The notes: generated from the sequence alone by a model not told the origin. Positions 1 to 64,000 are shown, counted from the first letter of the stretch. The stretch is 64,000 nucleotides of DNA from Cyanobacteria bacterium P01_A01_bin.123 (GCA_039815185.1 JBCBZT010000020.1:1-64000); one strand, 5' to 3'. Translations and numbers: made by a program.

Positions 1-508
1 CGAGCTGCTCAACCTATCCCCCTTGCTGGGCAACCAAGCGACCGAAGCCCAAATCAAACAGCAAATGCCCACTGCTCCACTGATTCACTTAGCAACCCAT
101 GGTTTACTCAGCTACCGCGACTCCCCCTTTGAGGTTCCGGGGGCGGTGGCCCTTACCCCAGGCAATGGGGAAGATGGATTGCTGACGGCGGGTGAAATCC
201 TCGATATGGATTTGCAAGCCCAGCTTGCCATCCTCAGCGCTTGCGACACGGGACGGGGACAGATCACGGGAGATGGCGTCGTGGGGCTATCGCGTTCATT
301 GATTACGGCTGGCGTGCCCAGTGTCGTCGTGTCCCTTTGGGCGGTGCCCGATGCTCCCACGGCTGAACTGATGACGGAATTTTATCAACAGCTCAACCAG
401 GGCCAAACCAAGGCCCAAGCCCTGCGACAAGCGATGTTAACCACGATGGAAAGCCACTCAGACCCCAGAGCCTGGGCAGCATTTACGCTGACTGGGGCAG
501 CGGATTAA
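1..508 (+). CDS. CHAT domain protein, C-terminal part (5' end outside window)
   Basis: IHLATHG, ILSACDTG, VVVSLWAV and WAAFTLTG motifs typical of CHAT (caspase-like) domains. Confidence 0.9.
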   Translation, partial: ELLNLSPLLGNQATEAQIKQQMPTAPLIHLATHGLLSYRDSPFEVPGAVALTPGNGEDGLLTAGEILDMDLQAQLAILSACDTGRGQITGDGVVGLSRSLITAGVPSVVVSLWAVPDAPTAELMTEFYQQLNQGQTKAQALRQAMLTTMESHSDPRAWAAFTLTGAAD

Positions 509-513
509 CGTGC

Positions 514-546
514 AGGAACCGGGTTTCTTGAAGAAACCCGGTTCCT
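514..546. terminator. Perfect 16-bp inverted repeat between convergent genes; possible bidirectional terminator or dispersed palindromic repeat
   Basis: AGGAACCGGGTTTCTT-G-AAGAAACCCGGTTCCT between the stops at 508 and 569. Confidence 0.6.
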
Positions 547-568
547 AGGTGAAGAATTTTCAGCGGGG

Positions 569-1327
569 TTAACCCAAGCGATAGCCAAAGCCCCGGACAG
601 TTTTGAGGTACTCCGGATTACTGGGGTCAGACTCTACCTTTTCTCGAATCCAGCGAATGTGCACATCCACGGTTTTGTTATCACCCATGAAATCATGCCC
701 CCAAACCTGATCAATGATTTGATCACGCGACCAAACCCGACGGGGCTGACTCATAAATAATTCCAAGATGCGAAACTCTTTAGGCGATAAGCTAACCTCT
801 TCACCTTTCAAGAAAACTCGGCATTCTCTGGGGTGCAGGGCGATTTCTTTGAAGCGTAAGACGGGATCTTCTAATAGATTCGCAGTTCTTTGGCAGCGGC
901 GTAGCAAGGCGCGGCAGCGGGCTACCAACTCACGCATGCCAAAGGGTTTAGCTAAATAGTCGTCTGCCCCAACTTCAAGCCCAACAATTCGATCGGTCTC
1001 AGTGCCTTTAGCACTCAAAATCAAAATGGGGACGTCAATGCCTTGATGGCGCACCAAACGGCATAAGTCTAAGCCGTTCATGCCCGGTAACATCAAATCT
1101 AAAATCACCAAGTTAACGTCGGGTGGCGGGCTTTGCAGTTTATGGGTTGTCCCCCCCAACAGGTCTAAGGCCGTGAGTCCATCTTCAGCCACTAAGATTT
1201 CAAAACCTTCTTCGGCTAGCGTCAGGGCCAGGGTTTCGCGGATGAGCTCTTCGTCCTCCACGATTAAGACCCGCCCTAACCCGACCCTCAAATTGGGCTG
1301 AACTTGAGTTAGCTCCAGGGATGCCAT
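569..1327 (-). CDS. sphR: OmpR/PhoB-family response regulator, probably the phosphate regulon regulator SphR
   Basis: REC domain (LIVEDE, ILDLMLP, GADDYLAKPF) plus winged helix KTVDVHIRWIREKVE..TVRGFGY; ATG at 1327 preferred over the upstream GTG. Confidence 0.7.
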   Translation of the reverse strand: MASLELTQVQPNLRVGLGRVLIVEDEELIRETLALTLAEEGFEILVAEDGLTALDLLGGTTHKLQSPPPDVNLVILDLMLPGMNGLDLCRLVRHQGIDVPILILSAKGTETDRIVGLEVGADDYLAKPFGMRELVARCRALLRRCQRTANLLEDPVLRFKEIALHPRECRVFLKGEEVSLSPKEFRILELFMSQPRRVWSRDQIIDQVWGHDFMGDNKTVDVHIRWIREKVESDPSNPEYLKTVRGFGYRLG

Positions 1328-1486
1328 ACAACACACTTTTAGGTGATTACAGCTTTATATTACCAGTCAAGACCACCAGGCTGTAGCCTAACCAGACTGG
1401 GAAATCTTTAAATATCAGTAAAAACCGCATCAAGCCTTGCAGATATCCTAAAAAGTATCTTTTAGAACTCTGATGGCCAGGGAAAT

Positions 1487-4096
1487 TTATCCGGATTTGG
1501 CAACAACGAAATTAACTAATTTGCCGGGAACGATAATTACCTTTTTGATCTCTGCCTCACCGAGATAGCGCTTGGCAATGTCAGACTGACGGGCGTAGGT
1601 TTCTAGCGCGGTCTTATCAGCGGTTGCGGGCACCTGAATCGTGCCCCGAGTTTTGCCCATCACCTGAATTACCAGGGTGATTTCATCGGCAACTAGGGCT
1701 GATTCATCCACTTGGGGCCAGCTTTGATAATGAACAGAGTCGTCGTTGCCCAATTGATGCCAAAGTTCTTCGGTGATGTGGGGGGCAAATGGGGCCAGCA
1801 GCAATACCAAAGTTTGAATGCCCTCAACATAAACTGGAGAGTCTGCGCATTTGGCATCGTTAATGGCGTTACTCAGCTTCATGAGTTCTGACACGGCGGT
1901 GTTGAACTGGTAGTCACCTTCGATATCTTCGCTGGTTTCTTTGATAGCTGTGTGGATGGCTCGGCGCAAGTCCTTTTCGGGTTTTGACAGGCCATCCGCA
2001 GGGGGAACAGCGGCTTTTGCAGTGTTGCCTTTAGCCGCAAAATCGGTGACCTGTCGCCAAACGCGATTGAGGAAGCGAAACTGACCTTCCACATCGGCAT
2101 CGTCCCACTCCAGATCTTTCTCTGGGGGCGCTTTGAACAAGATGAACATGCGGGCGGTATCTGCGCCATATTTGGCCAGCACATCGCTGGGAGCCACACC
2201 ATTGCCTTTAGATTTGGACATGGTGGCATAGAGCTTTTCTAACGGTTCCCCAGTTTGCGGATCGCGGGGATCGTCAGGATTTTCAATCAAATTAGATGGC
2301 ACCCACTTGTCCTTGCCGCCTTTATTCGGGTTCATATAGGTCAACCCTTGCACCATCCCTTGGGTTAGCAAACGATTAAAGGGTTCGTCAAAATTGAGCA
2401 GGCCGCGATCGCGCAATACCTTAGTAAAAAATCGAGAATAGAGCAGGTGCAAGATGGCATGCTCGATGCCGCCGACGTACTGATCAACGGGCAACCAGTC
2501 ATTCACCTGCTCCGTATCAAAAATTTTGTCGTCGTTGCGGGCATCGGCATAGCGCAAGAAATACCAGGAGGAATCAATAAACGTATCCATCGTGTCGGTT
2601 TCTCGCTTGGCCGGTTCGCCACAGGTGGGGCAGGGCACATTCACCCAATCTGCCAACTGTGATAGCGGCGATGCCCCACGTCCACTAAATTCCACATCTT
2701 CGGGGAGTGTAACGGGCAGCTGGTCGTCGGGCACGGGCACAATGCCACAACTGGGACAGTGTACGACTGGGATCGGCACGCCCCAATAACGCTGGCGCGA
2801 AATCAACCAGTCTCGCAGGCGATAGTTAGCCTCGCCTTTGCCAACGTTGTTGTCTTCCAACCACGCGATCGCGGCGGCAACGCTTTGCTCTGGGGCTTTA
2901 CCCGCCGGGATGCCATCCAATGGCCCAGAGTGAACCATCACCCCATCGCCCGGCCAAGCCTCAGCCATTGTGTCTCCTTCAAGAGATTGGCCCTCAGGCT
3001 GCACCACGACTTTGACCGGGATATCAAACTTCCGGGCAAACTCAAAGTCACGCTGGTCATGGGCGGGCACCGCCATGATTGCCCCAGTCCCATAACCCAT
3101 CAACACGTAGTCAGCAATCCAAATGGGAATCTTCTCACCATTAACTGGATTCACCGCGTAGCTACCCGTCCAGACGCCACTTTTTTCTTTGCTTTCGTCG
3201 GTGCGATCGATATCGCTTTTAGTGGCGGCTTCCTTTTGATAATCTTCGATAGCAGCAACCCGATCAGGGGCCGTGAGTTTTTCGACCAAGGGATGCTCTG
3301 GGGACAGCACCATGAATGTCGCCCCCCAGAGGGTGTCGGGACGGGTGGTGAAAACGGGCAAGTCAGCGCCAATTTCAGTTTTGAACACCACCCGAGCGCC
3401 TGTGGATTTGCCAATCCAGTTGGCCTGCATCAGTTTTACCCGTACTGGCCAGCCCGGAAGTTTATCCAGATCTTGCAGCAGTTCTTCAGCGTAGTCGGTG
3501 ATTTTGAGAAACCACTGGCGTAGCAGCTTGCGTTCAACCTTTGCCCCCGATCGCCACGATCGCCCTTCATTGTCAACCTGCTCATTAGCCAGCACGGTTT
3601 GATCGACGGGATCCCAGTTGACCGCTGCCTCTTTTTGATAAGCCAGCCCAGCCGCCATGAACTGAATAAAGCTCCACTGAGTCCACTTGTAATAGTCTGG
3701 GGCGCAGGTGGCGACTTCTCGATCCCAGTCGTAGGACAAGCCCAACCGCTGGAGTTGCGCCTTCATTTGGCTGATGTTTTGCTCAGTCCATTTGGCCGGG
3801 TGAACGCCACGATCGATGGCAGCGTTTTCGGCAGGTAGCCCAAAGGCATCCCACCCCATTGGATGCAGCACCCGGTAACCCTGCATGCGACGGACTCGGG
3901 CAATTACATCGGTAATGGTGTAGTTGCGAACGTGGCCCATGTGCAGGTTCCCCGAGGGGTACGGGAACATGGACAGGGCATAAAACTTGGGTTTATCCGG
4001 GGCATCCGCCGCATTGGGGGTGCGGTCTAGTCCCTGTTCGACCCATTGCTGCTGCCATTTTTCTTCAATCGGGGTGGGATTGTATGGGGACGACAC
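1487..4096 (-). CDS. leuS: Leucine--tRNA ligase
   Basis: [13 protein letters not shown] (HIGH), MSKSKGN (KMSKS), [13 protein letters not shown], editing domain FTTRPDT. Confidence 0.98.
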
Positions 4097-4213
4097 GTCC
4101 GAATCTCCTCGCGCTACACGTGCTGACTGTACTCCATGATAGTCACAACCGGAAAATCGATTTCAACAGGTTTTTGGGGCGATAGAATGAAGGCCGCAAT
4201 TGAGAATCACCCC

Positions 4214-4987
4214 ATGGAAGTTATCCCCGCTATCGATTTGCTTGAAGGTCGTTGTGTGCGCCTTTATCAAGGCGATTATGACCAGTCCCAGGTATATAAC
4301 GACGACCCGGTGGCGGTAGCCCAGCAGTGGGTTGAGCAAGGGGCGACTCGACTGCACTTGGTGGATCTCGATGGTGCTAAGGCGGGTAAGCCAGAAAATT
4401 GGCGGGTGATCGGCGCGATCGCTCAAGCAGTGTCTATCCCCATTGAAGTCGGCGGCGGTCTGCGCGATTACCAACGGGTTGCAGAACTGTTTGGCCTCGG
4501 GGTGCAGTACGCCATCCTGGGCACCGCAGCGGTGGAGAATCCTGATTTGGTGGGCCAACTCAGCGGTGAATTTCCGGGACAAATCATTGTGGGGATTGAC
4601 GCCCGCGATGGCAAAGTGGCGACTCGTGGCTGGTTAGAAACCTCAGAAGTCGAAGCGGTGGAGCTGGCCCAACGGATGGCTGACTTGGGCGCAGCGGCCA
4701 TCATTTACACCGATATCAAACGCGACGGCACATTGAAAGGCCCCAATAAACCTGCCCTACGAGAGTTGGCAGAGGCGGTGTCGATTCCGGTAATTGCGTC
4801 TGGCGGTGTTAGTTCTTTGACGGATGTGCTGAGTTTGCTGAGCTTAGAACCCGTAGGCGTGACGGGCATGATTGTGGGCAAAGCCCTCTACACCGGAGAT
4901 TTATCTCTGAAAGAAGCAGTGAGGGCGGTGGGTAGTGGCCGTTGGCAGGATGTGCCGCCGGATTTGGGGCAATCTTTCTTGGCTTGA
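4214..4987 (+). CDS. hisA: ProFAR isomerase HisA
   Basis: [51 protein letters not shown]. Confidence 0.96.
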
Positions 4988-4999
4988 TGGAGAAAGGCT

Positions 5000-5584
5000 A
5001 TGGTTCAGGCTGCTAAACCAAAAACATACACGCTAGAAGAGTACTTGGAGCTGGAGGTCAACTTGCCAGAACGTCATGAGTATGTGGATGGAGAAATCAG
5101 ACTGATGACGGGCGGTACACCTACACACAATAAAATTGTGGGAGCGCTAAATGCGCTGCTTTGGTTTGGTTTGCGGGGTAAGGCTTACGATGTTTTTGTA
5201 ACCGGTCAGCGGTTATGGATCCCGGCATGCGAGTTGTATACGTATCCAGACATTATGGTGGTAGAAAAGCCACTGGTGTTGCAAACGGGGCGGACGGACA
5301 CGGTCACAAATCCTTGTTTTATAGCTGAGGTCTTGTCGAAATCTACAAAAGATTATGATCGGGGCGACAAGTTTTTGAACTATCGAACGATTCCTACATT
5401 TCGGGAGTATTTATTGCTAGACCAGTATGCAGTGCATGTGGAGCATTATGTGAAGACTGCCCCGAATCAGTGGTTGATGTCTGAATATGATTCGTTGGAT
5501 GCAGCGCTTTCGTTTGAGACGTTTGACTGTCAGGTTAACGTGGCTGACCTTTATGAAGGGATTGACTTTGACTCACCTAACTGA
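5000..5584 (+). CDS. Uma2-family (DUF820) endonuclease-like protein
   Basis: RHEYVDGEI, YTYPD, IAEVLSKST, DRGDKF..Y motifs. Confidence 0.9.
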   Translation: MVQAAKPKTYTLEEYLELEVNLPERHEYVDGEIRLMTGGTPTHNKIVGALNALLWFGLRGKAYDVFVTGQRLWIPACELYTYPDIMVVEKPLVLQTGRTDTVTNPCFIAEVLSKSTKDYDRGDKFLNYRTIPTFREYLLLDQYAVHVEHYVKTAPNQWLMSEYDSLDAALSFETFDCQVNVADLYEGIDFDSPN

Positions 5585-5588
5585 GCTA

Positions 5589-5894
5589 CTACTTCAGCAG
5601 CTCCTCATACTCGTTGTGAGAACCAATCCAGACTTCATCTAAATCCCTGACTTTCCCAGCTTTAATATCTGCTTCTGCTTTTGCAATTAGATGATCCAGC
5701 CTGCCATTAGTAACATCCTGAGCAATCTGTCTGTCCCACTCATCCTCCATCAAGATTTGCTTATCTTGAGATGTTTCGGTTGATCCCATCATTTGCTGTT
5801 GCAATTGATTCACAATATGTCCCATCACGGCCCACTGCTCGGCTGGGGTGAGGCGATCAATATCTTGTAGCACCTGTCGTAAATGTGGACTCAT
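5589..5894 (-). pseudogene. Antitoxin-like ORF fused to the C-terminal remnant of a RelE/HigB-like toxin
   Basis: WDRQIAQDVTNGRLDHLIAKAEAD resembles an antitoxin motif and is followed directly by WIGSHNEYEELLK, resembling a toxin C-terminus. Confidence 0.55.
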
Positions 5895-6140
5895 ACTGCC
5901 TTCTTTACAAATATCCAAGCGTTTACCTACCTAATTAAGCGTAACGTTTTCTAAGGTGGCGCGATCGCAGCCCTTTAACACCCCGCCACACCGAGCAATT
6001 GTCCTGTTGTATTACTTTAATACGGTATCCAAACGTCCCTATCCGTGGCCTAACCCACCCGGAATTTGCCAGTATTGATCTGAAAGGTTAGTGGCCTTGT
6101 CAGCAGTTGCCCCACGCGATCCATTTTCGTTTGCCTAGTA

Positions 6141-6629
6141 GTGTTTATGAAACCGACAGAACTTCGTATCTTTGCCTTTGCCTTGTTGGTTGTGCTGGGG
6201 GCCAGTGAAGCCCTACTCGCCCACAACGTGCTCTACACGGAGGGTGAGATTGTGCAGGGGCTCTACTGGATTATGGTGTCCCTCAATGTCCCGCTAATCC
6301 TGATTGCGATGTGGAAGCCTAAGTGGGGGTTGTGGGGAGGCATGATTTTGGCAGCGCTATTGCTGCCCTGGCAAACGGCTGAAAACCGTAAGTGGGCGCA
6401 AATTCATGAAGAGGTTATCGAGATTATTCGGTTTGTAGAGACAAAGCAGGACACTTCTGGAGAGTATCCCGATAGCCTAGCGGGTTATGACTTTCAACAA
6501 CCATGGGTGGCAAAACATATTGCCTATACGGTTGAAGAGGAGGGTTATTATCTCAGTTATTTTATGGATGATGACAGCATCAGCTACTGGTATGAGTCTA
6601 CAGATGGGTTTGGTTATTATCCTGACTAA
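6141..6629 (+). CDS. Hypothetical membrane protein
   Basis: 162-aa ORF with three hydrophobic segments and a soluble C-terminal domain. Confidence 0.65.
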   Translation: MFMKPTELRIFAFALLVVLGASEALLAHNVLYTEGEIVQGLYWIMVSLNVPLILIAMWKPKWGLWGGMILAALLLPWQTAENRKWAQIHEEVIEIIRFVETKQDTSGEYPDSLAGYDFQQPWVAKHIAYTVEEEGYYLSYFMDDDSISYWYESTDGFGYYPD

Positions 6630-6708
6630 GTGGTAATTGGGTCATGGCCTCACTGTGGGTTACAAGAAGCTATGAAATAAGCGATTACGCTACACTTTTA
6701 ACCTTATG

Positions 6709-7375
6709 TTATGCAACCGCTCCGAAGATTTCGTTGATGAAAGAGACCCATACCATGACATCTCCTTTCTCAACCCCATTGATCTGACCTTTATAGATCA
6801 TATTCACCACCTCATAGCTTTGGAGGGTTAGATAAGCTTTCATGAGTTTTTAACGCCTTGATAGTCGGCAGATAAGCCGCATTCTTATCGACGGTGATTA
6901 CTCTTGGGTTGATGGTGTGAGTCGCGTTGAGAACTTGCCGAAAGAAGCGTTGAGCGGCTTCAGCGTCACGCGTCTTACTGAGCATGAGGTTCAGGGCATT
7001 GCCCGCCGAATCGACAGCTCGATCAAGGTACCTGTCCCGCTTTTTGACTTTGATGTAGGTCTCACATACCTGCCACGAATCATTGGTATGCCTCAGATCC
7101 CGACGGCAACGCTTGTCCAGCACTGGACTATAAGTCTGCACCCAACCATAGACCGTCGTGTGGTCAACCTCAACATCACGCTCGACCATCATCTCTTCTC
7201 AATCTGGGTAACTCAAGCCATATCATAGATACAACCGCACAGTCAGCAGGATAATCTCGGATTGAAAGTGACGCCACTTAAACAAGTTTGAGGAAGACAT
7301 TTGGGAGCAGGTGCAATCCGACGAATTCTTGGCCTTCACATCAAACGATCTACTCCGTGTTTTTGCAACACAACC
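6709..7375 (-). mobile_element. Degenerate IS6-family element; transposase pseudogene 6709-7300
   Basis: Minus strand reads MSSSNLFKWRHFQSEIILLTVRLYL*YGLSYPD*EEMMVERDVEVDHTT..RAVDSAG..ITVDKNAAY, then an internal deletion, then the C-terminus MIYKGQ..EIFGAVA*; IS6-type end GGTTGTGTTGCAAAA at 7361-7375; the other end is not evident. Confidence 0.85.
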
Positions 7376-7406
7376 GTTAGAAGCAGCCCCTCAGTTTATC
7401 TCCTAA

Positions 7407-9575
7407 TCATGTTTGCAACAGCCTATCTTGACGACAGGGAAGTGTCATGACAAACTTCGTTCCTTGCCCAGGCGTAGAATGACAAGTCAGAGCACCGCCG
7501 TGTTTTTCCACTACCACTTGATAGCTGATAGAGAGCCCCATCCCTGTCCCTTTGCCCACAGCCTTGGTGGTGAAGAAGGGATCGAAAATCCGGTTGCGGA
7601 CAACCTCTGGCATACCAGAGCCATTGTCTGCGATAGAAATCACGACACTTTGGTCGCTCTCTAAGTGGGTAGTGATTGTAATTTCAGGGTGTTCAACGGT
7701 TTGACATTGTAGCGCTTCCTCTAGGGCATCAATGGCATTACTGATGATATTCATAAATACCTGATTGAGCTGCCCAGGGAGGCATTCCACTTTAGGCAAG
7801 TTGCCATACTTCCGGTTGACAGCAATTTTGACGCGATCACTGTGTTTCTTGAGCCGATTTTGTAAAATCATTAAGGTACTATCGATGCCTTCATGAAGAT
7901 CCGCTTCCTTTAGATCCACTTCATCCAAGCGAGAGAAATTGCGCAGAGAAGACACAATGGCATGGATGCGTTCAGCCCCTACTTTCATGGAACTCAATAG
8001 TTTAGGCAAATCTTCAGTTAGAAAATCGATTTCTAAATCTTCAATAACCTCCTCCAATTCCTCCCCTGGTTCTGGGAATGTCTTCTGGTAGAGCTTAATG
8101 ACCTCAAGTAAGTCGTCGGTATATCCTTTGGCGTGACTAAGATTCCCATAAATAAAATTAACGGGATTGTTAATTTCGTGAGCAACACCAGCCACCAATT
8201 GTCCTAAGCTAGACATTTTCTCGGCCTGAACCATCTGTGCCTGGGTCTTTGTTAGATCATCTAGAGTTTGAGATAACTCCACTGTCCGTTCTTCTAATGC
8301 TCCATTACTTTGTTCCAAGGCAGTAAAAGAATTTTGCAACTGTTTAGCCATGCTTTGAAAGGATTGTCCTAGAGCATGAAGTTCTGAAATTGCGCTATTC
8401 TCAATTACTTGACCAAACTGATTTTGAGCAATCGCTTCAGATGCATACCCAAGTTTACGAATTGGTTTTGCAACTCTTTGGGCAATTAAAGCACCCAGAA
8501 CTAGAGCAACTAATAGTGCGCCAAAACATAGCCCGATTGTCAAACGTGTGTTGGCATTAATTTGTGCCATAAAGGTAGATTCAGGCACAATGGTCACAAT
8601 TAGCCAATCAATACCTTGACCATCTTGGAAAGGAGAAACTTGTAGCAAGTAGTTCTCTTGTTCAAAATTAAATTCTAACTTTTCTGCTTGATTAACTCCT
8701 ACAAGATCGCCCACTCTTCCTTGGATAGCTTGATAGCTAGCCTGAATCAAAGGACTAGCGCTATCCGAGATATGGAGACGCTGCTTTTCTTCCTCACTAT
8801 TAACAGAATATAAAAGTTCCTCTCCAGTAGAATTCGCAACCAACAATCCCGAGCGTTCTACAATTAAAGTTATTCCTGTCTCAGAAATATCTAGACTTTC
8901 CAAAAAGTCACCAATGTGATCTAACACCAACCCTGAAGCAAGAACACCTTGCAGGTCTCCATTGTCTGCATAAAAGGGGGTGACTCCCATGATGCCAATT
9001 TCAAATTCTTCTGCTGTCCACAAAAAAATTGGACTCCAGGTAATTTGTTCAGACTCTTTAGCAGCGATATACCAGGGATAATTTTGAGGGACAATCTCAG
9101 ATCTTTGCCACAGTAATTGAGCTCTATCGCCCTTCTCATCAAGGCCATAAAAATAGAAGTTATCTGAAATACCTTCAATCAGAGCTAAAACAAATTTCTC
9201 TTCTCCAACACGCCCAATAGAGACCATATCTTCTACTTCAGTTGCAACTCCAGTTGAAGAAAGTGATGGAAAAGCTTGTAGTTGATACCATAAATAACGT
9301 TGTAAATTGATCTTGTCCTCTAGAGTGACTTTGCCTGACTGGAGAGCATTCTGATTGATCTGATTAGCGATATGAGGTTTTTCAAAATAAGTTTCAAGAT
9401 GCAACTGGATGCGAGAGCTAATTTCTTGAGACAAGTCATCAGCCAACTGCTTTACCGCTTTTTGACCATTCCTTAAAGAAAACCAACCTGTCAATCCAAC
9501 CGCAACAGAAACCTGAAATGAAAACGCAATAATTAAAACGAATTGAAGAGGAATTCTCATTGATTTTAGCTTCAT
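7407..9575 (-). CDS. Membrane sensor histidine kinase (Cache-like + HAMP + HisKA + HATPase)
   Basis: Two TM segments, [16 protein letters not shown]-box, [33 protein letters not shown]. Confidence 0.93.
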
Positions 9576-10267
9576 TTCTTGTTACAGTTTCCTTGCAGTT
9601 TTGACATCCCAAAACTTTTGTTTCTAATACCAAGCCTATGACGAACTAACTCCATCTTGTGATATTCCCAAGAGTTGGCTGATACAGAATCATAGAACTT
9701 CGCTCTATAATTCTGTATATTCACGGTTTTTAATTAGTCATATTTAACAACTCAATATATTGGTTACTTGACAAACACTAGCTTTACCAAATAATTGCCC
9801 AGATTGATTATTCCCTAATTGGAGCAATTGTGCACACAGGTATTAGAAGATTTGAACTTGGAATTGATCTAGTGCTTCTGTAGGCTCAAAAGTAGTAGGG
9901 CTGAAATTTAGCCAATTTAGTTTAGAGGCTCAAGAAGCTGATGATCCTTGATACAAAGATCTGAAGAGAGTCTCAAAGATCACCGCAGTTTTCTGTTTAT
10001 TAAATCTGCCCGCTAGGCCTTCATCAACAAAAGGTGACCTTAAGCTCTGAGCTGCTTTGCAATGATAGCTTGGGTCTCAGTGTGAGAACTGAGTACCCAA
10101 GCTTGACGAGAGTCACTGCGTAGGGCAGGGATTAACTCATGTCAATGGTCAGGAGTCGTTAACTTTAAGCTAGACATAAGGCTGTATAGTTTTCTATTGG
10201 ACTTTTGCTCTAACCTCCAGTTAAGCCATTTGGCTTAAACTGAATAGCTGTACAAAACTGGTCTGCT

Positions 10268-10362
10268 ATGGCCGTAGTCACAAAGCTTTGTGACTACGGC
10301 GAGCCAGATTGCTTGTGTGCTAAGCATCCCAGCGATACTAGGGGCATTAAGCAATCTGGCCA
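10268..10362 (+). repeat. ~95-bp double-hairpin element, copy 1
   Basis: 30-bp perfect palindrome 10271-10300 plus stem GCCAGATTGCTT/AAGCAATCTGGC; a diverged reverse-complement copy lies at 43359-43454. Confidence 0.85.
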
Positions 10363-10416
10363 ACACTACAAAACAATCAACCTTCGCTCTCGCGCATCTT
10401 CTGGTGGCCTAACCCT

Positions 10417-12522
10417 ATGACTGCTCAACTCCGTTTCTTAATGTGTGCCCCCCATCACTACGACGTAGACTACGTCATTAACCCCTGGATGGAAGGCAAC
10501 ATCCATAAATCCTCTAAGGATAATGCGGCAGAACAATGGCAACAGCTCTACCAAATCGTTGCCGAACACGCTGCCGTAGACTTGGTCAAACCCCAACCCG
10601 GATGGCCCGATATGGTATTTACCGCCAACGCCGGGTTGGTTTTGGGTAAAACCGTGGTGCTGAGCCGCTTCTTTCATAAGGAGCGCCAGGGTGAAGAACC
10701 CCACTTCAAAGCTTGGTTCGAAGAACAAGGGTTTACAGTCCACGAGCTGCCCCAAGATTTACCCTTTGAAGGGGCAGGCGATGCCCTATTAGATCGCGAA
10801 GGACGCTGGCTGTGGGCTGGGTACGGGTTTCGCACGGAGCTAGACGCCCATCCCGAGGTGTCGAAATGGCTCGATATCGAAGTCCTGTCCCTACGTTTGA
10901 TGGACGAGCGGTTTTATCACCTCGATACCTGCTTTTGTCCCCTGACCGACGGATACTTGCTTTACTATCCCCCCGCCTTTGACGCTTATTCCAATCGGTT
11001 GATTGAAATGCGGGTCGCCCCTGAAAAGCTCATTGCTATTGATGAAGCCGATGCGGTGACCTTTGCCTGTAACGCGGTCAATATCGATCGCGTGGTGATT
11101 TTGAACCAGGCTAGCGCCGCGTTGCGAAAACGGCTAGAGCAGCTCAACTTCCAGGTGATTGAAACGCCATTGACCGAATTTCTCAAGGCTGGGGGCGCTT
11201 CTAAATGTTTGACATTGCGCGTGACTGAACCTGTCCAGGTGGCAGTCCACGCTGAAGCGTCGGTGGAAAGCCGCACGGTCAATTTGGAAGGGCATTTGCT
11301 CGATTCGGGTTTGATTAACAGTGCTTTGGATTTAATCGTCGAAGGGGGTGGCAGCTTCCAAGTACTGTCATTTGACCTGGGCAAACAACGCCAGAGCACC
11401 TCAACTGCCAACATTAAGGTGAGTGCCCCCAGCCACGACGTGATGGAAAAAATCATGTCTCAACTGATTGAGGTAGGGGCACTGGCAATTCCCCAAGAAG
11501 TGTGCGACGCCCAGCTGCAGCGGGTAGAAAAAGCGGGCGTTGCCCCAGGAGATTTTTACTGCACGACGATTTATCCCACAGAAGTGCGGGTAAATTGCCA
11601 GTGGATCCGGGTGCAAAACCAGCGGATGGATGGCGTGATTGTGGTTGATCCGGGTACTAATGGCACCGCGACTGCCCAGTGCAAGCTGCTGCGCGATTTG
11701 CAGGTCAACGATCAGGTCGTGGTGGATGTGGAAGGCATCCGCACCGTGCGTAAACCCGAAAGTCGTGAAGGCCGCAGCCAAGAATTTAGCTTTATGGGAG
11801 CTGGGGTTTCTAGCGAACGTCGAGTCGAACTAGTGGTCGAGCAAATTGGCTGGGAACTACGTAAGCTGCGCGATCAGGGGGGCAAAGTGGTCGTCGTGGC
11901 TGGCCCCGTGGTGATTCATACCGGGGGCAGCGAGCACCTGACCCATTTGATTCGGGAAGGCTACATTCAAGGCTTGTTGGGCGGCAACGCGATCGCGGTG
12001 CATGATATCGAACAGGCGCTGCTAGGAACCTCCCTCGGCGTAGACATGAAACAAGGCGTCTCCGTACGCGGGGGCCACCGCCATCACCTAAAGGCGATCA
12101 ACACCATTCGCGGTTGCGGCAGTATTCAAGCGGCGGTCGAGCAAGGGGTGCTGACCCAAGGCATTTTCTATGAATGCGTCAAGCACGGTGTGCCGTTTTC
12201 CCTAGCGGGCTCCATCCGGGACGATGGCCCCTTACCCGATACCCTGATGGATTTGGTCGAGGCTCAGGCTGACTATGCTCGACTGGTGAAAGGGGCAGAC
12301 ATGATTTTGATGCTCTCTACCATGCTGCATTCCATCGGGGTGGGCAATATGACCCCCGCAGGCGTCAAGATGGTGTGCGTCGATATTAACCCGGCGGTGG
12401 TCACAAAGCTGAGCGATCGCGGATCGGTTGAATCCACCGGGGTGGTGACCGATGTGGGCTTATTTTTAAGCCTGCTGGTCAAACAGCTAGAACGGTTGAA
12501 TACCCCCTACGCGATCGCCTAG
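10417..12522 (+). CDS. argZ: Arginine dihydrolase / ornithine cyclodeaminase ArgZ (AgrE), TIGR00300 family
   Basis: N-terminal amidinotransferase fold (YVINPWM, DMVFTANAG, FEGAGD, YHLDTCF, KAGGASKCL), LOR/SDH-like middle part (GHLLDSG) and C-terminal LAGSIRDDGPLP; 701 aa. Confidence 0.92.
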   Translation: MTAQLRFLMCAPHHYDVDYVINPWMEGNIHKSSKDNAAEQWQQLYQIVAEHAAVDLVKPQPGWPDMVFTANAGLVLGKTVVLSRFFHKERQGEEPHFKAWFEEQGFTVHELPQDLPFEGAGDALLDREGRWLWAGYGFRTELDAHPEVSKWLDIEVLSLRLMDERFYHLDTCFCPLTDGYLLYYPPAFDAYSNRLIEMRVAPEKLIAIDEADAVTFACNAVNIDRVVILNQASAALRKRLEQLNFQVIETPLTEFLKAGGASKCLTLRVTEPVQVAVHAEASVESRTVNLEGHLLDSGLINSALDLIVEGGGSFQVLSFDLGKQRQSTSTANIKVSAPSHDVMEKIMSQLIEVGALAIPQEVCDAQLQRVEKAGVAPGDFYCTTIYPTEVRVNCQWIRVQNQRMDGVIVVDPGTNGTATAQCKLLRDLQVNDQVVVDVEGIRTVRKPESREGRSQEFSFMGAGVSSERRVELVVEQIGWELRKLRDQGGKVVVVAGPVVIHTGGSEHLTHLIREGYIQGLLGGNAIAVHDIEQALLGTSLGVDMKQGVSVRGGHRHHLKAINTIRGCGSIQAAVEQGVLTQGIFYECVKHGVPFSLAGSIRDDGPLPDTLMDLVEAQADYARLVKGADMILMLSTMLHSIGVGNMTPAGVKMVCVDINPAVVTKLSDRGSVESTGVVTDVGLFLSLLVKQLERLNTPYAIA

Positions 12523-12678
12523 TTTGGGCTTCTTGATCAGGATGCTTGCATGGAATTCTCTGGGTCGAATACTAAGTAGCTGACTGTGACCAAGGTTTAA
12601 ATTATTCCGATTCCTGCAACTTCATAGCCCTGAAAACTCTAGAATCTGGAGCATTGTCGTGATCCAAGGCGGTGTTCC

Positions 12679-14784
12679 ATGTCCGGTTCTGTGAGCCAAC
12701 GCAACGGCGTTTTCGACGAAGCTGTATTTACTCGTCCAGGTGCAGATGAGTCTCTGCGCTGTTCTATCTTGGTCGTGGGCGGATCAACGGCAGCCTATAG
12801 TGCCGCCTTAACCGCGCTCAAACTCAATTTAGACGTGTGCTTGGTTCAACCCCAAAAGGTGGTCGGGGGCCAGTACACTGCCCAAGCTTTACCTGCCTCC
12901 GACGACAGCGCTTTGCTCAAGCGCCGCCGCCCTTTGGCCCCCGAAGATGGAGAAAAGTTTGCCATTTCTCGGGCACAAAAGACCTTTCGCGATCGCCAAC
13001 GACAGCTTCAACCCATAGCTGGACGGACAATTGCTAATCCGGGGGGCGGTTGGGTCAGCACCTTTGCCGTCACCCCTGTGGTGGCCGCAAAGGCTCTCAA
13101 CGAGGCCCTAGAGCCCTATTTGGCAAACGGTAAGCTGACGTTGATTGCCGATACAGCACCAATTGAAGTGCTGTTTGAGGATGCGCCAGAACCGCGTCGA
13201 CAAGTGAGTGGGGTGGTATTTCAAGACAACTCACGACAGGTGAACTTTACGGTAACCGCCCAGGTGACGATTGAAGCGACGGATTTGGGCGATCTGCTAG
13301 AAGTGGGTGAAATTCCATCACGGGTCGGTCAAGAAGCGCGATCGGATACGGGCGAGGCGCTGCTGCCTGAAGACGCACGCCCCCAGTGTCAGCAGTCGAT
13401 TACCTTTGATGCCGTGGTGGAATACACGCCCCTGGGCAAGGGCGTTGATATTGGCGCACCGCCAGGGTATAACCAGACTCCCTGGTTACAAACCCAAGAA
13501 TTTACGGCAGACTTTTGGACTCGCAGCATTAACAGTCCCTGGCGCAAGTGGAACTTCTTTAGCGCCTTTGGGATTTTTCGCTATCGTCGTTTGCAGCGAC
13601 AAAAACTGGCGGAAAAGACGGTGACGCCAGGGGATGTGGCCGTGATCAACTGGGGAACATCTCAAACGCCCGATCGACCCTTTTGCTGTGGCAATGACTA
13701 TCGTCCGGGTCGGTTGGTGGGCGTCAGTCGAGAAGAACGACAACAGCATATTGATCGCGCCCGCGATCGCACCCAAGCCTATCTCCACTTTTTGCAAACT
13801 CAGGATAGTAACCAACTCAAACCCCGGGGGGATCTGACCTGGACCCAAGACGGCATTGCCCTCGAACCTTATATTCGTGAAGCCCGACGGGGCATCGCCC
13901 TAAGCACAATTCGCCACGAAGACGTGGCCGAGAGCTTTTTTCCTAACCAAGCCAGGGCGCGCACATTCCACGACACGGTAGGCATCGGCCAATATCACTA
14001 TCTCGATCTCCACGGCAACGCCGAAGCGGGACATATCACCCCGAAAGGCAAAGACGTGATTGCCCTGCCCTTTACGATTCCCCTAGGCGCACTGGTACCG
14101 CTGAAAACAGACGGATTAATTCTCTCGGCCAAAAGTTTAGGGACAACCCACATTACCAATGCGGCCTATCGAATGCATCCAGCAGAGTGGGCCATTGGTG
14201 AAGCCAGCGGCATGTTGGCTGCGCTCACCATCTGGCATGATTTACCCCCGCGCGAGTTAGCCACCGAAGTAGCCCACATCCGCAAACTCCAGGGCTATCT
14301 CACCCGCAACGGTATCCCCATCTTTTGGTTTGACGATGTTGCCCACGATGATCCTGACTTCGAACCGATTCAGGTAATGGCGGCAGCTGGCATCATTCGC
14401 AGCGAAAATAACGCGAATCTACACTTCCGTCCCCAAGCACCTGTTAATCGAGCGGTGGTGTGTACGGCACTGGTTCACTTGTTGAACTTAGACCCCAAAG
14501 TGCCTGCTGTACCGACCTTTCGAGACGTCCGTCCAGGCGCTCACTGGGCCTATGCGACCATCGAAACCCTGCATAGCTATGGCATGGTGGCGGGGATGAC
14601 CAACGGTAACTTTGCCCCCAATGCCTCAATGACTCGACAGCATCTCTCATTTTTATTGAAAAAAGCGGTTCCAGAAGCGGTTGACGATGCCTTTGCAAAT
14701 ACACCAGCAAATCGGCAACTACTTAAACGACGGGAATTGTCGCGGGTGTTATATGTAGTTTTGAAGCGACGTTTAAGAATTTAA
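12679..14784 (+). CDS. FAD-dependent oxidoreductase with C-terminal SLH-like repeats
   Basis: ILVVGGS, IEATDLGDL, PYIREARR, IPLGALVP, YRMHPAEW; SLH-like FDDV..FRPQAPVNRA and FRDV..HWA..FAPNASMTR. Confidence 0.85.
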   Translation: MSGSVSQRNGVFDEAVFTRPGADESLRCSILVVGGSTAAYSAALTALKLNLDVCLVQPQKVVGGQYTAQALPASDDSALLKRRRPLAPEDGEKFAISRAQKTFRDRQRQLQPIAGRTIANPGGGWVSTFAVTPVVAAKALNEALEPYLANGKLTLIADTAPIEVLFEDAPEPRRQVSGVVFQDNSRQVNFTVTAQVTIEATDLGDLLEVGEIPSRVGQEARSDTGEALLPEDARPQCQQSITFDAVVEYTPLGKGVDIGAPPGYNQTPWLQTQEFTADFWTRSINSPWRKWNFFSAFGIFRYRRLQRQKLAEKTVTPGDVAVINWGTSQTPDRPFCCGNDYRPGRLVGVSREERQQHIDRARDRTQAYLHFLQTQDSNQLKPRGDLTWTQDGIALEPYIREARRGIALSTIRHEDVAESFFPNQARARTFHDTVGIGQYHYLDLHGNAEAGHITPKGKDVIALPFTIPLGALVPLKTDGLILSAKSLGTTHITNAAYRMHPAEWAIGEASGMLAALTIWHDLPPRELATEVAHIRKLQGYLTRNGIPIFWFDDVAHDDPDFEPIQVMAAAGIIRSENNANLHFRPQAPVNRAVVCTALVHLLNLDPKVPAVPTFRDVRPGAHWAYATIETLHSYGMVAGMTNGNFAPNASMTRQHLSFLLKKAVPEAVDDAFANTPANRQLLKRRELSRVLYVVLKRRLRI

Positions 14785-14839
14785 AGATAGTTCTGAATAC
14801 TATTAATGTAAGCAATGATGCCTATCCCAGAGTAATCTG

Positions 14840-17581
14840 ATGAGCCAACCTCCATCATTTAGCAACAAATTCACCGACGTTCTAATCAAGCTTTTGTTTG
14901 CAGGTAGTGGTGGGTATGCACTTTATTCCTTGTACACAGATGATATGCCAAAGGCTGCTATTTCAGCCTTAGTATCTGCTGGGGCAGCCCTAATGACAAG
15001 CTTTGGGCAAGGTCTGATGGGGCAACTGACCGACAGTATGAAGTCGCGGGGTGAGCAAACTGGAAAGCTCGTCGATGAAGCGTTGAATACAACGGCTGAT
15101 ATTGCCTGGGCAAAACTGTCTGGATTTCACAAGCAGTATCTGGAAGCCTTGAAAGCTCAGTGCTATGCAGTTGAGATTGAAGGCTTTCAAGATTTGCCTG
15201 CATTGGCTTTAGAAGAAGTTTTTGTCCCGTTGCGGATCGAGTCCGATCAGAATCGATTTGGGCGTACCACAGGCCCGCAGGAAATTTGGGACTTTCTACC
15301 TCAAAGAGATCAAACACCCGAACAGTTTCCCCATCGACGGATGGTGATCCTAGCAGCTCCGGGATATGGGAAAACAACGCTGATGCGACATTTGACGCTG
15401 ATGTTTGTCAGTCATCCGCCAGCAAATAAGCCTCAATTCATACCAATTCTGCTGCAGTTTCGGGAGATTTATACCTTGATGAGCATTGCGGACGCAATAG
15501 AGTCCTCGGATTCCTTAGATTTGCCAGAGCTGGTCACTCGTCATCTAAGCCTTCAACCTGAATTTAAGAATCTGCAGCCCTCTAAAAACTGGTTCACCGA
15601 ACAGCTCAAGCAAGGGAACTGTCTGGTAATGCTAGACGGACTTGATGAAGTACCGAAAAGTCAACGTCGATCCGTCCGACAGTGGGTTGACTGGCAGATG
15701 AGATTCTATGAAAGGACCCAATTCATACTCACCTCACGTCCTCATGGCTTTGAGTTACAGCCAGATGATCCTAGCTATCCAATCAAGGTCAATTTAAAGC
15801 TAAAGGTACTGGACTTTAACCCTTATCAAAAGAAGGATTTTGTAGAGAAGTGGTATCGTACTGTATTCTGGCGCATGAAATGGAAACCTCTGTTAGAGCG
15901 TAGTCAGCAAACTATGGAGGGAACACCTCTAATAGAAGAACAAGCAAAGTTCAGAAGTGAGCAAGAGGCTAAGGAAGCCGTAGGGGATTTGGTTCGGCAA
16001 ATCGTCAGTAGTCCAGCACTGAATGATTTAGCGCGAAACCCACTGTTGGTAACAATGATCGCCTCAACCCATCGATCACAGGCTGTGTTGCCTAAACGGC
16101 GAGTAGAGCTTTACGATAAAATCTTTGATTTACTGTTGGGGACTCGTCCCTATGTCAAGAAGACTGCCTTAACACTAACATCAACAGAAAACAAAGCAAT
16201 TTTGCAGGTTTTGGCATGGCACTTAGTAAATGCCGAAATTACTCGGTTTAGTCCCCAGCAAGGAAAGAATTGGATTGCCGAAAGTTTTCAGCGGTGTGTA
16301 AAAGATCAGCCCTTCACCACAAATCAATTTTGGGGTGAAATGGCCGACATTGCCGGACTAATAGTGGAAAAGAGACTGGGTTACTTGGAATTTGCCCATC
16401 AGACCTTCCAAGAATATTTGGCAGCTCGACACTTACGAGAAATAGCTTTGGAAGGCGAAGCAAAACTCAGAGCTAATCTAACTAATGATCGCTGGCAAGA
16501 AGTCATCCGCTTCTATGCAGCATTGGGAGATGCCACAATAATCATAGATGCTCTTTTAGAACAACCTAGCGAGTATACTTTATCCCTCGCAAAAAAATGT
16601 ATGGATGAAGGGCGAGGTGTTAAGTTCGAGACTCTTTCAAAACTTCAAAAAATTCTAGAAAGAGCCCCCTTTAAATCTGAGAGTTTAGCGTCTGAGATAT
16701 CTCTAGAACTGTGGTTTCATCAGCTTAAGAAGACTGATGATAACGTGTCAATTAATGCAAGCTTAGTTACATGGAATGAGTATCAGCTATTTTTAAAGGC
16801 TCAACGAGACAATCTCTTTCATTCAACTGCTTCAGCCAATTCCAACCTGATTTACAAAGATGCAGATAACATTTTGAGAGGTCTTAGCTGGAAAGATGCA
16901 AGATGGTTTTGTGCTTGGTTGAGTACACAGGCAAATTTACAAAAAGACAACAAAGTTTTTAATTATCGGTTGCCAACCAGGCAAGAATTGGAGCAGTTAC
17001 CCGCAGCACTTCGTAGTAAGAAGCCGTGGACAACTAATCCTAATGTTTCAGGGAATGCATTGCTAGTCGTTCGAGAGGAATTGCCCCAGCGTTATAAAGC
17101 GCTAGTAAACTATCTGGCAAATGGTCTATGGAAAGGAGCTGATTCTAACACTTCCCAAGTTATGGTAAAACTGGCTGGCGGTAGCCTAACACGTAAAGCG
17201 TTGCGAGAATTTCCTTGCAAGGATTTGCAGATAATTGACCAGCTCTGGGTGAAATTTAGTGGCGGTAGGTTTGGCTTTAGTGTGCAGAAACAAATTTATA
17301 TAGAAACCGGAAATTCTCTAGATGTGGAATATCGTTTTGGAACATTCAAGAATTTTTGCGATTACAACGGTTGGAATTGGCTCGCACAGGGCAATTATTT
17401 AGACAGGCTAGATAGGCAAAAGCATGTAATCTTTAGTATGAATGCGCCCAAGGGGCACCTCCCGTATGATTATGTGGAGCACTACATTGATTTTGGGAAA
17501 GGATTGGGAGAAGGAAGGAGATACTGGGAAGAGATATATAGTAAGGATTTCTTCTCACGCACTCAGACTTGTGAGCTTTAG
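14840..17581 (+). CDS. NACHT NTPase with a degenerate FGE-sulfatase-like segment and a C-terminal GUN4 domain
   Basis: Walker A APGYGKTT, Walker B MLDGLDEV, TSRP, NPLL, FAHQTFQEYLAA; GUN4 motifs FPCKDLQIIDQLWVKFSGGRFGFSVQK and APKGHLP. Confidence 0.88.
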   Translation: MSQPPSFSNKFTDVLIKLLFAGSGGYALYSLYTDDMPKAAISALVSAGAALMTSFGQGLMGQLTDSMKSRGEQTGKLVDEALNTTADIAWAKLSGFHKQYLEALKAQCYAVEIEGFQDLPALALEEVFVPLRIESDQNRFGRTTGPQEIWDFLPQRDQTPEQFPHRRMVILAAPGYGKTTLMRHLTLMFVSHPPANKPQFIPILLQFREIYTLMSIADAIESSDSLDLPELVTRHLSLQPEFKNLQPSKNWFTEQLKQGNCLVMLDGLDEVPKSQRRSVRQWVDWQMRFYERTQFILTSRPHGFELQPDDPSYPIKVNLKLKVLDFNPYQKKDFVEKWYRTVFWRMKWKPLLERSQQTMEGTPLIEEQAKFRSEQEAKEAVGDLVRQIVSSPALNDLARNPLLVTMIASTHRSQAVLPKRRVELYDKIFDLLLGTRPYVKKTALTLTSTENKAILQVLAWHLVNAEITRFSPQQGKNWIAESFQRCVKDQPFTTNQFWGEMADIAGLIVEKRLGYLEFAHQTFQEYLAARHLREIALEGEAKLRANLTNDRWQEVIRFYAALGDATIIIDALLEQPSEYTLSLAKKCMDEGRGVKFETLSKLQKILERAPFKSESLASEISLELWFHQLKKTDDNVSINASLVTWNEYQLFLKAQRDNLFHSTASANSNLIYKDADNILRGLSWKDARWFCAWLSTQANLQKDNKVFNYRLPTRQELEQLPAALRSKKPWTTNPNVSGNALLVVREELPQRYKALVNYLANGLWKGADSNTSQVMVKLAGGSLTRKALREFPCKDLQIIDQLWVKFSGGRFGFSVQKQIYIETGNSLDVEYRFGTFKNFCDYNGWNWLAQGNYLDRLDRQKHVIFSMNAPKGHLPYDYVEHYIDFGKGLGEGRRYWEEIYSKDFFSRTQTCEL

Positions 17582-17646
17582 CAAATTTTTTTCTAAAAAA
17601 TCAACTCGTTCATAAGTTTCGTTTCCAGATTATCCTCATACAGTTC

Positions 17647-17805
17647 GGGAGCATCCCGAATGTGTAAATAGGCAGATAATAGGGTGAATCTCGTCTGCTA
17701 AGGAGTCAACCCGATGGATCTCAAAAGGAAGCTCGCCTCAAAGCCTGTTTACAAGAAGTAGCTGAAATCCTTTATGACGAGAGTGCACCAGCTGCAATTC
17801 AACCT
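17647..17805 (+). mobile_element. Probable left-end remnant of an ISKra4-family element
   Basis: GGGAGCATCCC end-like sequence, AGGAG plus ATG at 17714, then frameshifted QKEARLKACLQEVAEILYDES, which resembles the N-terminus of cyanobacterial ISKra4 transposases (recalled, not searched). Confidence 0.5.
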
Positions 17806-17911
17806 ACATTCCGCAGGTTGACAATTAATTAGTCGTCCCAGAAAAACCCTCAGTATCAAGCTGGGACTGGGACAACTAAGTACAGAATCATATCAAACTC
17901 GATAGACAACC

Positions 17912-18535
17912 CTATTGAATCTTCAATGTCCCCCGATAGGCCTTGATCGCCCGGGTTTGATTGGGGCTATCTACAAAACTAGATAGTAGGGCTAAATCTA
18001 GCTGAGGCAAGATTTGGCTCCTTGGCAATGCCTCGTAACCCGTTGCAATATCAACCAAGCCATAGAGGCGTAGCCGTTGGTCTTCCCAAAACCAGACTTC
18101 CTTAACCCCTAAACCTTGGTAAACCTTGAGCTTATCAACACCACCACTAGTCAAGACAATTTCTAAAGCAATATCAGGAACTTCGTGAAGCTGGCCTAAG
18201 CAGTAACACTCATCAGGTTCTAAGCCACGGGCAGCCGCTTCTTTGCGGAAGGTGGCAGAGCCGTATCCATTGAGATCAAGGTCTGCTTCCTCAGCAAAGG
18301 CTTCAATCAGGCGGGCAATGATTTTTTTCAGGCGTTCATGTTCTGGAGAGGTGGTCATGAGTTCAAGGGTGCCCTCCAGATAGGTCATCCGCAATGCTGG
18401 AAACTGGTTGGTGAATAGCACCACTAAGGCGTCGTACTGTTGCCAGGTAACGCCTTCTAGTACCAGCCGCTGTTCATCAGCAGGCAGGTGATTAAGGATA
18501 TCGATCGGGGATGCCGTCATAACTGTTGTCAACAC
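17912..18535 (-). CDS. Uma2-family endonuclease-like protein
   Basis: GVTWQQY, RMTYLEGTLELM, GLEPDECY, PDIALEI, LGVKEVW. Confidence 0.9.
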   Translation of the reverse strand: MLTTVMTASPIDILNHLPADEQRLVLEGVTWQQYDALVVLFTNQFPALRMTYLEGTLELMTTSPEHERLKKIIARLIEAFAEEADLDLNGYGSATFRKEAAARGLEPDECYCLGQLHEVPDIALEIVLTSGGVDKLKVYQGLGVKEVWFWEDQRLRLYGLVDIATGYEALPRSQILPQLDLALLSSFVDSPNQTRAIKAYRGTLKIQ

Positions 18536-18649
18536 CTCATGCCTTTCATCATTGTGCGCAGCGCCAGCCTCTAGCGCAAGTTTGGGGGCAACAGCAATGG
18601 AGGCATGTTAGTCATGGGAGATTTCTCTCTAAAAAAAGCGTGAGTTCAG

Positions 18650-19357
18650 TTAATGTGCAGTCGTACTCAACTCGGGTTGTTTAGATAAACGTCCATCTTC
18701 CATGTAGATAATCCGATCAGCGATGTCTAAAATGCGGTTATCGTGGGTCACCAACAAAATGGTGCACTGCTGCTGCTTTGCTAAGTCGTGCATAATATCG
18801 ACGACATCTCGTCCCGATTTTTTATCAAGAGCAGCGGTAGGTTCATCAGCCAGCACAATTTTAGGGCGGCTAGCCAGTGCACGGGCGATCGCGACCCGCT
18901 GCTTTTGCCCGCCGGATAGATTTGCCGGGTAGTAATTAATTCGTTCTTCCAAACCGACCTTCGTCAGCATTTCGGCAGCCCGACGATGGCGCTCTGGCTT
19001 TGAGAAGTTGCCTTGCACTTCTAACCCCATTTGCACATTTTCAAGGGCTGTTAAGCTGCCGTGCAGATTGTGGGCCTGAAATATGTAGCCATTATGTCGC
19101 CGTGCCTGCACTAAGCCATCCTGGCTCGCTTGACAAAGCTCTTGTCCCAAGACTTTCAAGCTACCCGACTGAGTCGAACGCAAGCCACCCATCAGGGTCA
19201 ACAGGGTCGTCTTTCCAGAACCAGAAGGCCCAGTCATGATCACAATTTCGCCAGCAAAAATCTCTAAGTTTATATCAAACAACACTTGTTTTTTGAGTTG
19301 TCCTGATCCAAAGAAATGATCAACTTGGTGAACGGCAATTACGGGTTCTTGAAGCAT
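18650..19357 (-). CDS. devA: DevA-family ABC exporter ATP-binding subunit
   Basis: GPSGSGKTT, LSGGQKQRVAIARAL, LADEPTAALD; operon context; start at MLQEPVI. Confidence 0.9.
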   Translation of the reverse strand: MLQEPVIAVHQVDHFFGSGQLKKQVLFDINLEIFAGEIVIMTGPSGSGKTTLLTLMGGLRSTQSGSLKVLGQELCQASQDGLVQARRHNGYIFQAHNLHGSLTALENVQMGLEVQGNFSKPERHRRAAEMLTKVGLEERINYYPANLSGGQKQRVAIARALASRPKIVLADEPTAALDKKSGRDVVDIMHDLAKQQQCTILLVTHDNRILDIADRIIYMEDGRLSKQPELSTTAH

Positions 19358-19460
19358 AGGTGATGGGAGTATGGAGAGCGAGGGATTGTCAATAGTAAAT
19401 GATGGATTCAGCAGCCACAAACAATCCACTAATAACCCATCATTAATGACCAATAACGCA

Positions 19461-20648
19461 TTAAGAAAAGATATCAGCCGGATCTGCAGCTTGCAGTCTA
19501 CGGGTCGCGATCGCGCCGGAACCCCCACACATAATAAAGGTCAGGAAAAGGACAACAAATGCCCGACTAATCGGCATAGCTAAGGGCAATGCGGTAGCTG
19601 CTGCCGTGAGCTGGTAGGCACCCAAAGCAATTACCAGACCGGGCAAAAAGCCCAGCAAAGATAAAATTAGCGCTTCTTCGAAAATTACACCTAATAAATA
19701 AGAATTGCGATAGCCCATGGCCTTAAAGGTGGCATACTCTGCCAGATGGCTATTAACATCGGTTGAAAGCACCTGGTAGACGATCACCACGCCTACAATA
19801 AAGCCCATTGCTGTACCCAGACCAAAGACAAAACCGATGGGTGATTCAGACTGGATCTCATTCAGCTCGAAGGCAATGTAGCCCTCATGGGTCAGCACTT
19901 GCACATCATTGGGCAGTCGAGCTGCTAGGGCGGTTCTCACGTCTTCTAGATCAGCCTCTGGATCTAGATTAATCAGCCCCAGGCTGACGGCTCCAGCATC
20001 GCGTCTGCTAAAAAACCGTAAAAAGTTCTGATCACTTGTCACTAAGGCGCCATCATCGGCAAAGGATGCACCCACCTCAAACAGTCCGGCTACGGTCACT
20101 GTCCGTGTGCCAATTTCTGTCGTCGCGAATTCTCCTTGCTCAACTTTGGCAATCATGTCTTGATAATCGCCTCGCGATGCCTTGTCAAACAAAACCGTAT
20201 CTGGCAAATGGATGGCGTCTAGCCGCTGGTTGACCTCCGGTAGTGTAAAAGCGGGTTGATCAGGGTTTTGACCAATCATCATCATTGAGGTTTCTTTGCG
20301 GGTTTGGGGGTTTCTCCATTCGGCTGAACCAACGTACAGCGCATCAGCCGAGACAACACCCGGTACATCTTGAGCTTGAAACAGTCGCCGCCGGGTAAAC
20401 GTACGCAATTGCCCAAAATTCTTTGCTTGGGTGCTGATCAGCACGAGGTCTGCTTGCAAGGCTCGGGGATATTGAGTATTGCTTTTATAAAGCGCATCGG
20501 AAAACCCGAGCTGCATAAAAATTAGAATGTCAGCAAACGTGATGCCTGCGATCGCGGTCAACAACCGAACTGGATCATGTTTAAGCTGAAGCAGCCCAAG
20601 CGGTGTTCGATCTTGCAGTGTTTTGAGCGTTTTAAACAAACCCAACAT
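19461..20648 (-). CDS. devC: DevC-family ABC exporter permease
   Basis: AIAGITFADILIFMQLGF, IVYQVLSTDV..HLAEYATFKAMGY, C-terminal ADPADIF. Confidence 0.92.
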   Translation of the reverse strand: MLGLFKTLKTLQDRTPLGLLQLKHDPVRLLTAIAGITFADILIFMQLGFSDALYKSNTQYPRALQADLVLISTQAKNFGQLRTFTRRRLFQAQDVPGVVSADALYVGSAEWRNPQTRKETSMMMIGQNPDQPAFTLPEVNQRLDAIHLPDTVLFDKASRGDYQDMIAKVEQGEFATTEIGTRTVTVAGLFEVGASFADDGALVTSDQNFLRFFSRRDAGAVSLGLINLDPEADLEDVRTALAARLPNDVQVLTHEGYIAFELNEIQSESPIGFVFGLGTAMGFIVGVVIVYQVLSTDVNSHLAEYATFKAMGYRNSYLLGVIFEEALILSLLGFLPGLVIALGAYQLTAAATALPLAMPISRAFVVLFLTFIMCGGSGAIATRRLQAADPADIFS

Positions 20649-20681
20649 GGCAGTGATTCCTAAACTCCTAATTAATCGGTA

Positions 20682-21875
20682 TTAATCGATTTCAATCGTG
20701 GCGGTAATCTGCAAATTAGTAAGCCCTGCCGCTTTCTGACTAGATGCTTCATCCAACCGGATGTGAACCTCAATGACTTTGGCATCAATGTTGGCGGCCG
20801 GATCTTCATCGACGACCTGCTGTTGTCCAACCTGTAGACCAATTCGCTCGACAGTTCCCTGGAGCACGCCCGAAATCACAGGGGTTGTAATTTCAGCAGC
20901 TTGGCCAGGCTGCACTTCACTAATATCGTTTTGATACACTTCAGCAATTGCGATCATCTGCTGGGTCTGCCCGAGAGTCGCAACTCCCTCGTCAGCGATG
21001 GTTTCGCCGGGCTGGGTATGAATTTCGATAATTTGACCCGCGCTGGGCGATCGCACATAGGCCTGATCTAAATCAGCTTGGGCTTCAGCAACGGCTGCGA
21101 TCGCAGATTGCACCTCCGCTTCAGCCGCCGCTACATCTACCGGACGCACTTCCTCAATTTGATCGAGTGTGGCACGGGCCTGGGCGATTTGCTCTCGACT
21201 GGTGGTCTGAATCCGATTCAACGCGGCCTCGGCTTCCTGGAGTTGCCGTTGAGCGGTGGTGTAAGTGAGTTGCTTGGCATCCCGCTCGGAGGCAGAAATT
21301 GCGCCTCGCTGATACAGCGATTCGTTGCGTTGATATTCAATCCGAGCATTTTGCACCTCTGCTTCTAGGCGAGCGACGGTGGCCTGCTGAGTACTCAAGT
21401 TGCCTACCTGATCAGCCTCTAGTCGAGCGATCTCAGCCCGTTGCGCCTGAATTTCACCGGACTGTGCCCCGGCCTCTACCTGTGCTAGCTGGGTTCGAGC
21501 GATCTGTACTTGTTCTTTAGCTTGCTGTAGAGAGGCCTGCAGGCGATCGCGGTTATCCAAAATGGCAATGGTTTGTCCGGCCTCAACGCGATCGCCCTCT
21601 TTGACCAAGAGTTGATCAATTCGACTTTCTTGGGTGGAAGTCGGTGCCGTCAGGTTGATGGTCTCCCCCTCTGGCTCCAGCCGTCCTAAGGCCGTCACGG
21701 TAGGGATGACAGGTGCAGTTGAGACCTCCGTTTGCGCATCCCTAACTTGGGCAGATTGCCAACCCCGCCAGATCGTAAAGCCAGCCACACCCAGAATCAC
21801 CACACCCAACAACACCAGCCAACGAGGCGGCGATTTTGCCCATGTGATCTGGCGACTCAGTGCTTCCGAATTCAT
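20682..21875 (-). CDS. devB: DevB-family membrane fusion protein
   Basis: N-terminal TM, VTALGRLEPEG, long coiled coil, AEVYQNDI; first gene of devBCA. Confidence 0.9.
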   Translation of the reverse strand: MNSEALSRQITWAKSPPRWLVLLGVVILGVAGFTIWRGWQSAQVRDAQTEVSTAPVIPTVTALGRLEPEGETINLTAPTSTQESRIDQLLVKEGDRVEAGQTIAILDNRDRLQASLQQAKEQVQIARTQLAQVEAGAQSGEIQAQRAEIARLEADQVGNLSTQQATVARLEAEVQNARIEYQRNESLYQRGAISASERDAKQLTYTTAQRQLQEAEAALNRIQTTSREQIAQARATLDQIEEVRPVDVAAAEAEVQSAIAAVAEAQADLDQAYVRSPSAGQIIEIHTQPGETIADEGVATLGQTQQMIAIAEVYQNDISEVQPGQAAEITTPVISGVLQGTVERIGLQVGQQQVVDEDPAANIDAKVIEVHIRLDEASSQKAAGLTNLQITATIEID

Positions 21876-21907
21876 AGACGTCTCCTGACTAGAAAAGGCT
21901 ATATTTT

Positions 21908-21935
21908 ATTTTACTAAACGGTTTAGTAATGTCAA
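21908..21935 (-). promoter_or_regulatory. sigma70-type promoter of devBCA overlapped by a palindromic TetR-type operator
   Basis: Minus strand TTGACA-16nt-TAAAAT; palindrome TTACTAAAC-G-GTTTAGTAA at 21911-21929; identical core at 33906-33924. Confidence 0.8.
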
Positions 21936-22032
21936 CTGCGCAACTGATTATCAGCAGCGTCCAAACCTCGTCAGGGTTCAATCGCCATTCGCTATGATCG
22001 CTAACTGTGGTCTTGAGGGGTTGTTCTCCGTC

Positions 22033-23109
22033 ATGTTGTCAGATCTAAAATTGCCAGGATGGCTCAAGTTTGGGCTCATCCTACCCCTTGTTTTTATCGA
22101 TGGCTGGTTGATAGTTCTGCTCTGCCAATATTTCCAGCCAATTACCAGCATGGTTATCTTCGCCAGTTTGCTAGCTTTCTTGCTGGAATTTCCCGTTGTG
22201 TTTTTAGAAAAACGAGGGTTAGGCAGAGGCTGGGCCATTTCCCTAGTGCTGATATTGGCACTGGTCTTGGTCAGCATTATCAGCTTGATCTTAGGTCCGT
22301 TGATCTTTCAGCAGTTGGTTGATTTTGCCAATCGCCTGCCTGTCTGGCTAGAAAAGGTCGATCAACAGCTCCAACTTTTCAATGACCAGAGCGTCGTGCA
22401 AAATCTGCCTCTAGATTTGGGTGATCTCTCCACTCAACTCATCCAACAGATCTCAACAACATTGAAGTCTTTGACGAGTCAACTCATCAGCCTTACCGTT
22501 GAAACCATCAGCAGCACTGTTAATCTGCTGATTACGCTGATCCTATCCCTCTTGCTGGTCATCTTTGGCCCCGATCTTTGGCGGGGTCTCCTGACCTGGC
22601 TGCCCACTTTGTGGCGCGATCGCATTCAAGTTGTGCTTCAATCCAGCTTGCAAAATTATTTTGCCGGTCAAGCGATTATTGCTTTGCTGCTGGGTGCAGT
22701 GCTATCGATGGCGTTTACAGTGTTACAGATTCCTTTTGGTTTGCTGTTTGGAGTCGTGATCGGCATTTTTAGTGTGATTCCCTTTGGGGGGACGATTAGC
22801 ATTCTGTTGGTCAGTGGACTGCTTGCATTTCAAAGTCCATGGCTGGGCTTAAAGGTATTGGTGACCGCCATTCTTCTTGGCCAGATCAATGAGAATGTGG
22901 TTGCCCCCCGTTTGATTGGTGGGATGACCGGTGTCAATCCAGCTGTCGTGCTGATTGCGGTGTTGATGGGCGCAAAAGTGGCTGGATTTCTGGGATTATT
23001 ACTGGCAGTGCCCACCGCTAGCTTTATCAAGCGCATCGGTGATGTCATGCGTAGTCCCGAGAGCGCTGAAGCTAAGCCGTTGAGCCCTAGTGTAGCGGCG
23101 AAAACTTAA
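22033..23109 (+). CDS. AI-2E (PerM-like) family transporter
   Basis: Multiple TM segments, YFAGQAII, IPFGG, ENVVAPRLIG, GFLGLLLAVP. Confidence 0.88.
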   Translation: MLSDLKLPGWLKFGLILPLVFIDGWLIVLLCQYFQPITSMVIFASLLAFLLEFPVVFLEKRGLGRGWAISLVLILALVLVSIISLILGPLIFQQLVDFANRLPVWLEKVDQQLQLFNDQSVVQNLPLDLGDLSTQLIQQISTTLKSLTSQLISLTVETISSTVNLLITLILSLLLVIFGPDLWRGLLTWLPTLWRDRIQVVLQSSLQNYFAGQAIIALLLGAVLSMAFTVLQIPFGLLFGVVIGIFSVIPFGGTISILLVSGLLAFQSPWLGLKVLVTAILLGQINENVVAPRLIGGMTGVNPAVVLIAVLMGAKVAGFLGLLLAVPTASFIKRIGDVMRSPESAEAKPLSPSVAAKT

Positions 23110-23151
23110 TAACGCCGAAGCAACTAGGCTAGCCCAAACGACAAGTGGGAT

Positions 23152-26100
23152 TTACGAAACAGCCTTGGGATTGTTGGGGGTGAGCTGTAAGTACAGCCCC
23201 GGTACGACTAACAGCGCAATTAGCGTTGCCGACAACAACCCAAAAATAATGGCCATACAGAGTGGAAACCATTGGGCATCACTCAGTGCCAAGGGTATTA
23301 GACCAATGATAGTGGTGATAGAGGTCGTCAAAATGGGTCGCAGGCGATCGCTGGCCCCCGTTGCCGCGGCGTGACGCACATCCAGTCCTTGCCTCCGGCG
23401 TTCGTTCATGGTTTCGACCATTACAATTGCATCATTCACCACGATTCCCACCAGGGCAATCACACCAATCATTGCCGGGAAAGAGAAAGATAACCCCAGC
23501 AAGAAAAATCCCAGCAGTGTACCAATCAAGGCAAAGGGAATAGTGAGAATAATAATCACAGGTTGGGTATAGGAGCCAAACTGGAGCACCAGAACAGCAA
23601 ATACCAAGAAAATTGCGACTACTAGCATCTGCCCAGCAGAACCAAAGGTTTCACTGCTGGTATCAGCATCGCCACCAAAGCGGTAGGTATATCCCCTGGG
23701 CCAGCGGTTGGCATTGGCCTCATCACTCAGGCTCGGGTCATACTGCATAGCGGCCAGTTGGGGTGTTAGCTCAGCCAAGATTTCGGTGTCGTAATAGTCC
23801 TGTCCAGGAATCACCTTGGCCAGCACCGTCACACTGCGCTGGGTATTACGGTGAGTAATCGAGAGCGGAACTGCCCCCTGCACTGGCTCCAACAGCGCCT
23901 CGGCGGGTAGCGCCTCGCCGTCGGCGGTGATGAAGCGCATCGTGGCAAATTCATCCAGGCGGGAAGGGCCACCAATGTTGCCCTGTTGGGATGGCCAGCG
24001 AGTGCTCAGGCGAATTTCTAGATCCTCTTCACCGCTACCGACCGAAAAGTCACCCACCTCGTTATCGATCATCAAGTAGCGCCCCTGCAAGCCCAAATCG
24101 TCCTGGCTGATGCCATAGAAATCGAGGGCTTCTCGTTTGGGTACCAGCTTGTAATCTTCTCGCAAATTGCCCAGATCATCCCGCACATCCGTAGTTCCCG
24201 GAATCTCTCGCAGGGACTGCTGCACCTGGCTAGAAATCTCTCTCAGAGTTTGTAAGTCTTCACCAAAAATCTCTATCTGGATGGGATCGGCCCCGCCACC
24301 AGACAAGGGGTAAGCCGCACTCAAAACTGCTCCTGGGTAATTGCGAATGATGTCTTTTTCCAAGGTGGGTTGCAGATCGCTCACATATTCATAGGATTCG
24401 CGTGCTCGCTGGTCGCGATCGACAAACACTGCCGATAGGCCCACAAAGTAATCAGCGTTGCCCGGTTTAATTTCACTAGAGGCCACCAGATTACTGCGCT
24501 GCCCCACCAGCTTGACTACGCTTTCAAAGACCTTGTCACCATCAGGATCACTATAGTTACGCACCACTTCACCCATCCGATCTGCCACTTCCTGAGAAGT
24601 TTCCAGGGTGGCGGCTGGGGGCAGTTCCACATTCAGGCTGAGTTTATTGTCATCACTGACGGCAAATAGAGAGCTTGGCAGTTGACTAAACAAAATGACA
24701 GCGCAGACAAACAAACCAATAGCACCGGCTGTCCATAGGCGGGCCACATGACGATTAAGTATGGTAATACGTAAACTCCACTGGGAAAATCGCTCGGAGG
24801 CTGCTTCAGTGAGGCGATCAACGTAGGTTTTGGACTCGGTACCGCCGCCCTGGTTATTCAGGAGAAATTTAGACAGGGGCACCACCGCCAACAGTGCTAG
24901 CGTATAGCTCATCACCAGACAGGTAATCGCACTAATCGGAATCAGGCGAATATACTTGCCCAGAGTACCCGAGATCGCCATCAGCGGGGCCATCGCCAAG
25001 ATGGTGGTGAGCTGTCCCGTGAAAGCCGGCGAAGCATAGGTTTGAACAGTTTTAATGGCTGCCTTGGGAAAACTTAGCCCCTGCACAAAGATGCCATCAT
25101 GCAGACCCTCTAACATGAGGATAAACACATCCACTAACAGCCCCAATGCCAGGATCATCCCTACGGTGACCATGGTATTGAGGGTATAGCCCAACATCCA
25201 CAGGATAAACAGCACCCCTGCAAACGTCATCGGAATCGCTAAGCCTGCAATCAGGGCCTCTCGCCAGGTCAGCGCAACAAACAAAATTGCAAAGACCAAT
25301 AACGAGGCCTGCAGCACGTTGCTCCCCAGGTTCGCCAAATCGGAACGAATTGTATTGGCGTCATTGTTGAGTACCTGATACTCCATGCCATAGGGCCAGA
25401 TACTGGGATCCTCACGGGCCAGCTCCATATCTGCTAGGACATCATCAATCACTTGGATGGTATCGCTGCCAGCGACTTTCACCACCTCTAGGTTGATAGT
25501 GGGGCTAAATTCACTGCCTTGCCAGCTCAAAAAAGCTCGCTGCGTTTCGCGCTCTAGCCCCTGGGAAACTTCTGCCACCTCCGACAGCAGTACAACTCGA
25601 CTATCGTCCAAACGAGTAACAGGAAGATTCCTTAAATCCTCCAGAGTGCGAAAACGGCCATACAGACGCACTTGTGCCCCAATTTCATCGTCGCGCACCA
25701 GATCCCAGGACGTATCAATATTGCCCCCTTGGATTGCATTACGAACCTGAGTTGCTGAAATCCCCAACGTGGTTAACCGGCTGGGAATCATCTGTACGTG
25801 AATGACTTCGTCGCGCTGACCACCCAGATTGACCTCCCGGACGTTTTTGACTGACTCCAGTCGTTCTTGAAGGTCTTCAGCCGCTTGACTCAGTAAAACA
25901 ATGTCTAGCCCTTCTCCGCTCAGGGCCAGGGTTAGAACCGGTGCATCTTGCTGAGACAATTGCTCAAAGGCAGGTTTTTCTCGCCCGGTTGATTCTTCAG
26001 GAAGTTCGGATTCGCCATCATCCACTTTGCCCCGCAACTCTTGAATCGATTCAGCTACAGGGGCCTCAGCCTTAAAAGCCACGTTGATGATCGAAAAAGA

Positions 26101-26430
26101 ATTAAAGGTAGCACTGGTAAAGTCATCCAGTCCTTGAAGACTTTTGATTTCTTCTTCAAGCTTGTCTGTGACCTGATTTTCGATGGTTTCTGCATCGGTG
26201 CCACCCCAGGTGGTGGTGATCATGGCGCGGGCAATTTTGATCTCTGGATCGCCTTCTTTCACCATCGAAAAATAGCCCATCAGGCCACCCATCAACAGCA
26301 TAAAGCACAGGAGAATAGCAAAAATCTGACGGGTAAAAAAGAATTCCATCCAGGCCGGAGCCTGCTGCTCCTGGGTTCCGGCGATGACTTCAGGCACCTC
26401 GGTCGGGGTGGGTCGGTCGTCAATTTTCAC
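23152..26430 (-). CDS. RND-family efflux permease, paralog 1
   Basis: 1092 aa; IENQVTDKLEE, LGLLVD, QFGSYTQP, RLRPILTTS; duplicated TM/periplasmic architecture. Confidence 0.92.
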   Translation of the reverse strand: MKIDDRPTPTEVPEVIAGTQEQQAPAWMEFFFTRQIFAILLCFMLLMGGLMGYFSMVKEGDPEIKIARAMITTTWGGTDAETIENQVTDKLEEEIKSLQGLDDFTSATFNSFSIINVAFKAEAPVAESIQELRGKVDDGESELPEESTGREKPAFEQLSQQDAPVLTLALSGEGLDIVLLSQAAEDLQERLESVKNVREVNLGGQRDEVIHVQMIPSRLTTLGISATQVRNAIQGGNIDTSWDLVRDDEIGAQVRLYGRFRTLEDLRNLPVTRLDDSRVVLLSEVAEVSQGLERETQRAFLSWQGSEFSPTINLEVVKVAGSDTIQVIDDVLADMELAREDPSIWPYGMEYQVLNNDANTIRSDLANLGSNVLQASLLVFAILFVALTWREALIAGLAIPMTFAGVLFILWMLGYTLNTMVTVGMILALGLLVDVFILMLEGLHDGIFVQGLSFPKAAIKTVQTYASPAFTGQLTTILAMAPLMAISGTLGKYIRLIPISAITCLVMSYTLALLAVVPLSKFLLNNQGGGTESKTYVDRLTEAASERFSQWSLRITILNRHVARLWTAGAIGLFVCAVILFSQLPSSLFAVSDDNKLSLNVELPPAATLETSQEVADRMGEVVRNYSDPDGDKVFESVVKLVGQRSNLVASSEIKPGNADYFVGLSAVFVDRDQRARESYEYVSDLQPTLEKDIIRNYPGAVLSAAYPLSGGGADPIQIEIFGEDLQTLREISSQVQQSLREIPGTTDVRDDLGNLREDYKLVPKREALDFYGISQDDLGLQGRYLMIDNEVGDFSVGSGEEDLEIRLSTRWPSQQGNIGGPSRLDEFATMRFITADGEALPAEALLEPVQGAVPLSITHRNTQRSVTVLAKVIPGQDYYDTEILAELTPQLAAMQYDPSLSDEANANRWPRGYTYRFGGDADTSSETFGSAGQMLVVAIFLVFAVLVLQFGSYTQPVIIILTIPFALIGTLLGFFLLGLSFSFPAMIGVIALVGIVVNDAIVMVETMNERRRQGLDVRHAAATGASDRLRPILTTSITTIIGLIPLALSDAQWFPLCMAIIFGLLSATLIALLVVPGLYLQLTPNNPKAVS

Positions 26431-27950
26431 GGCACAGTCTCCTGATTAACCACCTCAACGGGTGCGCCATCGACTAAGCGATTTTGGCCTTCGATTACAA
26501 CCAGCTCACCGGGTTCAACCCCCGATAGAATTTCAACCCCGGATAGGCCCTCAATACCTGGGGTAACCCGGCGACGTTGGACGGTACCATCGGCTTCATT
26601 AACGACAAAGGCATAAACCTGTTGATTTCTAGGGAGCAAAGCCCCTAAGGGAAGCACAACAGCATCACTTTCAGCCGCGACTTCAATCCAGACATAAACT
26701 CGCCCCCCCACTTTCAGGTTGCGCACCGTTTGCAAGTCTCGAATGCTCACTTCCGTCCCTCGGCTACCGGGGGTTTGTGATGGGCTAACGGCAAAGACGG
26801 TCCCTTCACTGCCGCGCTGCTGAGCAATATCAAGTAGGGTTTGACGCGTTGCCCCTGCAGCTTGGGCTGCACTCACCTCTTCTTCCAAGACAACATAGAC
26901 TCGCTGTCCAGAACGAATGTCTCCTGCACCATCTGCCTGGATCTCTAGTTCTACCTCAAACGATTGTGGATCCATGACTACAATGGGGGCCGTCTCAATC
27001 AAATCCTGAGCGCTACTAGTGTTTAGGTATTGCGTGCTCCAATATTCACCTTCTCGAATGTTGATGTAGGCCACAATGCCGTTGAGAGGAGACACAAGCT
27101 GGGTGTCTTCCAAATCAACGGCAGTCTGATTTAACCGGGCGCGGGATGACGCAACCATGGCATCAGAAGACTGCACACCCTCTTGGGCAGACCGCACATC
27201 TTGCTGGGCTGTTCTGAGGGCTGCTTCGGCTTGGGCAACGCGGTTTTGATACGTATCGCGATCGCTTTCTGAAACGGCACCTTGATCAAACAATTCTTGA
27301 TAGCGTTGCAACTCAGTTTGAGCCAAAGCTAGATCTGATTCTGCCCCGTCTAAACTTGCCCGGGATTGCAACAGAGCAGCTTCTGATTGATTGCGCTGAT
27401 TCACTGACACCTGGATATCCGCTTCTGCCGTCTCAATACTGGAGACCTGTCTGCGGGCATCAATGGTCGCCAGCAGTTGCCCTTGAGAGACAAAATCCCC
27501 TTCCCTGAGTTCAACCCCATCGATTTTTGCCACATAGGTGATATCACCGCTAGCCTGAAAGTTCAGCACCCGCCGTCGCACTGGCCAAACAGTCCCTTCA
27601 TCGAACACCCATCCCTCGGCTACGCCTGTTTGGACTTTCACAACCCTTACCGGCAGGCGGACTTGGTCGCCTGTGGTTTCACTTGCGCCACGTTGGGAGG
27701 AGGACGTTAGTCGCTGATAAATTCTCCAACCCACAAAACCCATGACCACGAGCATAACCAGAACAATGGCTGGCCAGAGCGGTTTCTTGGGTTTGCGAAA
27801 GCTAGGGTGTGCACGGCTGCTGGGGGAGGTCGGCTGAGCCGTCTGCACACCAGTAATTTGTGCTTCTGGGGGCGAAGCCGCTGCTGTTGATTGTTCGCGA
27901 GGAAGATCAGATTCGCGAGGGAGATCAGAACTGAGGTTTTCGTGAGACAT
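26427..27950 (-). CDS. RND periplasmic adaptor (MFP), paralog 1
   Basis: N-terminal TM, lipoyl-like EGDFVSQGQLLA, coiled coil, VEILSGVEPGELVV; 4-bp overlap with the permease. Confidence 0.9.
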   Translation of the reverse strand: MSHENLSSDLPRESDLPREQSTAAASPPEAQITGVQTAQPTSPSSRAHPSFRKPKKPLWPAIVLVMLVVMGFVGWRIYQRLTSSSQRGASETTGDQVRLPVRVVKVQTGVAEGWVFDEGTVWPVRRRVLNFQASGDITYVAKIDGVELREGDFVSQGQLLATIDARRQVSSIETAEADIQVSVNQRNQSEAALLQSRASLDGAESDLALAQTELQRYQELFDQGAVSESDRDTYQNRVAQAEAALRTAQQDVRSAQEGVQSSDAMVASSRARLNQTAVDLEDTQLVSPLNGIVAYINIREGEYWSTQYLNTSSAQDLIETAPIVVMDPQSFEVELEIQADGAGDIRSGQRVYVVLEEEVSAAQAAGATRQTLLDIAQQRGSEGTVFAVSPSQTPGSRGTEVSIRDLQTVRNLKVGGRVYVWIEVAAESDAVVLPLGALLPRNQQVYAFVVNEADGTVQRRRVTPGIEGLSGVEILSGVEPGELVVIEGQNRLVDGAPVEVVNQETVP

Positions 27951-28217
27951 TACATTTTTGAGGTAACGACTATAAAACAAAACCGCTGAAGAATAATCTC
28001 TGGAGTCACCTTAGCAGCAAAAAATAAATGACTTCTGATTTGAAAACTGGATTCCAGGTTACGAAAAATTATGGATCTAGATTTGGATAAACTTGATCTA
28101 AGTAATCTAAATAAATATAACCAGATTTAATCGAATAAGGAGTGCGTACACTATGAATTTTCAAGAAATTTTAGGAAGCCTAACTATCCTTTAATTACTT
28201 GTTTAACAGGGATTGGT

Positions 28218-28850
28218 TTACTCCTTGGAATGTCCGAAAAGATAGTTTCCCACCAAAATTGCAATAAAGATTGCGGGGTACATCTGACCGATAATGGCCT
28301 CTAGATTAGTGAGCACTAGGGCATTTCACTAAGGGGGACAATGTCTCCATATCCCAACGTGGTAAGGGTTGTGAAGCTAAAGTGTAATGCCTTGAGGTAG
28401 GAGTCTTGAACAGCCAAAGGCGTAGAGAACGCATTGGCATCTAGGGTGGCCACCATGCCATAAAATAGCGACCAGACAAACCCAATCAGCAGATAGACAC
28501 TGAAGTCACCCCGTACCGTGTCCAGCGTGACTTCAGGAACTGAAAAGAGGTCTCGCCCAATCCAATAGACAGCACTGCCCAGATAGATGGCAAAAATAGC
28601 TTGGCGAACAGGCCAAATGGTTGGTTAAATTCGGGAATCCAATCTAGACTCGCACTGAGCCGAAGAACAAAGGCAATGACTGCAATCCCGGTATACACAG
28701 ACATTAGGAGTTTGGGTAAGGCAAAACTTCTGATAATCAAAATAATTGTGTATAGCAACAGCAAGGCCGAGAGAATACTGCCAATGCCTGCTTTGAAGAA
28801 AGGAGAGCGCAGGAAAGTTGTGATTAAAACAACAAGCAACTGGCGATATT
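28218..28850 (-). pseudogene. Potassium channel (2TM/Ion_trans_2-like) pseudogene
   Basis: FSFTTLTTLGYGDIVP selectivity filter (~28343-28363); single-base frameshifts near 28603 and 28323; 5' end replaced by AI-2E fragments. Confidence 0.8.
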
Positions 28851-29208
28851 ATGGTTATCTTCGCCAGTTTGCTAGCTTTCTTGCTGGAGTTTCCCGTTGT
28901 GTCTTTCAGCAGTTGGTTGATTTTGCTAGATTTCTGGGATTATTACTGGCAGTGCCCACCGCTAGCTTTATCAAGCGCATCGGTGACGTCATGCGTAGTC
29001 CCGAGAGCGCTGACGCTAAGCCATTGAGCCCTGTGTAGCGGCGGAAACTTAATAACGCTGAAGCAAACAGGCTAGCCCAAACGACAAGTGGGATTTACGA
29101 AACAGCCTTGGGATTGTTGGGGGTGAGCTGTAAGTACAGCCCCGGTACGACTAACAGCGCAATTAGCGTTGCCGACATCAGCCCCAAAATAATGGCCATA
29201 CAGAGTGG
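28850..29208 (+). repeat. Near-identical mosaic copy of AI-2E gene fragments, the intergenic spacer and the RND 3' end
   Basis: Matches 22150-22200, ~22304-22328 and 22985-23265 joined in order. Confidence 0.9.
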
Positions 29209-32200
29209 GTACCACCTAGCACTACTCAGGCCTAGGGGAATCAAACCCACTACAGTGGTAATTGATGTGGTTAAAATCGGCCGTAGGCGATCGCTGGCCC
29301 CAAATGCAGCGGCATGGCGGACATCCAAACCCTGCTTGCGACGTTCATTCATTGTTTCAACCATAACAATGGCATCGTTGACGACAATACCTGTCAGGGC
29401 AATCACACCAATCATCACCGGGAAAGAAAAAGATAAATTGAGCAAGAATAAGCCCATCAGGGTGCCAATCAAGGCAAAGGGAATGGTCATAATGATGATC
29501 ACAGGCTGGGTATAGGAGCCAAACTGGAGCACCAGCACCGCGAATACCAAGAAAATAGCCACCACCAGCATTTGGCCCGCAGACCCAAACGTTTCACTCG
29601 TCGTGTCAGAATCCCCCCCAAATCGGTAGGTGTATCCCCTCGGCCAACGGACTGCATTTTCTTCATCACTGAGGCTGGGGTCATACTGCATCGCCTCCAA
29701 TTGAGGGCCAAGCTCGGCTAAGATCACGCTGTCATAATAATCTTGACCGGGGATTACCTTAGCCAAGACCGTAACGCTCCGTTCCGTATTGCGATGGGTG
29801 ATCGACAGGGGAACAGCCCCTCGAACCGGCTCTAGCAAAGCATCCCCAGGAAGAACTTCGCCACTGGTCGTCACGAATCGCAGCGTCGCAAATTCATCCA
29901 GTCGAGAAGGCCCACCCACAGCACCCTGTTGGGAAGGCCACTGGGTACTGAGGCGAATATCTAGATCTTCTTCACCGCTGCCCAAGGCAAAGTCACCGAT
30001 GCTGTTATCTGTCATCAAGAAGCGTCCTTGAGCCCCTAAATCTTCTTGACTAATGTCATAGAAATCAAGCGCCTCTCGTTTAGGGACGAGTTTGAAGTCT
30101 TCGCGTAGGTTACCCAAATCATCTCGAACATCCATCGTGCCAGGGATCTCCCGCAGCGCTTGCTGCACCTGACTGGAAATTTGCCGGAGGATTTCTAAGT
30201 CTTCCCCATAGAGTTCAATTTGAACCGGATCTGCATCGTACTGAACGGCTAGCACCGCACCGGGGTAATCTCGCACGATAGTTTCGTCTAGGGTTTGCCT
30301 CAACCCATCAACATATTGAAAGGAATCTGAGGCCCGCTGATCGCGTTCGACAAACATCGCGGAAAGCCCGACAAAATAATCGGCACTTCCAGGCTTGAGT
30401 TCACTAGACCCGACGAGATTACTCCGCTGTCCTACCAGCTTGACCACGCTTTCAAACACCTTGTCGCCATTGGAGTCACTGTAGTTGCTAACAATCTCAC
30501 CCATGCGATCAGCAACTTCTTGAGACCGTTCGAGCGTGGCTGCTGGGGGTAGCTCCACGTTGATACTCAGCTTGCGGCTGTCAATCGCAGAAAACAAAGA
30601 GACTGGCAGTTGGGTAAACAGGATTACCGCACAGACAAACAAGGCAATTGGCCCCAGGGTCCACAGCCGAGCTACCTGACGATTGGCCACCGTGGTGCAT
30701 AAACTCCACTCAGCAAATTTTTCAGAAGCCGCTTCAGTCAAACGATCGATGAATGTTTTGGAATGGCTTCCCTGGGGACGCCCCAGAAGAAACTTAGACA
30801 AGGGAATAACCGCTAAAAGCGCAATAGCATAGCTCATCACGAGACAGGTAATTGCGCTGATGGGAACCAGGCGAATAAACTTGCCCATCGTGCCCGAAAT
30901 CGCCATCAGGGGAGCCATCGCCAAAATCGTTGTCAATTGCCCTGCAAAAGATGGCCCTGCATAAGTTCTAACCGTTTTGAGCGCTGCCTGGGAAAATCCT
31001 AAACCTTGCACAAAAATACCGTCATGGAGGCCCTCCAACATCAAAATGAAGACATCCACCAGCAATCCCAGCGACAAGATCATGCCCACCATCACCATGG
31101 TGTTCAAGGTGTAGCCCAATATCCACAGAACAAAAATGGCCCCTGCAAAGGTTAGCGGAATAGCCAAACCCGCTATCAACGCTTCTCGCCAGGTCAACGC
31201 TACAAACAAAATTGCAAAGACACATAGCGACGCCTGCAAGACATTTAGACCGAGGCCGGCAAGGTCAGCTTGAATCAAATCGGCATCATTGGTGAGAATC
31301 CGGTAATCCATACCGTAGGGCCAAATCTCAGGATCCTGGCGAGCATTTTCCATCGCGGCTAAGACATCATCAATCACCCTAATCGTGTCGCTACCGGCAA
31401 CTTTGACCATTTCTAGATTGATGGTGGGCCTAAACTCACTCCCCTGCCAGCTCAAAAACGCCCGGTTGGTTTCCCGTTCTAGTCCCCGATAGATCTCAGC
31501 TACTTCTCCTAAGCGAACCATGCGATTGTCGGTCAGTCGCACAATGGGTACATTTTCTAAGTCTTCTAGGGTGCGAAATCGGCCATACAACCGGACTTGA
31601 GCACCGATTTCATCGTCGCGGATCAAATCCCAGGAATTATCAATGTTGCTCCCTTGAATGGCATTCCTCACCTGGATTGTCGAAATTCCCAATGTCGTCA
31701 GCCGACTCGGGATCATCTGCACATGAATCACCTCTTCTCGCTGCCCCGCCAAATTGACTTCCCGGACATTGCTAACGGACTCTAATCGCACTTGTAAATC
31801 TTCAGCGGCTTGACTCAGCATGACCGTGTCTAACCCTTCTCCCGTTAGGGCCATCGTTAACACAGGGGTATCTTGTTCAGATAGCTGCTCAAATTCTGGG
31901 GCTTCCCGTCCGTCCGATTCTGAGGGTAGTTCGGGTTCAGCATCGTCCACTTTGCCCCTCAACTGCTGAATCGAATCGCCCACCGGAGCTTCAGCTTGGA
32001 AGGCAACATTAATAATCGAAACCGAATTGAAGGTGGCACTGGTGAAGTCGTCCAGTCCTTGGAGACTTTTAATTTGGTCTTCTATTTTGTCAGTCACCTG
32101 ATTTTCAATCGTTTCTGCATCTGTGCCACCCCAGGTGGTGGTGATCATGGCACGGGCAATTCTAATATCAGGATCGCCTTCTTTCACCATGGACAGATAG

Positions 32201-32355
32201 CCCATCAAGCCACCCATCAACAACAGGAAGCACAGCAGGATGGCAAAAATCTGGCGGGTAAAAAAGAACGTCATCCAAGCAGGCGTCTGACGGTCATCGA
32301 CGTCAGTCGCGACCCCAGGCGATATTCCTGGGGTCGCGCGATCTTCAGTTTTCAC
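29095..32355 (-). CDS. RND-family efflux permease, paralog 2
   Basis: 1086 aa, collinear and highly similar to 23152-26430. Confidence 0.92.
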   Translation of the reverse strand: MKTEDRATPGISPGVATDVDDRQTPAWMTFFFTRQIFAILLCFLLLMGGLMGYLSMVKEGDPDIRIARAMITTTWGGTDAETIENQVTDKIEDQIKSLQGLDDFTSATFNSVSIINVAFQAEAPVGDSIQQLRGKVDDAEPELPSESDGREAPEFEQLSEQDTPVLTMALTGEGLDTVMLSQAAEDLQVRLESVSNVREVNLAGQREEVIHVQMIPSRLTTLGISTIQVRNAIQGSNIDNSWDLIRDDEIGAQVRLYGRFRTLEDLENVPIVRLTDNRMVRLGEVAEIYRGLERETNRAFLSWQGSEFRPTINLEMVKVAGSDTIRVIDDVLAAMENARQDPEIWPYGMDYRILTNDADLIQADLAGLGLNVLQASLCVFAILFVALTWREALIAGLAIPLTFAGAIFVLWILGYTLNTMVMVGMILSLGLLVDVFILMLEGLHDGIFVQGLGFSQAALKTVRTYAGPSFAGQLTTILAMAPLMAISGTMGKFIRLVPISAITCLVMSYAIALLAVIPLSKFLLGRPQGSHSKTFIDRLTEAASEKFAEWSLCTTVANRQVARLWTLGPIALFVCAVILFTQLPVSLFSAIDSRKLSINVELPPAATLERSQEVADRMGEIVSNYSDSNGDKVFESVVKLVGQRSNLVGSSELKPGSADYFVGLSAMFVERDQRASDSFQYVDGLRQTLDETIVRDYPGAVLAVQYDADPVQIELYGEDLEILRQISSQVQQALREIPGTMDVRDDLGNLREDFKLVPKREALDFYDISQEDLGAQGRFLMTDNSIGDFALGSGEEDLDIRLSTQWPSQQGAVGGPSRLDEFATLRFVTTSGEVLPGDALLEPVRGAVPLSITHRNTERSVTVLAKVIPGQDYYDSVILAELGPQLEAMQYDPSLSDEENAVRWPRGYTYRFGGDSDTTSETFGSAGQMLVVAIFLVFAVLVLQFGSYTQPVIIIMTIPFALIGTLMGLFLLNLSFSFPVMIGVIALTGIVVNDAIVMVETMNERRKQGLDVRHAAAFGASDRLRPILTTSITTVVGLIPLGLSSARWYPLCMAIILGLMSATLIALLVVPGLYLQLTPNNPKAVS

Positions 32356-33872
32356 TGGTCAGCCTCCCGATTGCCCTGCTCTTGATTGACAATTTCAACG
32401 GGTGTGCCATCAACAAGGCGATTTTGCCCCTCGACCACCACCAGTTCACCGGGTTCAACCCCTGACAAAATTTCCACTCCCGACAAACCTTCGATGCCTC
32501 GGGTGACGCGGCGACGTTGCACTGTGCCATCGGCCTGGTTAACAACAAAGGCATAAAATTGCTGATCTCTGGCAACTAAAGCACCTAAAGGAAGCACAAC
32601 CGTATCCGTTTGAACCGCAGTTTCAATCCAGACATAGGTTTGTCCGCCTACTTTCAGATTGCGCACCTGCTGAAAGTCTCGAATGGCGACTTCAATGCCT
32701 CGTCCCCCCGGTGTTTGGGATGGACTAACGGCAAAGACAACGCCTTCACTCCCGCGTTGTTGCGCGATACTGAGTAAGTCTTGACGGTTAGCGCCGGTGG
32801 CTTGGGCCGCGCTAACCTCTTCTTCCAAGACAACATAAGCCCGCTGTCCGGCGCGAATTTCCCCAGCGGCATCAGCCTGAATTTCTAACTCCACCTCAAA
32901 TGATTGGGGATTCATAACCACAATGGGAGCGGTTTCAATCGCGCTCTGGGCGCTGCTTCTATCCAAATATTGGGGATCCCAATATTCGCCCTCGCGGATG
33001 TTGATGTAAGCCACAATGCCGTCAATGGGCGAGACCAGTTGCGTATCTTCCAAATCAACGGCCACTTCGTTCAACCGGGCCTGGGATGATGTAATCGTGG
33101 CTTCAGCGGAGCGGATGCCTTCTTCAGCGGAGCGGACATCCTGGCGAGCTGTTTTGACGGCAGCTTCAGCTTGAGCAACTTGGTTTTGATAAACATCGCG
33201 ATCGCTCTCTGCAACCGCCCCCTGTTCAAACAAGGCTTGGTAGCGTCGCAGCTCAGTTTGGGCCAGGGCCAAGTCAGATTCTGCCTTTTCTAAATTTGCC
33301 TGAGCCTGGAGCAACGTGGCGGCGGATTGATTCCGCTGATTTTCTGAAATCTGGATATCGGCGGCGGCGGTTTCAAGACTAGAGTTTTGCCGACGGGAAT
33401 CGATCGTAGCCAGGAGCTGCCCTTGGGCAACCACATCGCCTTCCCTCAGATCTACATCGCTCACTTTTGTGACATAGGTAACATCGCCGCTCGCCTGGAA
33501 GTTGAGTACCCGCCGCTGCACTGGCCAAGCCGTGCCCTCATCAAATACCCATCCCGCCACTGAACCTGTTGGGGCTTGAATCACGCTTACCGGGAGTCGG
33601 GCCTGAGCGCGCGTTGTTTCAGTCGTTTCGAGACCCGGTGATGCGATCAGCCGAGTGTAAATTCTCCAACCGACAAAGCTCGTGACCATTAGCATGGCCA
33701 GGACAGTCGCTGGCCATAGGGGTCTTTTGGGCTTGTGAAAACTCGGCAGGGCAGGACGGTTAGCGGCAACTGGCTCAACGGTTTGGTCTTCAGCAGCATC
33801 AGCTTCCGTTGGTGAAACCGCTGAGGGCTCTGACTCAAAGGGGTGATCAGAGCTGAGGTGCTCAGAAGTCAT
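32352..33872 (-). CDS. RND periplasmic adaptor (MFP), paralog 2
   Basis: Collinear with 26427-27950; 4-bp overlap with the permease. Confidence 0.9.
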   Translation of the reverse strand: MTSEHLSSDHPFESEPSAVSPTEADAAEDQTVEPVAANRPALPSFHKPKRPLWPATVLAMLMVTSFVGWRIYTRLIASPGLETTETTRAQARLPVSVIQAPTGSVAGWVFDEGTAWPVQRRVLNFQASGDVTYVTKVSDVDLREGDVVAQGQLLATIDSRRQNSSLETAAADIQISENQRNQSAATLLQAQANLEKAESDLALAQTELRRYQALFEQGAVAESDRDVYQNQVAQAEAAVKTARQDVRSAEEGIRSAEATITSSQARLNEVAVDLEDTQLVSPIDGIVAYINIREGEYWDPQYLDRSSAQSAIETAPIVVMNPQSFEVELEIQADAAGEIRAGQRAYVVLEEEVSAAQATGANRQDLLSIAQQRGSEGVVFAVSPSQTPGGRGIEVAIRDFQQVRNLKVGGQTYVWIETAVQTDTVVLPLGALVARDQQFYAFVVNQADGTVQRRRVTRGIEGLSGVEILSGVEPGELVVVEGQNRLVDGTPVEIVNQEQGNREADQ

Positions 33873-33902
33873 AGTCGTCTAAAAGGCAAAGTGATATTTC
33901 CA

Positions 33903-33930
33903 AGATTACTAAACGGTTTAGTAATGTCAA
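33903..33930 (-). promoter_or_regulatory. sigma70-type promoter of the MFP2-RND2 operon overlapped by the same operator
   Basis: Minus strand TTGACA-16nt-TAATCT; palindrome ATTACTAAAC-G-GTTTAGTAAT at 33905-33925; divergent tetR gene adjacent. Confidence 0.8.
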
Positions 33931-34098
33931 CCGCATGGTTTAATAAAATGAGCAGGCTGTAAGGGGACTAAATACGGTTTTCAACTTGCTATCTGTATGA
34001 ATGCGCTCAATGCTAATGAGGCTTGGAGAGTGATAAGCTTTAGCTTGCCCGCAACCAGGGCAGCCTGCATTCGGCACTCGGATTGAGTACCAGACTTT

Positions 34099-34740
34099 AT
34101 GGAATCGACGCACGTGACGCTTTCAACTCAATCAAAGCCAGTTGATCCGCTTAATGACAAAGCGAAGGCGATCTTATCGGGTGCTTTGCAGGTGTTTACC
34201 ACCCAAGGGTACGCGGCTGCCAGTATGGATCGGATTGCATCGGCAGCTGGTGTGTCTAAACCAACGCTGTATCGTTATTTTCAAGACAAAGAGACGTTAT
34301 TTGTCACCTTGATTCAGCAGAGCATGCAAAAAAACCGCCAGTTGCTTTTCAATTTGCAGACTGCACCTGATTTACAACATGCGCCTGATAACGTTTTGCG
34401 TCAATTGGCCACTTCGGTGCTGGAAGAGTTTTCTCGTAATCAACCGCTTTCAACATTGATGCGATTGATCATTGGCGAGTCTGAGCGGTTTCCTGAATTA
34501 GCCCGGACTTTTGTGCGCGAAATCCAAAAGCCTTTACTTGAAGATCTCTCGGGTTATCTGGCTGCTCAAACTCAGCTGCAATTGCCTGATCCGATGGTTG
34601 CAGCCCGAATTTTTTCAGGGTCTATCGTGCATTACCTGATTGTGCAGGAGATCATGCACGGCAAGGATATTTTGCCTCTAGAGCGCGATCGCATGATCGA
34701 TGGCCTGATTCACCTAATAATGGCTGCGGGGAAAACATAG
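34099..34740 (+). CDS. TetR/AcrR-family transcriptional regulator
   Basis: HTH GYAAASMDRIASAAGVSKPTLYRYFQDKE; RLIIGESERFPEL C-domain. Confidence 0.93.
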   Translation: MESTHVTLSTQSKPVDPLNDKAKAILSGALQVFTTQGYAAASMDRIASAAGVSKPTLYRYFQDKETLFVTLIQQSMQKNRQLLFNLQTAPDLQHAPDNVLRQLATSVLEEFSRNQPLSTLMRLIIGESERFPELARTFVREIQKPLLEDLSGYLAAQTQLQLPDPMVAARIFSGSIVHYLIVQEIMHGKDILPLERDRMIDGLIHLIMAAGKT

Positions 34741-34756
34741 AAGCTTTGGGCCTCCC

Positions 34757-36286
34757 TCACGATTCCGCAATTTTTGCCCGACTATTATCTGCCGGACTAT
34801 CCACCCAAGGAATATCAACCTTAAAAGTTGTGCCAATGCCGACCTGGCTATCGACCTCAATCGTGCCGCCATGAAGATCCAGACACTTCTTGACCACCGC
34901 TAATCCTAGCCCTGTCCCTGAGACTGTTTGCACATTTTGCCCCCGGTGAAAGGAGTCAAACAGATGTTGCTGATCTGCTGGGGGGATACCAATACCTTGA
35001 TCGCTGATCTGGAAGCGCGTGTGACCATGCTCCCCCCAAATCGACAACTGGATTTCACTTTCTTGGGGTGAATATTTAATCGCGTTCGTCAAGAGACCCA
35101 TCAACAGTGCACGTAAAATTTTTTCGTCTAAATGAGCGTATTCACACTCCCCTTGATGGCTTACAGGAATGGACTGTTGGGCTTGGGTATTAAACTTGAC
35201 TTCTTCAATCAGACGGTTGCAAAAGTCTTGCAGGTCGATCTTTTGAGGATTAAATTCCAACTTACCTGCCTCAGCCCGAGTTAACAGCAAGATGTCAGCT
35301 AATAGTTGGGTCATAGTCTTAGCCGATGATTGAATGCGTCTGAGATTACGCGATCGCTTTGCTTCTGACCATTCAGCCTTCGGATTATCCAGTAATTGGG
35401 CCGACACTAAAATTGCACTCAAAGGGGTTCTCAATTCATGGGAAGCTAGGGAAAAGAAATTTAGTTTTAAGTCGGTAATCTCTTTAGCTTCCTCAATTTC
35501 TTTAACCGTGGTTTCAATAGCTTGACGCTGACCTAATGCCTTATTCAAGGCTGCTTTTGCACTCTGTAGATCAACTGTTTTAGTCTGGAGATTTTGGATG
35601 ATAGCCTGATTTTTGCGCTGCAGCTCGATTACCACCTGTTCCTGCCGTCTCAGCGTTTGCAGTAACCAGCCATACAACACACTAAGGGTAATAATGCCGG
35701 TTCCAACTGCCACACCTGTGAACCAAAATGCGTTATTGATACTAACTGTGGTATCAGCAATATCCCATTGTTGTTCGATGCTACCTTCATCTAGAAGTGA
35801 CTGTAGTGCTTGTTGAATGATAAGTTTTGATTCGCTCATCTCTCGAATAATTTCTAGCTGAGCAGACGGATCAGACAATCCCGTTTCTTTCAGCTCGATC
35901 CCTAGTTCCAAAAGATCGATGTGCGCTTCAACCGCCATCTCTAGTCCTTCTAAAGCCTCCCGGTATGTGGCGTCTCCTTCAAGCGCTTCATATTCCTCAG
36001 AAAAGTCTGTGAGGTAAATATCAATAATTTCTAGCTGTTCGTAATAGCCCTCCAAAGCCTCTTCTTGACCGCGCTCAAGATAGTTTTTTTGGTTGACTTC
36101 AGCCTCTGCGATCGTGACGAGCAACTCATTCAAGTAAGTGTAACCATCGCGCTCGTCCTCACTCCACTCCATGGGAAAAAATCGATGCACAATTGCCTGA
36201 CGGGCTATCATGGCGGTGCCTAGCAACGTGATCAGCGCAACCCCAAAACCTACGGTGAGCCACTGTCGAGTGCGGGAAAAATTCAT
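34757..36286 (-). CDS. Sensor histidine kinase (CHASE3-like periplasmic domain)
   Basis: Two TM segments, ASHELRTPL, NAIKYS, DQGIGI, GTGLGL. Confidence 0.92.
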   Translation of the reverse strand: MNFSRTRQWLTVGFGVALITLLGTAMIARQAIVHRFFPMEWSEDERDGYTYLNELLVTIAEAEVNQKNYLERGQEEALEGYYEQLEIIDIYLTDFSEEYEALEGDATYREALEGLEMAVEAHIDLLELGIELKETGLSDPSAQLEIIREMSESKLIIQQALQSLLDEGSIEQQWDIADTTVSINNAFWFTGVAVGTGIITLSVLYGWLLQTLRRQEQVVIELQRKNQAIIQNLQTKTVDLQSAKAALNKALGQRQAIETTVKEIEEAKEITDLKLNFFSLASHELRTPLSAILVSAQLLDNPKAEWSEAKRSRNLRRIQSSAKTMTQLLADILLLTRAEAGKLEFNPQKIDLQDFCNRLIEEVKFNTQAQQSIPVSHQGECEYAHLDEKILRALLMGLLTNAIKYSPQESEIQLSIWGEHGHTRFQISDQGIGIPPADQQHLFDSFHRGQNVQTVSGTGLGLAVVKKCLDLHGGTIEVDSQVGIGTTFKVDIPWVDSPADNSRAKIAES

Positions 36287-36364
36287 TGGATAGACGTTTA
36301 CTGAAGTTTGCCCTAGGCATCCACCATAATCTAGTTCGCCAGCAGTATCTTCAAAAAATTACCT

Positions 36365-37042
36365 ATGCGCATTCTTTTAGTCGAAGATGACCCGCAGCTT
36401 GGTGAAGGGCTGGTAGAGGCATTGACCGATGAAGGCTACGTGGTGGACTGGGTCAAGGATGGCGAAATGGGCTGGATTCAGGCGATTGATCTCAGCTATG
36501 ACCTGATTGTACTGGATGTCATGTTGCCTAAAATCAACGGCATTCACCTCTGTCAGCGACTGCGGGATGCAGGCAAACGGGTGCCGATTCTGATGTTGAC
36601 GGCCCGTGATACCAATCTGGATAAAGTGGTGGGGCTGGATGCCGGCGCTGATGATTACATGGTCAAGCCTTTTGACTTGATGGAGTTGTTAGCCCGTTTA
36701 CGAGCCTTGCTCCGTCGTAGCACGCTTGGGGAAGGTGACACGCTGTTGCTCTGGGAGAGTGTCAAACTTGATCCGGCAACCCATGAGGTGTTTTATGATG
36801 GCGCACCCTTGCGATTGACCCCCAAGGAATTTAGCCTGCTAGAACTGTTTCTGCGCAGTGGTCGACGCATCTTAAGTCGGTCTGTGTTGATCGATCAGTG
36901 TTGGTCAATGGAGGCTCCACCTGATGATGAGACGGTCAAATCTCACCTCAAAAGCCTGCGCCAAAAGTTGCGAAAGGCAGGTGCTCCCTCAGATCTGATT
37001 GAAACGGTGCATGGGGTGGGTTATCGGCTTAAACAGATGTAA
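36365..37042 (+). CDS. OmpR-family response regulator
   Basis: LLVEDD, LDVMLP, GADDYMVKPF, LTPKEF, IETVHGVGYRL; divergent from the kinase. Confidence 0.94.
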   Translation: MRILLVEDDPQLGEGLVEALTDEGYVVDWVKDGEMGWIQAIDLSYDLIVLDVMLPKINGIHLCQRLRDAGKRVPILMLTARDTNLDKVVGLDAGADDYMVKPFDLMELLARLRALLRRSTLGEGDTLLLWESVKLDPATHEVFYDGAPLRLTPKEFSLLELFLRSGRRILSRSVLIDQCWSMEAPPDDETVKSHLKSLRQKLRKAGAPSDLIETVHGVGYRLKQM

Positions 37043-37079
37043 CCGATTTCTGCCCGATTTCTACCCAAATTCTCTCCAA
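37043..37079 (+). promoter_or_regulatory. Putative response-regulator binding site (three 11-bp direct repeats), copy 1
   Basis: TTTCTGCCCGA/TTTCTACCCAA/ATTCTCTCCAA followed by TATAGT at 37089-37094; 28/37 identical to 37816-37852. Confidence 0.6.
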
Positions 37080-37134
37080 TCCGATTCCTATAGTGGGTTG
37101 CAGTGTCAACCAATATAGGAATCGTTTGAAGACT

Positions 37135-37785
37135 ATGCAACTTAAACTGACAGCAGTTTTGCTAGGCGCGATCGCCCTCGTGGCCGTTCCGGTCATTACC
37201 CATGGGCAATCGACACCAGAGATGGAATGCCCAGATGAGTTTGATGGAATTATACTCAGCGATCGCCAAAAATCACAACTGCAACAGTTAGAAATACGTT
37301 TGGACAATAGCATTGACGAGATTATCCCCATATCCGCTGAGAGTGAAGCAAAAATTGAAGCATTAGAGGAAAACTTCGATCGCCAGATTGAAGCAATTCC
37401 CTCCGCTCAACAGCAACAACAAATCGAGGCACTCGATCGCTGGGCAGAAGAACAAATCGCAGCCATTGCTCCGGCATTGCTTGAAGATGACGAGGATGAC
37501 GTCATGCTCACGCCCCAGCAGGAGTCACAGTTAGAGGCATTAGAAGAAGACTATGAACAGCGCTTTGGGACTATCCTCACTGCTGAGCAACAGCAACGAA
37601 TTGAGGCCCTTGAAGTGCAACTGGATGAGGCAATAGAGGCAGAATTACCTCAACCCACTGAGGAACAAGAAACAAGAATTGAAGCTGTTGAGGAAGAGTT
37701 TGAACAGCGTGTTATGCAAATTCTGACGGCTGATCAACGCCAGCAGTTGCAACGTAATCTAGCTTGCGACGAATCCGAAATCTAA
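37135..37785 (+). CDS. Secreted, very acidic Spy/CpxP-like (LTXXQ) protein
   Basis: Signal peptide; LSDRQ, LTPQQ, LTAEQ and LTADQ motifs in repeated helical units. Confidence 0.7.
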   Translation: MQLKLTAVLLGAIALVAVPVITHGQSTPEMECPDEFDGIILSDRQKSQLQQLEIRLDNSIDEIIPISAESEAKIEALEENFDRQIEAIPSAQQQQQIEALDRWAEEQIAAIAPALLEDDEDDVMLTPQQESQLEALEEDYEQRFGTILTAEQQQRIEALEVQLDEAIEAELPQPTEEQETRIEAVEEEFEQRVMQILTADQRQQLQRNLACDESEI

Positions 37786-37815
37786 AAAACAAGGGACATG
37801 GGTTGGGTTGGCTCA

Positions 37816-37852
37816 CCAATTTCTGCCCGAATTCCTTCCGAGATTTCTCCAA
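37816..37852 (+). promoter_or_regulatory. Putative response-regulator binding site, copy 2
   Basis: TTTCTGCCCGA/ATTCCTTCCGA/GATTTCTCCAA upstream of the DUF1800 gene. Confidence 0.55.
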
Positions 37853-37893
37853 ACCACTACTTGACGTGAACCTGTCGGAGCAGAGATTACCGT

Positions 37894-39561
37894 ATGAGAC
37901 GTCGCCAACTACTGAATACAATGGCTGCGATCGCAGCCGTTAGCCTGTCTCAAACCACAAAAAACCGGGCTGCCCAGGCTCAAACGACCACACCCACCCA
38001 TGCCTTTGAACATCTTGCACTCAATCGCATGGGGTTTGGGCCACGACCGGGAGATATTGAGCGGGTCAAGGCGATGGGGTTTGAAGCCTACGTGGCGGAG
38101 CAGCTAAATCCCAGCGATCGCGGTGACGACGATTGCCAACAGCGCTTGAGCGCAGCCGAATTGCCCAGACGACTCTGGGATGATGACGTGTCAGGGGGTA
38201 CTGGTCAAAGACTCACTAGCCTTGACAAGCCCTTGTCAGAGCTTTGGCAATTGTTCATCGAAGCAGACGTTGAAGACGAGATTTGGATTCGTCCCATTGT
38301 GGAAGTGACTGCCGCCACCTGGATTCGAGCCATCTACAGCCGTTGGCAGCTGCAAGAAGTCCTGGTCGACTTTTGGCATAACCACTTCAACGTCAACGCC
38401 TACAGCGACAACCTACCCATTGCCGTCACTTGGCCCTTCTACGATCGCACCATGCGTCAAAACTGTCTGGGTAACTTTCGGGAGTTCCTTGAAGCCGTGG
38501 CCCAAAGCCAACCGATGCTGTACTACCTAGACAATGTCATCAGTCTTGCCAGCCCTGCGAATGAAAACTATGCCCGGGAGCTGTTTGAGCTACACACCCT
38601 AGGCGCCGACAGCTACCTAAACGATCAATACCAGAGCCCACGAGACGTACCCAAGCTGGCCTCCGGTGAACCCGCTGGGTTTATTGATGAAGACATCTAT
38701 GAAGCCGCGCGAGCGTTTACAGGATGGACTGTTGCCAATGGAGAAGAAGTCGGCGACGAAGAATTTCTACCCAACACCGGAGCCTTTCACTATCAGGAAA
38801 GCTGGCATGACCCCTATCGGAAAATCGTTCTGGGTCATGAATTTCCCCCCAATCAGCCCCCCCTGGCAGATGGGCGCAAAGTACTTGACCTGCTGGCCTA
38901 TCACCCTGGTACCGCCCGTCATCTCTGCACCAAGCTATGTCGTCGGTTAGTGGGGGATGATCCGCCCCAAACTGTAGTGGAGAAGGCGATCGCCACCTGG
39001 ACGGAAAACCAGCGCCACCCCAATCAAATTCAGCACACCGTGCATACCATTCTGCTGTCCCCTGAATTTCGCAACGCCTATCAGCAGAAGGTCAAGCGCC
39101 CCTTTGAGCTGCTCGTGTCTTATCTGAGAGCTACAGCGGCAGAGGTTTCCCCATCTCTGGATTTATTCTGGGCCACAGAATCGGCAGGGCAGATGTTGTT
39201 TGGCTGGCCCGCTCCCAATGGTCATCCTGACACTGCCCAGCACTGGCTTAGCACCAATACCCTGATGAGCAGTTGGCATGCGCTAACTGCCTTAACCGAA
39301 GATGAATTGCCCACAGTCACCTTCGATTGGATTGGGCAAATGCCCCAGTCTCTAAATACGCCCAGACAAGTTGTGGACTACTGGGCTAACCGCCTGATTG
39401 GCCAACCGTTGCCTGAGCCTAGCACCCGTGCCCTGATGGCATTCATTGCACCGGAACAGGCTACCGACCAGCCCTTTGAAGCCAATCGAGCGGAGCTGAC
39501 TGAGCGCTTGACTCAGTTGGTGACACTCATTGCAATGTCCCCCGAGTTCCAATGGCGATAG
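37894..39561 (+). CDS. DUF1800 family protein with Tat-type signal
   Basis: MRRRQLL signal, LNRMGFGPRPG, FWHNHFNV, MLYYLDN, NENYARELFELHTLG. Confidence 0.9.
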   Translation: MRRRQLLNTMAAIAAVSLSQTTKNRAAQAQTTTPTHAFEHLALNRMGFGPRPGDIERVKAMGFEAYVAEQLNPSDRGDDDCQQRLSAAELPRRLWDDDVSGGTGQRLTSLDKPLSELWQLFIEADVEDEIWIRPIVEVTAATWIRAIYSRWQLQEVLVDFWHNHFNVNAYSDNLPIAVTWPFYDRTMRQNCLGNFREFLEAVAQSQPMLYYLDNVISLASPANENYARELFELHTLGADSYLNDQYQSPRDVPKLASGEPAGFIDEDIYEAARAFTGWTVANGEEVGDEEFLPNTGAFHYQESWHDPYRKIVLGHEFPPNQPPLADGRKVLDLLAYHPGTARHLCTKLCRRLVGDDPPQTVVEKAIATWTENQRHPNQIQHTVHTILLSPEFRNAYQQKVKRPFELLVSYLRATAAEVSPSLDLFWATESAGQMLFGWPAPNGHPDTAQHWLSTNTLMSSWHALTALTEDELPTVTFDWIGQMPQSLNTPRQVVDYWANRLIGQPLPEPSTRALMAFIAPEQATDQPFEANRAELTERLTQLVTLIAMSPEFQWR

Positions 39562-39572
39562 GAAAAAGAAAG

Positions 39573-40853
39573 ATGAAATTGACTCGACGCATGTGTTTAT
39601 TGGCAGGCGCTGGTGTCCTAGGAACCACGGCGATTCGCCCCATCAATCGCGCTATCTTGGGGGCCCCTTCTCCTGCCTCAAGTTCCAGCCGCTGGGTTAC
39701 GGGTGCTAACCCTGACCCAGAATTGTTGGTTATCGTGTTCCTGCGAGGCGGTTGTGATGGGCTCAATTTAGTAGCCCCTGTAGATGATCCGCATTATGTC
39801 GCGGCTAGACCTGCAAATCTGCGGGTACACGATCGGGGGGCAGAGGCTGGGCTGCCCCTCTCAAACCCTCCAGCCGATCTGGATTTCAGGCTGCACTCAG
39901 CAGCCCCAGAACTCAAAGAACTCTATGACAACCACTCTTTAGCAATCGTGCACGCCTGTGGATTAACCCACGGCACCCGCAGCCATTTTGAAGCCCAAGC
40001 CTTGATGGAGCTTGGCACAGCCACTGACAAGGGATTGACGACAGGTTGGTTATCTCGGGCGATCGCCCCTACCGATACCTCAGGCATAATCCCTGCTGTA
40101 GCCCTTTCTCCCAGCTTGCCGATGTCACTGTGGGGAACGACGACGGCGATCTCCATGACGAGCCTTGAAGACTTTGTGCTGCCTGGGGAAGCGGACTACG
40201 CCACTGTGCTCAATCAGCTCTATCAAGGCACCAGCCCAGCCCACGCAGCGGGCAACCGACTGTTAACAGCATTGCAAGCAGTGGACGTTTCAGATTCCCA
40301 ACGAGAGGCTATTCTGGCAGATTTAGAAGCCGTAGAGTCTTACTCAGACGAGTATGCATACGACTTTGGACGCGGGCTACGCACGATCGCTACCCTAGCA
40401 AGGTTAGATGTAGGCTTGCAGGTCGCCACAATTGACTATGACGGTTGGGATACCCATGCCGATCAGGCTTGGGAATTTTCAGAACTGGTGGCCGGGTTGT
40501 CCCAGTCGCTATCGGCTTTTTATCAAGACATCAGCCGCGATCGCAACCGTGTCACAGTCCTGGTAATGACAGAATTTGGCCGACGATTACGGGCTAATGA
40601 AAGCAGTGGCACCGACCATGGATTTGGTAGTGTGATGTTAGCGCTAGGAGAGCATGTAAACGGGGGGCGTATTTTTGGCCAATGGCCAGGTCTAGCCACA
40701 GAGCAGCTAGATCGCGGCGCTGATCTGGCGATTACAACGGACTTTCGTCATGTATTGGGAGAGTATCTGACGAAACGATTGCAGACCCCAAGCTTAAAAG
40801 CCATTTTCCCCGACTTATCAGCCTACGAACCGCCGGATATTTTCAAAGCCTGA
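39573..40853 (+). CDS. DUF1501 family protein with Tat-type signal
   Basis: LTRR signal, FLRGGCDGLN, RSHFEAQ, GWDTH, TEFGRR..N..GTDHG. Confidence 0.9.
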   Translation: MKLTRRMCLLAGAGVLGTTAIRPINRAILGAPSPASSSSRWVTGANPDPELLVIVFLRGGCDGLNLVAPVDDPHYVAARPANLRVHDRGAEAGLPLSNPPADLDFRLHSAAPELKELYDNHSLAIVHACGLTHGTRSHFEAQALMELGTATDKGLTTGWLSRAIAPTDTSGIIPAVALSPSLPMSLWGTTTAISMTSLEDFVLPGEADYATVLNQLYQGTSPAHAAGNRLLTALQAVDVSDSQREAILADLEAVESYSDEYAYDFGRGLRTIATLARLDVGLQVATIDYDGWDTHADQAWEFSELVAGLSQSLSAFYQDISRDRNRVTVLVMTEFGRRLRANESSGTDHGFGSVMLALGEHVNGGRIFGQWPGLATEQLDRGADLAITTDFRHVLGEYLTKRLQTPSLKAIFPDLSAYEPPDIFKA

Positions 40854-41005
40854 AGTAAAACCGTCTAGCCTATATCAGGTTTGATAAAAAGGTTCCGACC
40901 AGAATTTTCCATCGGTATCAAAATCAAATAGAGGCAGTGTTAAAAAGCCAAAGGGACGGAGTATGATAGTCCAGATTTGCTCAATAGGCTGACTGGGTAG
41001 CACTT

Positions 41006-41662
41006 ATGGCTTTGCAACTGCGGGTTTATGTTCCACCACACCCTTTAATTAAACATTGGCTCGGTGTTTCACGGGATGTGGCCACCCCGTCTGTGCTGTT
41101 TCGCAGCGCCATGACCGAACTAGGGCGATGGTTGACCTACGAGGCTATTCGAGATTGGTTACCCACCTTAGACACCACGGTAGAAACACCCCTAGGGGAA
41201 AGTGCAGCCACGTTTGTCAACCCAGAAGTGCCCGTGGCGATTGTGCCAATTTTGCGGGCAGGGCTAGCCTTGATGGAAGGGGCACAGGCCTTGTTGCCGC
41301 TGGCGTCGGTTTACCACATTGGTTTTGCCCGCAATGAAGAAACCCTAGAGGCGACCTGTTATCTCAATAAACTCCCCGAGCAACTTGCCCCCGAAACCCA
41401 CGTGTTAATTAGTGAACCGATGCTCGCTACCGGAGGCACCATTATGGCTATGATGACGGAATTGACCCAGCGTGGCATTGATCCGGCCCGAGTGCGGATT
41501 ATCTCAGTCGTGACTTCACCCCAAGCATTGCAAAAACTGGCAGCAGCCTACCCCGCCTTGAATATATACGCAGCCACCATTGATGAAGGCTTAAACGAAC
41601 AGGGTTTCATTGTGCCAGGATTAGGGGACGCAGGCGATCGCACTTTTGGCACCGACGATTAA
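41006..41662 (+). CDS. upp: Uracil phosphoribosyltransferase
   Basis: HPLIKH, VPILRAG, PMLATGGT, IVPGLGDAGDR. Confidence 0.96.
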   Translation: MALQLRVYVPPHPLIKHWLGVSRDVATPSVLFRSAMTELGRWLTYEAIRDWLPTLDTTVETPLGESAATFVNPEVPVAIVPILRAGLALMEGAQALLPLASVYHIGFARNEETLEATCYLNKLPEQLAPETHVLISEPMLATGGTIMAMMTELTQRGIDPARVRIISVVTSPQALQKLAAAYPALNIYAATIDEGLNEQGFIVPGLGDAGDRTFGTDD

Positions 41663-41746
41663 AGCTGCTTTACCTGACCCATCCCCCATACAGATGCGAT
41701 GAATCGCGTTTCTGCACATCCACACCACTACTCCCCAAGTACCACC

Positions 41747-41968
41747 ATGGATAATGAAATCCCTCCCGAAATTCAACGAGATCTCGAAGCCATTGGCATT
41801 AACCAATTGACGAATTTGGGCAACCGGGCAATTGAGTTGGGCTTAATCGCGGGCCATGGTTATCACAAAGGGCAGTACGAATTAATTCGCCAGGGCAAGA
41901 TCTTACTGATGACACCAGACGAAGCCGTTACCTATTTAGTCGATTTGATTCAGGCCGCAGAAGGTTAG
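41747..41968 (+). CDS. Small hypothetical protein (73 aa)
   Basis: ATG at 41747 with plausible globular composition. Confidence 0.55.
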   Translation: MDNEIPPEIQRDLEAIGINQLTNLGNRAIELGLIAGHGYHKGQYELIRQGKILLMTPDEAVTYLVDLIQAAEG

Positions 41969-42079
41969 GATAATGGCCTGACGTGAATGCTTGAAGGCTC
42001 AAAGATGAGTCACCTATTCTGAAATCAAGGCTCGGCTGTCGTAGTTATTAGAGAAATAAAATGCGGCCAAGGGAGGGCT

Positions 42080-42718
42080 TTGTTTGTGACGATTAGACCA
42101 AATGCGTTGGCCTTAAATACAGGACTGACGCTATTGATGCTGGGATGTATACCCATAAATGCGGTTGCAGAAACAACGCAGGTAGAGGGGGATGATGTTC
42201 GCGATCGCGTCTTTGGCTTTACCGTCAATGATGAAATTATCAATCCCCGCTGCCTCGATTTGCTTCAAACCAGCCTGGCTGAAACCACAACAATCATTAT
42301 GCGATCGCTGGTGTTAGACACCTGTCAAACGAGTGAACTGGCCTATGCTGGACTCGATTACGAGGTTCGCGGAGACGATACCATTTTCTACTACGCGAAT
42401 CCTGATGATGGGCGTTCCTATTTTGGTTATCGCGTTTTGGGACGCACCACAGACGATCGATTTGTGGTCTATCACTTGGGGAGCATTGCGCTCTATCAGA
42501 TTGAGACTGAAACCATCGACTTTGATTTCCTCAATCATCAGGCTGAAACGGTGCAGGTGCTAACCAAGCTTAGCGAGTCATTTACGCCGTGTTTCCAATC
42601 AGCAACCATTACCCCTGACGATACATTAACGATCCAAGCCGAACACTACGAGCCCAATGCTCCTCGGGCAGAACAGTGTACAGGCATTTTAGAAACAATA
42701 ACCCATGCCCTCAATTAA
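42080..42718 (+). CDS. Hypothetical exported protein, possible lipoprotein
   Basis: Hydrophobic N-terminus with LMLGC; paired cysteines. Confidence 0.6.
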   Translation: MFVTIRPNALALNTGLTLLMLGCIPINAVAETTQVEGDDVRDRVFGFTVNDEIINPRCLDLLQTSLAETTTIIMRSLVLDTCQTSELAYAGLDYEVRGDDTIFYYANPDDGRSYFGYRVLGRTTDDRFVVYHLGSIALYQIETETIDFDFLNHQAETVQVLTKLSESFTPCFQSATITPDDTLTIQAEHYEPNAPRAEQCTGILETITHALN

Positions 42719-43314
42719 CTGTGAATTCGCGGTTCTGGATGAAGCGTAGCTAGCAAATCGCTTTCCACCTCAGCCATTTCTTCCAGGCGTTGGGTAACCA
42801 CTATACGGTCAAAATAGGTTGTCGCCAACACCCAAAACGTACCGTAATGTCGGGCTTCTGAAGCCATTAAACTCCGGTAAAATTTAGCCAGTTCTGGCTC
42901 TGGACAGTGCTCTCCTAAAAGGCCTAAGCGCTCATGGCTGCGGGCTTCAATCAGTGCAGAAAAAAGCAGTGAATCGAGCATTCGATGCGGTTCTTGGCGA
43001 CGAATTAGCGCCTTTAACCCAGCGGCATAGGGTGGGGCCGATAGCGGTGCCATTGCAATACTACGTTGGGCTAGCCAGCGGTTAACTTGCTCAAAGTGGC
43101 TGAGTTCTTCTTGAGCGATCGCGGTCAGGGCATACACCAACTCCGTACTCGACGGATAGCGAAACATCAGATTCAACGCTGCCGCTGCTGCCTTGCGTTC
43201 GCAGTGAGAATGATCGAGCAAGATGACATCTAGATTGCTCATCGCTTGCTCAACCCACTTCATTGAGGTGGGTGTTTTCAAAAACTTAATCGTCGCTGGA
43301 GCCGTTATTACCAC
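42715..43314 (-). CDS. miaE: tRNA-(ms2io6A) hydroxylase MiaE
   Basis: DHSHCERKAA, EELSHF, LIEARSHER, SEARH di-iron motifs; C-terminal RIHS. Confidence 0.93.
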   Translation of the reverse strand: MVITAPATIKFLKTPTSMKWVEQAMSNLDVILLDHSHCERKAAAAALNLMFRYPSSTELVYALTAIAQEELSHFEQVNRWLAQRSIAMAPLSAPPYAAGLKALIRRQEPHRMLDSLLFSALIEARSHERLGLLGEHCPEPELAKFYRSLMASEARHYGTFWVLATTYFDRIVVTQRLEEMAEVESDLLATLHPEPRIHS

Positions 43315-43358
43315 TTTTGGTCACCACATTTGTCAGCCAAGAAACCGTTATATAGCGC

Positions 43359-43454
43359 TGGCCAGATTGCCTAATGCACCGAGTATCGCTGGGATGTCCA
43401 ACACACAAGCAATCTGGCTCGCCGTAGCGCACAAACTTTTGTGGCTACGGCTAT
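43359..43454 (-). repeat. ~95-bp double-hairpin element, copy 2
   Basis: Reverse complement of 10268-10362 with about a dozen differences. Confidence 0.85.
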
Positions 43455-43606
43455 AAACCCTGACCACATCCAGATTAATAGCTTTTCAACCTTTCCTAAG
43501 CTAAAAATTTCTCCTTTGGAGACGCTGCGCGAACAAATTTTCAAATGGGATGTGATTTAGCTTTCTATTTTACGTCGGCAACCCAACCCGCAGAATAACC
43601 CATCGG

Positions 43607-44050
43607 TTACCCCTGCGATCGCAGATGATGTACCAATGCTTGCAAACCCAAACGGTAACTTTCGACCCCAAATCCAGTAATTTGACCCACTGCTACCGGG
43701 GCAATGTAAGAGTGATGACGAAAGGCTTCTCGACGATGAATATTGCTGAGATGAACTTCTACCGTAGGTAAAGCCACCGCCGCGATCGCATCTCGAATCG
43801 CTACGCTGGTATGGGTGTAAGCCCCAGGGTTAATCAGCAAACCCTGATAAACGCCCATTCCTCGCTGAATGGTATCTACCAGGGTACCTTCGGAATTCGA
43901 TTGAAAGGCCTCGCATTGAACGCTCAGCCGCCTTGACTCGTCGGCTAACATATCATCAACATCTTTCAATGTTTGCCGACCATAAATTTCCGGCTCACGC
44001 TTCCCTAACATGTTGAGGTTAGGGCCGTGAACCACTAGAATTCTAAGCAA
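43607..44050 (-). CDS. aroQ: Type II 3-dehydroquinate dehydratase
   Basis: [46 protein letters not shown]. Confidence 0.97.
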
Positions 44051-44089
44051 AGCTTTCGTTTGTCTAAAAAAACAAGCTCGGCTTCAGCA

Positions 44090-44215
44090 CTAGTAATCGT
44101 CAACGGGTACCGGAATTGGCTCCTGCTCTTGCTGAGGCTGTGGGCCAAACAGCGCATCCATTAAGCGCTCTACCCACTCATTCAGCTTATCAAGGGCCTT
44201 TTCAATGTAGTCCAT
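44090..44215 (-). CDS. Small protein (41 aa) not in the ORF track
   Basis: MDYIEKALDKLNEWVERLMDALFGPQPQQEQEPIPVPVDDY*; AAGGAG upstream; just upstream of aroQ on the same strand. Confidence 0.7.
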   Translation of the reverse strand: MDYIEKALDKLNEWVERLMDALFGPQPQQEQEPIPVPVDDY

Positions 44216-44635
44216 CAGACGCAAAACTCCTTAGTTGACGCCGAAAACCCCTCATTCAGACCCAATAGTGATATTGGCGCTGAACAAAGAAAAGATTACA
44301 CCTCAAGCCTTTGAGGCATCTTTAAGATTGTATCCATCATAACGAATCTAGCGAAATGGTCAAGGGGGGGGCGGCAACCCGGAATCTACTAATCATTGAG
44401 ATTTTACCGCTCAACCCCTTGACATGGAGTGCTTAAAGAATTTGCCCTCCTCCCAAGTCTCAAACAGGGTAGAGCCTCACTTTGCCAGAATCATAATACG
44501 CCTTTAGGCGCCAAGCAGTTGATCTAGAGGCATTCCATACCCCTGCCAAGCCGTTCTCTTGCAAATGATGAGATGAAGGGTCTCGCGAACGAATACTCAA
44601 ACAAACAGCTGTTACTCAAATTTTGACTCGTTGAG

Positions 44636-44790
44636 AACCTCAGAAACCCATCTCAAATCTCGGTTAAGTGGCTTGATTTAAAGGCAAACAATACGGCCTA
44701 TAACAGAGTCTAACCTCAGAAACTCATCTCAAATCTTGGTTGAGTAGTTTGCTTTAAAGGTAAACGATACGGCCTATAACAGAGTCCAAC
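44636..44790. repeat. Two-copy 76-bp imperfect tandem repeat
   Basis: 44636-44711 vs 44712-44787, 67/76 identical by manual count. Confidence 0.85.
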
Positions 44791-45357
44791 GCAGGCTTTG
44801 TTACCCGTATTCTTAATGACTCGATGGTAGACCAAACTGATAAAAACTCGGAGATTTAAGTGTATTTACCCAGTCATGTTCGCTTAGACGGCGTCACTAT
44901 TTGTGTTCTTTAAAATACGCATAATGACCGAGCTATTTTACCTTTGTAATTGTCAATACTAACTATTGAAGGCAGGTCAGACTGTTACAAAATGAGGAAT
45001 AGGTCATTAACCATTCAATTAGCTAGTGCTCGATTCCTAGTTTAGGCTTCATCATCTTGAGCCAATAACCGGAAGTTTTTTCAAATTAATGACTAGTGAA
45101 ATGAGAAAACTTGAGACCTGTATCCAAAAGCTTGCAAGACGTTTAATGAATGTCCTGCTTTACCCCTACAGCCGCTTTCCAACGGATGTTCCCCATACAT
45201 CCCATTGAGTCCTCAACCGTCTAGCCCTTGACGATTGACATCAGGACAAGCTGGCTACGGAAGCTGTAACCCTAAACGCTGCAACGATGGCAAGTGCTGT
45301 TTTTCAGTACATGTTTATGCTGCCTCGAATTGTATCTATTTCTTCTTTTACAAGACA

Positions 45358-47940
45358 ATGAAAAGAGCTAATCAACCCAAAAAAATTCAGGGGAAAGTCT
45401 ACCGTACAATTATTGCGGCAGCACTTGCCCTGGGCGGAACACTCCACATGGTCACCGCCGTCCTTGCCGATGGCACGGCAGCAGGCACCCAAATTACCAA
45501 CGAAGCAACCGCGACTTACGAAGACCCCAACGACCCTAACAACACACCCATCACGACCACATCAAACGAAGTGGTGGTTCAGGTCGCTGAAGTAGCCGGT
45601 ATTACCGTCCAACCTGCCGGAATTGAGTTTAATCCAACTGGCGGTGACGCAGACAACGACGGCTTGGTTGAACCCGATGATCAGCTTTACTACATCTATG
45701 AAGTCACCAACGTGGGTAACGACCCCACTGAGTTCTTCATCCCAGATACCGCTGTGGTGACAACCAATAATGGTAGCCAGGACGGCCAGATTGAAATCAG
45801 CTACGATGGCACAACCTGGGGCGATCCTCGCGATACAGGTTTTAACCCAGACGGTGATGGCATTACGGATGCTATTCCTCCAAACGGTAAGGTGCTCGTA
45901 CGGGTACCGATTCAGGTGGCTAGCAATGCTAATCCTGGCGATCCCGTTGAAGTCCGCTTGGGTAACACGCCTGGTGATGGCCAAAACCAAGATTATGTGC
46001 CCAATGGTGTACTCGATGTCTACACCTCAGACGCACCTTTCCCCACCACTGTGGGTGGTGTGGATGAAGTGGATGGTGATCCGGCTAATGGCACCCGCGA
46101 AGCCAGTGCTCGTCAGTCTATCCCGGTTGATTCGACCCTCGATACCCAACCCCTAGTCACCATCGAAAAGATTCTCAGCAACTATGAGGCAAATAACGCA
46201 GCTAGCCTGACTGACGATGAATTGACTTACGAATTGCGGTTCGAGGTTGAGGGGACAGACACTACAGGCAACACCCCTGCCTTTACCCCTGGGCCTTTGT
46301 ATCCCGTCGATGGTATCTCAGTTGATGGCGGCACTGGGTCCCATATTTTGGTATCCGACGCTCTACCCGATCACACCGTGTTGAGTGGGACACCTACTGC
46401 CCCGGCAGGTTGGACCGTAGTTTACAGTGGCACCGCCACTACCACCAATGCCCATGATGCAGATTGGTTTACCAGTTCCACTGCTCCTGGGCTGGGGGGA
46501 ACCATTACCCGGGTTGGTTTCATCAGCGATTCCTCAATTATCTCCCTAGCGCCCACCAGCGTGGTTGAAACCTTCCGGTTTACAGTAGAAACGACTAATG
46601 TACCGACTGGTTTGACCGAAGCAACCTTTGCTAATATCGCGCAAGTCTTTGGTTCTGCGGATCCCGGTGGCGACCCCAACGAACTGGTCAATGATGAATC
46701 GGGTGACAGCACCCCCAGCAACTACAATCCCACTGGCGGTACTGGCGGTACTGGCGGCTTTGACCCACCGAGCGATGGCTACATCCCTGATGACGACGAT
46801 GACGGGGTACCTGACGACATCGATCTGAACGACCCGACCGCAGGTGACGGCACTGACCCCAGCAACACCAACAGCGGTACTGGGACTGGCGGTGAAGCCA
46901 ACATCAAGACCATTGGCTTGCCTTCTAGCTTGGATCTAATCAATGGCCCTGAGAATGAGCCCGAGGCAATTGGCCCCACAGGGACGAATGATGACTTCAC
47001 CAACAAATCTGTCCCGGTTGATCCTGCCGATATCACCTTCGATGCCACCGATAGCCGCGATGAACTCGATCCTGATCCGGTCGATTTTGCCAACACGGTG
47101 CTCAACAACGGCCAAACCACGGGTGACATTACCTTGGTACCCACCCCTCCTGCGGATACCAATGATTTACCCGATGGCACTATCGTCACCATTACCGATC
47201 CCGATGGTGAGACGGCGATTTACGAGTACAACGGCACGACCTTTACCCGCACGGGCGGTACGGCTGGTGGAGATATTGTCATCCCAGATGTGGATCCCAA
47301 TGATGAAGTCACCTACGGTGTCCGGGTAGACTTGCCAGATGGCACCCCCCTCTCCACGGATACCGATGGCACCGGTAATCCAATTGGCGGCTTCCCCGTT
47401 CCGATTACAGCTACGTTGGAAGATGCCGGGGGTAATACAGCCAGCAACATCACGATTGACCAAGTTTACACGGGTTATCTGCAGCTCGCTAAAGAGTCTC
47501 GCATCCTGCAAGGCAGTGGCCCAGCGGTGCAGTCTGGTCAAGGTGACTTCAGCGCCGATCCTAAGAATCCAGCACCGGGCAACATCATTGAATATCGGGT
47601 GACCTACACCAACATCAGTGAAACAGCTTCCGGTAGCAACAACGTGGTGCTCAATGCTGAAAATGTGGTCATCAACGAGGACGGCACCGATGGCGGCAAT
47701 AATTGGGCGCTGGATAACGACAACAACAGTGTGATTGACACCAGCAATGTTCCAGGGTCTGCAACTGACTCTAACGGCGGTACCATCACCTACTACAGCG
47801 GTGCCCCGGCCAATACCCCAACTGGCGATACCTCCGGTTCAGATGCAAATACCGATGTCACTCGCTATGTCGATCAGGTTCCTGGCTTAGTCGGCCCTGG
47901 TGAATCAGGCTCCCTGATTTTCCGCCGCGTGCTGAACTAA
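45358..47940 (+). CDS. Secreted DUF11 (TIGR01451-like) multidomain protein; candidate major pilin
   Basis: Signal peptide ending VLA; N-terminal GTAAGTQITNEATATY..SNEVVVQV; Ig-like domains; C-terminal LAK..PGNIIEYRVTYTN..FRRVLN. Confidence 0.8.
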   Translation: MKRANQPKKIQGKVYRTIIAAALALGGTLHMVTAVLADGTAAGTQITNEATATYEDPNDPNNTPITTTSNEVVVQVAEVAGITVQPAGIEFNPTGGDADNDGLVEPDDQLYYIYEVTNVGNDPTEFFIPDTAVVTTNNGSQDGQIEISYDGTTWGDPRDTGFNPDGDGITDAIPPNGKVLVRVPIQVASNANPGDPVEVRLGNTPGDGQNQDYVPNGVLDVYTSDAPFPTTVGGVDEVDGDPANGTREASARQSIPVDSTLDTQPLVTIEKILSNYEANNAASLTDDELTYELRFEVEGTDTTGNTPAFTPGPLYPVDGISVDGGTGSHILVSDALPDHTVLSGTPTAPAGWTVVYSGTATTTNAHDADWFTSSTAPGLGGTITRVGFISDSSIISLAPTSVVETFRFTVETTNVPTGLTEATFANIAQVFGSADPGGDPNELVNDESGDSTPSNYNPTGGTGGTGGFDPPSDGYIPDDDDDGVPDDIDLNDPTAGDGTDPSNTNSGTGTGGEANIKTIGLPSSLDLINGPENEPEAIGPTGTNDDFTNKSVPVDPADITFDATDSRDELDPDPVDFANTVLNNGQTTGDITLVPTPPADTNDLPDGTIVTITDPDGETAIYEYNGTTFTRTGGTAGGDIVIPDVDPNDEVTYGVRVDLPDGTPLSTDTDGTGNPIGGFPVPITATLEDAGGNTASNITIDQVYTGYLQLAKESRILQGSGPAVQSGQGDFSADPKNPAPGNIIEYRVTYTNISETASGSNNVVLNAENVVINEDGTDGGNNWALDNDNNSVIDTSNVPGSATDSNGGTITYYSGAPANTPTGDTSGSDANTDVTRYVDQVPGLVGPGESGSLIFRRVLN

Positions 47941-47957
47941 CCACCCCACCCCTCAAC

Positions 47958-47986
47958 GGTAGGCAAGTGTCTACGGCTTGCCTACC
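47958..47986 (+). other. Intercistronic stem-loop without a U-tract
   Basis: GGTAGGCAAG-9nt-CTTGCCTACC, 17 nt after the stop. Confidence 0.7.
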
Positions 47987-48035
47987 CCCATTCATTCATT
48001 GCAATTACCCCAAGATTAAACGGAGAACAACTACT

Positions 48036-48593
48036 ATGAAACGTTGGTTTATCGGTCTGGGTGCCCTGGTTCTAGTCGGCTCTGCCCCCTTTATTGGCAC
48101 TCCTGTCTTTGCCCAAATTCAAAAAATCACTGAGTCGATTGTCGAAACGATCCGTCGGCCCGAGGTCAAACTCACCCTAACTGCAGAAAAGCAGATTGTT
48201 GAAGTCAACACTGCTGGAGAACAAGCCACCACTTGGGAAGCGTTGGCAGGTCAAGCCCAGGTATTTCCCGGTGATGTCTTACGTTACACCATTGATGGTG
48301 CCAACTCTGGCGATGTTGAAGCTGAGAACTTGGTTATCAGCCAGGCAATTCCGGCTGAAATGACCTATGTTTTGGCTTCTGCAACCCCTGTAGAAGGGGC
48401 AGAACTGGTCTACAGCATCGATGGCGGCGAAACCTTTGTGGCTGAGCCCATGGTTGAAGTCACCCTGCCCGATGGCACGGTTGAACTCCAACCTGCACCT
48501 GCTGAAGCTTATACCCATGTTCGTTGGAGCTTTGGCGAGTCTTTGGCCTCTGCTAGCTCACTCAAAGTAGCCTACGACGTGCAGGTGAAATAA
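48036..48593 (+). CDS. Small secreted single-DUF11 protein; candidate chaperone or cap
   Basis: Signal peptide ending VFA; PGDVLRYTI..N..AENLVISQAIP..YTHVRW..YDVQVK; GGAG upstream. Confidence 0.85.
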   Translation: MKRWFIGLGALVLVGSAPFIGTPVFAQIQKITESIVETIRRPEVKLTLTAEKQIVEVNTAGEQATTWEALAGQAQVFPGDVLRYTIDGANSGDVEAENLVISQAIPAEMTYVLASATPVEGAELVYSIDGGETFVAEPMVEVTLPDGTVELQPAPAEAYTHVRWSFGESLASASSLKVAYDVQVK

Positions 48594-48860
48594 GTCGGAT
48601 TGAAGCGCGCGATCGCAGCTATTGCTGATTCTGTCTAGCTCTCCGATAGGGCGGTCGTGCGCTTTCCTAACGCTTGCAACCTGCTTAATCAGACTTTTTA
48701 CACAACCTATCGCTATTGACATGGGGTCTCGCTACGAGCTGCTGAAAAAGCTCAAGCCGAAACCTTAGGGGGACTTTGCACGAATTTTTCGCGTTGCCAA
48801 CCAGTGGAACTGGTTTACCCCCATCAGGATTGCCTCGCTCGCGGATCTCAGGGAAACATC

Positions 48861-50375
48861 ATGACCAACCGCTCTCAACATAAACCAAACTGGCTCAAAC
48901 ACCGATGGGTTAAGTACCTGGCGACTGCGCTGCTGGCCTTTGCAATCGTTCAAAATCCGATCGCAACCCTGGCTCAGGTGCAGATACCACTGGTGAACCA
49001 GGCCACTTATGAATATTCTGACCCTGCTAGTGGCAATAACTTTCAAGGCACGTCTCGTGCGATTACCACTCAAACGTCACCGCTGGTTGATCCGCTGGGA
49101 CAAATTCTGGCGTGTAACGGCACTCAGCTTGCTAACTATGCAGGGTTTTCAGTCGCAATTTACGAAGCAGATGCCAGTGGTTTAGAACCTGCCGGTTTGC
49201 TTCCCTTAACCCGTACGGAATTTCCTGATAATCCAGGCAACAACATTCCTGGTGGTAAAGCACCCAATATTGAAAATAGTAATCCCTTCTTCTTAACCAA
49301 TGCGGATCAGGGACGCTACAACTTCTTGTTTGACCCCAATCAAGGTCAGACGGATCCGGGTCAAGTTTACATCTTGGCTGTTGACCCACCCTCAGGTTCA
49401 GAGTTCATCGAGCGCCGCATTCGCATTGAGATTCTGCAGAGTACGGGCGGTTCTAACGGCAGTATTGTGCGCTATCGGGCGACAGCCCTAGATGGTCAGC
49501 CGATCAGTGTGGCTGGGGGCAACCAAATCAGTGACAACGTGGTTGAGGTTCTGGACGCAGAAACTGGGCTGCTGAATCTCTTCTCCCTAGCACTCGGGAC
49601 GGTCATTTGCGAAAACCGACAGATTCAAATCACAAAGTCTGGCGATCGCGCTGCGGCTCAACCGGGTGACACCGCCGTGTATCGACTCGCTATTCGCAAC
49701 CTGGTGGATGTCGATCTCAACACCATCGTTGCGACCGATATACTGCCCTTTGGTTTCCGCTTCTTAGCAGATTCGGTACGGGCTCACATTAACGGCAGCC
49801 CCGTTGCCATTACCCCAGAGGTAAGTCCAGACGGCTTAACGGTGACCTTCAACGCCGAAGCCAGTATTCCCTCAGGTCAAACCCTAAACATTATTTATGC
49901 CGCCAATATTACCCCGGATGCAGTCCGCGGGTCAGCGCGTAACTCGGCAGTGGTGAATGGGATACGGGCAGACAATGGTTTATCGGTCAAAGACGGCCCG
50001 GTAAGTCATCTGATGCGTCTTGACCCCGGTATTCTCAGCGACTGCGGCACATTGATTGGCCGAGTCTTTGTTGACAAAAACTTTGATGGCGAACAGCAGC
50101 CCGGTGAACCCGGTGTGCCCAATGCCGTTGTGTTTTTGGATGACGGCAACCGCATCGTCACCGATGCAGAAGGCCTCTATTCTGTCTCCAACATGCTGCC
50201 GGGATACCGCACCGGTGCCCTCGATTTAAGCAGCCTACCGGGTTATACCCTCGCCCCCAACCTCTATTTCAGAGAACGCAATAGTCAGTCACGGCTTGTG
50301 CATCTAGCACCGGGTGGCATGGTCCGCATGAACTTTGCGGTCACCCCCACCTTCCAGGAGGAAAATCAGTCATGA
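48861..50375 (+). CDS. Secreted DUF11 + SdrD-B-like protein; candidate base/anchor subunit
   Basis: Signal peptide; LVNQATYEY; ITKSGD..PGDTAVYRL..TDILP..RNSAVV; GRVFVDKNFDGEQQPGEPGV. Confidence 0.85.
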   Translation: MTNRSQHKPNWLKHRWVKYLATALLAFAIVQNPIATLAQVQIPLVNQATYEYSDPASGNNFQGTSRAITTQTSPLVDPLGQILACNGTQLANYAGFSVAIYEADASGLEPAGLLPLTRTEFPDNPGNNIPGGKAPNIENSNPFFLTNADQGRYNFLFDPNQGQTDPGQVYILAVDPPSGSEFIERRIRIEILQSTGGSNGSIVRYRATALDGQPISVAGGNQISDNVVEVLDAETGLLNLFSLALGTVICENRQIQITKSGDRAAAQPGDTAVYRLAIRNLVDVDLNTIVATDILPFGFRFLADSVRAHINGSPVAITPEVSPDGLTVTFNAEASIPSGQTLNIIYAANITPDAVRGSARNSAVVNGIRADNGLSVKDGPVSHLMRLDPGILSDCGTLIGRVFVDKNFDGEQQPGEPGVPNAVVFLDDGNRIVTDAEGLYSVSNMLPGYRTGALDLSSLPGYTLAPNLYFRERNSQSRLVHLAPGGMVRMNFAVTPTFQEENQS

Positions 50376-53300
50376 AATCGTCACAGAGAAACACTATCAT
50401 CAGGGCCAGCCTATTGGGGGCGATCGCAGGCACCGTTGGCATCACAGCAAATCCTGCAACTGCATTAGCAGCAACCCAATCTATCAGCCCTAAAGCCCAA
50501 GCAGCCAACATTGCAGAATTGTCGCAAGCCGAGGCAACCTCATCTGAACTTTCCTCACGCGATCGCGAGATTGAAGTTGCTCAAATAGAGACCACAGCCG
50601 CTAGTGCACCTTCCTCAGACTCAACCAGTAGTCTTGAGGTTATTCCAGAGACATTTGCTACACAAGCAGCAGATACGCCAATCGCAGCAGACTTATTACC
50701 GTCTCCAGGAGCAGAACTCACCACTGAGATCGGGACTGAGGTTGCTGATATTGCAGACAATGAGCCGACCGCGATCGCCGATGGTGCCAGCCAGCTAGAC
50801 GGTCTTCAAGAGGCTGAAATGGAGGCGGTAGAAGCACTCACCTCGGAAGAATCAGCAGAGGACACTACCACCGTATCTGATGCAGAAGAATTAGCGGAGA
50901 CTGAGATTCAACCCCTAGATCATCAGGCATTAGCCAATCAGGTTCGGATTCTAAATCCTGTCGGCAACGCCGTTCTAGATGTGCCAGCCACCACTGTGAT
51001 TCTGGAATATCCGACTGGCGCTGATGTTGAATTGCAGGTCAATGGCACACGGGTTGACGCATCTTTGCTCGGTCGGACAGAGGTTGACGAAACCCGTAGC
51101 GTCACCGTCGAAACTTGGTATGGGGTACCGCTACAGGCAGGCACGAACAACATTGATGCGGCCATTCGAGGGACTAACACTCCCCTAACGACGATAGAGA
51201 TTCAGGTGCGTGGGGTACCGACTCAGCTTACGGTTGAAACTCGGGAAGCCCAAGTCGCTGCCGATGGTCGCTCAACAGCCACCATTCAAGGTCAACTGCT
51301 AGATGAGAACGGTAACCTTTCCAACTGGAATACAACCGTTACGTTGACGGCCACCGACGGAGAATTTGTGGGGGCAGACCTGTACCCTGATCAAGCTGGG
51401 TTTCAAGTTGAAGCTCGTAATGGTCGCTATACCACCGAACTGCGATCGCCGTTGGAAGCCCAACGGGTGCAGCTTAGGGCAACCGCAAATGGGCTAGAAG
51501 CATTTAATCAAATTCAGTTTGAAACCCAACAGCGTCCTAGCTTGGTGACTGGCGTCATCGACCTCCACTTTGGGACACGGGGCACTGACTATTACAGCAG
51601 CTTCCGAGACTTCTTACCCCCCGATGGCAACAACGGCTACGAGTTCGATGTAGACGCCGCTGTTTTTGCCATCGGGAACTTAGGAGACTGGCTGTTCACG
51701 GGGGCTTACAACAGCGATCGCTCACTGAATGAAGACTGTACCGGCAGTATTGAACTGTTTCGTGACACGCAGCGATGCGAACACAACTATCCGGTCTACG
51801 GCGATGATTCTAGCCGTGACGTTTTAGCACCTTCCATTGACAGCCTTTACCTGAGATTTGAGCGCACTTCGCCAGTGGCAGGGGCTGGAATTGACTACTT
51901 TTCGTGGGGGGATTTCAACACCGAAGAGTTTGCCACCTCATCCCAACTATTTAGCGCCACAACCCGTCAACTCCATGGCTTTAAATTTAACTACAACATT
52001 GGTGATTTAGCCGTAACCGGCTTCTATGGCGACAACGTAGACGGGTTTCAACGAGACACGATTGCGCCGGATGGCACTAGCGGCTTCTATTTCCTCTCTC
52101 GCCGTTTGCTCGTGCCCGGGAGTGAAAATATCTTCCTAGAACTAGAAGAATTGGATCGCCCTGGTACGGTCGTCGAACGTCAGGCGCTCTATCGCGGCAC
52201 CGACTACGAAATTGACTATGACCGGGGTACAATTCTGTTCCGCGATGCGGTTTTACGCACGGCTGTAGACGAGACCGGGACTGTCCTAGTGCGCCGGATT
52301 GTGGCGACCTACCAGTTTGAAGGAGACGGCACTAACACCAATATTTATGCAGGCCGCCTGCAGTACAACCTAGATCGCACTTTGAACCACGAGAGCTGGC
52401 TGGGCGCGACCTATCTCAGAGAGAACCAAGGCAACCGGAGCTTTGAACTGTATGGCGCAGACGCTCAAATTTCCTTGGGTGAAGATGCTCAGCTGATTGC
52501 AGAATTTGCCCATTCAGATAGTGATTTTGATTTGTCTGGCCCAATCAGCGGTTCAGCCTATCGGCTTGAACTTGAGGGCACGGTAACCAACTGGTTGGCT
52601 GGGCGAGCTTATTTTCGCCATACTGACGCAGGCTTTACCAACACTGCCACAACTAGCTTTGTACCGGGGCAAACCCGCTATGGCATTGAGGCAGTTGCTG
52701 CTGTCTCTGAGACAACCAACATCCGCGCCCGGTATGACCACGAAGAGAATGTCGGTACCGCACCGCGCCCGCTCTTGACCCTAAGTGAGCTGCTTGAGAC
52801 TGGCGTTTCTGCCACCCCTGGTAGCCGAGTTGATAACTCGCTAGACACCTTTTCACTGGGTATTGTTCAGCAACTTGGTGATACCAATCTAGAGTTCGAC
52901 TGGATTCACCGAGAACGCACCGATCGGATTTCTCCCAATGCTTTATCGTCGAGTTCTGATCAGCTGCGATCGCGCTTAACCACTAACTTGAGCGAAGACA
53001 TTACCCTCTTTGCCCAAAATGAGCTGAATCTGTCTTCTAATGGAGACTCAATCTATCCCAACCGCACCATCTTTGGCCTAGATTGGCAACTGATGCCCGG
53101 TATTACGCTCGGGGTCAATCAGATTTTCCTCGAAAACAACGGCATCAATGATCGCGGCGCAGTTACCACCATCGATTTGGATGCTGCCTATGCCCTAGGT
53201 GAAGACACCACCATTCGGGGTCGCTTCTCAGTTATCGATGGCACTCAAGTGGGGGGAACGGTTGGGCTAGAACAGGGCTTTACGTTGGCCCCCGGCCTGC

Positions 53301-54247
53301 GGCTTGATTTGGCTTACGAGCATGTATTTAACAACATCTCCAGTATCACTGCTGCCGGAACGCAATTTGTGCAGCCCTTTGCGGTGGGATCGGGGGCATC
53401 TTCGCTGCTGCTCACCGATGGTGACAGTTTCAGCGTCGGACTTTCTTACACTGATAATCCTGATTTGCAAGCGAGTGCCCGCCTAGAGCACCGTTCTTCC
53501 TCCCAAGGGTCTAACACAGTTTTCACAGCATCTGCCCTGGGTCGATTGTCGCCAGCAGTCAGCGTCTTATTCAACTATGAACTGGCCAGTGCTGCCAATC
53601 AATCCCTAGATGGACTGGGAACCTCTAGCACGCTGAAGCTGGGCCTTGCCTACCGAGATCCCCATAGCGATCAGTTCAATGCCCTGCTGCGTTATGAATA
53701 CCGGGGTAATCCTTCTGCTACGCCCGAGACCTTACTCTTTGGGTCTGACATCGGCTCGGAAGAACACCTCTTTACTGCTGAGGCAATTTATGCACCGAAT
53801 TGGCGCTGGGAGTTTTATGGCAAGTATGCCTTCCGCACCAGCACAACCCGCATTGGTGGCATTGGCAGCAGTGAAACGGGTGGGTTTGATGACTTTGTAT
53901 CTAACAGTGCGGTTCATCTAGCCCAGTTTAGAACCACTTATCGATTGGGATACGACTGGGATGTCGTTGGTGAAGCCCGCTGGATTGGCAGCTCTGCCGG
54001 ATATACCGAAATGGGTGCGGCCCTCGAGTTGGGCTACTATCCGACACCTGACCTGCGGTTGTCGGCGGGTTACAGCTTTGGTAGCGCCTATGACCGGGAT
54101 TTCACTGGGAGCAATCGCTCCGCTGGGGGATTTTATTTCGGCATTACTGCCAAGCTCAACAGTTTATTTGGTGGCTTTGGTCTGCAAGAGGTGGCCCCCC
54201 CTCAGCAGCAAGAGTCTGTGCTAGAAACCACTGCGACAAACAATTAA
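50372..54247 (+). CDS. Large putative outer-membrane beta-barrel protein with N-terminal Ig-like domains; candidate usher
   Basis: Signal peptide, acidic linker, Big_1-like ADGRSTATI, ~850 aa of amphipathic beta-strands ending GFYFGITAKL; ATGA overlap with the upstream gene. Confidence 0.75.
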   Translation: MKSSQRNTIIRASLLGAIAGTVGITANPATALAATQSISPKAQAANIAELSQAEATSSELSSRDREIEVAQIETTAASAPSSDSTSSLEVIPETFATQAADTPIAADLLPSPGAELTTEIGTEVADIADNEPTAIADGASQLDGLQEAEMEAVEALTSEESAEDTTTVSDAEELAETEIQPLDHQALANQVRILNPVGNAVLDVPATTVILEYPTGADVELQVNGTRVDASLLGRTEVDETRSVTVETWYGVPLQAGTNNIDAAIRGTNTPLTTIEIQVRGVPTQLTVETREAQVAADGRSTATIQGQLLDENGNLSNWNTTVTLTATDGEFVGADLYPDQAGFQVEARNGRYTTELRSPLEAQRVQLRATANGLEAFNQIQFETQQRPSLVTGVIDLHFGTRGTDYYSSFRDFLPPDGNNGYEFDVDAAVFAIGNLGDWLFTGAYNSDRSLNEDCTGSIELFRDTQRCEHNYPVYGDDSSRDVLAPSIDSLYLRFERTSPVAGAGIDYFSWGDFNTEEFATSSQLFSATTRQLHGFKFNYNIGDLAVTGFYGDNVDGFQRDTIAPDGTSGFYFLSRRLLVPGSENIFLELEELDRPGTVVERQALYRGTDYEIDYDRGTILFRDAVLRTAVDETGTVLVRRIVATYQFEGDGTNTNIYAGRLQYNLDRTLNHESWLGATYLRENQGNRSFELYGADAQISLGEDAQLIAEFAHSDSDFDLSGPISGSAYRLELEGTVTNWLAGRAYFRHTDAGFTNTATTSFVPGQTRYGIEAVAAVSETTNIRARYDHEENVGTAPRPLLTLSELLETGVSATPGSRVDNSLDTFSLGIVQQLGDTNLEFDWIHRERTDRISPNALSSSSDQLRSRLTTNLSEDITLFAQNELNLSSNGDSIYPNRTIFGLDWQLMPGITLGVNQIFLENNGINDRGAVTTIDLDAAYALGEDTTIRGRFSVIDGTQVGGTVGLEQGFTLAPGLRLDLAYEHVFNNISSITAAGTQFVQPFAVGSGASSLLLTDGDSFSVGLSYTDNPDLQASARLEHRSSSQGSNTVFTASALGRLSPAVSVLFNYELASAANQSLDGLGTSSTLKLGLAYRDPHSDQFNALLRYEYRGNPSATPETLLFGSDIGSEEHLFTAEAIYAPNWRWEFYGKYAFRTSTTRIGGIGSSETGGFDDFVSNSAVHLAQFRTTYRLGYDWDVVGEARWIGSSAGYTEMGAALELGYYPTPDLRLSAGYSFGSAYDRDFTGSNRSAGGFYFGITAKLNSLFGGFGLQEVAPPQQQESVLETTATNN

Positions 54248-54278
54248 GCGAATTCGCTGGAGATAAGGAGCAAGACTG

Positions 54279-56426
54279 ATGATGCATCCCCTAAGCACTC
54301 GACGCTATCAGCTATTGATGGCTTGCGGTCTAGCCGCAACAACACTCGTCTCTCAAGTCGCAGTCTGGGCGCAGGCCACCCCGGCTCACGTGACTACACC
54401 ACCACCTGATCTCCACATCGTCGTCAATAGTAGTCAAGACGGCCCGATCCAGGCTGACGAGATGTTGACCTTGCGAGAAGCCATTGAACTGACTAATGGC
54501 ACCTTGCCATTGGCTTCTCTAAGTGATGTTGAACACGCTCAAGTCACTGTAGTTGAACCTGCTGAATCAGCATCGCGCATTGAGTTTAATCTCCCGGCGA
54601 ATCAAACAAAGATTCAATTGGTAACGCCGCTACCCGCAATCGCAAGCCCTGATCTAACCCTAGATGGCACTACCCAACCCGGTTATGACCCAGCCCTATC
54701 GGCAACGGCTGAAATCGAAGTGCCAATCCCAGTTGTCGAAATTACGCCAGCTCCAGAGGCTGAAGTGTTTCGGGGGTTGAGTATTGTTGCCAGTGGCGTA
54801 ACAGTACGAGGCTTGAGCCTTTATGGTTTTACCGCAGAACACCGAGCTACGGCGATTACACCACCCGCAGATATCTTTATTGCCCATCGTTTGCCACCCC
54901 CAGATACCAGCCAACAATATCCACCCGCCCAAGGGTTTTCCTATTACGACGAAAACATTCCGCCTGAGGATGTACTGATTGAACACAATTGGTTGGGGAT
55001 GCCACCGACAGAAGCCATGCCTGAGACACCTTCAGCGTTTGGGGTTTCTGTATTCAACAGCCAAGGCACAACGGTTCGTCGGAATCGCATTGCTCACCAT
55101 GACGGCAGTGCGATCATTACCGGGGCTCGGGCTGAAAATCTGAAGGTTGAAGAAAACATCTTAGTCGCCAATGGCCTAGCGGGCATGCCCGATGGCATCC
55201 GCATTGAGGGCAGCGTTGATAACAGCGTCATCAGTGGCAATCTGGTCTGCGGTAACGACGGTGCAGGGATCTTTCTGTTTAAGCCCGAAGGGGCGATTGA
55301 AATTCGCGACAACACCATCAAGTTTAATGGTCAGCGCCTGCGTCGCGCTGCGATTTACCTAATGGGCAATGGCCATCGAGTTGTCGACAACGAAATTAAT
55401 AATCAAAAAGGGCCGGGGGTGGTTGTCACCGCGTTTGGCATTGGCAGCCGCAACCCCAGCCATCGCAACTTGATTCAAAACAATGTGTTTGCCAGCCTGG
55501 AAGGCTTGAGTATTGACCTCAATACCCGCCGTCACAATGGGGTGCAAGATTTCCAGCGGGGCGATGGCCCGAATCCAGTGCGCAATTCTGACAATCGGCG
55601 GTTGGATACTGGCAATTTAGCGATTAATGCACCTCAGTTCCTGAGTCCTGAGTTCTTTGTCATGAATGGCAAAGTGATGATCGAAGGCATGGCTGATCCA
55701 GGGTCTGAGGTTGAGCTTTACCTCAGCCATGCGGCTGATTCAGCCCATGGGCCTTTGAGTCAGCCTTTGGCGACTGTTGCGGTGGATCAAGCGGGGCACT
55801 TCACATACGAATCCGCTGAACTGCCATCAGGAACCATAGTCAGCGCGATCGCATCTGATCCTCGCTATGGCACTTCAGAGCCAGCGTTAAATACCGTGGT
55901 GCGATCGCTGTCTGCTACAGATGACAACTCAGCTGCATCTAGCAATCTGGATTTTGAAGTCCCCCAGTGTACAACCCGGCCTGAGCCCCCCGAACCTGTC
56001 GTCGTGGCCCCACCCCCGCCAGAACCAATTCAACTGCAAGTGCCTCGAAACGTTCACTTTGGCCTGGATCGCGACAACATCAGTGCTGAAAGCGCGGCTG
56101 TTTTAGATCAAATTGCAGCAGCAATGCAAATCCATCCCACCTTGGTGGTGGATCTGCACGGCCACACCGACTCTCGGGCCAGTGATGCCTACAACCAAGA
56201 ATTAGCCTTGCGTCGGGCGCGCAATGCTAGAGCGTATCTGATTCAGCAAGGCATTGATCCGGCCCGGACGACAATTCGCTCGTTGGGTGAAACTCAGCTT
56301 TTAACTTCAGAGCGCGATCGCGTCGAGTATGCCCGCAACCGCCGAGTCGAATTTGTGTTTCGCGATGTCCGAGGGCTTAACATCACCTTCGTTGATCAAG
56401 ACACCGACTTACAGATCGAACCTTGA
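54279..56426 (+). CDS. Beta-helix + OmpA C-terminal domain protein
   Basis: Signal peptide, LTLREAI, N/G-rich parallel beta-helix repeats, Pro-rich linker, HF..GHTDSRASDAYNQELALRRA..GE..NRRVEF. Confidence 0.9.
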   Translation: MMHPLSTRRYQLLMACGLAATTLVSQVAVWAQATPAHVTTPPPDLHIVVNSSQDGPIQADEMLTLREAIELTNGTLPLASLSDVEHAQVTVVEPAESASRIEFNLPANQTKIQLVTPLPAIASPDLTLDGTTQPGYDPALSATAEIEVPIPVVEITPAPEAEVFRGLSIVASGVTVRGLSLYGFTAEHRATAITPPADIFIAHRLPPPDTSQQYPPAQGFSYYDENIPPEDVLIEHNWLGMPPTEAMPETPSAFGVSVFNSQGTTVRRNRIAHHDGSAIITGARAENLKVEENILVANGLAGMPDGIRIEGSVDNSVISGNLVCGNDGAGIFLFKPEGAIEIRDNTIKFNGQRLRRAAIYLMGNGHRVVDNEINNQKGPGVVVTAFGIGSRNPSHRNLIQNNVFASLEGLSIDLNTRRHNGVQDFQRGDGPNPVRNSDNRRLDTGNLAINAPQFLSPEFFVMNGKVMIEGMADPGSEVELYLSHAADSAHGPLSQPLATVAVDQAGHFTYESAELPSGTIVSAIASDPRYGTSEPALNTVVRSLSATDDNSAASSNLDFEVPQCTTRPEPPEPVVVAPPPPEPIQLQVPRNVHFGLDRDNISAESAAVLDQIAAAMQIHPTLVVDLHGHTDSRASDAYNQELALRRARNARAYLIQQGIDPARTTIRSLGETQLLTSERDRVEYARNRRVEFVFRDVRGLNITFVDQDTDLQIEP

Positions 56427-56621
56427 TCATGCCTACGAAAAATTACTGACGTATTACCAGTGTTGCAATTAACCCAGCTTGAAGCTCCCAGAATTTACTG
56501 AGTCTTTGATCCCAACATAACGGGATTGCTAAAGAGGGAGCTTCCCGGTGCTGAGCCTTTATGCCTTACCTGCTCTGCTAATCCATTCTCCAAATCATTG
56601 CCTGCCAATAAGGGTCTTACT

Positions 56622-59600
56622 ATGAGTCTTCTACCCAGATATCTGTCACTGTTTGCGCGCGCTGCTAAAAATCGCCCCAGTGCGTTACTAGCCGCTGCAA
56701 CGATATTAACCACGACGCTGGGCTTTGTGACTCCCGCCAGGGCTGACTCCACGCTTAACGTCATCAAAACAGCGCTGGATCTGAATGGGGCAGATATTAC
56801 CGATGTTGAGTCAGGTCAGGATTTTCTGTTTGAAATTAAGTGGTCTTGTAGTTTAGACGATATCAACGTTGATATATGTGAAGACGTCCAAATCTCAGAC
56901 GTGATTCCCACCGAGCTGGAATATGTCGGTTTAGAAGAGGGAGAAGGGGCCAGAGCCAACTACAACAGCGGCACAAGAACATTCACCTACGATCTCGGCA
57001 CGATTCAGGGAGACTCGGCAGCGGGTTCAATTGCTATTAGAGTTCGCTTCCCAGAAGGAGTTACTGCCGACAACGTAACCGCCAACAACACGGCTGTTAT
57101 TGAATCCGCCACTGCAAATCCGCCAGGACAAAAGTCCAGCAGTGACGATATCACCAGTGATGTCAGCAACCCAGCAGGTAAGTGGAATGTCACTAAAAAC
57201 AAGTTGTTACCTTCCGGTGATCCCATCTTGGATGGAGATGTTACCTATGAAGTCAGCCTTGCGCCAACCCAACGTACGGGTAACCTGAATCTAGAAAACG
57301 TCGTCATGACGGACACCCCAGAGGTTGGGGCAGAAGTTGTCTCTGTGAGCAATGGCGGCGTCTTTAATGATGGCGACGGCGATGGCATCGTGGATCCGGG
57401 AGACACCATTACCTGGAACGTCGGCGATCGCACTGTAGGGCAAGAAACCTACCGAGCTCAGGTCGTATTAAGTTATCCAGCGGCCACCTTCAACTCGAGT
57501 GGTGCAGCCCCCGATACACTACCAGATGTGACAAACTCGGTCACCGGAGCCGGTACCTTTGAAGTGACTAGCGATGCCTTTAGCGACGATGGGGAAGTTA
57601 GCCACGGGTTCGTCGATCCAGATCCTGGCTTAGCCAACTTTCAAAAACGCAACCAAGGCTTTGTCTACGGCAGCCGTCCTGATATTGGCACCGAATTCTA
57701 CTACGACTATAGAATTCAAAACACGGGTAACGTTGCCTTCGATACCCTCACCGTCTTTGATGACAATTTGCCGCCAGAGGTAGATGCTCTACGCTTCCGC
57801 ACGGGTAGATACAGTAACGACGCCGGAGCGACGTTTACACTGCAATACAGTACCGACAACGTCAACTTCCAAAATGTGCCTGGGGTGGTTGATTTGGTTG
57901 TTGCCGACACTGAGCAGCAAAACTTTACCTTGCCAACAGGGACACGTGGCATTCGCATTATTTACGAAAATGCGCCTGTGGGCTTTAACGCCAATACTCG
58001 CCCCAGACTCTATGTCGAAGTGCGCACAACCATGGAAGATACAGGGGCGACGATTCAAGACGGAGAAGACATTGATAACACCGCCACCTTAACAGGTGTC
58101 TTTAATGGTAATGACTACACCGATGACGATGATGTGGAAACCTTTGTCGATCGCCCCCGTGCCGTAGGCATCATTAGCAAAGAGGATTTAACCAATAGCG
58201 GCCCTTACGCGCCGTCTGAGCTAGTTGAGTTTCGGTTGACTGCGGGCAACCGTCGCAATGCCCGCAGAACTCTGGAAAATCCGGTCGTGGTCGATATTCT
58301 GCCCGATGGCCTAGCCTATGTGGCAAATTCCTATGTGTTTGATGCTGGCGATAGTGGCCTGTCAGCACCGTCTAATTTCGAAGTCATTGAAAACTACAAC
58401 GGTAGTGGCCAAACCCTCTTACGCTGGACTTGGGAAGGTCAAGCTGCGGATTATGACGATGGGTCCGACGGTAACGCTTTTAATGACGACAAGACCTGGA
58501 CGATTACCTATAAAGCCGGGATTGAAGAAGGTGATATCCAGGGCAGCATCACCAATACGGTTTACCTCAGTACCTACGACACAAGTACCGACCCGGCAGA
58601 TTTTGTTTGCCATAGCAGGGGTGACAACGATATTGGTGATAGCGACGACATTGATGGCGACGGCAAGACCGGGGACGACAATGTTTACAACAGCAACTCA
58701 TCCACAACTAACGATAATCCCCTCTGCCGTGCCACCGCAGATGTAACCGTTACCACGCTGCCCTTCCTCGAAGCACGTAAACGGGTACAGGGTGGATTAA
58801 ACAACAGCTACGAGATCAGTGGTCAGAGCTATCCCGGTGGTGCAGTCGATTATCAAATCACCGTTACCAACACCGGTACTACGCCCATTGAAGACTTGGT
58901 CGTCGTCGATATCTTCCCCAATATTGACGACACCAGTGTGCTCAATACCAACGTGCCGAGGAATTCTGAGTGGCGACCTTATTTGGTTGGCCCCATCGAA
59001 GTCCAAGTCCCCACGGCTCAGGTTTACTATAGTGTGTCGTCAAATCCATGCCGTCTGAATCCATTAGACGGTACTGATCAGCTTTGGCCACCCGGTTGCG
59101 TTGATGACTGGACAACCACCTTCCCCAATGACCCTACTACGGTCACAGCGGTCAAGATTGACTACGGCAGCTTCAGGCTCAATCCATTGACCTCGCTGAC
59201 AAACGATTGGCCCATGCGGGTGCCGGTCGTTGCCCCTACCAATGAATCAGCCTTTAATTCCTTTGCCCTCACCGGACGACGCATCGATCGCACCTCTCCC
59301 CTACTACCCCAAGAACCGCCTCGGGTAGAGGTCGACTTACAAACCGACGATCCACCGGTTTTGGGTGATTTTGTCTGGAACGATGCTAATAACAACGGCG
59401 TTCAAGACGATGGTGAGAATGGTATCAATGGGGTAGTAGTCGAGCTTTACCGCCCCGGTGCTGATGGCATTCCGGGGACGCCAGACGACGAGTTCGTCGA
59501 CTTCACCATGACCGGGCCAAACCACTTTGGTTTCCCTGGCTTTTATGAGTTTGCCTATCTCGATCCAGGTGACTACTTTCTGAAATTCATTCCGCCCACG

Positions 59601-61508
59601 GGCTCAGGCTATTTCTTTACCAGTAGCAGTGGTACCGATCGCGACGATGGGACAGGTTCTGATGCTAATCAGACAACCGGCTTAACCGATGTGATTACTA
59701 TCGCCAGCGGCGACGACGAACGCGACATTGATGCGGGTCTTACCACCACCCCACCAACAGGCCAAGCCACCCTGGGTGACTATGTCTGGTTAGATGCCAA
59801 TGGTGATGGCATTCAAGATGCCAATGAAACGGGTGTTAACGGGGTCAGCGTCATGCTCTATCAGAGTGACGGCACCTTTGTGGGCACCACCCAAACCAGT
59901 AATGACACCAATGGTAATCCGGGGTATTACATCTTCCAAAACCTGCCACCCGGTGATTACTACGTCGAGTTCAATCCACCCGCAGGGTACAATGCTTCTC
60001 CGCAAAGTCAGGGGAGCGACACAGCTCAAGACTCCGATGCTGATCCCACCGATGTCGATGGGACAACGCCAGGAACCCAAGCCCGAACAAATCCATTTAC
60101 CCTCAGCGCAGGTCAAAACGAAACTGATATCGATTTCGGGATCGTGCCCCAACCGCGTATCGGTGACTATGTCTGGATTGACCTCAACCGTGACGGCATC
60201 CAGGATGGAACAGAGGTTGGGCTCAATGGCGTCACAGTCAATCTCTATGAAGACGGTAATCTCACCCCCGTAGACACGATCGTGACTGCCGACGATATTC
60301 AAGGCAATCCTGGTTATTATGCCTTTGCCACTGGAGGACTTAGCGGTGACTATTCGATTGAGTTTGTGCTGCCTAGCGGATATGAATTTTCGCCACAAAA
60401 CTCTGGCAGCGATGACACCCTCGACTCAGATGTCAATACCGCAACGGGGCGCATTGAGATTACTGGCGTCACCAACACAACCACTGATTTGAGTCTAGAT
60501 GCTGGGGTCAACCAACCGGCACCAGGGCCTGGCTTCGTAGGCGACTTTGTCTGGTTAGATCTCGATGAAGATGGCATTCAAGATCCAACCGAAACTGGCT
60601 TTAACGATGTCACGGTCAGACTGCGTAGGGCTAGCGATGACAGCCTTTATGCTGAGACAGTCACAGCAGATTCTCTGGGGCGACCTGGCTACTATCTGTT
60701 TAGCAACGTACCGGATGATGACTACTATGTTGAATTCGTACTGCCAGAAGACTACTTAGCCTCACCTGCAAATGCTGGCAGTGATGACTCGGAAGATTCC
60801 GATGTGGATAGTGCGGATGCAGATCCGAATGTGTCAGGGGTAGAGACTGATGCGGATCTGAGTACGAGTGCGATTGAGCTAAGAACGCCATCATTCAACG
60901 TGACTAGCACCTCCGACAATCGCACTATTGACATGGGGATTTACCGTGACCCTAATGCCCCTGAACCTCCAAGCGTGGTGCTACTCAAGCGAATCACAGC
61001 TATTAATAACGTTCCTATTGCCTTCGACGGGCCTCAAACCCCAGAAGAAGATGAGGTTGATGATCTATTTCCATCTAACTTTTTAGAAGGGACAGTGGAT
61101 GGCGGTGAAACGAGACCGGGCGATGAAATTGAGTACACGATCTACTTTATTTCTAACGGCGATCGCGCAGCTGAAAATGTGGCTTTCTGCGACCTAGTGC
61201 CAGAATACACAACGATCAGTTCAACTGCTTTCAATGCCAACCCAGCCACCCAAGATACGGGGGGAATCCCAGGGGCCGATCGCGGCATTGTGCTCGGTCT
61301 TGGTAGTGATGAACTCTCAATGACCAATGTGGCCGATGGCGATCGCGGGGTTTATGTACAACCGGGTGATCCGACTGGACTCGACTGTGGCGGCCCGAAT
61401 AGCAATGGTGCCGTAGTTGTGTTCATTGGCGATATTCCCAACGCTAACGGCAACCCAAACCCCAACACCTCCTACGGATTCGTCAGATTCCGAGCGCGGG
61501 TGCAGTAG
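56622..61508 (+). CDS. Large DUF11 / SdrD-B repeat adhesin-like protein; candidate tip subunit
   Basis: Signal peptide ending ARA; five DUF11-like domains, four GD(F/Y)VWxDxxxxGxQD SdrD-B repeats, C-terminal LLKRI..PGDEIEYTIYF..YGFVRFRARVQ. Confidence 0.88.
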   Translation: MSLLPRYLSLFARAAKNRPSALLAAATILTTTLGFVTPARADSTLNVIKTALDLNGADITDVESGQDFLFEIKWSCSLDDINVDICEDVQISDVIPTELEYVGLEEGEGARANYNSGTRTFTYDLGTIQGDSAAGSIAIRVRFPEGVTADNVTANNTAVIESATANPPGQKSSSDDITSDVSNPAGKWNVTKNKLLPSGDPILDGDVTYEVSLAPTQRTGNLNLENVVMTDTPEVGAEVVSVSNGGVFNDGDGDGIVDPGDTITWNVGDRTVGQETYRAQVVLSYPAATFNSSGAAPDTLPDVTNSVTGAGTFEVTSDAFSDDGEVSHGFVDPDPGLANFQKRNQGFVYGSRPDIGTEFYYDYRIQNTGNVAFDTLTVFDDNLPPEVDALRFRTGRYSNDAGATFTLQYSTDNVNFQNVPGVVDLVVADTEQQNFTLPTGTRGIRIIYENAPVGFNANTRPRLYVEVRTTMEDTGATIQDGEDIDNTATLTGVFNGNDYTDDDDVETFVDRPRAVGIISKEDLTNSGPYAPSELVEFRLTAGNRRNARRTLENPVVVDILPDGLAYVANSYVFDAGDSGLSAPSNFEVIENYNGSGQTLLRWTWEGQAADYDDGSDGNAFNDDKTWTITYKAGIEEGDIQGSITNTVYLSTYDTSTDPADFVCHSRGDNDIGDSDDIDGDGKTGDDNVYNSNSSTTNDNPLCRATADVTVTTLPFLEARKRVQGGLNNSYEISGQSYPGGAVDYQITVTNTGTTPIEDLVVVDIFPNIDDTSVLNTNVPRNSEWRPYLVGPIEVQVPTAQVYYSVSSNPCRLNPLDGTDQLWPPGCVDDWTTTFPNDPTTVTAVKIDYGSFRLNPLTSLTNDWPMRVPVVAPTNESAFNSFALTGRRIDRTSPLLPQEPPRVEVDLQTDDPPVLGDFVWNDANNNGVQDDGENGINGVVVELYRPGADGIPGTPDDEFVDFTMTGPNHFGFPGFYEFAYLDPGDYFLKFIPPTGSGYFFTSSSGTDRDDGTGSDANQTTGLTDVITIASGDDERDIDAGLTTTPPTGQATLGDYVWLDANGDGIQDANETGVNGVSVMLYQSDGTFVGTTQTSNDTNGNPGYYIFQNLPPGDYYVEFNPPAGYNASPQSQGSDTAQDSDADPTDVDGTTPGTQARTNPFTLSAGQNETDIDFGIVPQPRIGDYVWIDLNRDGIQDGTEVGLNGVTVNLYEDGNLTPVDTIVTADDIQGNPGYYAFATGGLSGDYSIEFVLPSGYEFSPQNSGSDDTLDSDVNTATGRIEITGVTNTTTDLSLDAGVNQPAPGPGFVGDFVWLDLDEDGIQDPTETGFNDVTVRLRRASDDSLYAETVTADSLGRPGYYLFSNVPDDDYYVEFVLPEDYLASPANAGSDDSEDSDVDSADADPNVSGVETDADLSTSAIELRTPSFNVTSTSDNRTIDMGIYRDPNAPEPPSVVLLKRITAINNVPIAFDGPQTPEEDEVDDLFPSNFLEGTVDGGETRPGDEIEYTIYFISNGDRAAENVAFCDLVPEYTTISSTAFNANPATQDTGGIPGADRGIVLGLGSDELSMTNVADGDRGVYVQPGDPTGLDCGGPNSNGAVVVFIGDIPNANGNPNPNTSYGFVRFRARVQ

Positions 61509-62774
61509 TTAAGACAGGAGTCTGCGCCGTAGCCTATCCAGGGCTGACATGCGACTTAAATGTCGCACCCAGTCCCGGCCTCTAAACCCGCCAAACCGAT
61601 AGGCTACGCTATGAACCCTACCCTTGGGATCCGCCAGACCAATGTAGACCAATCCCACCGGCTTCTCCTCGGTACCGCCCCCTGGGCCAGCAATCCCTGT
61701 GATGCTGAGTGCCCAGTCAGTGCCAAGATGTTGCTTGACGCCAAGGGCCATTTGATTGGCGACTGATTCACTAACGGCACCGTGGGTTGCAAGGGCTTGG
61801 GCATCAACCCCAAGTAGTTTGACCTTAACCCCATTGTCATAGGAAATAATGCCGCCCCAAAAGTAATCGGAACTGCCGGGGACTTCTGTGAGAATTTGGC
61901 CTAAGCCGCCGCCGGTACAAGATTCAGCTACGGAGAGAGTTTGGTGATGCGATCGCAGCAGATTTCCCAAGACTGACGCTAAGGTGTCATCATCAGCACC
62001 GTAGCAGTCCATATCTGCGATCGCGCGAATTTTGTCTTCTACTGGAGCAATCAGGTTTTTGGCCTCAGCTTCGGTCTTTGCTTTGGCCGAAATCCGCAGC
62101 CGCACTTCTCCATTACCTGCATAGGGAGCAACGGTGGGGTTTTTGAGGTCGAAGACGGGGGCAACTTTTTCCGCTAGGCCCGATTCGCTCACACCCCAAA
62201 ACCGCAACACCCGACTGTGAATGACCGACTGTGCCCAACCGTGCTGTTCTAGATAGGGCACGGCAGTTTGCTGCCACATAGCGTGCATTTCTCGCGGTAC
62301 CCCCGGAAACGTCATAATTACTAGTTCAGATTCTGGACTCCAAAGAATGCCTGGTGCGCTACCCAAGGGGTTCGGCAGCACATCGGCGCCTTCCGGGAAA
62401 CAAGCCTGTTTGCGATTGTTGTCGGTCATTACCCGACCCCGCTTTTCAAACTTTTGGCGAATCTTTTCGAGTTCATCGGCCCGTTCAATCAGCGGGACAT
62501 CAAAAAAGCTGGCTAGGGTTTCAGTTGTCAAATCATCGGGGGTGGGGCCAAGGCCGCCCGTAAATATTAAAAGACGCGATCGCGCTTTGGCCGTCGCGAT
62601 CGCGTCTTTTAGCCGTTGAGGGTTGTCACCTACCACAGTTTGGTAGTAGTGGGGAATACCGAGTTGGGCCAACTGCTGAGCCAAAAACTGAGCATTGCTG
62701 TTGAGAATTTCCCCCAGCAACAGCTCCGTACCCACACAAATCACTTCTGCACACATTTCCATGGTATTCCCCAT
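61509..62774 (-). CDS. cinA: Competence/damage-inducible protein CinA (MoCF + PncC domains)
   Basis: VGTELLLG, TGGLGPTPDDLT, PGVPREM, AESCTGG, ITGIAGPGG; true start may be 62762 or 62756. Confidence 0.95.
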   Translation of the reverse strand: MGNTMEMCAEVICVGTELLLGEILNSNAQFLAQQLAQLGIPHYYQTVVGDNPQRLKDAIATAKARSRLLIFTGGLGPTPDDLTTETLASFFDVPLIERADELEKIRQKFEKRGRVMTDNNRKQACFPEGADVLPNPLGSAPGILWSPESELVIMTFPGVPREMHAMWQQTAVPYLEQHGWAQSVIHSRVLRFWGVSESGLAEKVAPVFDLKNPTVAPYAGNGEVRLRISAKAKTEAEAKNLIAPVEDKIRAIADMDCYGADDDTLASVLGNLLRSHHQTLSVAESCTGGGLGQILTEVPGSSDYFWGGIISYDNGVKVKLLGVDAQALATHGAVSESVANQMALGVKQHLGTDWALSITGIAGPGGGTEEKPVGLVYIGLADPKGRVHSVAYRFGGFRGRDWVRHLSRMSALDRLRRRLLS

Positions 62775-63037
62775 CCCAACAACGTCTACCAGACACCATC
62801 ATAGTCAGGAGGCAGAAGTCAGAAATCAGAATAAATGACTGCTGTTATGGGGAACCCCTAGAACTTGATCGACGACACAGAAGTAGGACAGTGTTTACAC
62901 TAGATAAGCAGCATCCGACTTGAAAGCTGGAGTTTTTAGCTTTCAAGAAGCATGAGTCTGGATGTAGATGAGACTTAAAGTGCGTATCTTCATTGAATAG
63001 TGCAACAGTGATTAATCCAAATTTTCCCTTCACCTTT

Positions 63038-63670
63038 ATGCGACGAGTCGGTTTTGCAGCGAGTGGCCTGAGTGCAACACTGGTAATGCTGGTAATCCCA
63101 CCTCAGGTTTTGGCGCAAGGTCCAGACCCTGATATGGTCATCGCAGTTGACACCAACGCTACTTCGTCTAATTCGCTCTATCATCCTCAACCCATAGGCA
63201 ATGGAGTCATTAGCACTGGGCCTAACCCCTTCCCTGCTAATCTGCCGTCTGTAGAGCCGATTTTCCCTGACGCACCAACAGAAGCAGTGCGATTAGTTTT
63301 GCGCCTTAGCGATCGCCGGGTTTATGTCTATCGAGGGAATGAGCTTGAAGCCAGCTTTCCAGTTGCGGTGGGTCGAGCCGGGTGGGAAACGCCTACCGGG
63401 GAATTTGAAGTGTTTTCCATGGTGGAAGAACCCGGTTGGACCAATCCGTTTACGAATGAAGTGATGCCGCCAGGGCCCGATAATCCACTGGGCGATCGCT
63501 GGATTGCTTTTTGGTCAGATGGCAACAACCTGATTGGGTTTCATGGCACACCCAACCCCGATTCTGTCGGTAGAGCTGCTTCCCATGGTTGCGTTCGTCT
63601 CTACAACGAAGATGTGCGTCAACTCTACGCGATGGTTGAAGTAGGTACCATTGTGGTGATCGAACCTTAG
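63038..63670 (+). CDS. L,D-transpeptidase (YkuD family)
   Basis: PVAVG..TPTG, GPDNPLG.RW, IGFHGT..SHGCVRL. Confidence 0.93.
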   Translation: MRRVGFAASGLSATLVMLVIPPQVLAQGPDPDMVIAVDTNATSSNSLYHPQPIGNGVISTGPNPFPANLPSVEPIFPDAPTEAVRLVLRLSDRRVYVYRGNELEASFPVAVGRAGWETPTGEFEVFSMVEEPGWTNPFTNEVMPPGPDNPLGDRWIAFWSDGNNLIGFHGTPNPDSVGRAASHGCVRLYNEDVRQLYAMVEVGTIVVIEP

Positions 63671-64000
63671 ACTATCGAAGATTGATAGTGCTCAACACAT
63701 GATGATATTGCTGTCTGAAAGCTATACTGCCTTATTCCCGTTTCATTACTTTTAGGGCACTACTCGAACATTAAAACCTGGAGCTTTCAGAACAACATCT
63801 ACGGGTTGCGAACTCTACGTTAGAACCTGCTCTCTGAAGAGTATCTATTTTCTGACGGATAAGGTTGGGAGAACTTTTGCTGTAGTAGTAACCACAAGAA
63901 GGGGATGTCTCTAAGCAAGTAACGTCGCCAAAGACGCTTAGGCTCTGACCGTAAACGATACAGCCATTCTAGGCCTAGGTCACTAATCCATTTGGGCGAT

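Follow-up and report, generated by a model that had tools for sequence, protein, structure and literature searches.

Gene content and conservation of the locus

The window, i.e., the whole 64,000-nt stretch of DNA from Cyanobacteria bacterium P01_A01_bin.123 that was analysed, contains six neighbouring genes, all on the plus strand, between positions 45358 and 61508, hereafter referred to as g1 to g6 (Table 1). In g1, present as a single copy in the genome, the signal peptide is followed by a hairpin (the candidate donor), a DUF11-like domain, a DUF7925 isopeptide domain (residues 266–456; Pfam E-value 8e-54), a Gly/Thr/Asp-rich linker, a further Ig-like part and a C-terminal domain (the candidate acceptor). 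In the g3 protein, the hairpin is followed by an inserted domain and then by a DUF11 domain (residues 255–365) that is complete, its K, D and N strands all being present; the protein ends with a domain resembling SdrD_B and has no acceptor-type C-terminal domain. The g6 protein begins with the K-strand of a complete DUF11 domain, has no donor hairpin and also contains a DUF7507 domain and four SdrD_B repeats. DUF11 was matched above its cut-off of 24.6 bits by g2 (24.9), g3 (26.1) and g6 (54.5), the C-terminal domain of g6 alone scoring 21.9, below the cut-off, and these matches span only positions 2–96, 6–56 or 10–56 of the 114 profile positions. TIGR01451 was also matched by g2 (30.4 bits; cut-off 24), g3 and g6.

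Table 1. Coordinates of the six genes and of the candidate donor and acceptor halves in the window
Feature	Position	Strand	Description
g1, 860 aa	45358..47940	+	candidate shaft subunit, donor plus acceptor
g1 donor hairpin, residues 38–80 (..QITNEATATY..TSNEVVVQV..)	45469..45597	+	candidate Asn48
g1 C-terminal acceptor domain, about residues 700–860	47455..47940	+	Lys712, Glu774
g2, 185 aa	48036..48593	+	candidate decoy acceptor or cap; a single acceptor-like DUF11 domain after the signal peptide
g3, 504 aa	48861..50375	+	candidate base or terminator, donor only
g3 donor hairpin, residues about 40–72	48978–49076	+	Asn46
g4, 1291 aa	50372..54247	+	candidate export and anchoring platform
g5, 715 aa	54279..56426	+	candidate tether to the cell wall
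g6, 1628 aa	56622..61508	+	candidate tip adhesin, acceptor only
g6 C-terminal acceptor domain, about residues 1445–1628	60954–61508	+	..LLKRIT.., Cys1523-Asp1524, end ..YGFVRFRARVQ

A search of genome contigs yielded 209 relatives of g4. Of the cyanobacterial loci, 60 extended far enough upstream to be counted, and in 55 of these g1, g2 and g3 were found upstream of g4 in the order g1-g2-g3-g4; this gene-neighbourhood survey bears out the co-conservation required by an earlier sequence-only reading of this DNA. The g3 and g4 genes adjoin or overlap in nearly all loci, the stop of g3 and the start of g4 sharing 4 nt in the window. Among the 54 loci with at least 6 kb of DNA downstream of g4, a g6-type acceptor was identified in 42 and was absent from 12, and g5 adjoined g4 in 30 and was absent from 24. 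Four further loci, beyond a second locus of the same genome, contain g3 and lack both g1 and g2, which indicates that g1 and g2 are gained or lost as a pair. Relatives are on record from Nostoc, Trichormus variabilis and Leptolyngbya. Look-alikes of g4 and g2 also appeared, as cluster database leads, in clusters from Pseudomonadota and Acidobacteriota. Promoter and terminator scans each returned 12 sites, below the chance level given by shuffled sequences (means of 15.9 and 17.8, respectively), and the Rfam scan gave 0 matches.

The second locus comprises a donor base (g3'), a barrel (g4', 49% identical to g4 over 1017 aa), an OmpA protein (g5') and two acceptor adhesins, without g1 or g2. The hairpin of g3' reads VTVTNQASAQF..TSNTTSYQV, and the adhesins are two beta-helix proteins, each with a g6-type acceptor. 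Judged by its gene content, this locus is a natural minimal version of the putative system.

Truncated C-terminal domains and N-terminal hairpins

The g1, g2 and g6 proteins end right after the strand preceding the Asn strand of the DUF11/CnaA domain (..SLIFRRVLN, YDVQVK and FRARVQ, each followed by the stop), and the signal peptides of g1 and g3 are directly followed by an I-x-N-x-A-x-x-x-Y hairpin (DGTAAGTQITNEATATY..TSNEVVVQV in g1 and QVQIPLVNQATYEY..TSRAITT in g3). All of the start and end strings quoted in the sequence-only reading were found at their places in these four proteins. It had also left room for C-terminal domains that fold as complete sandwiches; nearly all relatives, however, stop before the Asn strand, the same stop strand being found in almost all of the about 55 g1, 60 g2 and 58 g6-type proteins, with the position kept to the residue across about 170 proteins. 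Four g1 orthologues extend past the conserved end by Pro-rich tails of 6–13 residues, and one further copy is frameshifted. Such conservation of stops and donors is far beyond chance.

The Lys, acid and Asn that CLIPPER domains hold within one domain are not found together in the terminal domains of g1, g2 and g6, which end before any Asn strand; the triad of the split terminal domains is complete only in trans, with the Asn on the hairpins of g1 and g3. The residues concerned are strongly conserved on separate ends or proteins: in the g1 hairpin, N48, I46 and S69 were found in 58 of 58 sequences and N70 in 57, and in that of g3 N46 and A48 were found in 58 of 58 and Y52 in 57. In the g1 acceptor, K712 and E774 were each conserved in 54/58 (with one Asp in addition at the latter position), the four exceptions being downstream paralogues with another type of C-terminal domain or sequences cut at contig ends. 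In g6, D1524, C1523, G1619 and F1623 do not vary among the 59 aligned rows (D1524 59/59), and g6-type proteins have the K-strand motif in 53/58, the CD..P motif in 48/58 and a real N-terminal donor in only 7/58. The acid sites of the three acceptors align as AENVVINEDGT (g1), AENLVISQAIP (g2) and AENVAFCDLVP (g6). In CnaA domains the acid is usually Asp; the corresponding residue of g1 is Glu774, and Asp775 follows it. The internal DUF7925 domain of g1 has its own triad in cis (K271 51/58, D334 55/58, N426 55/58). The roles proposed from the single sequence therefore recur across relatives, with g1 as donor plus acceptor, g3 as donor only and g2 as an acceptor without the acid, and g6 is acceptor-only to the extent that the donor is absent from about 50 of 58 g6-type proteins. 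Since g6 and g2 have a groove without a hairpin and g3 has a hairpin without a groove, their partners would be needed in trans.

A loose regular expression for the donor gave 25 matches genome-wide, of which only those in g1 and g3 were real, with a start filter that left out g3' of the second locus. Neither of the two hairpins (g1 and g3) nor the C-terminal domain of g1 was assigned to a family when searched as fragments against Pfam. When compared by hhalign with the complete DUF11 domain of g3, the g1 C-terminal domain matched over 22 columns at the PGD..Y strand only (probability 13%), and the g1 hairpin gave a meaningless match of 10 columns (1%). The assignment of a missing Asn strand is drawn from motif reading, conservation and complex prediction, and not from profile alignment.

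Predicted complex of the g1 C-terminal domain with the g1 hairpin

The proposal that the hairpin of one pilin fills the C-terminal domain of another was addressed by complex prediction, in which residues 692–860 of g1 paired with residues 38–82 with ipSAE values of 0.87, 0.86 and 0.85, against 0.01 for the best of three controls (0.86 vs. 0.01); the mark used is reached by 116 of 157 solved pairs and by 2 of 215 mismatched ones, a calibration that is rough since a custom alignment was used. The pLDDT of the partners was at least 84, and contact agreement at least 94%. In the predicted pose, hairpin residues 44–58 pair with residues 767–776, and residues 67–80 with 708–714 and 735–740, so that the first donor strand lies against the E774 strand and the second between the K712 strand and residues 735–740. 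This corresponds to the placement of beta8 and beta9 in the CnaA fold (PMC12617251, excerpt). Complementation in trans of the g1 C-terminal domain by the g1 hairpin is therefore predicted, as the homodimer proposal had anticipated, and the high score may stem from the predictor having learned intact CnaA/DUF11 domains. The flexible linker of g1, of about 70 residues, could also let the hairpin close on its own C-terminal domain in cis.

An acceptor domain without the acid

At the place of Glu774 in g1 and Asp1524 in g6, where the other acceptors carry the acid, g2 has Gln103 followed by Pro. This Gln is found in 50/52 sequences and K52 in 38/52; 150 matches to g2 were listed, of which 99 were giant multi-repeat DUF11 proteins, and only the 51 small ones were analysed. 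The term non-catalytic acceptor, applied to g2 in the sequence-only reading, is therefore exact. The predicted g2 model (pLDDT 82.7) has, by motif mapping, seven core strands plus two inserted hairpins. VIA comparison with the CLIPPER structure 9ifr_A gave Z 8.0 (rmsd 2.6, 91 aligned residues), tied with unrelated Ig folds, and PrgB, AgI/II and pilin isopeptide domains gave Z values of 6.6–8.5, with AP-mu and alpha-2-macroglobulin domains tying; the aligned ranges (g2 39–185 and residues 18–109 of the 123 in the 9ifr chain) are uninformative as to which strands are missing. Foldseek returned 0 matches to the g2 model in the PDB at E<=0.001, and the g2 profile matched nothing meaningful among PDB sequences (best E-value 0.095). 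The g2 protein is probably a decoy acceptor that holds g1 hairpins reversibly in the periplasm, or else a fibre cap.

The large barrel and the OmpA protein

The barrel and the OmpA protein named in the sequence-only reading were both recovered. In g4, a signal peptide, an acidic low-complexity linker and one or more Ig-like domains (Invasin_D3/Big_1, residues 284–380) precede an outer-membrane beta-barrel of roughly 900 aa, with about 40 strands by DSSP on the predicted model (pLDDT 74.7, pTM 0.63). Its nearest folds by Foldseek (Deinococcus SlpA, MtrB, LptD and SprA; TM 0.17–0.25) are generic giant barrels, and the SprA chains (E-values of 4e-6 to 1e-5, TMq 0.21–0.22) matched no better than LptD and MtrB. 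The only Pfam matches of g4 at E<=0.01 were Invasin_D3, Glyco_hydro2_C5, DUF2490 and Big_1, with no usher or chaperone family at this threshold, and no usher fold appeared among the Foldseek matches listed for g4. The suggestion that the locus encodes its own usher is therefore sound as regards the presence of a large barrel, and the word usher holds only by analogy. Many g4 relatives are named TonB-dependent receptors by NCBI. This identity was rejected for g4, which gave no Plug or TonB_dep_Rec match at E<=0.01; TonB-dependent receptors were only weak fold matches (TM 0.12–0.18), and NCBIfam gave only a GalA row of 14 bits. The fibre proteins would be passed or held by g4. In g5, a signal peptide is followed by a right-handed beta-helix (Pfam Beta_helix, E-value 2e-15), a Pro-rich linker and an OmpA-type peptidoglycan-binding domain (E-value 1.6e-18).

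Comparison with known systems

In chaperone-usher pili (FimH-FimG-FimF-FimA(n)-FimI, with FimC and FimD), a subunit with an incomplete Ig fold is completed by the N-terminal extension of the one that follows it, the tip subunit having a groove and no N-terminal extension and the shaft subunits having both (PMC13721041, excerpt). The logic of tip, shaft and terminator and the presence of an outer-membrane barrel in the operon are common to these pili, as described in the same excerpt, and to the locus studied here. So is an incomplete Ig fold completed by the N-terminus of the next subunit, although in our case this is predicted only and the donor consists of two strands. The candidate system differs in that the donor is a hairpin rather than one strand and in that the fold resembles CnaA/DUF11 and conserves a set of Lys, acid and Asn from which a covalent lock is predicted. 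Furthermore, the terminator (g3) has no groove at all, the barrel numbers about 40 strands rather than the 24 of the usher, and the small accessory protein g2 offers a groove and not a strand. No PapD-like chaperone family was matched by any of the six proteins in Pfam.

Intramolecular isopeptide domains of the CLIPPER/DUF11 (PF01345) and DUF7925 types have been described (PDB 9IFR; PMC12617251, excerpt), with K264/D326/N415 as an example of a DUF7925 triad. The arrangement given there, in which Lys belongs to the first strand, the acid to one in the middle and Asn to the last but one, is common to our proteins, which also contain complete domains of these types (DUF7925 in g1 and DUF11 in g3 and g6). 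However, the bond in the excerpted description forms within one domain and one chain, whereas the terminal domains studied here are split and the same chemistry would join molecules.

In BsaA of Clostridium perfringens, an N-terminal strand enters the next subunit and an Asn-Lys isopeptide bond forms, catalysed by a Glu of the acceptor, and oligomers were lost in mutants of N35, K74 and E56 (10.1101/2024.11.04.621531, excerpt). This donor-strand exchange and lock is an analogous mechanism in a different family: as far as the excerpt goes, BsaA has a TasA-like fold, a monoderm host and a single donor strand and does without an outer-membrane barrel, and SipW and secretion linked to type IV pili are involved. 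The TasA family was matched by none of our six proteins in Pfam. Donor-strand complementation and proposed intermolecular isopeptide bonds, without a sortase, have also been described for the Sulfolobus acidocaldarius threads (Saci_0406; PMC9715654, excerpt), which differ, in that excerpt, in being archaeal, with a single-domain type-1-pilin-like subunit and no barrel. The Litorilinea DUF11 'grappling hooks' were considered as a precedent and set aside, since they are formed by one chain of 6,596 aa and are not comparable.

The sortase-assembled pili of Gram-positive bacteria are likewise covalent Ig-domain fibres using CnaA/CnaB domains, but the link would come here from the chemistry of the domain itself. 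No sortase family was matched by the six proteins in Pfam, and direct reading found no LPXTG-type sorting signal at the C-termini FRRVLN, YDVQVK, FRARVQ and ..FQEENQS. In engineered split domains of the SpyTag/SpyCatcher type, a strand with a reactive residue joins the rest of the domain spontaneously; the split that we infer is natural and not engineered. Type IX secretion makes use of an SprA-like translocon of 36 strands, a C-terminal domain (CTD) on the cargo, and PorU/PorV. Literature searches found no published description of this split-domain fibre system.

Proposed mechanism and alternatives

We lean towards the view that the products of the six genes make up a surface fibre or display adhesins by means of a single split domain of the CnaA type (DUF11/CLIPPER-like), which would be locked covalently, and every in silico analysis able to contradict this overall interpretation of the sequence-only reading came out in its favour. 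It builds on observed sequence anatomy, conservation and synteny and on a predicted complementation in trans, from which we infer the bond, the polymer, how assembly is ordered, that the proteins pass through g4, and what g2 and g5 do. The acceptor half (strands 1–7, with Lys and the acid) would be the last domain of g6, g1 and g2, and roughly the first 40 residues of mature g1 and g3 would form the donor half, which supplies the Asn strand and the last strand. The fibre would be assembled from its tip, like chaperone-usher pili: the adhesin g6 would accept a g1 hairpin, every g1 C-terminal domain would be filled by the hairpin of the g1 that follows, and g3, which is donor only and translationally coupled to the barrel gene, would close the chain and root the fibre at g4, with g5 fastening this barrel to the peptidoglycan. 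The inserted hairpin would complete the sandwich and place Asn48 (Asn46 of g3) beside Lys712 and Glu774 (in g6, the Lys and Asp1524), and a spontaneous Lys-Asn isopeptide bond could then make the joint irreversible without sortase or ATP. With Gln in place of the acid, the groove of g2 could hold hairpins reversibly, as a mirror of the usher-pathway chaperone, or cap the fibre. That these features together define a new and widespread pilus class of two-membrane bacteria is a suggestion that we make tentatively. In such a class, subunits with a naturally split self-crosslinking domain would be assembled tip first at a barrel of about 40 strands, g2 would restrain polymerisation as a catalytically dead decoy, and the shaft module g1+g2 would be an accessory that can be added to a simpler system joining adhesin to anchor covalently.

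Adhesins might instead be anchored without any polymer, with g6 coupled to g3 at the barrel and g1 serving as a single-use adapter or closed in cis. The minimal locus, with a donor base and acceptor adhesins only, and the four other loci without g1 and g2 speak for this unlikely alternative, as does the long linker of g1, which would permit closure in cis. However, g1 has both halves, as a repeating unit needs, and these are conserved like the halves of g3 and g6; the co-occurrence of g2 with g1 (55/60 loci) also fits a need to control self-polymerisation. We regard as quite unlikely a fibre held by strand complementation alone, in which Lys, Glu and Asn would be structural. Complementation is what the complex prediction supports, and N35A oligomers of BsaA are SDS-stable without the bond (10.1101/2024.11.04.621531, excerpt), but the near-invariant Lys, acid and Asn stand where domains of this class have their isopeptide triad, and in g2, the only acceptor for which no lock is expected, it is precisely the acid that has been lost (Gln in 50/52).

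The C-terminal Ig-like domains could also be type-IX-like export or sorting signals for g4, the N-terminal motif having another purpose and the proteins being independent adhesins. Three cargo-like proteins with a common C-terminal domain beside a giant barrel, and the presence of the type IX translocon SprA among the fold matches of g4, are in keeping with this idea, but it leaves the invariant hairpin, the predicted fit to the C-terminal domain and the Lys/acid conservation unexplained, g3 lacks such a domain although its gene is the most tightly coupled to g4, and the SprA match is weak (TM 0.21). As the whole explanation this seems very improbable to us, and export signalling and a split-domain fibre can coexist. 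Hardly credible, lastly, is the notion that these are normal fibrillar adhesins whose domains have diverged but are complete, the truncation being an artefact of reading. The missing strands were mapped by neither Pfam nor hhalign and strand number varies among Ig sandwiches, but the stops are residue-exact in about 170 proteins, the g2 model has a core of 7 strands, with two hairpins inserted, against 9 in the solved CLIPPER structure (PMC12617251, excerpt), and the complex prediction sets the hairpin far apart from its controls.

If the split-domain fibre is real, it would represent a pilus or adhesin-display pathway with parts unrelated to those of the chaperone-usher, type IV, type V, curli and sortase systems, and it would be the first instance, in outer-membrane bacteria, of a naturally split CnaA-type domain that joins molecules through Lys-Asn isopeptide bonds. 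Assembly would need no ATP, sortase, usher or strand-donating chaperone, and would show how, with no source of energy, these bacteria can make extracellular fibres that are covalent and withstand heat and proteases. As a natural counterpart of engineered tag/catcher pairs, the system would offer protein engineering new orthogonal pairs, including a natural non-reactive catcher (g2). It would also explain a conserved and misnamed gene cluster of many filamentous cyanobacteria, with a bearing on their mats, sheaths, adhesion and gliding surfaces.

Split domains in a six-gene cluster

The sequence-only reading had proposed that six co-oriented genes (g1–g6; Table) encode a pilus in which acceptors (C-terminal DUF11-type domains stopping before the Asn strand) are completed by donors (N-terminal hairpins consisting of that strand and the final one). 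All the acceptor ends and donor starts it had quoted are present in the window proteins, and, with the conserved stops and donor residues described below, they confirm what it had observed. Each protein has a signal-peptide-like N-terminus, as judged by eye. Domain searches identified DUF7925 in g1 (donor plus acceptor; Pfam scan, E 8e-54), a partial DUF11 match in g2 (acceptor without the acid; residues 73–121, profile 10–56 of 114), DUF11 (255–365) and an SdrD_B-like domain in g3 (donor only), an Invasin_D3/Big_1 Ig domain (284–380) in the barrel g4, the last 900 residues of which had no domain match, an OmpA domain and a right-handed beta-helix in g5, and four SdrD_B repeats, DUF7507 and DUF11 in g6 (acceptor-only adhesin).

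Housekeeping genes flank the block. On its upstream side, in the opposite orientation, lie MiaE and a type II dehydroquinase; on its downstream side, CinA is followed by a YkuD transpeptidase. The YkuD-type L,D-transpeptidase gene (62993-63670), on the strand of the cluster beyond the oppositely oriented CinA, is probably unrelated to it. The source assembly comprises 8.09 Mb in 133 contigs; elsewhere in the window, G+C content falls to 0.387 (8001-10000) and 0.420 (16001-18000), clearly below the mean of about 0.51.

Coordinates of the cluster genes and of related features at other loci
Feature	Location	Strand	Length or content
g1	45358-47940	+	860 aa
g2	48036-48593	+	185 aa
g3	48861-50375	+	504 aa
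g4	50372-54247	+	1291 aa
g5	54279-56426	+	715 aa
g6	56622-61508	+	1628 aa
Second locus, same genome (L079)	G000 contig C92:200500-214500	minus	
g3'	L079:12348-13379		343 aa; donor-only base
g4'	L079:8543-12382		barrel
g5'	L079:6471-8543		beta-helix, Big_6, OmpA
Two beta-helix adhesins	L079:3786-6461, 971-3709		g6-type acceptor C-domains
Donor plus g6-type acceptor, extra genes	L012:20645-23402, L018:20033-23381, L039:8006-12751, L069:16109-18244		
The same, further genes	L009:18826-21801, L024:19732-21606, L025:18054-21248, L031:19370-21283		
Long g3 form	L044:6261-8720, L049:7482-9920, L052:7005-9464, L055:6288-8720, L076:7275-9734		810-819 aa
g1 orthologues with tails	L026:4134-6824, L028:4194-6917, L033:3593-6406, L062:4846-7488		

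Conservation of acceptors and donors

With g4 as query, 253 pattern matches were reduced to 209 confirmed relatives, the best 80 of which were kept; 77 loci were fetched, and the six window proteins were mapped onto their ORFs. In almost every relative, g1, g2 and g6-type proteins have their C-terminus at one and the same strand, with the consensus ends ..G.F.F.R.[VI]N, ..Y.V.V[KR] and ..YGF[VI]RF...V., respectively. The exceptions among the 57 g1 relatives that reach 700 aa or more were one frameshifted copy and four orthologues with 6–13 added Pro-rich residues. The Pro/Gly/Thr-rich tails of these four, which extend past the ..R..N end, lack the Asn-strand motif. In the g1 C-domain, the candidate bond-forming Lys712 and the candidate acid Glu774 are each kept in 54 of 58 aligned rows (Asp replaces Glu774 in one more); the four exceptions are downstream paralogues (L012, L018, L039 and L069), with a g6-type C-domain or contig run-off, such that their columns are not comparable. 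The g6-type C-domains (59 rows) have invariant D1524, C1523, G1619 and F1623, and, by a crude motif count, 53 of 58 proteins have the L.KR.T strand and 48 have CD..P. In this acceptor domain (60954-61508 in the window), C1523, present in all rows, directly precedes the acid and C1589 is found in 98% of rows, which suggests that the two may form a disulfide beside the reactive site.

After the signal peptide, g1 relatives carry A[ED]GTAAGT.I.NTATATY.D...TSNTV.V.V (I46, N48 and S69, 58/58; A50 and N70, 57/58), and g3 relatives carry [IL].N.A...Y (N46 and A48, 58/58; Y52, 57/58). The g6 protein opens with a complete DUF11 K-strand, and no hairpin was found in g6, in g2 or in about 50 of 58 g6-type proteins (8 regular-expression matches, one false). 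The g3 protein has the hairpin, and its C-terminal end is the SdrD_B-like domain, without a groove; in a long form of g3 (810–819 aa, against about 505 aa), the region that follows the hairpin is a different one. At some loci, extra genes lie downstream in which a donor hairpin of the form PGT.I.NQATGS[FY].D is combined with an acceptor C-domain of the g6 type (SYG..RF.TKV.P); they would be a second kind of donor-plus-acceptor subunit, perhaps adapters or minor pilins.

The co-conservation of the genes implied by the earlier proposal was borne out: of the 60 loci in which the sequence upstream of g4 extends for at least 6.5 kb, 55 contain g1, g2 and g3. Four others (L065, L075, L077 and L067) have g3 without g1 or g2, and L076 has a 222-aa g1-like piece and g3, without g2. 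Where at least 6 kb was available downstream, a g6-type acceptor gene was found in 42 of 54 loci and g5 in 30. At nearly every locus, g3 directly adjoins g4 or overlaps it (the overlap in the window is 4 nt). Taken together, g3 and g4 form the core, the cargo is usually an acceptor adhesin, and g1 and g2 are a module gained or lost as a pair. One contig (L033:3593-23270) carries g1-g2-g3-g4-g5 followed in tandem by another g1-g2-g3-g4. Candidate look-alikes of g4 and g2 appear in Pseudomonadota and Acidobacteriota clusters (Atlas).

Predicted complementation, in cis or in trans

The proposal that the hairpin completes the g1 C-domain was favoured by complex prediction. With g1 692–860 and g1 38–82 as slices of one 45-row alignment, ipSAE values of 0.87, 0.86 and 0.85 were obtained, against 0.01 for the best of three controls, with a partner pLDDT of at least 84 and contacts agreeing by at least 94% between runs. 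In the calibration of the tool, 116 of 157 solved pairs attained the pass mark, as did 2 of 215 mismatched ones; with the custom alignment used, these counts are only a rough guide, and the pass could stem from knowledge by the model of intact domains of this class. In the predicted complex, hairpin residues 44–58 run antiparallel to 767–776, the Glu774 strand, which would place Asn48 on the acid-holding sheet, opposite Lys712. Residues 67–80 lie between 708–714 (the Lys712 strand) and 735–740, so the second strand is modelled as inserted into a sheet rather than merely added at its edge. The first and penultimate strands of CnaA domains likewise lie on opposing sheets (PMC12617251, consulted in part). 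C-domain and hairpin thus look like one domain in the model, as hypothesised, and they may bind each other in the cell.

It is possible that g1 closes on itself in cis, because about 70 residues in its middle form a Gly/Thr/Asp-rich linker. At the second locus, neither g1 nor g2 was found, and donor and acceptor lie on separate proteins, so the halves can meet only between different proteins. There, g3' (50% identity to g3 over 281 aa) has the hairpin VTVTNQASAQF..TSNTTSYQV immediately before a complete DUF11 domain, g4' is 49% identical to g4 over 1017 aa, and the adhesin acceptors carry ELIKRIT, CDPVP and G[FL]VRFVT.VD (E 3e-9 against the C-domain of g6).

By-eye alignment of the acid sites (AENVVINEDGT in g1, AENLVISQAIP in g2, AENVAFCDLVP in g6) puts Gln103 of g2 in the place of Glu774 and Asp1524, in line with its earlier designation as a non-catalytic acceptor. 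Across 54 g2 proteins of cyanobacteria, Q103-P104 is conserved to at least 90%, and Q103 occurs in 50 of 52 rows (window g2 plus 51 small proteins from the best 150 of a library-wide profile search); the Lys is looser, at 38 of 52. Read by motif, the strands of the g2 model (pLDDT 82.7; 44–57, 63–69, 73–76, 81–90, 100–104, 109–111, 122–127, 139–143, 149–153, 161–166 and 175–184) would be seven strands of the core and two inserted hairpins, which is two strands fewer than the nine that the solved domain has. VIA-align matched the model to PrgB (Z 8.5), AgI/II (Z 8.2), CLIPPER 9ifr (Z 8.0, rmsd 2.6, 91 aligned) and RrgB, BcpA, SpaA and EbpB (Z 6.6–7.6). Since unrelated Ig sandwiches score equally and Foldseek gave no match at E<=0.001, the fold is only compatible with this reading. 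Because g2 keeps the groove, has lost exactly the acid and travels with g1, it would most likely bind g1 hairpins reversibly in the periplasm, preventing polymerisation before g4. The real acceptor would displace g2, and the bond would then make displacement irreversible. Alternatively, g2 may cap fibres.

The g4 barrel

The claim that the cluster has its own usher stands as regards a large co-encoded barrel, but not as regards homology: no usher, plug or TonB-receptor family was found in g4 by Pfam, and no usher was among the Foldseek matches listed. The model of residues 385–1291 (52 sequences; pLDDT 74.7, pTM 0.63) has about 40 strands and a short-stranded insert near model residues 187–248, and its best Foldseek rows were the Deinococcus SlpA/SDBC barrel (E 3e-10, TMq 0.24–0.25), MtrB, LptD and the type IX translocon SprA. 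The word "usher" accordingly stands for a likeness in function; that g4 may export or hold the fibre is suggested by its size, by the periplasmic Ig domain(s) at its N-terminus and by how tightly it is coupled to g3. The NCBI name of many relatives (among P0009-P0126), "TonB-dependent receptor", looks wrong, as g4 matches no plug or TonB-receptor profile. A long acidic, Ala/Ser/Thr/Glu-rich low-complexity stretch (residues ~30–190; 50460-50940) separates signal peptide and Ig domain(s); relatives differ widely in how long this stretch is (g4, 1118–1582 aa).

Relation to known systems and proposed assembly

In the parts of the sources consulted, DUF11 (renamed CLIPPER) and DUF7925 are described as CnaA-like domains, in which a first-strand Lys and a penultimate-strand Asn are joined by an isopeptide bond that is intramolecular and assisted by Asp (PMC12617251); the solved CLIPPER example has K715, D748, N806 and nine strands (PMC12617251). 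The chemistry proposed here is the same, but between chains rather than within one. Chaperone-usher pili follow the same logic but share no homologous component (Pfam; PMC13721041, in part). "Donor-strand exchange and lock" was shown by mutagenesis for the Gram-positive TasA-family protein BsaA (10.1101/2024.11.04.621531, in part), and Sulfolobus is known to have donor-strand filaments with isopeptide links (PMC9715654, in part), but both differ in fold, bond and envelope. The chaperone-guided donor-strand pilus of WxL proteins in Enterococcus (2026 preprint, in part) is likewise unrelated. A full-text literature search of main texts found no paper on this cluster or on a split DUF11 pilus, although papers beyond those searched could exist; a review on bacterial surfaces from October 2026 (PMC13721041) does not mention such a system in the parts consulted.

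We infer a covalent polymer assembled in a defined order. Sec would export all six proteins and g6 would engage g4; the g1 hairpin would then complete the g6 C-domain, Asn48 reacting with the Lys and Asp1524 of g6. Further g1 subunits would join at the base likewise, via K712 and E774, until the grooveless g3 terminated the chain and remained at the barrel, with g5 tethering the complex to peptidoglycan. Apart from the literal usher, the earlier interpretation survived every computational test run. The system appears to be undescribed, and, with its putative covalent bond and fibre, would represent a pilus, or a pathway of adhesin display, of a new kind.
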